This document shows positions 1 to 64,000 of a DNA stretch of 64,000 bases, piece after piece. The DNA is from Octopus vulgaris (taxonomy: Eukaryota): NCBI GenBank assembly GCA_951406725.2, contig OX597831.1:51274001-51338000 (forward strand), written 5' to 3'. Positions within the stretch are counted from its first letter, which is position 1. Every line of letters starts with the position of its first letter. Made by a program: the position numbers and the translations under genes. The notes below the pieces were generated by a model, which was not told the origin of the DNA, searched no databases, and saw only the letters and a list, made by a program, of their open reading frames with translations.

Positions 1-445
1 CCAGCTTTGCAAGAATTCTAGTTCTAACACCTGCGCCCTTTTCGGCAGTAAGTTCTTGTGTAAAAATCAGGCATTTGAACATATCTGGCGTTAATTCATC
101 CAGCTTAAACTTCTCGCATTCCCTGTTTACTCTCCCAGCACCAGTGATGTAGTCCTCGTCGTTGTTTTTCTCTACGTTCAGACACTTCCAACGTGTGTTG
201 AACAATGAGCTTTTATCAGTGAAACTTTTACACAATGCATCTATTGTGTCATTAAAGCTTATGTCACAAAGGTTTTCTCGGGAGTACATAATTGCTATAA
301 CGCTCATGTTCTGCTGCTGCCAGTTTTCTTAAGATTAAGCGCGTTTTCATCTTGTTGTCCCAATCTTTACATTCTTTATCGTATCTTCTGTAGTATGCCT
401 CGAAGGTAACTCCTTCGTCTGGTTCATATTTGACTCTGTTATGGA
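1..445 (-). pseudogene. Gypsy/Ty3 LTR-retrotransposon gag fragment (K02A2.6-like), frameshifted
   Basis: ORF 264..668 ends YEPDEGVTFEAYYRRY...LILRKL...HERYSNYVLPRKP. After a frameshift near 265 it continues SFNDTIDALCKSFTDKSSLFNTRWKCLNVEK...VNRECEKFKL...DMFKCLIF, a recognisable invertebrate Gypsy gag motif. Confidence 0.75.
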
Positions 446-750
446 GTTCGCGACATGGTCTGGCGAGAACACTTTTTCTCACTTTCCTGATGACTACAGT
501 AATTGCTGCATTTGTTGCCGTAATATTATTTGTTGTTGTTGTTGCTTCTGATGTTGCTATTGCAATTGTATCTGTTGTTGTTGCTTCTGATGTTGCTATT
601 GCAATTGTATCTGTTGTTGTTGTTCTTTCAGATGTTGTCTTCTTCTTCTTCTTCCAATCAGGACTCACGCCATTAGAATAATCTCTAATTCGAGCCTACT
701 CTAAGCTACTAAGAATGCGTGTGGCAACTTGAAGATCCACCCACCAAAAG

Positions 751-947
751 GCAGAAGTAGGAAGAAAGAATGAGAGAAAGTTGTGATGAAAGAGTACAGC
801 GGGGTTCACCACTCCTCCCCGCTGGAGCCTCGTGGAGCTTAGATGTTTTTGCTCAATAAACACTCACAATGCCCGGTCTGGGAATCGAAACCGCATTCTT
901 ACGACCGCGAGTCCGCTGCCCTAACCACTGAGCCATTGCGCCTCCAC
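751..947 (-). mobile_element. tRNA-derived SINE
   Basis: Minus strand GGAGGCGCAATGGCTCAGTGGTTAGGG (A box) ... GGTTTCGATTCCC (B box); a second copy lies at about 41090-41280. Confidence 0.75.
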
Positions 948-1051
948 TCGTCCCCACTGTTATAATCCTTGTTACAACGCTCACTTTGGTATTCAGTATA
1001 CTTAGTAAAACCAGTAAAGACACAACTACCTCTGACCACCAACTACGCACT

Positions 1052-2732
1052 GATTTCTTTTATTTAGGTACATGGCCTTTATAAAAAGGGGACACCACAA
1101 GGACAGAGAAAACAATGCATGAGGTACATGCAAACATATAACGAATGAATGTGAATATGAAAATAATGAGAATGGAATGGCTTTTCTATCCCACAAAGTA
1201 AGAAGTTCCATTTTACTGTTTTTAAAATAATTAATTATTTTTCCAGTTTATATTGTGTTCGCAATGTCATACCATAAAATCCATCAAATTCGTCATATCG
1301 AAATCAAAGTTCGGTATTCTCTATTCTATCTCCAAATATTTCTCTTAACCTTCCCGCTCTATCATCCGCCAACAAAACCGCTTTCTGATTTCGGTTCTCC
1401 TCCTTGTCGGTCAGTTTGATCCTTATAACGCTTTTCATTTTGGAAATTCTCTTCTCTACTTCCACGCTCTTTCCATAACAAACCATCACTCTTTCGTGTT
1501 ATCCCTTCGGTGGCTTTCTCGGCTGTAGCACCTCACTCTCTACCACTGTTGCTAGTATTTCCGTCTCTGTTTGTTCCTCCTTCTCACTTTCAAGTCTCTT
1601 CTTCCGACTTTCCTCCACCTTACTAGTTGAAGACTCCGGTCTTTGTGTTCGTTCTTCCATTGGTGCCATTTTCATTCTTATTTTCCTCCGCCTTTCCTTT
1701 CTTTTTAGGTGGAGATTCCACGTTCTTTCTCTTTCTTTCTACCACTGTATACTCCTCCATTTCCTCCTCTGCAGTTGTAGTTTCTTCTTGCCGACTCTCT
1801 CCTTCTCCGCCTCCTCCCGTTCGCATTTCTGGGGACACTTTGCTTTCATGTGTACCCTTATCCCGCATACCGGAGGTCTCCCTCGCCACAACGATCCGCA
1901 TTCTCGTATCATCAGCCAGCACCAGCTCTTCTGCTATTTTATGAAGGTCTGGCAGGCCAATATGGATCAGAGCCCCCAGTCCATATCCCCAGCAGTTCAC
2001 CTCCGTCGTTTGGGACAACTTCAACACCTATGCGTCTTCCTCCGAGCTACATAGGACGGTTGCTACCAGCCACACCTCATCGACTTCTGGGAGCACCTAC
2101 CCATCCTTACCTTGGCCGCACATTTGCCGCAGTAAGAAGGTATAAGTGCCCACTTGTCTGATCTCAAAGGCACAGTGGAGTGTTTCCTCGCTTCTTCTTT
2201 ACTTCTGAAGCGCACCTCCACTGTGCCGTACTTCCTTCCTCTCGTGTAAACTGTCGTACTGTCTTTTATTTCTTGAAGGCACTCTTCTACTTCTTCCTCT
2301 GCTGCCACCTCCACTTTCCTTGTTAACACATTCAATGTTCTGCAAATTACAGTTCTCTTCTGTCCTGTCCAGCACTTATTCTTATTCTTCTGTCCTTTCC
2401 AGCACTCCTTCTTCAACAAAGTGCTACACTTTTTATAATTTGTGTCTCTCAATTGAATTTCGTGGACCCGCAGTGCCTCCTCTGCCAGGCCCCAACCGGT
2501 CACCGCAGCATAGCTTCCTGTTTGTCTCCCTTCCACGACGCTTCTATTTCTTACTCCACCCATAAATGGGGAAGAAAAAAACAATCCAGTAGAAAAACAA
2601 GTCAGTTAACAAAACAACTGCCACAATTCCAGAAAAAGACGGTTTCAACAATACAGCAAATCAACAAAATAACAGAACAACAACTCACATGGAGCGAACA
2701 CAAATACAACAACACCTGAGTGATTGACGACT
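1052..2732 (-). mobile_element. ORF1-only non-LTR retroelement (L1/Tx1-like), degenerate, with 10-bp TSD
   Basis: Direct repeat ACTACGCACT at 1042-1051 and 2733-2742. Minus-strand ORF pieces 2063..2584, 1623..2027 and 1304..1489 (SYAAV, YGTVEVRF, E/K-rich tail). The 3' end reads CCTAAATAAAAGAAATC. Confidence 0.6.
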
Positions 2733-2812
2733 ACTACGCACTATCGTACATCACAGACTTCTCTTTACTTATAGTGACCATGTTATTCCATTCGTTACTA
2801 ATTCCCTACAAC

Positions 2813-3420
2813 TGATGGATGGATGGATGGATGGATGGATGGACGGATGGACGGACGGACGGACGGACGGACGGATGGACGGATGGACGGATGGATGGAC
2901 GAATGGACGGATGTATGGATGGATGGACGGACGGACGGGTGGATGGATGGATGGATGGATGGATGGATGGATGGATGGATGGAAAACTCACAAACAACAA
3001 GAAGGTGGGTGGGATGAGCTGGGGAATAGACGGCCGTATAGCTGAGCGAACGGCTGGAAGAACGGGTGAATGGGATAACAGATGGATAGAGAGACTAATG
3101 CACGGTGGGAAGAACTGGATGTTTGGGTGGATGAGTGCTTGTTTGAATGGATGATGGATAGAGCGGCAGATGAATTGAGGAATTAATTGACTGAAGGATG
3201 AACAGCTGTAAGGCTGGATTGATAAATGTTCGCGTGGATGGTCTGAATGATCCATAGACAGTCGTACTGATTAACCGACAGACGGACGGATGGATGGATA
3301 GATGGATAGACTGACGGACAGAATGATAGACTGATGTACGAACTAACAGATGGAAGCATAGCTAGTGAGAGACACATTGATGGATCGACAGATGATTGAA
3401 TAGATTAGAGGATGGATTGA
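2813..3420. repeat. (ATGG)n/(ACGG)n microsatellite with degenerate extension
   Basis: Directly visible tetranucleotide array; explains the MDGW/HPSI ORFs. Confidence 0.95.
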
Positions 3421-3719
3421 ATGCTATATTCTTGATTGGATGCTTGCACAGCTAAGTTGAGCGAACTGGAGCAACATGAAATGAAGAGCCTTACTCAACG
3501 ATGCAACACACAGCCTGGTTCAGGAGTCAAACTCACCACCACATGATTGTGAGCCAGATGCTCTAACCTCTAAACCATGCGCCTTCTTAAATACTTACAA
3601 ATAACTTATTGTAAAGACATGGTGCAAAGTAATCTATACTAGTTTTCTTTGTTCGTTGTTTCTCCATTTCCCTACTAGTCCCACGCTGTGTGCGGTGAAA
3701 GCAAAATATATAAAGTAAC

Positions 3720-4212
3720 GGTAAAGCTACCTTCTCGAGTCATACCGACTCACAAGGGTCGGTTTCCCGGTTTCATAGCGTATATATTTATTTCTTAATT
3801 GCCCACGGGGGTCTAAACATAGGGGAGACAAACAAGGATAGACAAAGGGATTAAGCTGATTACATCGACTCCAGTTTGTAACTGGTACTTATTTAATCGA
3901 CCCCGAAAGGATGAAAGACAAAGTCGACCTCGGCGGAATTTGAACTCAGAACGTAACGGCAGACGAAATACCGCTACGCATTTCGCCCGGCGCGATAACG
4001 TCTCTGCCAGCTCACCGCCCTCATGGCGTATATATTCCTCACCTGGACGGGACACCGATCCGTCGCAGGATTACTCATTTTGCCAGCAGAGTGGACTTGA
4101 GCAACGTGAAATGAAGTGTTTTGCTCAATAATACGAGTCGCCTGTTTCAGGAATCGAAACCACAATCTTGCTATCATGAGTCCAGTACCCTAACCACTAA
4201 ACCACAAATCTC
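3720..4212 (-). mobile_element. tRNA-derived SINE interrupted by another common dispersed repeat (about 3790-4020)
   Basis: The ends match SINE copies at 35506-35755 and 43010-43258. The inner part matches the AACTGGTACTT..ATCGACCCCGAAAGGATGAAAG repeat also seen near 26100, 33780, 40180 and 44040. Confidence 0.65.
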
Positions 4213-4310
4213 CGCAATGCAAAATGAATGCGTTAAGGAAATTGAAAAGCTGTGTCCACTTAGATATATGCGCATGTACGTACGTAAGTCTGTGTAATAG
4301 ATCTTCAGGT

Positions 4311-4632
4311 TGTAGGGAATACGACCGTACGTAAGGAGTTGGTGACGGAGTGTCTCCTTTTAAACGCCGCATGATCGCCCCTAACAAAAATATATAGCCA
4401 CGATACATGGTATAAAGAATAAAGTGCCAAAGGAATAATGAGGACGACAACCGTTCTACTGTTTGAGAGAAGAAGACTTTATTTACAGAAGTGTACAATA
4501 AGAGAATAAGAGCGTCGAACTCCAGCCCGTGGTACAGCAGTGACGGACAAAGGTTTGATACAATAAACAGTAGTTGTACATTATGTTTTTATATATTCAT
4601 TTCGTGTACTTATTGGTTTTGTAGCCATAACA
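4311..4632. mobile_element. Short solo-LTR-like element
   Basis: TG...CA ends with flanks CAGGT/TAGGT. Bases 4320-4378 resemble the reverse complement of the end of the LTR at 12198-12266. Confidence 0.45.
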
Positions 4633-4656
4633 TAGGTAATTGTAGGTTAACCCTAA

Positions 4657-5170
4657 TCTATATATATAAAACTGTAGTTGTGTGAGTGTCTGTCCCCTTC
4701 GATTTAGATTCCTAACTACTCCCACATTTTGCGGTGCAGTTTAACCAAATTCGGGTATCTTATAGTCGTGATTCATATCGAGCCCGTCTGAGTATTAGCG
4801 CGCGTCTACGATGAGTCTACGATTTTAAAAATAATTTAACATCATTTTTTTATTCCATTTTAATGCATAATTTTTCGTGTGTCGATGGCGGCGGAGTTGG
4901 CGTCCATGGTCACACCTACACCTGTTTGCTTCTCCCCCTTCTTCCCTCCCTCGTGAAGCTGTGGGGAAGGGAGTGTAAGGAAATCAACGTCGTAAAGCGT
5001 TGTCAAGGAGACCAGCGTTCTTTCAGAACAACGACTTCATGGCTTGAAGACACCAAAACAGAAATGGCTAAGAAAGCCCGAATTGGCATCTATAAGGGAA
5101 GTAACTCTCTAAAAATGCTTATATAGCTATTTCTCTTACAAACCCGAGCAACGCCGGGCGATACTGCTAG
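4657..5170 (+). mobile_element. Non-autonomous Helitron
   Basis: A|TC start, subterminal hairpin CCCGAGCAACGCCGGG, CTAG|T end; homologous copies at 28657-29050 and 36885-37277. Confidence 0.85.
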
Positions 5171-6716
5171 TCCTTTATAAAAGGGAAGAAGTCTTATTAT
5201 GTATTGCATCACCTGTTGAGAATTGTCAGTTGATGCTGTCTTAACAGCTTCTCCGATATAGAAAGTGTAACCATGGATGGCAACATCGGATTCATTTCTT
5301 TGATGTCCGCCGTCATGGCGAATGTCATCAGCAAATTGTGTTTCCCTATTTCAAAGGAAACAACACGTAGTGTTAATTACCTTTCCCTATAACGAAACGC
5401 ACAACTGGATTTCTTCGCTGTTTAAGGGAAGCAACTCGTTATTCGGCTTTCCCTCGTGACCACGGGAAGTAACTCCAGCCTGACTAATGGAACGTTCCAT
5501 TTTCATTTTGAAATGTTGGGTTTAACGCTTAATTGACGTAAAACGACGCCAATTGAATTATAGAAACATCGTGGGAAGTGGATTACCTTTTTTTCAATGA
5601 AACAGCGTGAATGGGGGTTTTGTGATGTAATGCCATGTCATGTTACTTCACTTATAACAAGCTAATCCCAAGTGTTGTTAGCCCATCTTTTCTAACTGTC
5701 CCCAAGCCCGTGGGTCACTTTAAGTGAACACTTCTCGCAGACTGACCTCTTCGTCGTCGTCTCCTTTTTCTAAACCCTACAATTTTCATTGTATCCTTTA
5801 CAGTAACAGTCGTACGCTGTGTAGAAAGAAAGCAAAATGTATGTGTCCGCCAAAAAGCCAAAAATTTTATTTAATGAAAATATTTTCAGACGCAAAGTTG
5901 TGTGTTTTAAGGGATATTTAGCTGTTGTTTCTAGCACATCAAACGTCTTGACCCGAAACTCTACCAAATTGTTTTATTTTACTTTACTTTTTGTAGTGTT
6001 TTTTTTGTTATAGCTAGATTCTCTTTCCAAAGAAAACATTAAATAAACAAAGTAAAATGGTCGAGGTTGTATGTAATACTTTTGTATTATATTCTAATAA
6101 TCGAGAGTAAAGTTACGTATTGCATATTTATACAGAAATGGTCCGCGTCCGAGCGAGCGAGCGCGCGTGTGTGTCCGTCGGTGCGCGTTTTTCATTCATT
6201 TCGTACATATATCTTTCACTTTCTCTTCTCTTTCACTTTAAAACAAATTTTTACGGAAAATGTTTTAACGGAAATTAAAGGAGGGGGGTAGTTTCTGGAA
6301 AACAGAGTCTCAGATCAGACGGCCCACATAAGTAGGAATTTCTCCGTTTGGACGGAGATTTTTACCAATTTTTTTTCCAGCACAATCTTCGGAATGATGG
6401 GAGGCACCTTTTCACGAAGAAAAGAAGAAAATTAAAAAATTTTTTTTTTACTTCTGCCACCCCTCACTATCCCGTCCGGACCGATTTTGGTCTATTTTAT
6501 TTTTTCACCATGCATTTAAATCCCTCGAGAGAAATATTTTCGGTTTTAAAAAATGTTAATAATTTCAGAGGAAAATCTGAGATTTGGCTGTTGTTTCTAG
6601 CACATCGCAAGACCACCCTAGTTTTTTTTTCTCACTCAAATATGTATTGATGTTTTGCAATATTTTCCTCCATAAGCATATTTATGCTATAAAAAAAAAA
6701 TCAAAAATTTGAAAAT

Positions 6717-8956
6717 CCATGATTTTTTTAGCCCCACTTCCTACCCCCGATTGTTTCTGTTTATATAATTTTAAAATGTTGGAAAGCCTGAAAAGATTAT
6801 TGCTAGGATTTATTCAGAGTGATTTTAATAACACTGTGCACCTCTTCAGACAACGTTAATTTAACAAATCATTTGTTCAGGTCGTTCGGTAAAAGCTGAA
6901 CACTTGTACATCGTCTTTTATATATATCTATCTATATATAATTATATACATAATAGTTGTTGCCGGTAGATTTGATAGACGAATGCATTCTTCGAGTGTA
7001 TTACGATCTCGGCATTGTATGGCGAAAAGAAAATAATCGTCTGCATAGAGCTTCTGCAAATAATTTTTGTAATCGCACCGATCTCTAGTTCTTTATAAAA
7101 ACTTACCTGTCATCAGCAGAATTAATTAATGAAGCAGAGTTTCCATGACAACAAGCAGTTTCGGATTCCTTTGTGAGCACAGAGGCTTAAAATTCATTCA
7201 TATGCAACTTTTAATGCTCTTGTTTATTATTTAGTTGCAGAGATACCCAGCGTTACTCATGATTAAAATGGCATAGTTTTTCTTTATTCATTTACTTGTT
7301 TCAGTCATTTGGTTGTGACCATGCTGGAGCACCGCCTTTAATCGAACAGAATGAAAGAAAGAAAGACTGAAAAAAGGAGGAAGGGAGAAAGAGAGAAAAA
7401 AGACAGAAAGAGGGAGGGAGAAAAAAGAAAAAACGAAAGAGAGAGAAAGAACGAAAGAAAGAAAGAGGGAGAACGAAAAAAGAAAGAGGGAGGAGGGAAA
7501 AAGAAAGGAAGAAAGAAGGATGGAAAGAAGACATAGACTAAAAGAGAGGAACTGTTGCAGAGGGTGAGAGAGAATATGTGTGAGCAAGAGAGAATGAGAA
7601 AAGGAACCTCTTTTCTCGAGCTCTGGGCAAAAACTGTTGGCAGAATGGTTAGCATGCCGGACAAAATACTTAACAGCATTTCTTCGTCTTTACTTTCTAA
7701 GTTGAATTTCCGCCGAGGTCAACTTTGTTTTTCATACTTTCGAGATCGATAAAATAGGTACCAGTTGAGCCCTGGGATCGATACAATCGACTAGCCCTTT
7801 CTCAATAAATATTCTCTTATAGAAGCAGGTACGACTGCGGTTAAGAAGCTCGCTTTGCAGTCACGTGGTTTTGCATTCAGTCCTACTGCGTGATACGTTC
7901 GTCAAATGATTTCTACTATCGCCTCGGAACCGACTAATGCCTGGTCGGTGAAATTGGTAAAGAGAAACTGCGGAAGGCCTCAATGTATATATGTGTGTGT
8001 GTGTAGAGGAAAGCGAAGTCCTCTATCTCTCACTGTTGTGCACGCGAGGATAATAAAAATTACATTACTTTCAAACTCAATCGCGTATGTATTTGTCTTT
8101 TTTTGTATATATGTATGCCTACCTATTAATCTTTTCTTATTAATAAAATTGTTATAATGAAAACTGATCCCTTTATTATGAATTGGAATAGTCTATATCC
8201 GCTCCGCGAATCAACTTTAATCTGATAGAGTAAAGCAAATGGGTTTGAGATTGAAGTCTTTTTGGCTCCAGCTTGGGCACAATCGAATGAAGTAAATAAA
8301 TATATCTGTACACAGATTATATCACATCACTGAGGGATAAATAAAAATCAAGGATAAAGGTAAGAGGGAGAGGGATTATTCAGTCTGTTCTTTGTTTGAT
8401 TTACGGGGTGAGCGCGAACGCAGACCCCACACTTAGAAATAGCGCACCCGAGTCGCCCACATTTGGGGCGATCGCAAAGGTCAACCCAACCGGAGTGCAA
8501 TGGAAGGGCCTCACTCTGGGAGAACCACCTAGCTGATCATGGTTTACCCCTGTGCCAGGTAAGTATGATTATGCTAGTTGACATTTTTATTATATACATT
8601 TAATGGCAAAATCATTGACTGATTTTATATAAACAATATATTCGATTTTATTATTTACACTAAAAACAAATAAGACAATTTATTAAGTATTTTATTTAGT
8701 TCATCATTTATAATTGTTTGATATAAGTACTTTTATAGAATTTGCTTTTCTTGTCTATATTTTACAAATTTAAAAATTAAACTTTCTTTCATAACTGATT
8801 TCTCCAAGAATACGTCATTATTCAAGGGAGGTAATTGAGCAATTTTTTCTATTAATGAGTTTTAGTAAATCTTTGTTGTTGATGTTTTCATTCTTAATTT
8901 CCTCTTATCTTATCTTTGTTTGTTCTGTTATATTATCATAATTCAACACAGCTTAA
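6717..8956 (-). repeat. Left arm of inverted segmental duplication carrying U1 snRNA
   Basis: Reverse complement of 15187-17916 throughout (checked at both ends and internally), apart from indels. Confidence 0.95.
8404..8566 (-). ncRNA. U1: U1 spliceosomal snRNA (variant)
   Basis: 5' ATACTTACCTGG, U1A loop ATTGCACTCC, SL3 CCCCAAATGTGGG, SL4 GCGTTCGCGC; 163 nt. Confidence 0.95.
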
Positions 8957-9289
8957 ATGTCATACTGTTTACTGCTACATTCATGCGTCTCTCCTGCCGT
9001 TAAAAATTATATTTTAGCGAACCGAATTTCGCGACCTTATTTCGATTATAATTTCGAGCAACTTTTCTCTTTATTTTTCTCACGCTCAGTTACGAAATGA
9101 ATGAACAACGCACACAGACGGACACACATGTGCACGGACGGACACACGCAAACGCGAACGCGCTCGGACGCCGAGTCATTTCTGTATAAATATTCAATAC
9201 GTAACTTTACTCTCGATTATTATTAGAATATAATGCAAACGTAGGCTATGTTTCGTTATAACTCTCAAAGTTGTCAACGAACTGTCATC

Positions 9290-9452
9290 CGTATCAGCTG
9301 TTTTGTTCGTTAATTTCCGTAAATTATTTTTATTTATTTATTTTTGAAAGAGAGGAGAAAGTGAAAGATGTACGAGCGTGTATGTGTATGTGTGTGTGTG
9401 TGTGAAAGAAAGTGCCACTTACCGATGCATGAGAACACACACGTTCACTCAC

Positions 9453-9524
<72 letters not shown>

Positions 9525-9618
9525 GCACATGTACATACAAAAAAGATGTATGCATATGTATTGATGTATGTACGTATATATCACAACACACCCCTTCAGT
9601 CACTCTTTTTCTCCCTTC

Positions 9619-9657
<39 letters not shown>

Positions 9658-9752
9658 ATCCATTTCATATACACGTACATATATCTTACACTTTCTCTTC
9701 TCTTTCATTTTAAAAGAAATTTTTACGGGAATTAACGAACGCAGGTGACAGC
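9290..9752. mobile_element. MITE-like element with imperfect ~80-bp inverted ends and microsatellite interior
   Basis: GTTCGTTAATTTCCGTAAA...GAGAAAGTGAAAGAT pairs with ATCTTACACTTTCTC...TTTACGGGAATTAACGAAC. Confidence 0.5.
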
Positions 9753-9885
9753 TCTACAAGTCAAAACAAAAGATAAATTGTGTACGTTCCCAAATGCATA
9801 AACGCATCATACACGATGTAACGGTAATTTTGGATTCTTTTCGTTTCTTCCAATCACTCGAAGATTTTAAAATTCTCACTGAAAA

Positions 9886-10328
9886 GGATCTTTACCTTTT
9901 GACCGATAGATACTCTTTCAAACTTCGGACACTGGTAGAATGTGTCGTATAAAACATCTTTTACTCTTAGCATTTTAGAGAAAAACTTATATTTACGAAT
10001 TTATCTCACGTTAAAGTTGCCCTATTTCGGTAATTTCAACCAATCAATGACGTGCATACTACTGCTTTGGTCAACAAGAACTTCCAGCGGTGTATATTTC
10101 GTTTGTCACTGTTGTTTGACAACCCTAACCCTAAAACCGTAACCCTAACCCTAAAGCCCTATCCCTAAAACCTTAACCCTAAAACCTTAAAGCTAAAACC
10201 AGTACAAACGCACGAACGATGTCATAAATAACAGTGACAAACGAAAAATACACCGCCGATAGTTGTTGACAAACAATGGCAGTAATGTTATTCAGCTGAA
10301 TAAATATGTCAGTCAAAAGGTAAAGATC
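9886..10328. mobile_element. MITE (Merlin-like), TIR GGATCTTTACCTTTTGAC
   Basis: Perfect 18-bp TIR at both ends; internal degenerate (AACCCT)n. Confidence 0.7.
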
Positions 10329-10988
10329 CAAAATAAGTAGGCCAAAATCGGTCCGGGCTGGGATGGTGAGTGGGTGGCAGAAGTAAAAAAATTTTTTTTT
10401 AATTTTTCTTTTCTTCGTGAAAAGCTCCCTCCCGTCATTCCGAAGATTGTGCTGAAAAAAAATTGGTAAAAATCTCCGTCCAAACGGAGAAATTCCTACT
10501 TATGTGGGCCGTCTGATCTGAGACTCCGTTTTCCAGAAACTACCCCCCCCCCGCTCCCAAAAGATTTTGCCTACAAATTTCTTTGTAAACGTAATCTACA
10601 CCGTTTGAAAGGTATTTGTATAAACTTTCATTAAAAAATACCCATTTTCCTGAAAGTTACAAGGTGGAAATGTCGAGTCGTGAATTTTCCGAAACTCCTC
10701 TCCCCAACCCCTCGGAAAAATTCTTCCACCAAATCTTCACAAACACTCAATCTACAGGATCTCAGCGATTATTAGTTGAAAGTTTCGTTAAAAAGTATTC
10801 CTTTTTCTGGAACTTATGATGCCACAAAGTCGGTGGGGTATACATCTTGTTTGCTTTCATTAAATTCTTTTCTAAAAATAAAATCTATTTAATTTTCACG
10901 GTTCCTTTGTCTATGTAACAGAGTGTTTTTCTTCCTATTCCACGTAACCACATATGACCTATTGTGCTTACACTGAATTGCTGTTTTA

Positions 10989-11074
<86 letters not shown>

Positions 11075-11218
11075 TTCAGTAGTATTCTTTATTTTTAAAG
11101 GTGCAATTACTCTCTGGTCCTGGTATGCATTTAGTATGATCATCGAAACAATTCTTGCGGGATCTTTTCTGTTAGGCTGTCAAAATTTGGCACATTAATG
11201 TAGTTTTCCAAGCTGAAT

Positions 11219-12266
11219 TGTTGGGATTGTAGTGGAGCTTAGTGAAATTAATCTTCTCTCTCTCTGACATCTATAACACAAATACTGACGTAGCAGATAA
11301 CAGTTAGCCTTCGGCCGCTTAGGCCTAGTTGTGTCCACTACTCTGATTGGTTGGTTTTGGTGCAGTTTATCTCTTGCTTTATTTCGCGCCAATGTGCAAG
11401 CCAACCAATCGCAACCTTCTGATAAGGTCCCGTGACACTGTTTTTCTAAAGCTCGTTTGAGCCTCTAGATTGCTATAAAACCCAGCGATTCATCGAATCG
11501 AGCTTGTCTTTGGTTCTCACCACTGACCGCAGAGCATCCAGTGACACAGCCATGTTCCAGCGACCGCGATACCACTAGCAGTATTTCAGGGCCTTCACCA
11601 CAGTCGCCCTCACCTTAACGTCGCCTCCACCACCGTTGCCTTTCGACGCCACCAACATCAATACGTGCACAGCAACATCACCCAGGTTTAACTTCACGCT
11701 GTTTGTGAATACTCACCAAGGTTAATAGCTAGCTCAACCTGCGAGAACTTTCTGCACCAAGTAACCCAACACAGCATAGCATCCACAACCGCTTACTCAA
11801 CATGAGTTTCAACCGGCTCTGCTTTGTGACCTCAACCTCTTGTACAGAACTACAACTATTGCGTTCATTACTACGAACTGGTATTTATCTCCATCTTGTG
11901 TCAGATCTTATTCTAGCGTCCTGATAGACTCATTTCTATGCTCTGTATTTTATCCCACACGCCAACACCTTGTTTGTAGCACACATACGCATTATTGTAT
12001 GCATTTACGGCCTGTCTATTGTCTATTATTATTGTTCTTATTATATATGTACTTATGTCGAACACACAGACACACACTCTGCTATCCACATGTCAACACC
12101 TGAATAAAACCTTTCTCTTACATTCTACGGTTGTGTCGTCTTCTTATTCCTTCTTGGTACTTGTATTCATTTATTCATATTTTGGTTTTTATTGTAATGC
12201 GACCGTACGGTGTTTAAAGGAGTCATTCATTCGTCACCATCTCCTTTTCGCACGGTCGTTCTTACA
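11219..12266 (+). mobile_element. Solo LTR
   Basis: TG...CA termini with 4-bp TSD GAAT on both sides, TATA box CTATAAAA at about 11474 and AATAAA at about 12103. Confidence 0.65.
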
Positions 12267-12537
12267 GAATTATTTCACTTTTTCCAGAAAAATGTTTTTA
12301 AAAAGTTACAGAGGTTCAAAGTTTGATCATTTTCACCCAGTCAAGAAACAGGATTTGGAAGCTGTCATTTTGTGCGTGACTGCACATTTTGTCATCAACA
12401 TCCTGAACATAGTACGTGTTGTCAATATTTGCCTTCTATACGCGGAAAGCGAGTAAACAACACGTCTTTTGTAGTTTGAAGCATTCCATATGCATTTAAT
12501 GCGATAGCACGAACTTAAAAGATTTATCCAAAAAACG

Positions 12538-12906
12538 GGATCTTTTCGGTTTGAACGACAGTTTTTCCTAGCGGTGTCATATGAAATTGTCACCCATAAT
12601 TATGATCCTAGTATCGATCTATTGCATTTCAATCAGGGTTAGGGGTGGGGGAAGGGTATCTTTTTTTCTTCAGAAATGTAAATAAACCCAATCTGTTTCT
12701 TAAACGAGGGGCATATTCATACGGCGACGTCATTGATTGGTTGAAATTGCAGAAATTGAAGAAAAATAACAACAAATATCTTACAAACTATAGAATTTTC
12801 CCAATAAAGCCGAGAGAAAAAGACATTCTACCAGTATACAAAGTTTAGAAGTGGTTAGTTACGTGGAAATTATTTTTAAAAACTGCTGGTCAAACCGAAA
12901 AGATCC
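12538..12906. mobile_element. MITE (Merlin-like), TIR GGATCTTTTCGGTTTGA
   Basis: 17-bp TIR. Flanks AAAAAACG / CAAAAACG are consistent with an 8-9 bp TSD. Confidence 0.75.
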
Positions 12907-14302
12907 CAAAAACGTTATTTAGCTGTTGTTTTCAGCACACCTCACAACCACCTCAATGACAAAAAAAAAAAGAAAAGAAAGAGTAAACAACACGTCTTTT
13001 GTAGTTTTAAGCATTCAATATGTATTAAATGCGATAAACAACACTTTACATGCGATACGAAGCAAAACATTACAAATTAAATATGCTTAAAAAATACACT
13101 TAAGCATTAGTACGAACTTAAAAAGATTTATCTAAAAACAAAATAGTGAATTATAAATTAAATATTTTAAAAATTGAAAACGAATGTTTAAAATGCATTC
13201 AATCAATTTCTCGAACAAATCACAATTTTCATATCACCCGTGCCACATACATTCACAGAGATATGAATCTACCATAGAACAATGCCACAGCATCGTTTAT
13301 TAAACAGAAAAGATCCTTCTTGCATAATAATAAGTCTTGGTAACAATGTCATGTCTCATAGTAGACATTATCAAAGCGTAGGGGTTCAGGAGCATCCATA
13401 TCTCTTTTGCTGATTATGCTGTAGCGAGACCAATTTCTATTGTGATATTGAAATCGACTAACCTTTTATAGGTTCCCCATGTTAATCTGTAATGATTGGT
13501 TGTCTTACCTATCACGTGAGTTTAGAACATTGGTAGAGTCCTGTAATTTGATTGCGCGAGACACGGATCGCAATACATTTTCAAACAACTAATCTGAACC
13601 TGAGCTGGAGCCTACCTTCTTCTGTCTCTATATAGGTCTAACAAATCATCTCGGATAGAGGGGTGGGCGATTTTCATGAAGGCGAATCATGTAATTTTCC
13701 TGTCGTTATGCAACAGAACAGAATTAATATAACGGAACACATGCAACCAACGACGGCCAAAGCTGAATTATCCAAAAGATGGATTAACTATAAAACCAGA
13801 ATTCGTGATGTGTTTATTTTGCCCACTGTATTATTTAACGAAGAATAAAGTTACGCTGTTGTTTTTAAACTTCGTTTCTTGTTCTATTTTCACGAGTGAA
13901 CACGTAACATATGTTACATAATGGTATGCAAGATTCCGTAGTAAAACCAAGGAAGACTTTATACCTACACTATTAAAATGTATTAAGTAGCTATCTCCAA
14001 TTCTTAGAGAGCAAAGGCATAGACTTCTAGATGAGATATGACGTACTTATCACAGTTCCAGGAGAAGTTATTATTCCTGTCAATGTTGCTTGAACATGTA
14101 CCCATGCATAACTTTCTGGTGATATAATGAATATTTTCTCCCAAGTCTCTATTTAAGTAGGTGAGTCCAGCCATCCTTGGTTCACATGGAACAGCTGTGC
14201 CCTCAGATTAATTGTTTAGGTGTTCGTTGCCTCATCTCATGATGGTCTTCTCTACTGAGTAAACATGTATGCATGTATGTATGTATGTATGTATGTATGT
14301 AT

Positions 14303-14800
14303 GGTCGGGTCGTCGGCGACTAAACCGGCAACACTATCAAGCTTGTTTGGTGAGGAGGGTGTTTATTGGACACCTTGCGGGATGAAAAACAAAACCCGTC
14401 AAAGGGCAGAGAAACTCTTGAGAGTCGACGGCCATCCAATAATTGTCTTAAGGTTGTATCATGCGCGGGGACATAGAAATAATCGGACTGAATACCCGAT
14501 CGCGCAGTTAAACCATTGGGAGTGAAGGACTCCTAGCCTTTGTTAGGGCATCCTTCTAGGAGAAGGTAACTCGGGTAATTGGGATAACTCCGACATAAAA
14601 CCTGCGGCTCAGTGGTTACCGATGATGTTGACTTGTTCTTCTTTTCGGATTATGGCTGCTGTTGCTTAGCGAGTGGGATTGACTCAGTGCACAGCCTTTC
14701 CTCACTTAAAAAAAAAATCTTCTTGCACAGGCATTGTACGATAACAACATTGATTAAGCTTCGTGCAATGGTCATACTCGATAACGAGGGGGCAGCCACC
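14303..14800 (+). mobile_element. Internally deleted RTE-like non-autonomous retroelement in an (ATGT)n tract
   Basis: CTAGGAGAAGGTAACTC motif resembling RTE 5' UTRs; 3' hairpin CTCGATAACGAG followed by an (ATGT)n tail; no ORF. Confidence 0.4.
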
Positions 14801-14949
14801 ATGTATGTATGTATGTGTGCAGATTTATATGTTTTGTTTTATGTATGTATTATCATGCATATAGTTGCATGTCTAGACATGCTCATTATATACTTAAATG
14901 ATAAACTTCTGGAAAGTTTTACAGATTTTGACAGCGCCAATGATGGCTT

Positions 14950-15186
14950 GGATCTGTAGTCTTCGAATCAGCTTTCTCCTTTCTGGTTTTGAGAAGCCTA
15001 ATTTCTCAAGATGGCGAACCTTCGGTATAGGTACACACGTGACTTTGTTTACATTTCTGAAGATAACAGAAACTCTTTTCTCCTACCCCTAACCCTAACC
15101 CCCCCCCCCCCATATATAAAAAAAAGATCTTTTGGATCTTTTCTTTTTGAAGGCCAGATTTTCCTAGGTAACTAAACAAAAGATCC
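14950..15186. mobile_element. MITE (GGATCT...AGATCC ends) abutting the duplication arm
   Basis: Same terminal hexamer as the 9886 and 12538 elements; the interior is shared with 12640-12690 and 20895-20980. Confidence 0.5.
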
Positions 15187-15560
15187 TTAAGCTGTGTTGA
15201 ATTATGATAATATAACAGAACAAACAAACATAAGATAAGATAAGAGGAAATTAAGAATGAAAACATCAACAAAGATTTACTAAAACTCATTAATAGAAGA
15301 AATTGCTCAATTATCTCCCTTGAATAAATCAGTTACGAAAGAAAGTTTAATTGTTAAATTTGTAAAATATAGACAAGAAAAGCAAATTCTATAAAAGTAC
15401 TTATATCAAACAATAATAAATGATGAACTGAATAAAATACTTAATAAATTCTCTTATTTGTTTTTAGTGTAAATAATAAAATTGAATATATTGTTTATAT
15501 AAAATCAGTCAATGATTTTGCCATTAAAGGTATATAATAAAAATGTCAACTAGCATAATC

Positions 15561-15723
15561 ATACTTACCTGGCACAGGGGTAAACCATGATCAGCTAGGT
15601 GGTTCTCCCAGAGTGAGGCCCTTCCATTGCACTCCGGTTGGGTTGACCTTTGCGATCGCCCCAAATGTGGGCGACTCGGGTGCGCTATTTCTAAGTGTGG
15701 GGTCTGCGTTCGCGCTCACCCCG
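15561..15723 (+). ncRNA. U1: U1 spliceosomal snRNA (variant)
   Basis: Identical by eye to the 8404-8566 copy; all four stem-loops can form; a 3'-box-like AAAGAACAGA lies just downstream. Confidence 0.95.
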
Positions 15724-16970
15724 TAAATCAAACAAAGAACAGACTGAATAATCCCTCTCCCTTTTAACTTTATCCTTGATTTTTATTTATCCCTCAGAGA
15801 TGTGATATAATCTGTGTACAGATTGTATATTCCTCTCCCTTTTTTACTTTATCCTTGTTATTAACAATACATGAGAGATGATATAATCTGTGTACAGATA
15901 TATTTATTTACTTCATTCGATTGTGCTCGAGCTGGAGCCAAAAAGACTTCAATTTCAAACCCATTTGCTTTACTCTATCAGATTAAAGTTGATTCGCGGA
16001 GCGGATATAGACTATTCCAATTCATAATGTTGGCTAAACGGATCAGTTTTCATTATAACAATTTTATTAATAGGTAGGCATACATATATACAAAAGCGAT
16101 TGAGTTCGAAAGTAATGTAATTTTTATTACCTCGCGTGCACAACAGTGAGAAATAGAGGACTTCGCTTTCCTTTACACACACACACACACACATATATAT
16201 ACATTGAGGCCTTCCGCAGTTTCTCTCTACCAATTTCACCGACCAGGCATAGTTGGTCCGAGGCGATAGCAGAAGTCACGCAGTAGGACTGAATGCAAAA
16301 CCACGTGACTGCAAAGCGAGCTTCTTAACCACAGTCGTACCTGCTTCTATAAGAGAATATTTATTGAGAAAGGGCTAGTCGATTGTATCGATCCCAGGGC
16401 TCAGCTGGTACCTATTTTATCGATCTCGAAAGTATGAAAAACAAAGTTGACCTCGGCGGAAAGTCAACTTAGAAAGTAAAGACGGAAGAAATGCTGTTAA
16501 GCATTTTGTCCGGCATGCTAACCATTCTGCCAACTCGTCGCCTTAGTAATAATAATAACAATGAAAATAATACGAAGGTATTAAACAATAGTTTCCAATA
16601 TAAATAGACATTTGTAATGAAATAATGAACAAGTATGTGTATTCACATGCCCATGAAAAGACCAGTGAGAGCATCTCTCGGGTGGAAACCAAAGAGACAA
16701 GATTGTCTAAATTTGATTAAGGGTTGTGGTCATGGATCTAGCAAACATTGATCTGGTTTAGTAGCAGTCTTGGGTCTTGAAAACTACATTTTAAAAAAAT
16801 AATCTGCTGGAAATTTGAAATACTTCAAGTGGCTCAAAGAAAAATTAACAAAATCAGGTATTTTTCATTTTCTTCCGACCACAAATCTTAATCTGAAAAT
16901 TTTCAGGAAATGTACTTTTGATATAGTTTTGCATGCTGATGACAAATTTCACAGTTATTATTTTGGGAAA

Positions 16971-17512
16971 TCTATATATATAAAACAAAGGATGTCTGTG
17001 TGTGTAATATGTATGTATTTCTACAGTTTTCAACCGATTTTCACCAAACTTTCCTCACACATTACTTGTGTGCCGAGGATGCACAAGTTTTTGCCCAGAG
17101 CTCCCGAGAAATCGAGAAAAAAGGTTCCTTTTCTCATTCTCTTTTGCTCACACATATTCTCTCTCACCCTCTGCAACAGTTCCTCTCTTTTAGTCTATGT
17201 CTTCTTTCCTTCCATCCTTCTTTCTTTTTCCCTCCTCCTTCTTTCTTTTTTCTTTCTCCCTCTTTCTTTCTCTTGTTATTTCCATCTTTCTTTTTTCTCC
17301 CTTCCTCTTTCTTTGTTTCTTTCTCCCTCCCTTCCTCTTTCTTTTTATCTCTTTCTTTCTTCCTTCCTCCTGTTTTCTGTCTTTCTTTCTTTCATTCTGT
17401 TCGATTAAAGGCGGTGCTCCAGCATGGTCACAACCAAATGACTGAAACAAGTAAATGAATAAAGAAAAACTATGCCATTTTAATCATGAGTAACGCTGGG
17501 TATCTCTGCTAC
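16971..17512 (+). mobile_element. Non-autonomous Helitron-like element with pyrimidine tract and SINE fragment
   Basis: A|TCTATATATATAAAAC...TGTCTGTGTG start; the 3' end GAGTAACGCTGGGTATCTCTGCTAC resembles that of the 4657-5170 Helitron. Confidence 0.5.
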
Positions 17513-18779
17513 TAAATAATAAACAAGAGCATTAAAAGTTGCATATGACTGAATTTTAAGCCTCTGTGCTCACAAAGGAATCCAAAACTGCTTGTTGTCA
17601 TGGAAACTCTACTTCATTAATTAATTCTGCTGATGACAGCAGAATTAATTCGTCTATCAAATCTACCGGCAACAACTATTATGTATGTAATCATATATAG
17701 ATAGATATATATAAAAGACGATGTACAAGTGTTCAGCTTTTACCGAAAGACCTGAACAAATGATTTGTTAAATCAACGTTGTCTGAAGAGGTGCACAGTG
17801 TTATTAAAATCACTCTGAATAAATCCCAGCAATAATCTTTTCAGGCTTTCCAATATTTTAAAATTATATAAACAGAAACAATCGGGGGCAGGAAGTGGGG
17901 CTAAAAAAAATCATGGGTACTAGTATCGTAGACTGGTCCCGGTTTGCGCACACGCGCGTCCGCGCTAGCCAGACGTAGGTAGTTGATATTCGATCCTGCG
18001 AGCTGACTGGCGCATGCGCGGTGTGCGATTCGCGCATGCGCGTTACACCCCCCCCCTAATTTGTTAAACTTAATGAATTAATTTCTTCACACAAATGTAT
18101 ATAATTTTTTTGGTAAAATTACAGAGTAACACACGCACGATTTTCACTAAAAAAAAAAAAAAACTCGGATTTTTTAGATACCTTTCTGCTTTTTAAGACA
18201 ATAAGGTGTTATTGGAGGGAAATCTGGCTGCTATTTCTAGCTGCCTGAGTGACAACATAGCGATTCCCTCGCGGATTTACAGATAAATGAATTAATTACT
18301 ATTTTACAGAATAAAATTAATGAATTAATTATATAAATTAAATAATTCTTGAAAATTAATTAATATTAATAATATTTTTTGAACAAAGTAAATAATTTTT
18401 AAAACTTAAATAATAATTTTTTTTACACAAACGCGAACGTATATAATTTCTGAAACTTAATTATTTTTTTCTTTTACACAGACGTATATAATTTATTAAA
18501 CTTAATAAATTAATTTCTTCACACAAATGTATAAATTTTTTGGCACTACTACGGAATTAGCTGTCAGGCTAAATTCTTTCCGTAGAATTTATCAAAAAAC
18601 GCGCAAAATTATTCCGTAGAATTTATCAAATTAAAAGACGCAAAATTAATATTTCTTTGAAATTGCAAATTATTTAGAATATAAAAATATAATTTTCAAC
18701 AGAGAGAATTTATCAAAATATAAAACAAATGAAGTTTGAAGTTAAGTTTTAAAATAAATGTGATACCTATGCTCTGTAG

Positions 18780-19310
18780 ATACTTATACTCTGTAAGGTC
18801 TCTGTAAGTTGCTAAATCTTCTTTTGCCCAATAATATAATATATAAATGATTTGTTCACACTTCAATTTACTATTTTCTAGAAATGTTCCTTTTCTAATT
18901 GAAACCATTTTTCTACAAGGCCTTCCACATAACCATATCACTCCATCCGACAATTTTTTTTTAGCTACATCCCTCATGCTAGTTCCACACGATGTACATA
19001 TTTTCTGGGTATTTAAAAGTCCATGTCTCTTAAGCCAATTAATACTATCTGCTGTTGTAGCGATGGCAATATCGCGGTGATTAATTCCTTACTGAAAATT
19101 TTTTCGCACGTGATGATATCAAAGTGAACAACTTTGAATTACGCGCGGTTTCGGTGGTGGTGGAGGTGGTAGTGGTGGTCATTAGTGAACAAATTATTGA
19201 TATATTATATTATTGGGCAAAAGAAGATTTAGCAAAGGGACTAACACAGGAATGTCGTATAGCAAATGTAACCGTAACAGATTGGAGAAATTTTTGCCGT
19301 GATACATGTG
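18780..19310. pseudogene. Merlin (IS1595/ISXO2-like) transposase fragments, in both orientations
   Basis: Minus strand: WLKRHGLL..CTSCGTSM..SDGVIWLCGRPCRKMVSIRKGTFLENSKL..IIYILYYW. Plus strand: IIDILYYWAKE..TVTDWRNFCRDTC. Confidence 0.8.
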
Positions 19311-19517
19311 CCCCAATAATTACAGGTATAAATCTGAATAGAGTAGCTGTAGATCCCTCAATAGTTCGGCGTAGGTATTTTCTTTTTCGTAGATCTTTAG
19401 CTTATGTTAACATCCGCTGGGCAGCTGATTATGTGTATGTATGTATGTATGTATGTATGTATGTATGTATGTATGTATGTATGTATGTATGTATGTATGT
19501 ATGTATGTATGTATGTA

Positions 19518-19853
19518 GTGAAGGCGCATGGCTCAGTGGTTAGAGCGTCGAGCTTACGATCGTGAGGTTGTGATCTCAAATCCCGGACCGGGCTGCGTGT
19601 TGTGTTCTTGAGCAAGACACTATATTTCACGTTGCTCCAGTAACTCAGCTGTAGAAATGAGATGCGACGTCACGGGTGCCAAGCTGTATCGGCCTTTCCC
19701 TTTCCCTTGGATAACACTGGTGGCGTGGCGAGAGGAGGCCGGTATGCATGGGTGACTACTGGTCTTCCATAAACTACCTTGGCCAGACTTGTGACTAGGA
19801 GGGTAACTTTCTAGGTGCAAGCCCATGGTCAGTGTCGTGACCGAAGGGGGTCC
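19518..19853 (+). mobile_element. tRNA-derived SINE, full length, within (ATGT)n
   Basis: TGGCTCAGTGGTTAGAGC A box and central GTTGTGTTCTTGAGCAAGACACT domain shared with other copies. Confidence 0.75.
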
Positions 19854-22466
19854 CAGGCCCATGTATGTATGTATTTAGGTAGGTAGGTACGTACGTACGT
19901 ACATTGGTAGGTAGATAAGTTGACAAGCAGATAGGTAGGTAGGTAGGTAGGTAGGTAGGTAGGTAGGTTGATGTTATGTATGTAGATATTTAAATTTACA
20001 TCCATACATATAAAGGCTTGCAATTTTGTTATTCTTTCAAGCAACCCAGTCGTCTCTTTTTTCTCTATTATATCATCACCACATCTGTTTATGTCTGTCA
20101 GTCTGTCTTACCATGTTTTGAGTGCCTGTGTATGTGTGTGAGAGAGAGGGAGAGAAAGCACGTTTTTCGTGTGTTCTTAAATTTCATAAAATATAAAGAA
20201 GTCCATGAATAAGAAATTAAATGCATAGGAAAAATAAATAAATGAATAAATAAAAATGAAAAATTATCGACGAAATTTGTTCAAGCCAATAAAACATGTC
20301 TTAACACGCTATCTCTCAACAGTCGGAGAGCCATATAGTAACGAAATGGTCCTTCATTTCATTGGCATTTGCAGAATACGATTCCAATTAAGAGGGTATT
20401 TACACGCTATATTTGTGTCAAGTCAGTCATAAATACTTGGGTTCGTTTACTTTTGATAAATTCCAAAGGTGTCATTGACAACCAAGGCCCTACGCTCCCA
20501 CCTTAAAGCAGATCTACTTAAACACAAAATTATTCTACGAGAAACACGTAGAGAAGAGATATGATATGCTCGTAAGTAATGACTTTTATAAGCTCTTTTT
20601 TTTTTTAATTAATTGGTGTGTTTTCTTCTTTTTCATGTATTACTTTTCATACAAACTTCTATTATTGACATGTTGGTTTTGAAGTAAAGGTAGCGAAAAG
20701 CTGAGTAAGATTAAAGACGGACGTCGGATTTAGGAAGCACCAAGTTGCAATTTCTCCGTTTTGTCGGGGTTTATTCAGATTTTTTTTTCACGGTGCCCTT
20801 AGAAATACCTTGGACTATCTTCTTAGGAAAAAAAAAAACGGGCGTAACTTCGGTATATATATCCGGAAATACCGGATACATTTCAACAAAGTGTTTTTTT
20901 TTAATATATATGGGGGGGGGGGGATTAGGGTTGGGGGGAGGAAAGGGTTTCTGTTATCTTCAGAAATGTAAACAAAACCACTTCTGGTACTTACTGTACG
21001 TATACCGAAGGATCACCAAAAAACGAATTTCGAAAAATGATGTTTTTTTTTTCGTATCCCATTTGTTGCCATTTCACTTCATTTACTTCGTTAATATTCT
21101 TGGAGAAGTATGAACATCCTATTTTCTCTTTGACGTACTTATACAAGTATGTCCCCCTCTCCACCCGAATTTGTTTCCTCATAATTTTCAGAAAACTGTA
21201 TTTTTTAACTATTTTTCGTTAAAAGTCTATGACGTCATCAGTGAGTGTGTATAACATTGGTCCATGTGCTCGACTGAGCTGAACAGTCAAGGGCATAACT
21301 ACGCATGTGTGCCCACGCCTGACTTTGTTTCCTCATAACTTTCAGAAAAATGGATATTTTTTCATGAAATTTTCAACAAATACACTTCAGATGTAGTCTT
21401 GGATTCAGTGTCACTGTATGACACGTTGGGCAAGTGTTTTCTACTATAGCCCTGGACCAACCAAAGCCTTGGGAGTAGATTTGATTGACAGAAACTGAAA
21501 CAGTCAAATGATCAAAACAAGTAAAAGAATACATACATACATACATACATACATACATACATACATACATACATACATACATACATGCACACACACACAC
21601 ACACACATATATACATGTAAATGGAACAAAAATACAAGAGAAACAATTAGAGGGACAGGCAAAAAAAGACGGGTAATACTTGGCTTCCTTTCATCAGTCA
21701 AGTCCCAGAAGTCATGACCATTTCAGGCAGTTACACTTGAGATGATTTGATCTGGTTGCCCCCAAAAAAGTCTAAGCTAAGAGCATTAGACCCCTTTGTA
21801 AGAAAGCTAGCAAATGTGTATAGCAACAAAGACAAACAAAAAATATAGAGAACATGGTACACAATTATGAATACAAACAATAAGAAATTACAACAGGCGT
21901 CTTTCGACTGAGAATGAATCATATTGAGCTGGCATGTATAAAGTGAAAGCCTAAAGGCAAGAACATGAGAGATGGACACAAGAGGTGTTGACATATATAT
22001 ATATATATATATATAAAATAAACATAGGAGTGGCTGTGTGGTAAGAAGCTTGCTTCCAAACTACATGGTTCCTGGTTCAGTATATGTATACACACACACA
22101 CACACAAATGTGTGTGTATGTGTATATATATGTGTGTGTATGCATGCACATTTGTCTAGACATTGCATGATGGTTCTAAATGTGCATCATCATCATCATC
22201 ATACAAGCAAGGTTGTTCATTGCCAGTCTTCTGTGAAAAATATGTCTGGCTATGGAAAAATATTACTCGGGTAGAAGAGAAGTGAGGGTTAGTGACAAGA
22301 AGGACATCTGGCCATAGGAAATCTGCCTCAACAAATTCCATCTGATTCATACATGCGTAATAAAATCGATGTTAAATGATGATGATGGTGGTGGTGGTGG
22401 TGGTGGTGGTGGTGATGATGAGGATGATGAGGAAGAAGAAGAAAAGAATAATAATGATAATAATTA

Positions 22467-22805
22467 ATTCGTTTATTGGCCACAAGGGCTAACAAAAATC
22501 AGATAAAACATAAAAGGACAAAATACAGGATGAAAGTTACAAAAAGGGTTTTGTCCATTTGAAAAGTCCGTGTACAAATGCAAGTTAACAACAAAAATAT
22601 GTAACAATTAAAACTTCCAATAGGAGGGAGGCACTTCGAAAGGTTACTCGTGGAAAAATCCATAAAAGCCACGGGACCCTGGTCAAAAGGAAGATAGAGA
22701 GCCCCTTTCTCCTTTTATATTTACCTCTTTTGTTACAGGTGTAACCTCAGAATTGGTCCGTTCATACTGGCCATTCTTCCGACATTCACCCACCTTTCAA
22801 TAAAA
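22467..22805 (-). mobile_element. 5'-truncated L1/Tx1-like LINE 3' end
   Basis: Minus strand FIERWVNVGRMASMNGPILRLHL-stop, then a 3' UTR ending CCTTGTGGCCAATAAAC. Confidence 0.5.
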
Positions 22806-24056
22806 TAATAATTGTTAATTTCTAGATCATTTCCTTTACCCCTGTAGCTGTTGGCAATGATACTATTATGTTGAGTCATGGGGAACAATACCTACCTGCA
22901 TTTCCTGATTGACTATGCCAGAAATTAGTGCATCTCAACAACTATTTCTGATTTCAATTGCTTTTCCTTGCCTTCATATAATTCATCTCACTTTTGACTA
23001 TATAACTGTCAAGTTTAATAGCTTGTCTCACTCTGTTTGTAAGATCTACTCATGATAGATCATTCCTCTTCCATGCATTCTCTTCCAGAGCTATATTTCA
23101 TGTGTAAGTCATTTTACATATCTATTTGTCTTATGAAAAAAAAAGAAAAGAAAAAAGAAGTATTTCATATCAGGTTAATGATTTCTCACCTAATCTTCGG
23201 GATCTTGAAGATCCAATATATTTATTGGATTAATGAACAAACCTCTTGAATCTATGCAATTTTTTTAGATTTTGTGTTGGTATGAGATTGTTTTATGTTG
23301 CAATATATGTTTGCATTTGATTCCAGATAATGATCTACTGCTTAACTCATTTTGAAAATATTTATGCAAAAAGGAAAGCAAGTTCAATTATCCTCTCTGT
23401 TATGCTCAAACCATAGAGAAAATGAGGGGACCAAGGTTAGTATTTGACTGAAATATAATATTGATTACAATGTGACTTTGCATCTTTTGAACTTAACTCA
23501 GAAAATAAAATTTAACTGCTGTTATGATGGTCTTGTGATATATGGCATCAATTTGGCTGACTCAGCAGAATATTTTGGCTTATCAATCAAAAATTTCTAC
23601 TTATAACAACTGATGGACATTAGTTCTGAACTTCTGTTTAGGATCAGTGTTGAGTAATACAGTGTGTAGAATTAGTCCCCTAATGAGAAGTTACATCATT
23701 TTTCTTCATTCTTGAAAATATCTACTATGTATGCCTAGACTTCTCATGAAATTAAGGTGTCTTCTCTTTTGCCTTTTTCTTGTCCTGATGGCATCAAATA
23801 CTAACAAATTCCTACTTATACTTCGCTTTAATGTAGAAAGCAAATTATTGGCTAGAATCATCAGCAGTTAAAAGAGAAAATTACACACCTTTGGTGCCAT
23901 GGAGTTTCAAATGTTTTAATGGCACATATAAAGGGTAAGAATATAAAGCACATATAAAAGATAGACTACTCATAAAATTAAAATCAAGAGATTATATTGG
24001 ACTTAAAAGAACATCCTTGATATGTTAGTGTGTTTCAACAGCAAATACCTCTAAAA

Positions 24057-24142
24057 ATGCTTGGTACATTTGATTTCACTCAAACACAGTTTGAGAAATG
24101 GCTAAGCAAACAGAATGTGGAGAAACCAACTCAAACTAATGA
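24057..24142 (+). CDS. FLACC1: FLACC1-like exon 1 (MLGTFDFTQTQFEKWLSKQNVEKPTQTN)
   Basis: Acceptor TTCAACAG at 24041, ATG at 24057, donor GTAATC, phase 2. Confidence 0.5.
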
Positions 24143-24422
24143 GTAATCTTTCATGTTTCATTTTCTTTAAGTTATATATATCATCATCAACATCATCATC
24201 ATTTAAATATATATATATATATATATTAGAGAAAAACCACTATTATGTAATTCAAACAAATGATAGACATAAACCAAATCATAAAGAAAAAATAAAATAT
24301 ATTATAAAACATAATTTGATCACAAAAAGTACAAAAAAATGAATGTTATACAATCATATTGTGAAATTTGATTCAATACTAAATTGAATTTTTCTCTGTA
24401 AGTTTGGAGTTATACTCCCTAA

Positions 24423-24478
<56 letters not shown>

Positions 24479-26779
24479 TGTTGTTGTTGTTGTTGATAGA
24501 CTTCCTCATAGTTTCTGTTTACCACATTCATTCATAAGACATTGGTCAGCCTGAGTCTATAGGAGAAGACACTTACCCAAGGCGCTGTGCTGTGTGACCG
24601 AACTAGAAATCACATGGTTATAGTAGTGGTTATAAAGTGAGCTTCTTAACCGCACATCTATTCCTGCTCCTATGTTCAACATTATCAGAAAAAGTGCCAA
24701 GCTGAATCTGGCTGAAGATTTATGTTAAGTATCTGTGGAATATTCAGTGGAGGCGATGACAAATGACCAAGACCTTTGGCAATATTGTTGTGCTTGAGAA
24801 GACTCACCAAGTGGAACCATAGTTGTGGCCATTGCCAGTGGCATGTAAATAGCAACCATTACACTCTTGGAATGTTTGGCATTAGAAAGGAAATCTAGCT
24901 GTACAAACCCTTCCAAATCAGACTAGAACCTGGTGCAGCTCTCCAGCTTACCAGATCCAGTCAAACTGCATGGAAAACAGACATTAAATTATGATGATGA
25001 GGATGATGATGATGATTGTACTTTGATCAATGGGTAATTCTGTGATGGAGGTAGTCATGGTTTTTGATCTTAGTTGGGAACACTCTATCCTTGCCAGCCT
25101 ACTGACTGTTATGACTGCCACCATGCCTCATTCCACTTCACCCCTACTGATGAAAATGGAATGGCCCACAGGTTGTAGCTTGTCTTAGTTAGCATTTGGA
25201 AATCTAACCTAATCCAGGATTTGACAAGTATTAATAACTTAACAACAATTTTGTTGATTTAATTGATTATATTATTCAGAAATGAGGGTAATGACAGATA
25301 TTTGAATAGAAGGCTGGTGATAATAGGGTTGATAATAGTAGAGGGAATGTGGTGGTGGAGAGTCATAGTGTGAGAATCGGTGGTGGTGGTCATGGTTGTG
25401 GTTGTCATCATCATGATGACAGCAGCGACAAACAGTGCTAATAGTCTAGGTTTATGATTATTCTGTGATCGTAAACATCATCACCATTACCAGCAGCAGA
25501 GCAGAAGTACAGACACCACTAATACTACTTCCACTACCCTTAACATTACCACTACAACTATCAGCACCATCACTACCATCAGCACAATCACCACCAACAT
25601 CACCACTGCCGCTACCACCACCATCACCACCGCCGCAGCCACCACCACCACCGCCATCACTACTACCACTGCACCTTTAATTTTCTGGATATGTGAACCT
25701 CCAGAGATAAACCTTCTCAATTTCTTTTTTCTTAACCCTTATTCCACAGCAACATTACCACCACCACTGACTACAGCAACAACCTACAACACTCACACTT
25801 CCATCTCCAACACTGGCTGCCACCAACAAAAACACCAGCACCACCAGCACCACCACTACTACAACTACCTCCACAATTAATGACAATAGCAGCAACAACA
25901 CCACTAGCACTTCTGTCTCCAACAACACTAACAACATCATCAACACCAGCATTGCCACCACCACCACCACCACCATCACCACCACCATTCCAATCAAAAC
26001 CACCACTACTACCACCACCAGCATAAAGAATAATACCTGTAATACCACCACTACTATCACCACCAGCAAAAATAATAATACCTATTTCTTTACTACCCAC
26101 AAGGGGCTAAACACAGAGAGGACAAACAAGGATAGACACACAGATTAAGTCGATTATATCGACCCCAGTGTGTAACTGGTACTTAATTTATCGACCTCAA
26201 AAGGATGAAAGGTAAAGTCGACCTCGGCGGCGGAATTTGAACTCAGAACGCAGCGCGGACGAAATACCACAAAGCATTTCTGCCAGCTCTCCGCCAAAAA
26301 TAATAATACCTGTTATACCACCACCACCACCACCACCACCATGCCCTCTCCCTGTCAACAAAGAAATGAAAAATAACTAAATAGAAAAAAAAAAACCTAC
26401 CTTATCCACCAAGCATGTTTGTTAATTTTAGTACCAGAAATCACAATCATACAATTTTTATTGCTGTGTTTATTCATGGCTTTTGGCTGTTTTCCAGCCT
26501 ATTCTACCTTAAATATTTCATTGAATTGGTTGTTAAGCACTTTCTCAACGGGGTGTCCTTTAGCTTGCTATCAATCAACATCTACAGGAAGCTAATGAGA
26601 TAGCCCCACCTGTTACCAAAAAATTATTTTTACTGAGCAAGTTCTTATCTTTGGTGGTGAATAAGAGACTTATATTTTCATAATACAAGCAAACACATAC
26701 AGATCTATACATACACACACACACGCACACACACACATCACATTGTGAATGTGTACATGTATATATCTATATATATACC

Positions 26780-26817
<38 letters not shown>

Positions 26818-29800
26818 GAGATACACACACACACACACCACACACACACGCACACACACATATATATTTAGAAAAAGATTATTATGACCAGTTCATTCGG
26901 TAACTCAGAGTTTCATGTCCATAAAATACTTAACTTTACATGTCTTGTCAGATCCTACATATATATATATATATATAAGAATAAATGTTTTATATATAAA
27001 GAACGTGAAATACAGGAAGGGACAAACACGGAACACAGACAAATCATTCGAAGCCTTCAATCTTCAGTCAGACACCGAATCATCATAGCAAATTTCGGCT
27101 GTTCAATTCTGATATTTGCTCCAACTCGGCCAGCCCCAAGAAAAAAAACTAAGCTGTAAGCATTAGATTTCTTTTAGAAGACACGAATGTAAACGCACGA
27201 GACGGATGTAAATACGAGAGACGAAAACGAAATTGAAAACGGTAACGGTTAAACAAAATATAATATAACGGTGGTTGTCATACGACTTTAGACCAAATGA
27301 GACAAAACAACAAACATAGCAGCAGGCGTAGAAATAATTACCTTTTCGATATACATATACATATAAGTGTGTCTATGTGTATGTACAGAGAAAGATGTAT
27401 ACACATACACATACATGGGCCAACCAAAGCCTTGTGAGTGGATTTGGTAGATGGAAACTGAAAGAAGCCTGTCGTATATATGTATATATATATGTATATT
27501 TATATGTGTGTATGTGTTTGTCCCCCCCCCCCCCATCATCGCTTGACAATTGATGGTGGTGTGTTTACGTCCCTGTAACTTAGCGGTTTGGCAAAACAGA
27601 ATGATAGAATAAATACTAGGCTTCCAAAGAATAAGTCCAGGGGTCGATTTGCTCGACTAAAGGCAGTGCTCCAGCATGGCCACAGTCAAATGACTGAAAC
27701 AAGTAAAAGAGTAAAAGAGAGAGTATACAGAGAGAAAGAGAGGGAGAAGGAGAGAGAGATGTGTGTATGTATGTATGTATATAAATATCCTCTCTTTCCC
27801 TTTTTCTCATGCATATGCACACACACACATGCACACACACACATACACGTGTATGTGCACACTTATACAAAAGGAAATCTCATTTAAAATGTTCCCTATA
27901 TATTGATGATTTACAGAAGTTCACGTGCAAATCCTGATTTAGGTAAGAACTTTGACTACAATATGGAAATACTGGAAACTGGACCATTGGATGCTTCAAA
28001 GGAATTTTATGGGTAAGCAACTCTTTGGAATATTCTCTGGTAAATCCTGATCCTGCAGATTTATAATCAGAGACATTCAAGCTGTCAAACAGTGTGTGTG
28101 TGTGTGTGTTTGTGTGTGTATGTGTGTGTGTTTGTGTGTGTGCATGCATATATGTTTATATGTATGTATGTGAATTATCCAATATGTTTTTTTATTAATT
28201 AACAATTACAACAGTTGTTGCTTAGCTTCATGCTAAACCTTTATCAAACTGGCAAATGTTTATCAAAGCCATCCAGCAATGACCATTCCATTATGACCTG
28301 GCGTTGCTGGGTCATAGTGCTAGTGCATGCATATACAGCTGCGTGCATGCGCACATACACACAAGTACTGTCCAAATCTCTGACCAATCACATAAAGCTA
28401 GCTGGCATTCAATTGGCGTATCGAGTTTCAGGCATTTTGATTGGGTTTTGGATAGAAAATTCACAAAAAAGTCACTTCTATTGATTTTTTAATGGCTTTG
28501 TGGAGTGACTGGGGAAATGTAAAGATGTTCACGACCACCCTTGGACAGTTTTGAATAACCATAGAAAGTGCGAGCCCTCTAACTGAAAAATTGTGGATTT
28601 GTATAAAGGATACACACACACAGACAGACATTTTGCCGTTTATATATATAGAGAGACTAGCAGTATCGCCCGGCATTGCTCGGGTTTGTAAGGGAAATAA
28701 TTATATAAGCATTATAGAGATGTAAAGTATAATAGCCATCTCAATATGGCTAACCACAAAGGGGGAGGGGTGTTACTGTAGCTTTTTACGTTCTGAGATT
28801 TAATAATAAATTTTAGAGAGTTACTTCCCTTATATATGTCAAAAATGGATTGAAAATGGGAAAAATTGATGGTAAATTTTTTTTAAAATCGTAGACTCAT
28901 CGTAGACGCGCGCTAATACCCAGACGGTCTCGATATGAATCACGACTATAAGATACCCAGTTTTGGTTAAACTGCACCGCAAAATGTGGGAGTAGTTAGG
29001 AATCTAAATCGTAGGAGACAGACACACAACCTCACTTTTATATATAAAGATTTCCTCTATTTACATAATATTGAGGTCTCTTTCTTTCTTTTGTTATCTT
29101 ACTGTTTTTACCAATATACATATATATATATATATATATAAATATATATATAGTTACAGAGATGTACTTGCATAGCAAGTGACTTGATCTGAGATCGTGT
29201 GCTGGAACGAAAACAGTTGCAGCGTTGAAGGTGTTTATAAACCATTTAAGAAACACACAAAAACCGTTAGATTCACTTCAACATTTAAATTTAATTTGTC
29301 AAAATATTTTCGTCGCTTTGAGACCGTGACCTGTTAGCACGATATTTTTGTCAGTGAACAGGTCGCGGTCTCAAAGCGAGGAAAATATTTTGGCAAATTA
29401 AATTTAAATGTTGAAGTGAATCTAACGGTTTTTGTGTGTTTCTTAAATGGCTTACAAACACCTTCCACGCTGCAATATATATATACACACATATATATAT
29501 ATGTATGTATGTATGTGTGTATATGTGTATGCATGTATGTGTGTGTGTGTGCGTGTCTGTGCTTGTGATTGTCCTCCACCACTGCTTGACAACGAATGTT
29601 GGTTTGTTTACATCCCTGTCACCTAGTGGTTTGACAAAGGAAACGGATAGAATAAGTACAATGCTTACAAAAATAAAACTGGAGTTGATTCATTAAACTA
29701 CAATTCTTCAAGGCATTGCCCCAGCATGGCCACAGACCAATGGCTGGAAAAAGCAGAAGAATAAAAGAATACATTCTCTGCTTTGGTCTTATGTTCAAGG

Positions 29801-32287
29801 CATGAGAAAGCTTGAGTTTACATGAGAAGGCCTAACAGACCTGGTAGAAACAGCAGCCAAATCTCCCTCAAATCACACCTTACTGTCTTATGTATGTATA
29901 TATATATGAGCCAATGAGGGGGACCTCTACATGGTAGCTAGACCTGGTAGAAATAGCAGCTAAATTTCCCCCAAATCACACCTTACTGTCTTATCTATGT
30001 ATATATGAGCCTATGAGGGAGACCCCTACATGGCAGCTAGACATGGTAGAAATAGCAGCCAAATCTCCCTCAAATCACACCTTACTGTCTTATGTATGTA
30101 TATATATATATACACAAGCCACTACGGTTATTTAATGTAAAGTCTTCCTCAAATCACTCTCGCTATTTACTCTCTTCCAAGAACATTTTCACTCACTCTT
30201 ATCTCTTAGCTTGCCATACATTTTACTCATGTATCTATCAGCGTGATAGACAGAAACAAATATTACATCGCCATCGCCATCTATTGTCTACCTGTCAACA
30301 CACACACAGTGAATTACTTTCATTTTATTCGTTGCACACTGTGTGTGTGCGTGTGGTGTAAACCACATTAAGAAAAGCATTTGACATACACACCAGAATG
30401 TGAGTTTTCTGTAAATTTTGCTTAATTGGAGTTTAAATTTTAAAAACTGGACCTGGCATGACCCGATGCATTCTACTCTTAAAAATGCTAGGTAAATTGT
30501 AATTGAAGAAATCCTATATTGTAGATTTCTATAACTGACAAAGGGAGGCAGATAAAATCTGCCTTTTATAATAAGAGATATGGCTTCATCTTCTATTTTT
30601 GCGCTAACAAGGGAACTTGTATGTAATTGTTCAACCTGATAGAAATTGCAGCAAACTGCTTTCAAATCATCCCCTATTGACTTCAAAGCTTTTGATCATA
30701 GGTTTGTTAGATCAGGGTTACCCTTGGGATGAACATGAACAACAATTGGTTTTATGCCTGAATAAGAAAGCAATTTAAAGGCTAGCTATTTGCCCATTTT
30801 CTTCAACACCTTAGCCTTACAAGCAAGTAAAGGAATCTATATACAGCTGATTGACTGGCTAGATATAGTAGCCAGATCTTTCTTAATTCAAACCCTATCA
30901 GTTTAAAAGAGGAAAAGTGCATTGAACAATGTAATCCCAGATACAGTATATTTGATAAAAACAAAATAAGATGAGATAGTCATGGTTGGAATGCTTTTAA
31001 TCATAGGCCTGTAGATCAAGTTTGTCCTTAGGATAAAAAAACAACAATAATTGGCTTTGTGCCTAAATAATAAAATAATAAAAGATTAGTTATCTATCTA
31101 TAGCCCTTAGATCAAGATCCATATAGAAATGTATTGGCAGCATGATTTAACCCTCTACCATTCAGATTACTCTGTTAAATGCAATGCTTATTCATTCACA
31201 TTGTTTTGAATTATTTATGCATGAGCAAAACGCTGCTTTCCCCCCCCCCCCCCCATCCAATGGACAGTGCTGAATCATATCTGCTGAATAAAAAGCAATC
31301 AGTGTTTTCTTTTCATTAAAAAAATAATTAAGCACGCCTTTATTTCAATAGAATTTTTGGTTGTGTTAAACAAAGTTGAGGCAAAAGAAAAGACTTCTTG
31401 AGAAACCAAATAGTCTTTCCTTCCTTCATGCAAAGTTTGAAGAAAATATCTCTTTTGCATCTTATGTTTTTGGTCTCCTAAATATACTGCATTTTGTGGC
31501 ATTATTTCAAGCCAGTCGGCTTTTTTTGCACAAACTGCACGTGCATTTTTCTCGTGTATGTGTAGTATTGATCGCAACAGCTGATGTACTTGCATGTACA
31601 AATGCACGTTCCCACGGCTTTATTGATCGTATTCTCACCTGGAATCGATTTTTGTAATTTTTTCAAGACTTATGCACGCCCTGATACCGTTGGTATCTAC
31701 ATATCAAATTTGAGCGCAATCAGATGGAGGATGCCCGAGATCCTAGAAGACACACACACAGACAGACAGAACGGATTTTATATAATAGATTATCAAATAA
31801 CTTTGAGATTTTGATAATGTGATCGTGTATTTTTAGAATGCCATTGTAGGGTAGGCATGAGAAACTGGATCTGGCCTTTTTGCATGTAAAGTGAAAGTTG
31901 TGGTGCACCTGAGCACTGTATACAATAATTTCATTATTTTTTATTTTAAAATAGGTAGGATATTTAGGCTGAATATGGCCAGTTTAAATGCTAAAGCGTT
32001 AAAATTGTTGACTTGTGGTTCACTGCCTTGAACCATGGATTGATTCTAAAGACATCAAGAAATATTTCTTTCATTTAATGATTAATACATTTGTAAAGTA
32101 CTCATTTAATTGACTGTGAATTGTTTCTTTTTTACAATTAGTGCTAGAAATAATGTCAAACCAAAAGTATTTGAAGAACCAGTGTGTCAACAAGCCCTTC
32201 AGAATCATCTTCCAATTAAAAAGAACAAGCCTGCACAGCAAAAATATCTTGAGGTTGGTTGTCAGTTGTTTTACTTTTTCTAGTCAG

Positions 32288-32334
<47 letters not shown>

Positions 32335-33915
32335 AAAAAATGAAGTTCGAAAATGCTGCTATATTATACAATTTTTAATTTTTATATATACATTATAACA
32401 TGTTTCAGTTCCTGAAATGAACCTTATCAAAAAAAGTTATATATAAAAAAAGACAGCTCATGCCGTCAAACACAAGAAATTCATTTATAATACACAACGG
32501 AGTCAGACATCTTAGAGTTCATGTATAGTTGATATATAGTTTGAAGTAAGTTCATTCATGCTATATGTTCAAAGTGTTCGATGCAGTGGCCCACGGTGGC
32601 GATACGTATTCAATACAAAAAACAGATCAAAGTGGTGGAAAGCAGTCAATACAGAAGATTGATGTTTCCGAAAGAGCGAGGAATTCATTTTTACCTTAAG
32701 CAATTGTGATGACCCATGGTGGGTGTTCGCAGCGAACACCCACCATGGGTCATCACAATTGCTTAAGGTAAAAATGAATTCCTCGCTCTTTCGGAAACAT
32801 CAATCTTCTGTATTGACTGCTTTCCACCACTTTGATCTGTTTTTTGTATTGAATACGTATCGCCACCGTGGGCCACTGCATCGAACACTTTGAACATATA
32901 GCATGAATGAACTTACTTCAAACTATATATCAACTATACATGAACTCTAAGATGTCTGACTCCGTTGTGTATTATAAATGAATTTCTTGTGTTTGACGGC
33001 ATGAGCTGTCTTTTTTATATATAACTTTTTTTGATAAGGTTCATTTCAGGAACTGAAACATGTTATAATGTATATATAAAAATTAAAAATTGTATAATAT
33101 AGCAGCATTTTCGAACTTCATTTTTTACAAATATATACCTACTCGTATACGAGCTAATCCTATTATAAATATATATATATATAATAATAATAATAATGAT
33201 AATAATAATATTAGGGAGTATATCCAAACTTACAGGGAAAAATTAGATTTAGGAAATTTAGGATTATTTTTTTTTTAGTCATTGCAGAGCCTACACTTTG
33301 TGTCTACCTCATTGTGCGGGACATTAGCTTGATAGTTCTGGGTGAAGAGACTCTAATCTTGTGCTGCTAGGATAAATCCTTCTGTTTCGGCTTTCAAACC
33401 AACACTCTGCAGCCACTGATTGGTTCTTCTTATATCTACATCAGCTTCCCCAATTCATTTGGGCTATTGTGCATGCAATGGTTTTTCTTGCCAGTCTCAA
33501 TATTTCCTTCAAGCTTTCCTGTTTGGCTTTTCTTTTTCACATTTTTTTCTTGCCTTACTGGATGGTGTGTCCTCTCCTTATCATCATCATAATCAGGGAG
33601 GTTAAGCTTTCATCTGTTTTTACATTCCCCCTTTGAGATTGAGTGCAGTTTCTTACTCAGTTTGTGTTGCCTACCAGCTGTGTCATCCATCTGGTGTTGC
33701 TTCAGGTTCTGAGCTGGCAGAATCGTTAGCAAACTGGGAAAAATGCTTAGTGGTATTTGATCTGTCTTTACGTTCTGAGTTCAAGTTCTGCTGAGGTTGA
33801 CTTTGCCTTTCTTTCACTCGGGAGCAATAAAATTAGTACCAGTTGAGTACTGGGGTCAATGTAATCGACTATCCACCTCCCCCAAATTTCAGGCCTTGTG
33901 CCTATAATAGAAAGG

Positions 33916-33953
<38 letters not shown>

Positions 33954-33965
33954 AACCACCACCAC

Positions 33966-34002
<37 letters not shown>

Positions 34003-35773
34003 TAGTCTTATTTTTATAACATGTTTTCACTGCACTACTGAGTGCAGCTCTGTGTGTCTTGGGTATGTGTTGTGGTTTACTGTGATGCTCTTATGGTTAC
34101 TGTATTGAAAGTGTTTTGCGTAAGATGTGTGCAGTGCCCAGTAGTGCAATTTTCTGTATGTTATATATATTTGTTAGACTTGGTGTTTTTGTTATGTATT
34201 TGTCTGAATATTTTTTTATCATACCTAATGTGCCTTCTATGATAGGAATTGTTTCTGTTTTTAGACTCCACATTTGAGTTACCTCTATTTTCAGGTCTTT
34301 GTATTTTGAAAGTTTCTCTATTTCTTTTAAAGAAATGTCATCTGTTGATATTGATACATCAATTAGAAAGCATTTTCTCTTCATCATCTCTGACAACTAT
34401 ATCTGGCCTATTGGCCTTAATTTCTCTATGTGTGTATTGGCATATCCCATAGTATTGTGGCTTTCTCCTTTTCTGTGACCTTTTCTGGCATGTGCCTATA
34501 CCACCTTTTTTCTGTTGTTATTCCATAGTGTTGACATAGCTTCCAGTGTATGTAGGTCCCAATACTGTTGTGTCTGTGAATATATTCCTTCTTAGCCAGG
34601 ACTGGACAGCCAGAGACAATATGATTTATTGTTTCTTGTCCATCTCCACATATTCTGCAGTTACTTGTTATGTTTCTTTTCATTATATGTTTTTGATAAT
34701 TTCTGGTGGGGAGGCTTTGGTCTTGTGCTGCAATTAAAAATCCTTCAGTCTCTGCTTTGAGTCCTGAGCCTCTCAGCCATTGCTGGGATTTTGCTTTGTC
34801 TATTTCTTTTGCATTTAGTTTAGCCCAGTATTTGCCATGAAGGGGCTTTTCTTGCCATCGTTTTATCATGATCCATTGCTGTTCTAGTTTCGTTGTCATT
34901 GTCATTCATAAGTGAGATATCTTACAATAAACATCACATAGTTATTATTATGTTTATGATGTAGATAACCTACAGTAGCTGTCACCCAAACTCCATCAGT
35001 TATATTTAGGTATGTTCTCCTAAGAATAAATTTTAAAATGAAAACACTGACTTCTTTTTTTGTAATTCCAGGATCCAATGGTTCCTCTGGTTGTCTCTCC
35101 AGGTTATATTTTATCTAAGAATAAATCAAAGTATCATGCAATGATAAAAACTGGAGAATTTTTTAATCCAATACAAGCAGAAGATACTGAAGAGTAAATA
35201 TTTTTGTTACATTTTCTATTTATAACAACTATCTTTTAATTTTTACTTGCTTTAGTCACTGGATTGTAAGTCATACCAAGGTTTTGTCTTGAAGGGTTTT
35301 AGTTGAACAGATCAACCCTTGTACTTTTTTCAAAGCCTGGTACTTATTCTGCTGGTAAATTTTGCATATATGGAGAGGTAAACAAACCAACACCAGTTGT
35401 TAAGTGGTGGCAGGGACCAAACATAAATACAAGACATTCACACACACACACACACATACACACACAACACACACACACGCATAGACTCACATAGTGGGGG
35501 GGGGTATGGCTTAGTGGTTAGGGTGTTGGACTCATGATCATAAGATTCTGGTTTTGATTCCCAGACTGGGTGGCATGTTGTGTTTTTGGGCAAAACACTT
35601 CATCTCACATTGCTCCAGTCCACTCAGCCGGCAAAAATGAGTAATCCTGTGTTGGACCAGCGCCCCGTTCAGGTGGGAAATCCATACACTATGGAAATCA
35701 GGAAACTGACCCTCATGAGTCAATATGACTTGAGAAGGTAACTTTACCTTACCTTACACACACACGTGCGCAT

Positions 35774-35818
<45 letters not shown>

Positions 35819-38085
35819 TATATGACAGGTTTCCACATAGTTTCCAGTCTACCAAATTCACTCAAAAGGCATTGGGCAGTATAGAGCTCTAGCAGAAGAC
35901 ACTTGCCAAAGGTGCTATGCAGTTGGACTGAACCTGAAACTCTAAGTGGTCACAAATTGAACTTCTCGACCTCACAGCCATGATTAAAATTTGTCTTATG
36001 TATAAAATAGCAAAATTCATGTCCTGTTTGTGAATGTGTTGCCATCTTTCTTCTGTCTCAAATTGATACCTGTAATATCTAACATCTTACATTGAAAGGA
36101 GTCAGTCATTTCAATTTGGTTTTGTTTTAAATATATTTTGATGAGAAAGAAAAGATTCATATGTAGCAAATGAGCTCCCATCAAACAAAATATTTCAAAC
36201 ATCCAGAAAAATCTCTAAAAGCAGACTGTTTCTGTTACTTAGGAGACTAAGTAAAAAATGGGGAAATATATAGTTGCAGGGCATGCAATGCATACCCAAG
36301 ATATATAAACAAAAGTAAATAACAAAATGGATGTAAATATAAATCATCCAAACAAGTCCAAGCCTGATACTTATAATTTCATTTTGTTTATGTATTTATC
36401 AGGAACAAGGAACCTGAGAATCCTGAAAGGTAAGATTTTTGAACTATTTTATTGACCCTTTATTTTGACGTCCGCCAAGGAAGGAGGTTATGTTTTCATC
36501 GGCATTGGTTTGTCCGTGTGTCCGACTGTGTGAAAAATAATTTTAAAAATTAGGAACAGTATTTGATGAAACTTGCAGGAAAAGTTGGTGATGACACAAG
36601 AAACAGATCGTGAAATTTTGGTTGTGATCCGCGAATTTTTATGGATTCTTGAAGGATTTTTCATTTATTATATTTACTTTACATGTAGTATTAGCTACAT
36701 TCTTTGATTATCTCCCTTGAAAACATGTTCATCCTTTCCACGTAACCTATGGTGGCGCTGCTGTTTCCAAAGTTTATTTTTGTTTCTCTATTAGTAATTT
36801 TACTCGCATATCTATCTTAAAATGAGCTGCTTGGCAGAGGTCTGTGCTCTCCAAGTGCTTTTCTAGTTAGAATTGTATTAATGACTAGCAGTATCGCCCG
36901 GCGTTGCTTGGGTTTGTAAGGGAAATAACTATACAGCATTTTTAGAGAGTTATAGCCAAAAAATAGCAAAAAAATGCATTAAAAATGGAAAAAATATGAT
37001 GGTAAATTTTTTTTTAAATCGTTGACTCATCGTGGACATTTTTAGAGAGTTACTTCCCTTTAAAAAAATATGCATGAAAATGGAAAAAATGATGGTAAAT
37101 TATTTTTAAAATCGTAAACTCATCGTAGACGCGCGTTAATACCGAGAAGGGCTCGATAGGAATCACGACTATAAGATACCCGGTTTTGGTTAAACTGCAC
37201 CGCAAAATGTGGGAGTAGTTAGGAATCTAAATCGAAGGGGACAGACACTCACACAACTACAGTTTTATATATAGAGATTTTCCTCCAGTACATGAATGGG
37301 ACTTAATTTATTGAGATGGAAGGATAGAATCAAAGATGACTGCCACCTCCTCAGGACTTTTCAGAGAGTTAATGATAAATATAAATATAAATACTACAAG
37401 GCATTTTATCGCTTTATGTTCTACTACTTCTTTCCTGAAATGCAGCATTCTTTTTTTTAATGCATGTTGTTGTTGTTAACAACAACAACAATAATGATCC
37501 TTTCTACTAAAGGTACAAGGCTTGAAATTTGTGGGGAGTGAGCTAGTTAATTATATTGACCCCAGTGCTCAACTGGTACTTAATTTATCGACCTTAAAAG
37601 GATGGAAGGCAAATTTGACCTCAGCAGAATAAAATGATGATGATGATGATGACAACAACAACAATAGGAAGAATAATAATAAATGCCCTGATGCAATACC
37701 AGGCACTGGTTCTCATGGTTTCTCATCTTAACTGATTAGAAGTGTTATCATCTACATGTTTTGTCTTGGTATAAAAGAAGGGCTACAGCAAATATTCTGT
37801 AATAAAGATTGTTTGCCAACATAACATGACAGTCTTGGTTTAGGACGAATGTTGCTGTAATTACACTTTTTGGCACAAGGCCTAAAATTTTGGAGGAGGG
37901 AGCTAGTTTATTACATTGACCCCAGCACACAATTGGCACTTATTTCATCAACCCCAAAAGGATGAAAAGCAAAGTTGACTTTGGTGGAATTGGAACTCAG
38001 AATGCAAAGATAGATGAAATGCTGCTAAGCATTTTGTCTGCTGTGCTAATGATTCTGCCAGGTCACCACCTTAGTAGTAGTAGTA

Positions 38086-38123
<38 letters not shown>

Positions 38124-38368
38124 TTTTGCTACAAGGGCAACTTGGGGGAGGAGATTAAGTCAATTACATTGACCCCAGTGCATAATAATCCTTTCCACAA
38201 TTGACACAGTGAGTAACTGGTACTTAGTTAATCAACACTGAAAGAATAAAAAGCAAAGTCGGTCTCAGCAGAATTTGAACTAAGAATGTAGTGATGGGCA
38301 AAATACCGGTAAGCATTTCACCCAACACGCTAATGATTCTGCCAGCTTGCTGCCTAATAATTAAAGTA

Positions 38369-38440
<72 letters not shown>

Positions 38441-38915
38441 TTAATGCTTTTATATTATCAATGTATTATTTATTAACACCAGCACAGTCACGTGTTTACT
38501 ATTGAATAAAACTGAGAGGGAAGAAAAGAGGGGAAAATGTATAAACAAATGGATGGACCAAGAAAATGAGAAAAAAAAATGCATTATATTTCAGAGACAT
38601 CCTCCTGGAGAAGCTACATCAACAGATTGCAGATTTAAAGCTTTTCCTAGAGGAAGAACGATACAAACACATGCAAAGCAAAGTAAAGGTCAGCAAGAAC
38701 TCTCTCTCTCTCTCTCTCTCTATCTCTATCTCTACAAGTGTGTGTGTGAGTATTGTGTATTGTATATCTGTATTGTATTTATATGTGTACAAGTTGCACT
38801 ATTTTACACTTGATTTTAACTGAAAAATCTGGGTGGCACAAATACACAAAGCAAAAAGAAAACAATGAAGGAAAAGAGAATTGGAAAATGGTGCATTTAT
38901 ACACAAGTAAATACA

Positions 38916-38966
<51 letters not shown>

Positions 38967-40942
38967 AAGTAAGTTGGGGGTTGTAGATCCAACCCTCTAA
39001 GGGATAATACTTATCCAATATACTGTTGGTATACTACCCAAATTATTAATGCACAAGTGTTTTTAATTGCAATGCAACAAACTCACTTATTGTATTAAAT
39101 GGGTGAAGGTGAAGAAATATTTCACCATTAATTTATATTACAAATAAGAAAATGGAGAAATATATTAGTTGGTTTATCAGCTTTACGATATTAGAATGTT
39201 GCCTTATTTAATTATCAAAACTACAACCATAATAACATACATATATACAGTATAAAATTCAATACATTTAAGATAAGAATGCAAGTAGTTATTAAAAACA
39301 TTAATATAAATTGTTAGAATCATTAAAATCACTTACAGCTGTTTCAGCCTATGGAAAAAAGTAATTTTTTGTGCCTATACTTATCATGTTTTTAATAACT
39401 ACTTGTATTCTTGTCTTAAATGTATTGAATTTTATGCTGTATATATGTATGTTATTATGGTTGTAGTTTTGATGATTAAATAAGGCAACATTCTAATATC
39501 CTAAAGCTGATTAACCAACTAATGTGTTTCTCCATTTTCTTATTTGTAATATATATATATATATATATATTATTATTATTATATATATATATCAATGGTC
39601 TGCTAGTGAGCGGCCCCCTTAATTATCAGCTAACATCTTGTTTTAAGTTTTCCTTTACTAAACCTCATGATATTGCTTCTAATAAATCTTGATTTTTATG
39701 ACTATACCAACTATGATGTCTGTCTGCTCCCTCAGCCCTACCCCTAACAGATATTGCCCTCTGTTCTCTCAGCCTTAGATATACAGGGGATTTGATAAAC
39801 TAGTCTAGAAATTAAAACTGACCCCATAAAAACAAAAAATCAGTGACAGGCAGAGTCTGTAACAATGTATATCTTCTTGAAAATTCAGTAACTTCTAAAC
39901 TGGAGTGAGACAGCATGTTCTTTGTTTATCTCCTTAACTTCTTGGAAATTTTAGGTATAATTATACTAATGTGTCCATCTGTTCTAATTTAATTAAATTC
40001 TATGTCTTTGTACAACTGAAGATTGCTCTACATTTTAAATTGATGTAATGATTGCATTGTTCGATTAAATGGAGTTGCATGAAATGATCGTACTGCATTA
40101 CCTCTGGATATCCTTGTTGCTTATTTTGATTATATATATATATATATATATATGATATATATATATATATATATATATTACATCGATCCCAGTGCGTAAC
40201 TGGTACTTAATTTATCGACCCTGAAAGGATGAAAGACAAAGTCAACCTCAGTGGTATTTGAACTCAGAACGTAATGGCAGACGAAATACGGCTAAGCATT
40301 TCTGCCAGCTCGCCACCTTCTTTCAGTTTCTGCCTACCAAATCCACTCACAAGGCTTCGGTTTGCCTGAGGGTATAGTAGTAGGCACTTGCCTAAGGTGT
40401 TCTGTCATGAGTACTGAACCTGGAACCATGCCTGCACCTATATATATATAGTTTTATGTATTTTAGAAAAATGGCATTATTAAATATGAGACAATATCTA
40501 TTGTGCTAGAAATAACATAATATAGCAATAACCCTGTTCAATTGTCCAGGCATTCTTAGTTGAACTGCCTGAGGTGGTCCAAACAAGTGGCTGTATGATC
40601 ACCTATTGCAGACACCCTGAACCATGACAGTCAACAGATGGTTGCGGTAAGTGTGTGTGTGGGGGGGGGTTAAAGTGAATACAGTGGGGAGATGGGTGAA
40701 GGCTGTGATGAGATGTGGGGGAGAGATAGCAAGAGGGAGATATGAGATACACATTAAGAAGTTAAACTGACCTCAGCTGATCACAGTTGTTAGTCAATTT
40801 ATATTTACAAAACGGGACTTTTTTTCGTAACACCACTATTTTTGCTTTTAATTTCTACTGTAGGCAGAGCAATTTCTCAATGACACAGTCAAAGAACTGC
40901 AGACACAACATCAGGATGAAATCAGGTCAGTCTTTATTCTAG

Positions 40943-40978
<36 letters not shown>

Positions 40979-41277
40979 CACCGTAACCGACTAGGCTAAC
41001 AGATGTTGCTACACATCACTGGTCACAATGCGCTTCGCATTGTTTTAGCCTCCAAATAACGCCACCCCGCTGGTTAAGTGAGCAGGCCAACAGAAGAAAG
41101 AGTGACAGAAAGTTGTGGCAAAAGAGTACAGCAGGGATCGCCACCACCCCCTGCCAGAGCTGTGTGGAGCTTTAGGTGTTTTCGCTCAATAAACACTCAC
41201 AACACCCGATCTGGGAATCGAAACCGCAATCCTACAACTGCGAGTCCGCTGCCCTAACCACTGGGCCATTGCGCCTC

Positions 41278-41343
<66 letters not shown>

Positions 41344-41838
41344 GACACATACACACACATATATATCATTGTTGTCGTCATCGTCGCCCTCATTATCATC
41401 ATCATCATCATCTCATCATCATTTTAATGTCCACTTTTTCATGTATGCATGCATTGGACCGAGTTGGTTGATGTAGATTTCCTACTGTCATGTACCCTTC
41501 CTGTCACCAGCCTTCACTTGTTTCCAAGCGATGTAATACTTTCCAGGAGCCAGACATGTTTAGGCAGAATACTGGAAATTAGGGACACCGTTTGTATGAT
41601 AGATACACTCAATTGCAACTATTTCAAACTGTCCAGGCACACGCACACACACATGCACGTGCACATGCATATCATCATCATCATCATAGGAACACAAGCA
41701 CTTTCACATGACAGAACTTCTGCCTATCAAATAGATTAAGTCTACATCCCCAAGTAGTAGTTGTTGTACTACCACTGCTGCTGCTACAACTGCTGCTGCT
41801 GTATAATACTACTACTACTGCTGCTGCTGCTGCTACTG

Positions 41839-41873
<35 letters not shown>

Positions 41874-44800
41874 GTTAACTGTTCTTTTCAGGCAACCAGA
41901 AGTCACTGTTAGTAAAAGCTGTTATTATTTTTCCTTAATTTTTCTCAAGTAAAATTGAAGAAGAGCACTGCAGAGTTATCAAAGAAATTGAAGAGAACCA
42001 CAGAAACCAGTTTGAAAATTGCAAACAGGAAATGGAGTCTCAAATAGGTAAGACAACTGAGAAATGAATTTTATAAGTGGAGACCACTTAGTTTCCAGTT
42101 AGTACATGTGAGATAATCATCTCATCATAACATTTGATAGGATTATAAATTTGAATTTGAAATCAAGGAATAAGGGGAAAAGATGCAAACCTCCACAAAT
42201 AATTTGTTTGTTCATTTTTATAAATAAGAGCTCATGCTCTTGTTAGATTCATCAGTGTGGCTGGTTAGCTTTGACTGAGGAGGCACAATTAGGTCAAAAC
42301 ACCAGTGTCTTAAAGTCTCATTGCACCAGTGAATTGTGTGTGTTATGAAAACACATCATTTAAAAGGAGGAGGTGTCTTCTGATATTAAAAACAAAAGTG
42401 GTCAGATATTCCCACTTGAATCTGCCACAGCATATTAAGAATGAACAGATACACTATTATTAAAGTGGAAGGAAGTTATCTAGAAATTAGAGACTTGACT
42501 TGAATGCTTGCAGCACCATCTGTTCTCATTGCAAGCTTACAACAAGGAGCAGGTGGTGGTATGAAACTGAGCAATGGATTAAATCTACCACCTAAATTGG
42601 CCACAGTAGGATTTGAACTCTAAATGCAATGAACTGGAACAAATATCCTACTTCATATGCTATCAATCCCACCAGTTCACTGCTCTAGATAGGGACTTTG
42701 TGTATTGAATCAGGAAGGATGAAAGACAAGCAGTAGCTTAATCATCCTCAGATCATATTATAACATCCTAAATAAGGAAAAAACAAAAAAAGCATATTGA
42801 ATAATATTTTCCTGTATTTATGACCTGACTGGAGAGTCATGGCTGGAACACTTTCAATCATAGGTCTGCTTCATCAGAACTGACCTGGGATTTAATAGCA
42901 ACAGCAATAAACCGTGTATATTATTTCCATTAAAAAAATCCATGGTCCAAGGAAACTGTATTGAAGCATAGTGATATGTGCTTCAATAGGCCAATGACCA
43001 CACAAAATATAAAGTTACCTTCTCGAGTTATGCCAACTCACAAGGGTCAGTTTCCCAGTATCATGGCACATATTCCACACATGGATGGGATGCCAGTCCT
43101 TCACAGGAATACTCATTTTTTCCAGCTGAGTGGCCTGGAGCAATGTGAAATGAAGCGTTTTACTCAAGAACACGATGCATTGCCCTGTCCAGGAATCGAA
43201 ACCACAATCTTATGATCATGAGTCCAATACCTTAACCACTAAGCCACATGCTTCCACAGGCCAATGAACACATGGTGTTTACTCTTTTCCACATGGGGTG
43301 TCAACATTACTGTGTGAGAAGCAGGTAGTTTAGTCACTGACGCCTCAATCATGAGACAGGTTGGGTGTCAGTAGTTAGTGGAACATGGCTTATATAGTAT
43401 TTATCTTCAATTCATTTATGTATGTCCCCACATTTGAAACATTTGTATGAGATATTTTTTTTTATTTCCATGTCTTTGTATATTTGGTATCCTGTTAAAA
43501 ATGCAGAAAGCTTGAAAGAACGTAATTCCTCTCTCCAGAGTGCTTTCAATTCATACCAAGCTACTCTTCTAGAAGAAATGGAAAAGGAATGGTCTTATAA
43601 GCAGCAAGAGCTCTATAAGAAGTTAGAGGCAGAATATCAAGAGCAAATCAATGCTTTGCGTTAGTATAAAATACTAACAACCTGATGTGATGTTTTGTTA
43701 CCTACATCTAATAATATCCACTAACACTTTAATGATGTATTTTGTCCTCTAGATCAGTGTTTCTCATGAAAGGAGATGGTATCCCCCTCCATGGGTGGGC
43801 ATCTGGGGATTGGATTGAAAAAGGAGTGGACTTATTGCCAAGTTTATATTGCAAAGAATTATATGGATGGAAATTCTATTATGTCTCCTTATAAATAAAA
43901 TGGATAAAAATTTCCTTTTTATTTTTGTGAGAGGCTGTTATTTGTTTGATTGAGAACCACTGCTCTAGATTACTAACATGGATTAACATTTACTAATAAA
44001 AATAATTATGTTGATGAATAATATTATTGTATGAGTGGTAAGGCAGTGAGCTCGCTGAATCGTTAGGATGCTGGGCGAAATGCTTAGTGGCCTTTGGTTC
44101 ATCTTTATACCCTGAGTTCAAATTCTGCTAAGGTCGACTTTGCCTTTCATCCTTTCGGGGTTGATAAAATAAGTACCAGTCAAGCACCGGGGTTGATGTA
44201 ATTGACTTCCCCATTCCACACCAAACTTGCCGGCCTTGTGCCAAAATTTGAAGCCAATATTACTGTATGTGCATGTGTGTGTGTGTGTGTGTGTGAGAAA
44301 GAGAGAGAGAGAGATTGGTGTTATAAACTTGGAATCAGAAATACATTTTGGTAACAAACATGCTTTATCAATTAATACCAAAATAATTACCATTGGTATA
44401 GCTGTTATGATACAAGGCTTTATCAGTGAATGCTACTAACATAATTGCAATCAGTGTGACCATTAATGCACAAGGCTTTTAATCAAAAGGATTGACTGTT
44501 GTATCATTTAACCTTTTTGCATCAACCCATATGCAATCTCCACAATTCCTATAACCATTTTAGTGTTTATATTTAATTAAATCTGTGTTAGTAAAAATTT
44601 TGTGTAAGAATATTTTTGTTTAGTTGTGTTCAGTATTTATATATATAACATCCACTTTTCCATACCTTGCGTGGGGCGGACAGAATACATTGAAGCAGAT
44701 TTTTCGATGGCTAGATACCTTTCCAGTCACCAATCATCACCTGTTCCACACCTCCCACATGCACCCGTGTGTGTGTAGTCAAAATGTTGTGATAGCCAGA

Positions 44801-47800
44801 AAGTAAAAGAAGTTGTGTGTGTGTGTGCATGTGCATGCACACATGAGTGTGTGTGCCTTCAATTTCAGGATTTCTATAAAAATATACCTTCCTTGGGGAA
44901 ATATTACCTGACAGGTAAGTGTTGGCATTAGGGGAAATATTACTTATGACAGGTAAGGATTGGCAACACAAGTTCAATTAATGCATGGAAAAGTGGTTAT
45001 TAAAATGATGATGATGGTCATGGTTGTTGTGGTCATTGTCGTTGTCATGGTGGCAGTGGTGACATCGACAATGACAAACATGTTTGCCAATGTAGAAAAA
45101 TCATCAGTGTGTACAAAGTACTTTGACATATTTAGCATTAACTTAACATTATGTGTGAAGACACACATATATATACATGTACAAACATGTGTGTATACGT
45201 GCACCTTTGTCTGTGTGTGGGTCTGTGCATGTTTGAAAATTTTCAAAAAACTTTTCAGAAAATTTTGATGAAAATTTTCAAAAAACTTTTCAGAAAATTT
45301 TGAAGAAAATTTTCAAAAAACTTTTCAGAAAATGTTGATGAAAATTTCCAAAAAATTTTTTATAAAATTTTAATGAAAATTTTCAAAAAATTTTTTATAA
45401 AATTTTAATGAAAATTTTCAAAAAACTTTTCAGAAAATTTTGATGAAAATTTTCAAAAAACTTTTCAGAAAATTTTAATGAAACTTTTCAAAAAAAATTT
45501 CAGAAAATTTTGATGAAAATTTTCAAAAAACTTTCGAAAAAATTTTTTTTTTGTTACGTTTCAGCTCGGAGCTGCGGCCATGCTGATGCACCGCCATTTT
45601 GTGCGACACTTATTACTTGGAGCCTCATCTAATATGTGGCAAATGGAGTTTGATCAGAAAATTTTAATGAAAATTTTCCAAAAATTTTAAAGAAAATTTT
45701 GCTGAAAATTTTCAAAAAAGTGTTGAGAAAATTTTAATGAAAATTTTCAAAAACTTTTCAGAAAATTTTGATGAAAATTTTCAGAAAGTTTTGATGAAAA
45801 TATTCAAAAAATTTTCAGCAATTTTGTTGAAAGTTTTCAAAAAACTTTTCTGAAAAATTTTTTGAAAATTTTCATCAACATTTCTGATCAAGTGCCACAT
45901 ATTAGATGAGGCTCCTAGTAATAAGTGTCGCACAAAATGGCGGTGCATCAGCATGGCCGCAGCTCCGAGCTGAAACTTAACAAAAAAAAAAATTTTTTCG
46001 AAAATTTTTCGAAAATTTTCATCAAAATTTTCTGAAATTTTTTTTGAAAAGTTTCATTAACATTTTCTGAAAAGGTTTTTGAAAATTTTCATCGAAATTT
46101 TATAAAAAATTTTTTGAAAATTTTCATCAACATTTTCTGAAAAGTTTTTTGAAAATTTTCATCAAAATTTTCTGAAAAGTTTTCTGAAAATTTTCATCAA
46201 AATTTTCTGAAAAGTTTTTGGATAATTTTCATGAAAATTTTCTCAACACTTTTTTGAAAATTTTCAGCAAAATTTTCTTTAAAATTTTTGGAAAATTTTC
46301 ATTAAAATTTTCTGATCAAACTCCATTCTTCATCAAGTGCCACATATTAGATGAGGCTCCTAGTAATAAGTGTCGCACAAAATGGCGGTGCATCAGCATG
46401 GTCGCAGCTCCGAGCTGAAACGTAACAAAACAAAAAATTTTTTTCGAAAATTTTCATCAAAATTTTCTGAAATTTTTTTTGAAATGTGTCATTAAAATTT
46501 TCAGAAAATTTTCAAAAAACTTTTCAGAAAATGTTGATGAAAATTTTCAAAAAACTTTTCAGAAAATTTTAATGAAACTTTTCAAAAAAAATTTCAGAAA
46601 ATTTTGATGAAAATTTTCAAAAATCTTTTCAGAAAGTTTTTATGAAAATTTCACAAAAAGCTTTTCAGAAAATTTTGATGAAAACTTTCAAAGAATTTGG
46701 ATGCACCGCCATTTTGTGCGACACTTATTACTCGGAGCCTCATCTAATATGTGGCACTTGATGAAGAATGGAGTTTGATCAGAAAAAATTGATGAAAATT
46801 TTCAAAAAACTTTTCAGAAAATTTTGATGAATATTTCAAAACACTTTTCAGAAAATTTTGATGAAAATTTTCAAAAAACTTTTCAGAAAATTTTGATTAA
46901 AATTTTCAAAAATCTTTTCAGAAAGTTTTTATGAAAATTTCACAAAAAGCTTTTCAGAAAATTTGATGAAAACTTTCAAAAAACCTTTTTATTTTTTCTT
47001 AAGTTTCAGCACAGGGCTGTGGCCATGCTGATGCACTGCCGTTTTGCGTAACACTGTTATTACACAGCCACTCCTGCACCTATTAACTGTTGATATTTTC
47101 ACTGTAAAATTATATTAGATATTATAAGTACCAATTTGAAATGGAAAACAGCAACATGCAATGATGACAGTGAGATGATTAGAGCAGTTGCTCTTTTCCG
47201 TCTCAAATTTATGCTTGTAGTGTCCAATTCTAAAGAGAGGAAAAGTTAGAAAAATTTGTTCTTTCCTCATAACATCATTGTTTTCTTCAAATTTTTAGGA
47301 GAACGCCTTGAAAATGAGAAGGAGTCAGAAATCGATAATTTGATGAAAGAACATCGTGAGCAAGAGGAGCAACTGAAAAAGGAACATGGTGAAAAACTTG
47401 AGGTGTATACTTTTTTTTGATTTTCTTTAAAGTATTTCATTGCCTTTTTTGATTTTATAATGCTATACAATATTATAAGTGGAGGCACGTGGCTTAGTGG
47501 TTAGGGTGTTGGACTCATGATCATAAGATTGTTGTTTCGATTCCTGGACTGGGCGATGCGTGGTGTTCTTGAGCAAAACACTTCATTTCTCGTTGCTCCA
47601 GTCCACTCAGCTGGCATAAATGAGTAACGCTGCAATGGACTGGCGTCCCGTCGAGTTGGGGAACACATATGCCATAGAAACCGGGAAACCAGGCCCATGA
47701 GCCTGGCTAGGCTATAAAAGGGCGCATTTATTTATTTATATAAAATTTTAATATTATACAATTGAGAAAAGATTGATTGTTACACAAAACTGTTTCTCTT

Positions 47801-49383
47801 TGACTTTAAAATTGACTCCCTGAGACAACAAGAGAATGAGAAAATAGATAATGCAAGGTTATAATAATGACATGAAGCTGATTTAAGCTGATGGAGTTAA
47901 GTGTCTGAGGAAGGAACCAGCCATATGCTGGAGAAACTCCAGACACTTAATTTCATCTTTTTAGAGCAGCTTCATGCCAAGAGAAGAAATCATTATTATA
48001 CTCATGCTTTATCTATTTCTATCAGTGCATACAGGAATCCATCCATCCATCCATCCATCCATACATGCATACATACATACATACATACATACATACACAC
48101 ATACACACACACATCCCACTGTTGCCAAGTGATAATGATATGAGAAATTGAATTCCTAAAGGTTTCCATAGTGCTCAAGATCTCTTGAAGTTGTTGTTGT
48201 CGTTGTTGTCATTGTCATCATCATTTAACGCCCCTTTTCCCATACTGGCATGGGTTGAATGGGTTCAACAGGAATCAACAAGGCAGTGAGCTGCAGTAAA
48301 CTCCTACATCTGCTTTGGATGTCTTCCCTAACACCAATCACTTTACAGAGTATATTGGAGTGCTATTTTCATGGCATCAGCACTGGTGAGGTCACCAAGT
48401 ACTTGCAAGACAAGACTCCTCAACTTAATGGAGTATAGTATTGAAGGAGGTGAAAGTATCCCAAAAGGACAGAAAGTGGTGTCTTGCTGAAGAGGTGAAT
48501 ACATGTCTCACCCAGCTGGGGGGAGGGAGTTGGAGAGAGAGAGAGAAAGAGATAGAGATAGATATCGGCAATGGATATGCCACATTACTCAGATCCAGTC
48601 ATGGGATACTAACCATTGACTCTTTGGCTAGAATTTCGACTAACCTGGTTACTTGTAATTCAATCTCTCAATTGAAAATTTTTGAAAAAGAAAAGCAAGT
48701 GAATCAAATTTTCTGAGATGTGATATATCATTATTAAACACTGATATATTTAGATTAGTATCCTCATCTTAGTTGTTACAGTTATGAAATTTGGGGCCAT
48801 TGATAAAGCGTAGTAGTTTAGCTAGTGGGTGTTAGTTCAATTCTTGGGTTAGTCAAAACACTATATACTCTGGCTCAAGCTACATGGCAAATAGGAGAAT
48901 ATCCTTGGTGTAGACAATGAAAAGAAAACAAACTACTCTTGTGAATTTAAAAAAGGGTTCGATTCAAAATCTTGAGAATGTTACCAAAAATGACAAGCAC
49001 CTGAAGAATGCTAGAGGGTACAATGGTTGAAATGTTGTGGCTCTAACAAACAAAATGAGAATGCTAGATCAAATATATCACTGTATAATAATGGTTTTAA
49101 ATTTTGGTACAAGGTCAATAATTTTAGGCCAAGTGATAGTCAAGTGCCTCAATGCCAGTACCCAACTGGTACATATTTTACCGACCCAGAAAGGATGAAA
49201 GTTAAAGTTGACCATGACAGAATTTCCAGTGCTATGTAAAAATCATTCCGTAAAGTGGTTAGCATTAGAAAGGGTATCAAGCTGTAGAAACCATGCCAAA
49301 ACAGACAACTGAAGCCAGGTGCAGCCCTCCAGCTCCTGTCAAACCGTCCAAGCTATGCCAGCATGGAAAACAGACATTAAATA

Positions 49384-49415
<32 letters not shown>

Positions 49416-50550
49416 GATGATGATAATGATGATGATGATGACAATTATTGTAAAGGATCAGAAAAATTGCTGTTAAGCATTTAGTCTGACATGCTAATGG
49501 TTCTGCTTCTATCCACCTTATAGCACTATGTAATGAAAATCAACATGTAATATTTAATTCTAGTGATATAGCTACATATCTATATATCTGTGTGATGGTT
49601 GTTTATTACAGTCAATGGCGCAATACTATTACAATGTGATGGAAGAATTAAAAGAAATGAATTCTCTGAAACATAAACTTAAAGTAAGTAGTTACTGTGA
49701 TGTTGTTGTTGTTGTTGTTGCATGTATGTCCTCTATGGTTGTTGCTGCCCTAGTTATGTTGAAAATCTTGTATCTTTTACATGGTTCAGTCATTAGACTG
49801 CAGCCGTGCTGGGATACCACCTGGAGGAGTTTATTTTAGTCAAATGAATCAACCCGAGTACTTTTTTTTTTTGGAAAGTCTAGTGCTTATTCTATCAGTC
49901 TCTTTTGCCTTTAGTCAAGCAAATCGACCCCAGGACTCATTTTTTGTAAGCCTAGTACTTATTCTAGCGGTCTGTTTTGACGAACCGCTAAGTTACGGGG
50001 ATGTAAACACACCAGCATCGGTTGTCAAGCGATGTTGGGGGGACAAACACAGACAAACATATATACACACACACACTCACACATACACATACACGACAGG
50101 CTTCTTTCAGTTTCTGTCTACCAAATCCACTGACAAGGCTTTGGTTGGTCCTAAGCTATAGTAGAAGACACTTCCCTAAGGTGTCACACAGTGGGACTGA
50201 ACTTGGAACGATGTGGTTGGTAAGAAAGCTACTTACTACACAGCCACTCCTGCGCCTCTGATGAAATATTTCTAAATTGATAATTCATTTTTTATGTGAA
50301 GTAACAAAGCTTTAGGCAAATAACTTACACTGGTTCAAGTCTAACGTATAATGGTTGATGCTTTACTGTTTGAGGACAGGGAGGGAAATGAAACAATTGG
50401 GAATAGCTGTTTGGACGCTGACAATATGGTATGGCTGGCTGGATGTTCAGCTTGTTTTGTTTTGACAACAGTTCTTTTTGATGCTGGAAACAAACACACA
50501 CATACACATGTACGTGTGCATACACAGAAATACACATATTCAGAGAGAAA

Positions 50551-50617
<67 letters not shown>

Positions 50618-52061
50618 GCACACACACACACACACACACACATTACAAATTATTAATTGAATATGATTGACATAGAGATTTTCCGTCTCCTTGTACACAT
50701 AAAGAGAAACATGCTGACACACATAGAGAGAGAGAGAGAAAGAGAGTGAGAGAGAGAGAGGAGGAAGGGAGAGAGAGGGAGGGAGGGAGAAAGGGGAGAG
50801 AACAAGGAAAACATTGCAAAGTCTGATGTCAAATAAGTCAGCACTGAATCAGTGATACCAAATAGGTGATGCCAAAACAGCTGTGCCAAAATATTGGGGG
50901 GGGGGGGGGGTTTATACCATAATTGGTTAATTGGTTGCATGAAGTAGTTATATTAAAAGTCAGTCAAGAAAATAGATGAGATAACACAGTATTCACATGA
51001 ATGGAGAAACAACATGACATGTTGCGGATCTGTTCTCTAAAAACATGAGCATTAAAATGAAAAAAAGCAGTGATAGTGATGAAGCTTACCAGTTGTCAAT
51101 CTAGAATGATGACAGTAAGAGCAGCAAGCTTTCTGCAATGAAAATGATTGATTTTTAATTGATTGGTTGAATGTTGAGTAGTGACTGGAAGAGGATGATC
51201 AGAAATACAAGTGGCTGCAATGGGGTTCCATTGAAAAGATCTCTGGAGTAATGTTGACAGGATGTATAGCTGAAATCGGGGGATCTCTCCAGGTGAAGCC
51301 ATTACTTGGCATTGAGAGGTCACAGTTTTGACACTGTGAACATGTGATTAGAATACTGCAGGAAAGAATTGCAAGACAGTCTTCAAGCTGAGCCATTTGG
51401 CAGGAGACCTAAGGGTTAGCCAAGAACAAGAGGGTTGGATAATATCCATTATCTCCCGCCGGAGAGACGTTAATGCTGCCTTTATAAATGGCGGTGCATT
51501 AGCATGGCTGCAGCTCTGAGCTGAAGCTAGAGAGAAAAAAAAAATGGTCACACTTGAAAATCCAGCAGGAAAGTTTAATGGTTGTTGATTTTGATAGGCC
51601 CCTATGGAGAAAGTGCCTGAGGGCTCTACCCCCATGACCCTTGCATGAATAGTATGTGGTGAAAGGTTGGATAGTTGATTTTAATTGATTCAATGAGCAC
51701 TGCCTCAAATGTCAAATGTCACCTCACCACTCCTCATACCACACAAACTGTATCTCATTTCATAAATTCTATTAACTGATTTTCATATTCTTTATACTGT
51801 TTTTTGAATCTGACTTGAAAGTTTCCTGAATATAGGGAACATAGAAGTTGGTCAATATGATATTATAACTTGGCCGTACCTGATATTATAACTGCAAGTA
51901 GCTATGTTCTATATTATCATATGATACATTTAATTTTAGAATACGCAGATGGAACTTGAATTCTTAAAAGATTCTCATGCTGACCTTCAAAAGCATTTTA
52001 ACACCATGAACAAGGAATTTACCAATACTGTAAGTATTTATCAACATCTATGCCCACACAT

Positions 52062-52121
<60 letters not shown>

Positions 52122-52516
52122 ATGATGGGCTGGCTTCTTTTAGTTTCTGTTTACCAAATCCACTCACAAGGCTTTGGTCAGCCTGGGTCAGTAGCAGAAG
52201 ATATTTGCCCAAGATGCCATGCAGTGGAACTGAACCTGGAACCATGTGTTTGGAATGCAAACTTCTTATCACACAGCCACACCTTCACTCATTAGACCTG
52301 AAAATTATGTAATTATTCTATATTCTGAGTTAAAACCCTGCTGATTGGATTTGTTTTTCATTCCTCTGGATTAGATAAAATAAGTACTAATAATTATTCA
52401 ATTGACTATATTCCATCACCTGCAAAAATTACCCTTATGTTTGATTAAAAGAAATCAGTATATCAATACTGTTATACTTGGGGATGGTCATGCTATTTAT
52501 TTGATCTTCATTTTAG

Positions 52517-52559
<43 letters not shown>

Positions 52560-54624
52560 CATTATTATTGTTGTTGTTATTATTTTTAGATTGTTCTGCC
52601 TATTCCATTCCATTTTGTCTTTATGTCCCAAACACAGAAAAACAAAATGGAATAGGCAAGACAAGAGGGGACATGCAGAACAGAAAGTCATTGGAAAGGT
52701 CGCAGTATGTGTGATGAAAGAACTCTGACAAATAAACTAAAAATAATAATAATAATGCTAAAGTGAAGATCAAATAGATTGCATGTGTGTTTAATCAGCA
52801 AAAGATGAGCAATCCAAAGTATAACAATATTTGTTTCAAAACACGATTTCACATTCAAGAATCTTGTAAAACAAATACATAAACATAATATATCAATATA
52901 TGTAAATCAAATAATTTAAACCGCTATCCATTTCATTTACTTTTTTCAGCGGGGACAGTTGAAAGCTTTTGAAGATAATTTTGACAAAAAAGTTGATGAA
53001 GTTGATGACCATTATAAGCTGAAAATCAATAACCTCTTGATGATGAATTCAGAGCTTCGGAAAACATTTCGGAAGAAATGTGAAGAATTAGCAACTGAGA
53101 AATACTGTGCAAGCCAACGCCAGGAAGTTAATATTAAAAAGATCAAGGACACAATAGAGGTAAAAGTTGTATTTTGTTATTTTTGTAAATAGCTTGAACA
53201 TCATTATCATCATCATCATCATCATTGCTTAGCGTCTGCTTTCCATGCTGGCATGCGTTGGACGGTTCGACTGGGGTCTAGGAAGCCAGGAGGCTGCACC
53301 AGGCTCCAATCTGATCTGGCAGTGTTTCTACAGCTGGTTGCTTTCCTAGCACCAACCACTCCAAGAATGTAGTGGGTGCTTTTTACATGCCACTGCCACA
53401 GGGACCAGAGGGAGCTGGCATGATATTAAAATATAATGAATGGACAGAGAACCACTGTTTAGCCAATTATATTCCTGCTTTGTATTGCAAAATTCTTGTG
53501 TATCAAGTCAGTAATATGAGACCCTGTAGATGAGACAACACAGGACTGACATGAATGGAGAAATAATATGATGCAGATTTGTTGTTTAAAAGATAAACAT
53601 TAAAATGAAAAAAAGCAGTGGTAGTAATGGAGCTTATCAGTTGTCACTCTAGAATGATGACAGTAAGAGCAGCAAGCTTTGAAATGAAAATGATTGATTT
53701 TTAATTGATTGGTGGAATGTTGAGTAATGATTGGAAGAGGATGATCCAAAATACAGGTGGTTGAAATGGGGTTCCTTGAAAGGATCTCTGGAATTATGTA
53801 TAGCTGAAATCAGGGAGTCCCTCCAGGAGAAGCCATTACTTGGCATTGAGAGGTCACAGCTTTGAGAATATGAACTTGAGATTAGAATGCTGCAGGAAAG
53901 GATTGCAAGACGAATTCTTCATTGACCCTAGTTTTTGATAGGTACTTAATTTTATTCATCCCAAAGGGATGAAAGGCAAAGTTGACCTTGGCAGGACTTG
54001 GATCCAGAGCATAAAGAACCAGAAGAAATGCTTCTATAAATCTTAAACATCAAAATTCAGCCCTGTGCCTTATCAAAAGAAAGAAATATATTCTTTTTCC
54101 TTGCAGCAATAGGATGTAGTTACATTTTATAGCTAGGTGAACTGGACTGGAAAGAGCTAAGTGTCTTGACTACGGATACAGTGAAACCCATCTGATAAGA
54201 TATAAAGTTATGATGCTTTATCCAGTATACAAATATGCCAGATTACATTATAATTCATAATGACATTTATTTTGCCCACTTTGCTGTACATCAAGAAGTA
54301 CAATTCACTGTTATATAACAGCTGAAATTATCATCATTACTGATACTAAATATTTTATTGAAAACAGCAGTAAACAATGATAATTTTGTTTATATTGAAA
54401 AATATTACAATATAAGTACTAGTTTGCTTGCTTCAATGTTTTCTTTCCAGAGTTGCCGACAGAAGAAAACAGAGATTCCCAACATTCCTGGTTTCCAAAT
54501 TCCATCTCAATCAGCCGACAAAGAAGTTGCTGTTGAAACTACAACAGACTCTGCAAAAGACTACCATCAATTACTAGACAAAGATTTCTTCAAATGTACT
54601 GACATAGTTAAATCGCTTAATTAA
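24057..54624 (+). CDS. FLACC1: Flagellum-associated coiled-coil domain protein 1-like (ALS2CR12), 14 coding exons, 499 aa
   Basis: Phase-consistent GT-AG exons: 24057-24142, 27917-28012, 32142-32253, 35072-35193, 36403-36429, 38595-38688, 40864-40925, 41950-42047, 43507-43659, 47299-47402, 49612-49683, 51940-52029, 52950-53159, 54451-54624 (total 1500 nt). Motifs VVSPGYILSKN and FNSYQATLLEEMEKEWS resemble vertebrate FLACC1 as recalled (VSPGYQLVRN, FRTYQDSIYDEMEEKWS). The first three exons and the start codon are less certain. Confidence 0.75.
25330..26070. repeat. Degenerate (CAC/ACC/CAT)n trinucleotide low-complexity region
   Basis: Visible triplet periodicity; source of the poly-V/G/P ORFs. 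Confidence 0.85.
27917..28012 (+). CDS. FLACC1: FLACC1-like exon 2 (SSRANPDLGKNFDYNMEILETGPLDASKEFY)
   Basis: TTTACAG acceptor, GTAAGC donor, open frame, phase 2-2. Confidence 0.6.
28657..29050 (-). mobile_element. Non-autonomous Helitron
   Basis: Reverse-complement copy of the 4657-5170 family with TC/CTAG ends; abuts the 5' end of another Helitron-like piece (about 28480-28656). Confidence 0.85.
29217..29475. mobile_element. Fold-back (inverted pLTR-like) Penelope-like remnant
   Basis: Arms about 29217-29335 and 29357-29475, (TA)n flanks, contains a hammerhead-like motif. Confidence 0.7.
29347..29397 (+). ncRNA. Minimal type-I hammerhead-like motif, G3-C8 core variant
   Basis: TTTGTCA-GTGAACA-G-GTCGC(loop)GCGA[G/C]-GAAA-ATAT-TT-TG[G/A]CAAA; brackets give the two arm alleles. 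Confidence 0.5.
29837..30110 (+). repeat. ~100-bp tandem repeat, about 2.7 copies
   Basis: AGACCTGGTAGAAATAGCAGCCAAATCTCCCTCAAATCACACCTTACTGTCTTATG at about 29837, 29940 and 30039. Confidence 0.9.
32142..32253 (+). CDS. FLACC1: FLACC1-like exon 3 (ARNNVKPKVFEEPVCQQALQNHLPIKKNKPAQQKYLE)
   Basis: Polypyrimidine tract plus AG at 32141, donor GTTGGT, phase 2-0. Confidence 0.6.
32324..33137. repeat. ~810-bp near-perfect palindrome (1-nt spacer at 32731), Penelope-like fold-back
   Basis: Centre GGGTGTTCGC-A-GCGAACACCC. The arms match out to the (TA)n flank, with one A7/T6 homopolymer indel seen. Confidence 0.95.
33330..33560 (-). pseudogene. R4/Dong LINE fragment (older copy)
   Basis: WLQSVGLKAETEGFILAAQD on the minus strand. 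Confidence 0.65.
33999..34895 (-). mobile_element. 5'-truncated R4/Dong-clade LINE (CCHC finger plus REL endonuclease), frameshifted
   Basis: ETEGFLIAAQDQ, CRIC..ETINHIVSGC, RHN, NRPD, IDVSI, K..KYKDL, IQKIALLGTAHILRK. The 3' end runs into (TAA)n at 33968-33998, the known Dong target. Confidence 0.9.
35072..35193 (+). CDS. FLACC1: FLACC1-like exon 4 (DPMVPLVVSPGYILSKNKSKYHAMIKTGEFFNPIQAEDTE)
   Basis: TTCCAG acceptor, GTAAAT donor; SPGY motif. Confidence 0.8.
35506..35755 (+). mobile_element. tRNA-derived SINE
   Basis: TGGCTTAGTGGTTAGGGTGTTGGACTCATGATC head and ACCTT tail; related copies at 43010-43258(-), 47481-47727(+) and 57039-57260(+). Confidence 0.75.
36403..36429 (+). CDS. FLACC1: FLACC1-like exon 5, 27-nt microexon (NKEPENPE)
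   Basis: TTTATCAG acceptor, strong AG|GTAAGA donor, symmetric phase 2-2. Confidence 0.65.
36462..36868 (+). mobile_element. Helentron-associated (HINE/DINE-like) element
   Basis: Subterminal inverted repeats TCCGCCAAG / CTTGGCAGA, GTCC microsatellite, 3' TTCTAGTT; an opposite-orientation relative lies at about 59140-59500. Confidence 0.55.
36885..37277 (-). mobile_element. Non-autonomous Helitron
   Basis: Same family as 4657-5170, with an internal ~100-bp tandem duplication. Confidence 0.85.
38595..38688 (+). CDS. FLACC1: FLACC1-like exon 6 (DILLEKLHQQIADLKLFLEEERYKHMQSKVK)
   Basis: TTTCAG acceptor, GTCAGC donor, heptad pattern. Confidence 0.85.
39134..39553. mobile_element. Fold-back Penelope-like remnant with half hammerhead in the spacer
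   Basis: Arms about 39134-39301 and 39386-39553, ending in (TA)n. The spacer reads GGCTGAAACAGCTGTAAG on the minus strand. Confidence 0.7.
40864..40925 (+). CDS. FLACC1: FLACC1-like exon 7 (AEQFLNDTVKELQTQHQDEI)
   Basis: TGTAG acceptor, GTCAGT donor. Confidence 0.8.
41950..42047 (+). CDS. FLACC1: FLACC1-like exon 8 (KIEEEHCRVIKEIEENHRNQFENCKQEMESQI)
   Basis: TCTCAAG acceptor, GTAAGA donor. Confidence 0.85.
43507..43659 (+). CDS. FLACC1: FLACC1-like exon 9 (SLKERNSSLQSAFNSYQATLLEEMEKEWSY...)
   Basis: TGCAG acceptor, GTTAGT donor. Confidence 0.85.
45232..47063. repeat. Composite satellite: 35-bp A-tract repeat interspersed with five LINE-3'-tail units, central segment inverted
   Basis: Unit GAAAATTTTCAAAAAACTTTTCAGAAAATTTTGAT. 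GC-richer ~100-bp units at about 45553-45656, 45884-45981, 46312-46426, 46700-46782 and 46998-47063. Confidence 0.9.
47299..47402 (+). CDS. FLACC1: FLACC1-like exon 10 (ERLENEKESEIDNLMKEHREQEEQLKKEHGEKLE)
   Basis: TTTTTAG acceptor, GTGTAT donor. Confidence 0.85.
47481..47727 (+). mobile_element. tRNA-derived SINE with (TTTA)n tail
   Basis: A/B boxes TGGCTTAGTGG and GTTTCGATTCC. Confidence 0.8.
49612..49683 (+). CDS. FLACC1: FLACC1-like exon 11 (SMAQYYYNVMEELKEMNSLKHKLK)
   Basis: TTACAG acceptor, GTAAGT donor. Confidence 0.8.
50985..51385. repeat. ~380-bp dispersed repeat, direct copy at about 53535-53910
   Basis: Shared CTAGAATGATGACAGTAAGAGCAGCAAGCTTT...GCCATTACTTGGCATTGAGAGGTCACAG. Confidence 0.85.
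51390..51544 (+). mobile_element. RTE-like LINE 3' end with A-tail
   Basis: Translates GRRPKG*PRTRGLDNI (degenerate RTE C-terminal GRP..RW motif), then GGCGGTGCATTAGCATGGCTGCAGCTCTGAGCTGAA and A10. Confidence 0.6.
51940..52029 (+). CDS. FLACC1: FLACC1-like exon 12 (NTQMELEFLKDSHADLQKHFNTMNKEFTNT)
   Basis: TTTTAG acceptor (alternative in-frame CAG at 51948), GTAAGT donor. Confidence 0.8.
52950..53159 (+). CDS. FLACC1: FLACC1-like exon 13 (RGQLKAFEDNFDKKVDEVDDHYKLKINNLLMMNSELRK...)
   Basis: TTTTTTCAG acceptor, GTAAAA donor, ORF 52959..53192. Confidence 0.9.
54451..54624 (+). CDS. FLACC1: FLACC1-like terminal coding exon 14
   Basis: TTCTTTCCAG acceptor, in frame to TAA. Confidence 0.75.
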   Translation, partial: SCRQKKTEIPNIPGFQIPSQSADKEVAVETTTDSAKDYHQLLDKDFFKCTDIVKSLN

Positions 54625-56853
54625 TTTATTGCTTGGTTAATCTTCTGACTATGTTAATTTCAACAATACTACTCACTTAACACTTTTTTTTTTTCAGTTT
54701 TTCCATGCAATCAGGAGTGGATTAAGCCTTTAGATTTCAGATTATTCTGTCAGTTTTGAATTAATCATGTATTATCTCCTGGTTTCAAGATTTTGATGAT
54801 GTTATCTTTTTGTTTTTAGAATAACATTGTAGGGTAGGTGTGAAATGCTAGGTCTGGCCAGTTTGAACATAAGTGAGGCAAAATATTTTGGCTAGTTTAA
54901 ATGCTAAAGGGTTTTCAAAAATTTACAAAAGAGAAGTTGGTTCCCATATCCATTGTAAATTTGCAAGAGGTTTTCTCTTGAAGGATGATTGTAGGAGGCA
55001 ACAGAGAGTTGAAATCATATGTAAAGGATTTCGTTTACTTGATGCAAAAATTGCAAATTGACAGACATGTTGGCAAGACAGCTATTATGATAAAATCTCA
55101 CTTGTAAATGATGGATTGTTTTCTTTCAAATTTACATTTTAAGGTTAACATCAGGAATATTTCAAAATATAATGGAATATTTACTCTTTGGCCTGGATTT
55201 AGCTTAAAAATAGAATATGTGACGATCAATAATGTAATGGTCTTCCAACTTGAAGGACGATTGTAGGAGGCAACAGATAGTAAAGGATTTCATTTACTTG
55301 ATTCTCTGATGTGCATTTGTGAGTAATAATAAAAATTTAAACTGCATGAGTGCCAGATAACTCCAAAAGTTCAATATGTGCAAATTTTAGTGTTAAGTTT
55401 TTGAAATTCTGGAACAGAAAGATAAGGAGATCAGATAAGTTTATTTTGGGTTATATTTTGATTAAAGAATTCATCATCATTATCATTTTAATTTCCTTTT
55501 TCTTATGCTTGCATGAGTTAGATGGAGTTGAATTTGGGTGAATTTTTTTATGGTTGGATGCTCTTCCTGTTACCAACATTCACCTGTTTCGAAGCAAGGT
55601 AATATTTCTTCATGGTCAGACATGTTCTCATAGGATACCGGAAATGAATGATACTGCTTTTATGACAGTGACAATCAATTTACGATTACCACATGATATC
55701 AAGACAAGGAGATACAAATATACACACACTCACATACACATGCATATACAAGCTTCTTTCAGTTTTACTCACAAGGCTTTGATCGGCCCAAGGCTATAGT
55801 AGAAGACGCTTACCTGAGGGAGGTGCCATGCAGTGAGACTGAACCTATAGTCTTGTAGTTGGGAAGTGGACTTCTTACCATACAACCATGCCTAGGCCTG
55901 TCTGTGATAGTTGATAATTAGTGAGGATTTTCAATAACTAGAAATCATCAATATTTGTTCTAATAACACTTTTAATTTTCCATCTTCTCAATATCACACC
56001 AAGATAATTATCTACATTCTCCCCACCTCTGAAAATTCCTGATAACATATGAGTCCTATAATCTTTTCAACTTATCGAAAGCCATTTTATATTTCACTTG
56101 GTCACTTTTACTCTAATTTTCCTTCTGCATTTGTAAATATAAGTTTCTTACACAACCAAATGCTTCAAGGTTTGATCCCCACTGTGGCACGTGTACATAG
56201 AGATGTACACATCCACTTCTAAGCTATTGGTCCATGTGAAATTACAGAAGATATGTGCATCTGCATGTGTGTCTGACTGTGTTTTCTGTATTCATGCTTA
56301 CACTAGTCCAAAAACTGTTGTTGTTTATGCTTTACAGTTTATATCCTGTAACTTAGCAGGTTGACAAATAGCAACCACTAACATAGATACTTGACTGAAA
56401 TAAGAACTGAGTCAATATAATCAACTAAAACCATTTAAAGGGGGCACAGTCAAATAACTGAAACTAGAAAAAGAAAAAAATATTTTTTTAACCTTTTATA
56501 CTTTGAAATAACTTCTGGAAATAAGAATAATTTAAATAGAATAATTAAAATAAAATAAAAAATCTTTTTATTATATCAAATAATTCTTTTATTTGATTTA
56601 TTGGAATAAAAATGAAAACATATTTTAAATTTCTTTTTGGTTTGTTTCATTGCATTAACTTTACAATATTTTTCTCCACAGATGTATACATCCTCCAGAC
56701 ATTTCTCCAAATATTGATATTTGCATAAAGTTTTTTTGTAAACATTATTTGCAAATAGATGAAATTGTTGTCTTCACTCTGGGTTGTCATTCTTACTCGG
56801 GTCCTTTTTTACTTAAAAAAACGACCTTCATTATGTCAATTAACTCCCTTCTC

Positions 56854-56907
56854 TTAGTCTTTGAAGAAATTTTTGTTGGAATAGAACAGGACAAAAGCAG
56901 CAGATGT
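56854..56907 (-). CDS. USP8: USP8 terminal exon (TSAAFVLFYSNKNFFKD-stop)
   Basis: CTTTCAG acceptor, A-F/Y-V-L-F-Y motif, downstream AATAAA signals at about 56565-56605. Confidence 0.9.
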   Translation of the reverse strand, partial: TSAAFVLFYSNKNFFKD

Positions 56908-57422
56908 CTGAAAGAAGGAAAAAAATATTGTTGAAGTAACTGTTAAGGCATTTAGCAAAATTACAAAATAGGACCTCTTTTCTTTTTCTATTTCCTATTA
57001 TACACACTTAAATTTGTCTCTTATACATATAAATATGTGGAGGTACATGGCTTAGTGGTTAGGGTGTTGGACTCGTGATCATAATATTGTAGTTTCGATT
57101 CCTGGAACAGGCAATGTGTTGTGACTCTTGAGCACTTCATTTCATGTAGCTCCAGTTCACTCAGTCAGTAAAAAAAAAAATGAGTACTCCTGTGACGAAC
57201 CAGCGTCCCATCCAGAGAGAAATATATATACCTGGGAAACCAGCCCTATGTTCCTTATGGAGAAATGTGAACTGATCAACACATAAATATATATTTTTCG
57301 GAGTGGTAAGAAGCAGGTTCAATCCCACTGCATGGCACCTTGGGCAAGTGTCTTCTACTATAGTCTGCAGCCAACCAAAGCCTTGTGAGTGGATTTGGAA
57401 GACAGAAGCTGAAAGAAGCCTG

Positions 57423-57505
<83 letters not shown>

Positions 57506-57528
57506 ATATATATATATATATATATATG

Positions 57529-57566
<38 letters not shown>

Positions 57567-60500
57567 GTTTTGACTGATATTTCTAAATATGTTAGGGTTT
57601 TAAAACCCTCCTAGTTATAATTGTGACTTGTTCATAATTATAAGCAGTCTTCTTCTTTTATATATATATATATATCATCATCATCATCATCATCATCAAG
57701 CTGACGCTAAATGATGATGATGATGATATATATAAAAGAAGAAGACTGCTTATAATTATGAACAAGTCACAATGATAACTAAGAGGGTTTTAAAACCCTA
57801 ACATATTTAGAAATATCAGTCAAAACCACTATAAAGCCATTTAAATCGCTCATATTGTTTCTCTTCACAATAAAAGCTGTCTGCAGGCGACATGACAAAT
57901 AGAATCCACAACTTAAAAATAACTGGTTAATTCCCAATTGCAATTTCGATGTTAAGGACCTATTAAGGGACATTTGAATTCATAACTTGAATGTGTAGAT
58001 AGAAGTTGACACATTTCTCTTGCCAGTCGGGATACATGTTAGCCCCAAGGTAAGGCCTTGTTTTGATTTCTATCTACAGGAATATTCCCCTGAAGAGACA
58101 AATGGGCCCCTTAATAGGTCCCTAACGTTGAAATTGCAATAGGGAATTAACCTGTTATTTTTAAGTTGTGGATTCTGTTTGTCATGTCGCCCACAGACAG
58201 CTTTTATCGTGAAGAGAAACAATATGAGTGATTTAAAAGGCTTTATAGCAGTTTTGACTGCTATCTCTAAACATGTAAGTGTTTTGAAACCCTCTTAGTT
58301 ATCATTGTGACTTGTTCATAAATATAAACATTCTTCTATGTATTTTATGATAACATGTTTGGATAAGACAGATAAGCTAGATAGACAGATATGTGTGTGT
58401 GTGTGTGTGTCTTTGCATCTGTCCCCCACCACTGCTTGATAACCATGTGTGTTGGTATCCACATAACCTAACGGTTTGGCAAGAGAGGTCAATATAAGTA
58501 CCCAGCTTAAAAGAAAAAAATATGGGGGTCAATTCATTCAACTAAAAGTTCTTTAAGGCAGTGCCCTAGTATGGCTGCAGTCTAATGACTGAAACAAGTA
58601 AAAGATAATTCTGTCTTCACGAAAAGGGGCACAACATAGTTGATATATGTTATCAGCTATGGTTGAGTTGGCTAGCTTAAACTAATTCAGGACACAAAAA
58701 TGTGAAGCAAAACAAACAAACAAAAAAAAAAGCCTAAGCTTCTGTGTGGTTAAGAAGTTAGCTTTGCAACTATGTGGTATCAGGTTCATTCCCACATCAG
58801 AGCACACTGGGCAAATGTCTTGTGCAATAGCACCAGGCCAACCAATGCCTTGTGAGTGAATTTGATAAATGGAAACTGCACAAAAGCATGCTGTGTATGT
58901 GTGTGCATGCACATGCACTTGTTTTTATCTCTCACTGCTTGACAACCAGAATTGACTTGTTTGTAACCTGTGACTTAGCAGTCTGGCAAAAAGTGATTGA
59001 CAGAATAAGTACCAGATTTAAAATAACTATGGGAATTGAACTGACAGACTCAAACCTTCAATGCAGTGCTGCAGTCCAGTGACTGAAACAAGTAAAAGAA
59101 TAAAAGACTATCATGATCTTTTCTTAATGATGACAATGTTAACAAGAGCAGTCCGAGAGTGCAAACCTTCACCAAGGCAACACCAACATTCTCTCAATGA
59201 TTAACCAGAGATGATTTTTAAAATGAGAATATCTGAAATAAACTTGACTGCTCTCACAAGCGAGAATGCTAAAAATCACTCTCAAAAATTAAGTGCAAAA
59301 ACAGGAAAAATAATCCAGAATACTTGTCCAGTACCAGATTGATCCCAAAATCTAATCAGTTTGTGCCAGTCACAAGGCCAAACATCCCTGAAAGTTTCAT
59401 CTGAATCCATCCAACAGTTCTTCAGATATTTTGTCCATGGACAAACAAACAAACATGACTGAAAACAATACCTCTGCCTTCGCTAAGGCAGAGGTAATAA
59501 TTTTAGATGTATTTTTTCAAGTCAATATGAAATGGATTAGAAGGCAGGAAGCTAGCAGAATCGTTAGAATGCCAGGCAAGAGGCTCAACATTTTGTCGGT
59601 CTTTACGTCCTGAGTTCAAATTCCACTGGGCTCAACTTTGCCTTTCATCTCTTTCAGGGTTGATAAAATAAGTATCAGTTAAGCACTGAGGTCAATATGA
59701 TCAACTTGCCTCTTCCTTGAAATTACTGGTCTTGTACGAAAATTTGGAACCAATATAAAATGGATTAGTAAATTTCAACATTTTCATGTAATTTTAAAAA
59801 CAAATATTTTAAAGTATGTAGGTACATTCTTTGCTCAAGTGCCAAATTAAGAAAGCAGAAATATTTTATCAATTACTCACACAAACTTTATTAATCAAGA
59901 CTGCTTTATTTCAATGCTTGAACCTGAGAAATGTAGTGTCTTATATTTTATGGTTTAATCTAAAAGAATAACATATTTTTAGTCTTTCATTTTCCTTTTT
60001 TCATGACTCACCTTTACTTCTGGTCCAGTCATTTCAGAGATTTCCTGATCATCAAATTTGTACCATTTTCTTAATGACGGGTTCTTGCAGAATGAAATAT
60101 CTAAAAACAAAAATGGGAACAGTGAAAATAATTTTAATCATTTAGCATTTAATCTGGCCATACCTGGCCCAGATATTCTACATGTTTTATGTTCAAACAA
60201 ACCAGATCCAGCCTTTCACACCTACCCTACAGTGTCAATCTAAAAATATACTCTTACATCATCAAAATCTTAAAGCTCAGAAGATAATGCAAGTTCAATT
60301 CAAAACAATGTGAATAAATAATAAGCATTTCATTTGACAGAACAGTGTGAATGCTAAAGGCTTAAAAAGCAGTCCAAGATATTTACTAAACTTTTCACAC
60401 CTGAAAAGTTCCTGGCTTTAAGGGTATCGTGAAAGGCTTGGTTGGAGGCCCAACCTTCTGAGTTCTTTCACAGGGCTTAGAAAAACTGAAAGACTGCTGC

Positions 60501-63042
60501 AATGAGTGTGTGAATCTGAGATGGTAATACATTGAATAAAATCATAATTAACTCAGGAGTGGCTGTGTGGTAAGTAGCTTGCTTACCAACCACATGGTTC
60601 CGGGTTCAGTCCCACTGCATGGCACCTTGGGCAAGTGTCTTCAACTATAGCCTCAGGCCAACCAAAGCCTTGTGAGCAGATTTGGTAGACGGAAACTGAA
60701 AGAAGCCTGTTGTATATATGTATATATATAGATATGTGTGTGTTTGTCCCCCCAACATAGCTTGACAACCAATACTGGTGTGTTTACGTTCCTGTAACTT
60801 AGCGGTTCAGCAAAAGATAATGATAGAATAAGTACTAGGCTTACAATGAATAAGACCTAGGGCTGATTTGTTCGACTAAAAGCGGTGCTCCAGCATGGCC
60901 GCAGTCAAATGACAGAAACAAGTAAAAGAGTAACTGATCTTCCTCTTTTTAATTTTACCCAAAGCCAGGAACTTTTCAGCACTCCATCTTATAAATCACT
61001 ACAATGACTGACTGACTGTCACTAACCAGAAGCAAAGTATTGTGTTTAAGAAAAAAGTTCCGGTGCAATACACCTATTTATAAACAGAACCATCAAGAAA
61101 TATAATTTTCTTAGCTTGCAATATTGAACAGAAATTATTCATTGATGTTCAAGAAAGTAGTGCTATTGCAGGCAAAGCCCTCTTGGTCTACTGCTTAAGA
61201 TGAAGCTTTTAGTGAGGCCCCAAGAATTCAACAATTTACAGAACATAATTTATTATTATTCACTATGTTTGGCAGCAGACATTTTTAATAGTTAATGATT
61301 CGCATTTTATTAAGAAAAATAATAATCTAATTTAATTATACAAATGACCCTGGTTTGCAATCTTATCCTGCATGAAGAATCACTGAATGGAAGTGGGGAC
61401 AAAAACAAATACTTACAATGTCCTCCTTTCATGGTTCCATAATGATTCTAAAAGAGAGAGAACAGAAAAATAAGAATTAAATGAAATTTCTCAAGGTTAA
61501 ATAAAAATGGAATTAAAGAACTTTGTTTGGATTTTTAAAAAGTTCATGGTTAATGGTAATGATATCTAAAAAATGTGTTTAGATTTTAAATTTAAAAAAA
61601 AAATGTCTTACCGAAACTGCATATAATTGGTAAAGCGACTTTGAGTTACTGCTGCACACATAATTGCTCATATCCAAAGTCTCTGTTGGAAAGTCTACAA
61701 ATGTATTCAGTTTATGTCTCCATACACCTTCATGAGAGAACCTGAAATCAAGGAGAATAATGCAACAGTAGTGGTAACAGAAAAACAGCAACAGTAATAG
61801 ATGTGGAGAAACTTAGGCCTGGCTGTATGTTTAAGAGGCTCACTTTGTAATCATGTGGTTTCAGGTTCAGTCCCACTGCACAGAACCTTGAGCAAAGTGA
61901 TTTCTAATATAGTCCTAGGCCAACCAATGCTTTGTGAGGGAATCTGGTAGGCAGAAACTGTGTGGGATCCTGTCGCGCGCGCACGTGCATGTGTGTGTGT
62001 GTGTGTGTGTATGCATGCACGCATGTATGTGCTTGTTAACCACATAGTTTCAGGTTCAGTCCCACAGAAAATCTGCCTCAATAAACTTCCTATTTTATAA
62101 AGATGACTTTCGTATGTATATAACAGAGTTGAAAAATTGATGTAACCAGGATGTTCTGCTGATCTGAAGAGCTAGCCTTCAATATCTACCTTAATTTGTA
62201 AATGTTCAATAGTACTATGCCGTGTCTAGCAGGCATATTAGTGTAGACATGTAAAACAGCTGTCATCCTATGGATATCAACTAGTGAAATAAATATATTC
62301 ATCTCTCATAACTCATTTAGTCTTGCCATTCAGAAAAGCCTGCAGCCCACTGTTTGCCCATGACTGATACAGATCATTTATATTCATTTATAATTTTGTC
62401 CAAATTTGATTTATCTTTAGATATATCTGTGTCAGTAACACATAAAAGGCACGCATGCTGGTAATACGTAAAAGACACCCAGTATGCTTTATAAAGCGGT
62501 TGGTATTAGGAAGGGCATCCAGCCATAGAAACAAAACCAAAACAGATATCTGAAGCCTGGTGCAGCTCTCCAACTTACCAGCTGCAGTCAAGCCATCTAA
62601 ACCTTGCTGACATGGAAAAAAGATATTGAATGATGATGGTGATATTAAACTTCAATAATTTCTTTAAGGGATTCTGTAGCTATCAATTAAACTTTCTGAT
62701 CAGGATTTTCAGAGGTTAAAATAAGACCTGGCCTTTATTTTGCAAACAAGAAAACATAATATTAAAAAGTAGCCTTAATCATTATTTATAAGTTTCAAAA
62801 CTAATGTTTTTTTTCATTTACAGAGAATAAAAGGCTAGCTAAGAATTCTTAAAGTACTTTTCTATACTATAAAAATTATCAAAACTTAGTCTCTCATACC
62901 GACTTAAACCAATAAGCAAAACAGGAGGTAATTTCCAAATATCCATTTTCTTCACTGTATCTCGCTGCCTTTTGCATTGAGGACAATTCCACCGAGAATC
63001 TCCAGTCATTTCTTCTTCCTTTAAGAACAACTCCAAACAATC
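56854..63042 (-). CDS. USP8: Ubiquitin carboxyl-terminal hydrolase 8, last five exons (gene continues beyond the window)
   Basis: Exons 62900-63042, 61612-61741, 61417-61447, 60012-60100 and 56854-56907 splice in phase to [95 protein letters not shown]..stop, the USP His box with USP8-like context. Confidence 0.9.
57561..58330. mobile_element. Three-armed (direct/inverted/direct) Penelope-like pLTR remnant next to a long (TA)n
   Basis: 57561-57690 pairs with 57711-57832, and about 57745-57976 pairs with 58099-58330. Confidence 0.8.
58084..58147 (+). ncRNA. Minimal type-I hammerhead ribozyme
   Basis: ATTCCC-CTGAAGA-GAC(extended stem II)GTT-GAAA-T TGCA A-TA-GGGAAT: intact core, 6-bp stem I, palindromic stem III, AUA cleavage triplet. 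Confidence 0.8.
60012..60100 (-). CDS. USP8: USP8 exon ([30 protein letters not shown])
   Basis: TTTTTAG acceptor, GTGAGT donor, WYKFDD motif. Confidence 0.92.
60555..60930 (+). mobile_element. Full-length tRNA-derived SINE with RTE-like 3' tail
   Basis: GGAGTGGCTGTGTGGTAAG head, GGTTCAGTCCC B box, tail GCGGTGCTCCAGCATGGCCGCAG..GAAACAAGTAAAAGA. Copies at about 27419-27718, 49925-50257(-) and 58740-59100. Confidence 0.8.
61417..61447 (-). CDS. USP8: USP8 31-nt exon with catalytic His box ([10 protein letters not shown])
   Basis: CTTTTAG acceptor, GTAAGT donor. Confidence 0.92.
61612..61741 (-). CDS. USP8: USP8 exon ([18 protein letters not shown]...YQLYAVS)
   Basis: TTTCAG acceptor, GTAAGA donor. 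Confidence 0.92.
62900..63042 (-). CDS. USP8: USP8 exon ([23 protein letters not shown]...[10 protein letters not shown])
   Basis: CCCCAG acceptor, GTATGA donor. Confidence 0.92.
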
Positions 63043-64000
63043 CTGGGGTGAACAAGAAAATATTTTGCTACTAATTTGCTGAAGAGGGAACAAAATTGAT
63101 TCAGACAGCTCCAGTATGATAACAAGATTATTTTATAGAGAAAAGAAAAACCAAGTAAACTCAAGCAGAATTTGAACTCGGAATACATGGCTTCTTAATC
63201 CGGTGTTTTTTTAAAATAATTAAAATAATCAAAATACAAATAAACTTGTTTAACATTTACAGTATACATACATTACAAAATCAATACCATTGTATACTTG
63301 AAGAAAAGAACAGAATCATCAGAGTACAGGACAAATAAATAGAGATATTTTTCTAGTTCTATTAGGTTCTAAGTTTAAATACCACCATGGTCAACTCTGC
63401 CACTCATCTTTTGGGGGTGGGGTGGGGTCATTAAGATAAAGTGCCACTCATGTACTAAGGTTGATGTAACTGACTAGCCCTTAGCCCAAAACTGCTGATA
63501 CAGGACCAAAATTAGATATTATTATACATTTGAAAAAAGTTGAGAAACCATTAAGATTGACTGCCTGATACAAGAAACTGAACCCCTGATTATGCTAATG
63601 TGATTGAAGAATTGCTTTTCCTCCCTTGCTTTTCATCTACTTCTGTATAATGTCAGTTTCTTGAGATGATCAAAAGTGGTTCACATTTTCAATAGTCTGA
63701 ATTGAAACAAGCATAATTGTAGAATATCTGACCAAACATCATGCTACATTAGTGGAGAAATTGTTAAAATTTATGCCCATACAGGAGTTGAACCCACCTT
63801 TGAAGTTCACAAAACACCCATTAATTATAGGGTTTCCAGCCCAAATGGTATAGCAGTGATGTGTAATTTGGATAAGTACCCATTTACAGCTAAGTAGACT
63901 TGGGCCACAATACCATCCATCCATCATTTTCTCTGCCTTCTGGGAGGGTTGTGGTGGGATAGAGACTTCTATAGGGTCCTATTAGAAGCAACAGCCATTA

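Follow-up and report, generated by a model that had tools for sequence, protein, structure and literature searches.

In the published accounts of hammerhead ribozymes from the pLTRs of Penelope-like elements (PLEs), as far as their available text goes, the motif is of type I with a palindromic stem III, an additional nucleotide inserted after position 9 and before 10.1 and frequently U17, and it occurs in opposite-strand pairs 100–700 bp apart; all of these features are shared by the octopus hammerheads considered here. A U3-A8 variant of the 3-8 pair was published for PLEs in 2014 (PMC4209133), and it is this variant that Cercyon from Schistosoma carries (about 1300 hits), as do the octopus families B and T described below. 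U3-A8 is also natural and active in Perreault et al. (2011; PMC3088659), where the same covariation as in octopus is found and where G3-C8, in the accessible part of the paper, is absent. From the PLE hammerheads published, within the same limits, G3-C8 is absent too, whereas one octopus clade has C-G, U-A and G-C in sister lineages. Indeed, only engineered and no natural G3-C8 hammerheads were found in the portions of the literature available to us; Lunse et al. (2017) or Przybilski and Hammann (2007) could describe such a case. Among the papers listed on octopus Penelope ribozymes, titles and the openings of abstracts contained nothing on the present families.

In PAc (Poseidon, green anole; Frangieh et al., 2024; PMC11167929) uncut RNA is described as the main template, cleavage needs protein, and reverse transcription begins inside the start of the ORF, thus making a tail, as presumably in family A from octopus. 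The PAc hammerhead is partly rescued by the exchange C3G/G8C; PAc naturally has C3-G8, whereas family A naturally carries the engineered rescue pair. In Penelope from Drosophila virilis the end of an intron adjoins helix I, which is reminiscent of the putative splice site of the A parent. The EN+ PLEs Neptune and Nematis (Craig et al., 2021; PMC8557442) have in common with the octopus elements a C-terminal GIY-YIG domain in which GIY and YIG are separated by a stretch holding two cysteines, a CX2-5CxxC linker (in octopus between RT and EN in the ORFs of A, S and B), partial tandems, inverted 5'-truncated copies, a tail of 30–40 bp and (TA)n targets, and their optional frameshifted ORF1 recurs in B. 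It should be noted that this likeness is one of features and not of a tree; the 120 homologues listed contain no named PLE references. The non-LTR retrozymes of metazoans (Cervera and de la Pena, 2020, PMC7229834; Li et al., 2026, 10.64898/2026.07.22.740005) share with family D a non-coding tandem organization, a low GC content (33% in D), a type I hammerhead and a PLE-like insertion pattern. The unit of D has 548 nt versus about 220–400 nt in the retrozymes described.

Four fold-backs in one window

The window, i.e., the whole stretch of DNA analysed, comprises 64,000 nt from Octopus vulgaris (GCA_951406725.2, contig OX597831.1, 51,274,001–51,338,000, forward strand). Counted from its first letter, the features are:

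28656–30579, plus strand: composite repeat, young, 1.9 kb, inside which A is carried along as a passenger
29154–29475, no single strand: element A, a fold-back of two truncated pLTR ends of an autonomous PLE, 89–92% identical to both pLTRs of the parent locus L291
29347–29397, plus strand: hammerhead motif A, with a stem I of 7 bp, the core G3-C8 (29354–29360), an extra G, stem II and GAAA-ATAT-UU
32142–32253, plus strand: internal host exon of 112 nt with AG/GT ends and an open frame, which puts B in the next intron
32324–33172, no single strand: element B, a young autonomous PLE of 4.7 kb represented by its 3' end and an inverted copy, in (TA)n
33025–33071, plus strand: hammerhead motif B, with the core U3-A8 (33031–33037), GAAA-CATG-UU and N17 = U at 33064
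39131–39556, minus strand: element C, a truncated inverted copy keeping only the 3' half of the hammerhead (GAAA-CAGCTG-UA, 39334–39345)
57560–58365, no single strand: element D, retrozyme-like, consisting of pieces in forward and inverted orientation from a non-coding tandem unit of 548 nt
58084–58147, plus strand: hammerhead motif D, with the canonical C3-G8 core (58090–58096), a stem I of 6 bp, GAAA-TTGCAA-UA and N17 = A at 58141

The four inverted repeats were located, with their cores and palindromes, where a preliminary description of this DNA had placed them: A at 29217–29475 (arm identity 90.8%), B at 32324–33137 (99.6%), C at 39131–39556 (85.5%) and D at 57560–57833 (91.0%) together with 57723–58356 (82.5%). 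The cores read GTGAACA at 29354 (A), TTGATAA at 33031 (B) and CTGAAGA at 58090 (D), and GAAA is followed by ATAT in A (G12 at 29381), by CATG in B (33055), by TTGCAA in D (58130) and, on the minus strand, by CAGCTG in C. That the elements are unrelated in sequence is borne out by BLASTN, which revealed no similarity of A, B, C and D to one another or to the remaining window, and the (TA)n tracts at which they had been said to lie flank A and B at either end, C at its right end and D at its left. The claim that all are intronic is supported for B only. Contigs from three runs (three studies), presumed to be RNA, cover 32141–32254 as an internal piece, and B begins 70 nt past the donor of this exon; A is only known to lie upstream of the acceptor of the same exon. 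In run X17 the exon is without coverage, and hence X17 provides no DNA control.

Each of the four elements belongs to a dispersed repeat family of high copy number, and pattern counts (1378 for A, 612 for B) are far above those of reversed controls (0), so that the fold-backs go beyond chance. Rfam searches of the window (E up to 10) and of five loci returned no hammerhead. One might think of assembly artefacts, or of terminal inverted repeats of MITEs with motifs arising by chance, since B is almost perfectly palindromic and the window copy of A was amplified inside a DNA-transposon-like composite, whose ends we take to be Helitron/Helentron-like. However, the flanks on the two sides differ, the inversion point varies among copies, most B copies are without an inverted arm, tails and ORFs match PLE anatomy, and the motif counts exceed the controls by far, which leaves this explanation with a negligible probability. 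What we regard as probable is that the fold-backs are truncated inverted PLE insertions, that those of A and B derive from RT+GIY-YIG elements with fixed variant cores, that the 3-8 pair is likely selected, and that the window copies, which are ordinary PLE debris, are inert, as predicted below.

Parents of families A and B

In L291, the full-length parent of A, direct pLTRs of 1118 nt, 98.4% identical and both with G3-C8, enclose an ORF that has the motifs DKS, YVDD, CX3CxxC and YIGET and is 54% identical to an intact sister ORF of 1312 aa. The A-parent ORF is related to the B protein (BLASTP E 3.7e-10) and falls among RVT_1/HTH_animal/GIY-YIG atlas clusters (at 0.94–0.96); Pfam gave no match for the A-parent and S ORFs, and in the PDB no relative of the A-parent protein was found. 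The tail of A encodes the N-terminus of the ORF and is thus the ORF start, like that of the anole PLE (PMC11167929). In the window the minus-strand copy of A has no core and continues into this tail, and the plus-strand copy bears the hammerhead.

The parent of B has tandem cores 4.7 kb apart and pLTRs that are 99.3–99.6% identical in L166–L168 (L166: 250 nt, 99.6%; L168: 508 nt, 99.4%), with the U3-A8 hammerhead in both pLTRs of these loci; its ORF2 matches RVT_1 (E 6.9e-7) and GIY-YIG (E 4.5e-6) in Pfam. The window copy has its tail at 33138–33172 and a mirror hammerhead on the minus strand, with the core at 32430. A and B both form 5'-truncated and inverted copies with an optional tail at microsatellite targets (two orientations are present in 4 of 30 B loci). 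B and the A/S/T clade are only about 21–28% identical in the RT region, and B has a DKG motif and an overlapping ORF1, the clade a DKS motif and, in S, a single ORF.

To judge from these sequences, A is a piece of a full-length PLE (pLTR, RT+GIY-YIG ORF, pLTR) and B likewise a piece of a full-length autonomous RT+GIY-YIG PLE. The preliminary description was right in assuming PLE-type dimer hammerheads, and the linked GIY-YIG/RT ORFs that it proposed to look for are present in the parents of both families; its view that the families are non-autonomous has to be given up for A and B, and "retrozyme-like" can be retained for D alone. A reading in which each of the four is a non-autonomous ribozyme element of independent origin, or a retrozyme replicating via cleavage and circles, appears very improbable to us, in spite of the fact that most copies are short and non-coding, that the 5' end of A copies is sharp, that the loop II of the short ones is unlike that of L291, that C is without a found parent, and that D is a tandem unit with hardly any coding capacity. 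Neither A nor B is a non-coding tandem monomer: both run into RT/EN ORFs between direct pLTRs. The tail of A is coding, and the sharp 5' end of A lies where the parent has a putative 3' splice site and not at a cut site. This evidence refutes the non-autonomous reading for B and largely for A; C and D lie outside that refutation.

For the 5' letters of the short A copies no matching splice donor was found, and the parent intron is therefore putative. The best-preserved parent being L291, the differing loop II of the short copies means that a short A sub-lineage may be propagating separately. The composite flanks are common to all 30 best-matching loci of A, some of them truncated. A second canonical hammerhead at the 5' end of A is absent in four of four extended copies and in all 100 upstream flanks listed, an apparent stem plus CTGA near that end being ORF sequence, and seeming tandem A pairs at 2.7 kb are inverted composite repeats and not PLEs.

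The 3-8 pair

Whether the variant pairs are fixed or copy-specific decay, a check already proposed in the preliminary description, can be answered in favour of fixation. Among 30 A copies drawn without using the core, 26 bear a core and 24 of these have G3-C8; C8 is present in 96 of the 100 A copies listed out of 1378, and none of five double changes among A copies genome-wide is C3-G8. The composite repeat cannot be the sole cause, since 22 of the 24 G3-C8 copies are independent insertions. In B the U3-A8 core was found in all 100 copies listed out of 612, which rules out that B is a single decayed copy of a canonical family.

The preliminary description had derived 3-8 covariation from a comparison of the window elements. 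These are unrelated, and the comparison is therefore not evidence for covariation; the covariation itself is real and is supplied by the sister lineages of A and by a survey of 980 kb, the strongest evidence, that of the sister lineages, coming from outside the window. In lineage S the homologous hammerhead has C3-G8 (10 of 11 parsed), in lineage T U3-A8 (10 of 16 parsed, the others being one C3-A8 and five disrupted cores), and A, S and T share the extra G, stem II and GAAA. The tree groups of A and its sister lineages are supported at 98/100, 87/91 and 100/99; the series nevertheless represents only two or three independent events. A single relic, L269, has A-U. U17 is also found in S and T, so that its co-evolution with G3 is unsupported. 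In the survey, C-G cores were observed 12 times (0.15 in shuffles) and U-A cores 6 times (0.35), the twelve non-Watson-Crick classes together 4 times (3.3), and G3-C8 motifs not at all. CUGANGA descriptors miss 6 of the 18 paired-core motifs in these 980 kb (about a third), and the warning that such searches would overlook these families is true for A and B.

PLEs with a mutated hammerhead still insert normally in vitro, and there are clades that have none. Where sister lineages differ by compensated exchanges at a tertiary pair, this is the sort of observation by which selection on an active fold is recognized, and a folded hammerhead is likely maintained by selection in the parent elements. 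Alternatively, given the same PLE origin, the variant cores could be dead relics, the hammerhead having become dispensable and amplification having fixed whichever core a master copy had acquired by drift; U3-A8 would then reflect two common transitions and G3-C8 one lucky double change. Consistent with this are that insertion in vitro tolerates mutation of the hammerhead (PMC11167929) and that Naiads spread without hammerheads (PMC8557442), and also the missing cut-site footprint and decay-like features of B described below. In the young subfamily of S, whose ORF is intact, moreover, A9 is replaced by C in 9 of 10 cores, so that core decay does not stop spread. We nevertheless consider relics unlikely: positions 3 and 8 form a Watson-Crick pair in all the multi-copy families encountered (A, B, C, D, S, T and four survey clusters) and motifs with a mismatch there stay at shuffle level, G3-C8 requires two transversions, and U4, G5, A6, GAAA and the pairing of stem II are retained by lineages that share no more than about 38–60% identity in the N-termini of their ORFs.

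Going further than maintenance of the fold, it is possible, and we put this forward tentatively as something we would not ourselves expect to hold, that one PLE clade has rewritten its 3-8 pair three ways (C-G, U-A, G-C), possibly four, while retaining a stem III that is all but missing and, for the most part, U17, under selection that keeps the ribozyme folded but throttled until the element's own protein binds. If true, the clade would hold the first G3-C8 hammerhead known in nature from an autonomous retroelement, along with a series with which to ask why PLEs keep a ribozyme unneeded for insertion. The textbook engineered rescue is here fixed in a family with thousands of copies; S, T and A are matched natural constructs, and the 1312-aa ORF encodes a young, near-intact protein partner.

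Predicted activity of the motifs, and families C and D

Three stems, N3-UGA-N-N8-A, GAAA, Watson-Crick pairing at 3-8 and an NUH triplet are present in L291, B and D, whose hammerheads are candidates for self-cleavage. The window copy of A has its stem I in exact register with G3 and N17 = U (29390); it is not a complete hammerhead, since G has replaced C11.1 and the G10.1-C11.1 pair that closes stem II is thereby lost. The motif of A is predicted to be weak: in the fold of lowest energy G3 is paired with U17, the competent form lying 1.3 kcal/mol higher, and the computed stem III self-duplex amounts to −0.2 kcal/mol versus −4.6 in B and −6.5 in D. Motif B has a stem II of 5 bp with G10.1-U11.1, and its stem I contains two U-U mismatches; U11.1 is present in all 100 copies listed of the young B subfamily, an older copy having C, and U11.1, U17 and the mismatches together look like decay. 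A cut-site footprint was not seen: only 2 of the 100 A copies listed break there, both with microhomology at the site, and the upstream pLTRs of full-length copies reach far beyond the motif.

From published PLE biology, the element's GIY-YIG would nick (TA)n DNA, the RT would initiate inside the RNA at the tail, directly after the pLTR, and copying from both nicked strands, or a template switch, would yield a truncated copy plus an inverted one. The hammerheads may act as dimers via the palindromic stem III and cleave slowly, probably aided by the element's own protein, with most copied templates being uncut RNA. In host pre-mRNA the inverted arm is predicted to pair with the motif and to block cleavage (computed opening energies of 51–81 kcal/mol for the fold-back arms versus 1.4–4.2 kcal/mol for the motif alone); since the arms should sequester the motif, the window copies are predicted to be inert.

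The core of family C is the canonical C3-G8, with a loop II of about 90 nt, the window copy having lost it; UUGACAA in loop II was rejected as a core for lack of a stem II in register. An ORF-bearing parent of C was not found, and a tblastn search with three PLE proteins against 62 C/D loci, most of them with only 1.5 kb of flank, gave three short matches from other insertions. In D two cores lie 549 nt apart in L095, where the longest ATG ORF has 34 aa, and direct repeats at 450–551 nt recur in further loci; D is thus a non-coding tandem unit with one type I hammerhead per unit.

Fixation of the 3-8 variants in families A and B

The variants of the 3-8 pair, a tertiary pair of the hammerhead core that is canonically C3-G8, originate in A and B from autonomous Penelope-like elements (PLEs), are fixed in their families and covary between lineages. 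The window holds four fold-back elements:

29154..29475: A, core at 29354, G3-C8
32324..33172: B, core at 33031, U3-A8
39131..39556: C
57560..58365: D, core at 58090

The inverted repeats and the three cores lie where the preliminary description had placed them, the four sequences are indeed unrelated (no similarity with one another), (TA)n tracts adjoin them, and their GAAA-plus-palindrome motifs match letter for letter. An Rfam search reported no hammerhead in the window. An intronic position had been claimed for all. It stands for B: contigs of three runs, each from a different study and guessed to be RNA, cover 32141-32254 as an internal piece with AG and GT boundaries and one open frame, which places B in an intron of a gene on the plus strand; for A it comes down to a position upstream of that exon. 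The motifs of A, B and D have the same orientation as the host exon.

Family B is young (best 30 loci 94–100% identical over the element end). With positions 3, 7 and 8 left open (N), the search pattern matched 612 times (control pattern 0), and 100/100 of the matches listed carry U3-A8, which is thus fixed and not copy decay; U11.1 is likewise present in 100/100 of those listed, and an older copy (L160) has kept both C11.1 and U3-A8. Full-length B elements are same-strand pairs 4.7 kb apart, with terminal repeats (pLTRs) 99.3–99.6% identical, a 479-aa ORF1 overlapping ORF2, Pfam matches of ORF2 to reverse transcriptase (RT) and GIY-YIG endonuclease (EN), and a CX4CxxC linker. The tail of the window copy is the following:

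33138-33172: 35 nt after the right arm, equal to the stretch that separates the pLTR end from ORF1

From this match and the full-length RT/GIY-YIG relatives it follows that B derives from an autonomous PLE, of which it combines a 5'-truncated copy with an inverted one, and B can no longer be regarded as a non-autonomous family. ORF1 and ORF2 (L166 1133-4829; also L167-L170 and L157) overlap in different frames, and the T TTT TTA run at the start of the overlap, kept in 6/6 B copies checked, is what we take to be a candidate −1 frameshift (slippery) site.

Each of the best 30 loci of A lies inside a 1.9-kb composite repeat, so that fixation of the core among them would be meaningless:

28656-30579: composite repeat of young age whose ends are fixed; it starts with CTAG and has a terminal hairpin plus TTTTATAATAAG

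This repeat, presumably Helitron/Helentron-like, is sometimes found head-to-tail or in inverted pairs and has captured and amplified the PLE fragment A together with pieces of other repeats. Family A is far larger than the composite-borne set: a core-to-stem-III pattern has 1378 exact matches genome-wide, and one placed 3' of the cut site has 5042 (control 0 for each). C8 is present in 96/100 of the matches listed from the 1378, and genome-wide only 5 matches are changed at both 3 and 8, none of them to C3-G8. Among 30 loci retrieved without using the core, 26 have one, and 24 of these are G3-C8 (22 of them independent insertions; the others are one G3-A8 and one A3-C8), which establishes fixation rather than copy decay for A also. 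In the window copy, G replaces C11.1.

The tail of A is the start of an ORF, and full-length elements were traced from it. In the most complete, L291, direct 1118-nt pLTRs (98.4% identity), both with G3-C8, flank a frameshifted RT/EN ORF, and A is therefore not a non-autonomous family; L290, L292 and L293 resemble L291 in a less complete form. Short A copies have a sharp end ~22 nt upstream of the core, which coincides with the following features of the parent:

L291 ~890-921 and L293 ~888-919: immediately 5' of the hammerhead, a putative branch point with pyrimidine tract and YAG

At this end the short copies usually have YGAG, against YYAG in the parent, and a search for a matching splice donor found none.

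Covariation in sister lineages

A protein search with the start of A's ORF yielded two sister PLE lineages, S, with an intact 1312-aa ORF 54% identical to A's across RT and EN, and T, represented here by ORF starts and short copies. Pfam gave 0 relevant matches for 3 A-parent/sister proteins, which in a protein atlas fall among RVT_1/HTH_animal/GIY-YIG clusters. A, S and T have a hammerhead at the equivalent place, with a common extra G, 5-bp stem II and GAAA. In S, 10/11 parsed motifs are C3-G8 (nine of these ten with A9 changed to C); in T, 10/16 are U3-A8, one is C3-A8 and five are disrupted or chance. The covariation proposed earlier is thus borne out by a homologous motif that is G3-C8 in A, C3-G8 in S and U3-A8 in T. 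One older relic, L269, is A3-U8. The ORF-start tree (16/19 rows; L263, L269 and L279 left out because their alignments were short or weak) has group supports of 98/100, 87/91 and 100/99 and, being unrooted, gives no order of the 3-8 changes.

A survey of 98 stretches of 10 kb at round coordinates (two flanking the window), with a scanner that left positions 3 and 8 free and is blind to motifs such as those of families C (long loop) and B (weak stem I), found 23 motifs: 12 C-G, 6 U-A, 1 A-U, 0 G-C and 4 mismatched, against means in shuffled sequences of 0.15, 0.35, 0.25, 0.2 and 3.3, respectively. They collapse to 6 C-G and 3 U-A clusters. Passages of PMC4209133 and PMC3088659 already describe PLE hammerheads with their palindromic stem III and extra nucleotide, as well as U3-A8. 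A natural G3-C8 hammerhead was not found in the literature searched, which covers core-variant papers and supplements incompletely.

Family S (L270-L273) is very young and counts at least 12 near-intact ORFs of 1310–1312 aa; it has an Asn-rich insert, and C replaces A9 in its hammerhead. L289 is a tandem array of N-terminal fragments of S-group ORFs ~400–900 nt apart. A fifth PLE relic of the window, at 52570-52890 and related to S and A, has an inverted arm and an S-type stem III followed by an ORF start; its decayed core, UUGGAAA, is U3-A8 with A6 changed.

Elements C and D

In family C, stem II is 9 bp long and its loop spans ~90 nt, within which the window copy is truncated; 20 cores were parsed in 30 loci (19 C3-G8, 1 A3-G8). 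In family D, 29/30 parsed motifs are C3-G8 (30 loci, retrieved with a query containing the core). An ORF-bearing parent for C or D was not found in 62 loci. The retrozyme-like, non-autonomous reading, which fails for A and B with their autonomous PLE parents, fits D, a 548-nt non-coding tandem unit and by this organization retrozyme-like. Another retrozyme-like family, distinct from A-D, repeats a 362-nt unit in tandem (at 971 and 1333 on the minus strand of L181), and its hammerhead is U3-A8 with GAAA-CGCG-UC.

Activity and other features of the window

Among the PLE hallmarks given in PMC8557442 are truncated copies in inverted orientation, tails, and insertion into (TA)n. According to passages of PMC11167929, the PLE endonuclease favours AT-rich DNA, the RT initiates internally, at the tail, the main template is uncut RNA, hammerhead cleavage required the protein, and a C3G/G8C double swap partly rescues a PLE hammerhead. 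PLE-type hammerheads are described as cleaving slowly, as dimers (PMC4209133, in part), and a G3-C8 variant is reportedly less active with C17 than with G17 (PMC3884650, in a passage giving this as data not shown). A continuing role of the folded core in the parent elements is probably what preserves the 3-8 pair. Strong activity is argued against by the weak stem III of A (predicted duplex only −0.2 kcal/mol), the predicted ability of its G3 to pair with U17, the imperfect stems of B, the tolerance of A9C in S and the few breaks at the cut site of A (2/100 of the copies listed, both with microhomology). In the window copies the motif would form only once the arms are opened, at a predicted cost of 61.5 kcal/mol for A, 80.6 for B and 50.8 for D, compared with a calculated 1.4–4.2 kcal/mol for the motifs alone; at this cost A, B and D are predicted to be inert here despite their host-exon orientation.

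The window also contains two U1 snRNA genes:

8403-8566, minus strand: U1 snRNA gene, 129 bits
15561-15724, plus strand: U1 snRNA gene, 129 bits

Both lie within long inverted arms (6723-8808 versus 15319-17909, 91–99% complementary). A satellite of 11–12-nt units with a 35-nt period and alternating orientations occupies 45100-47000.
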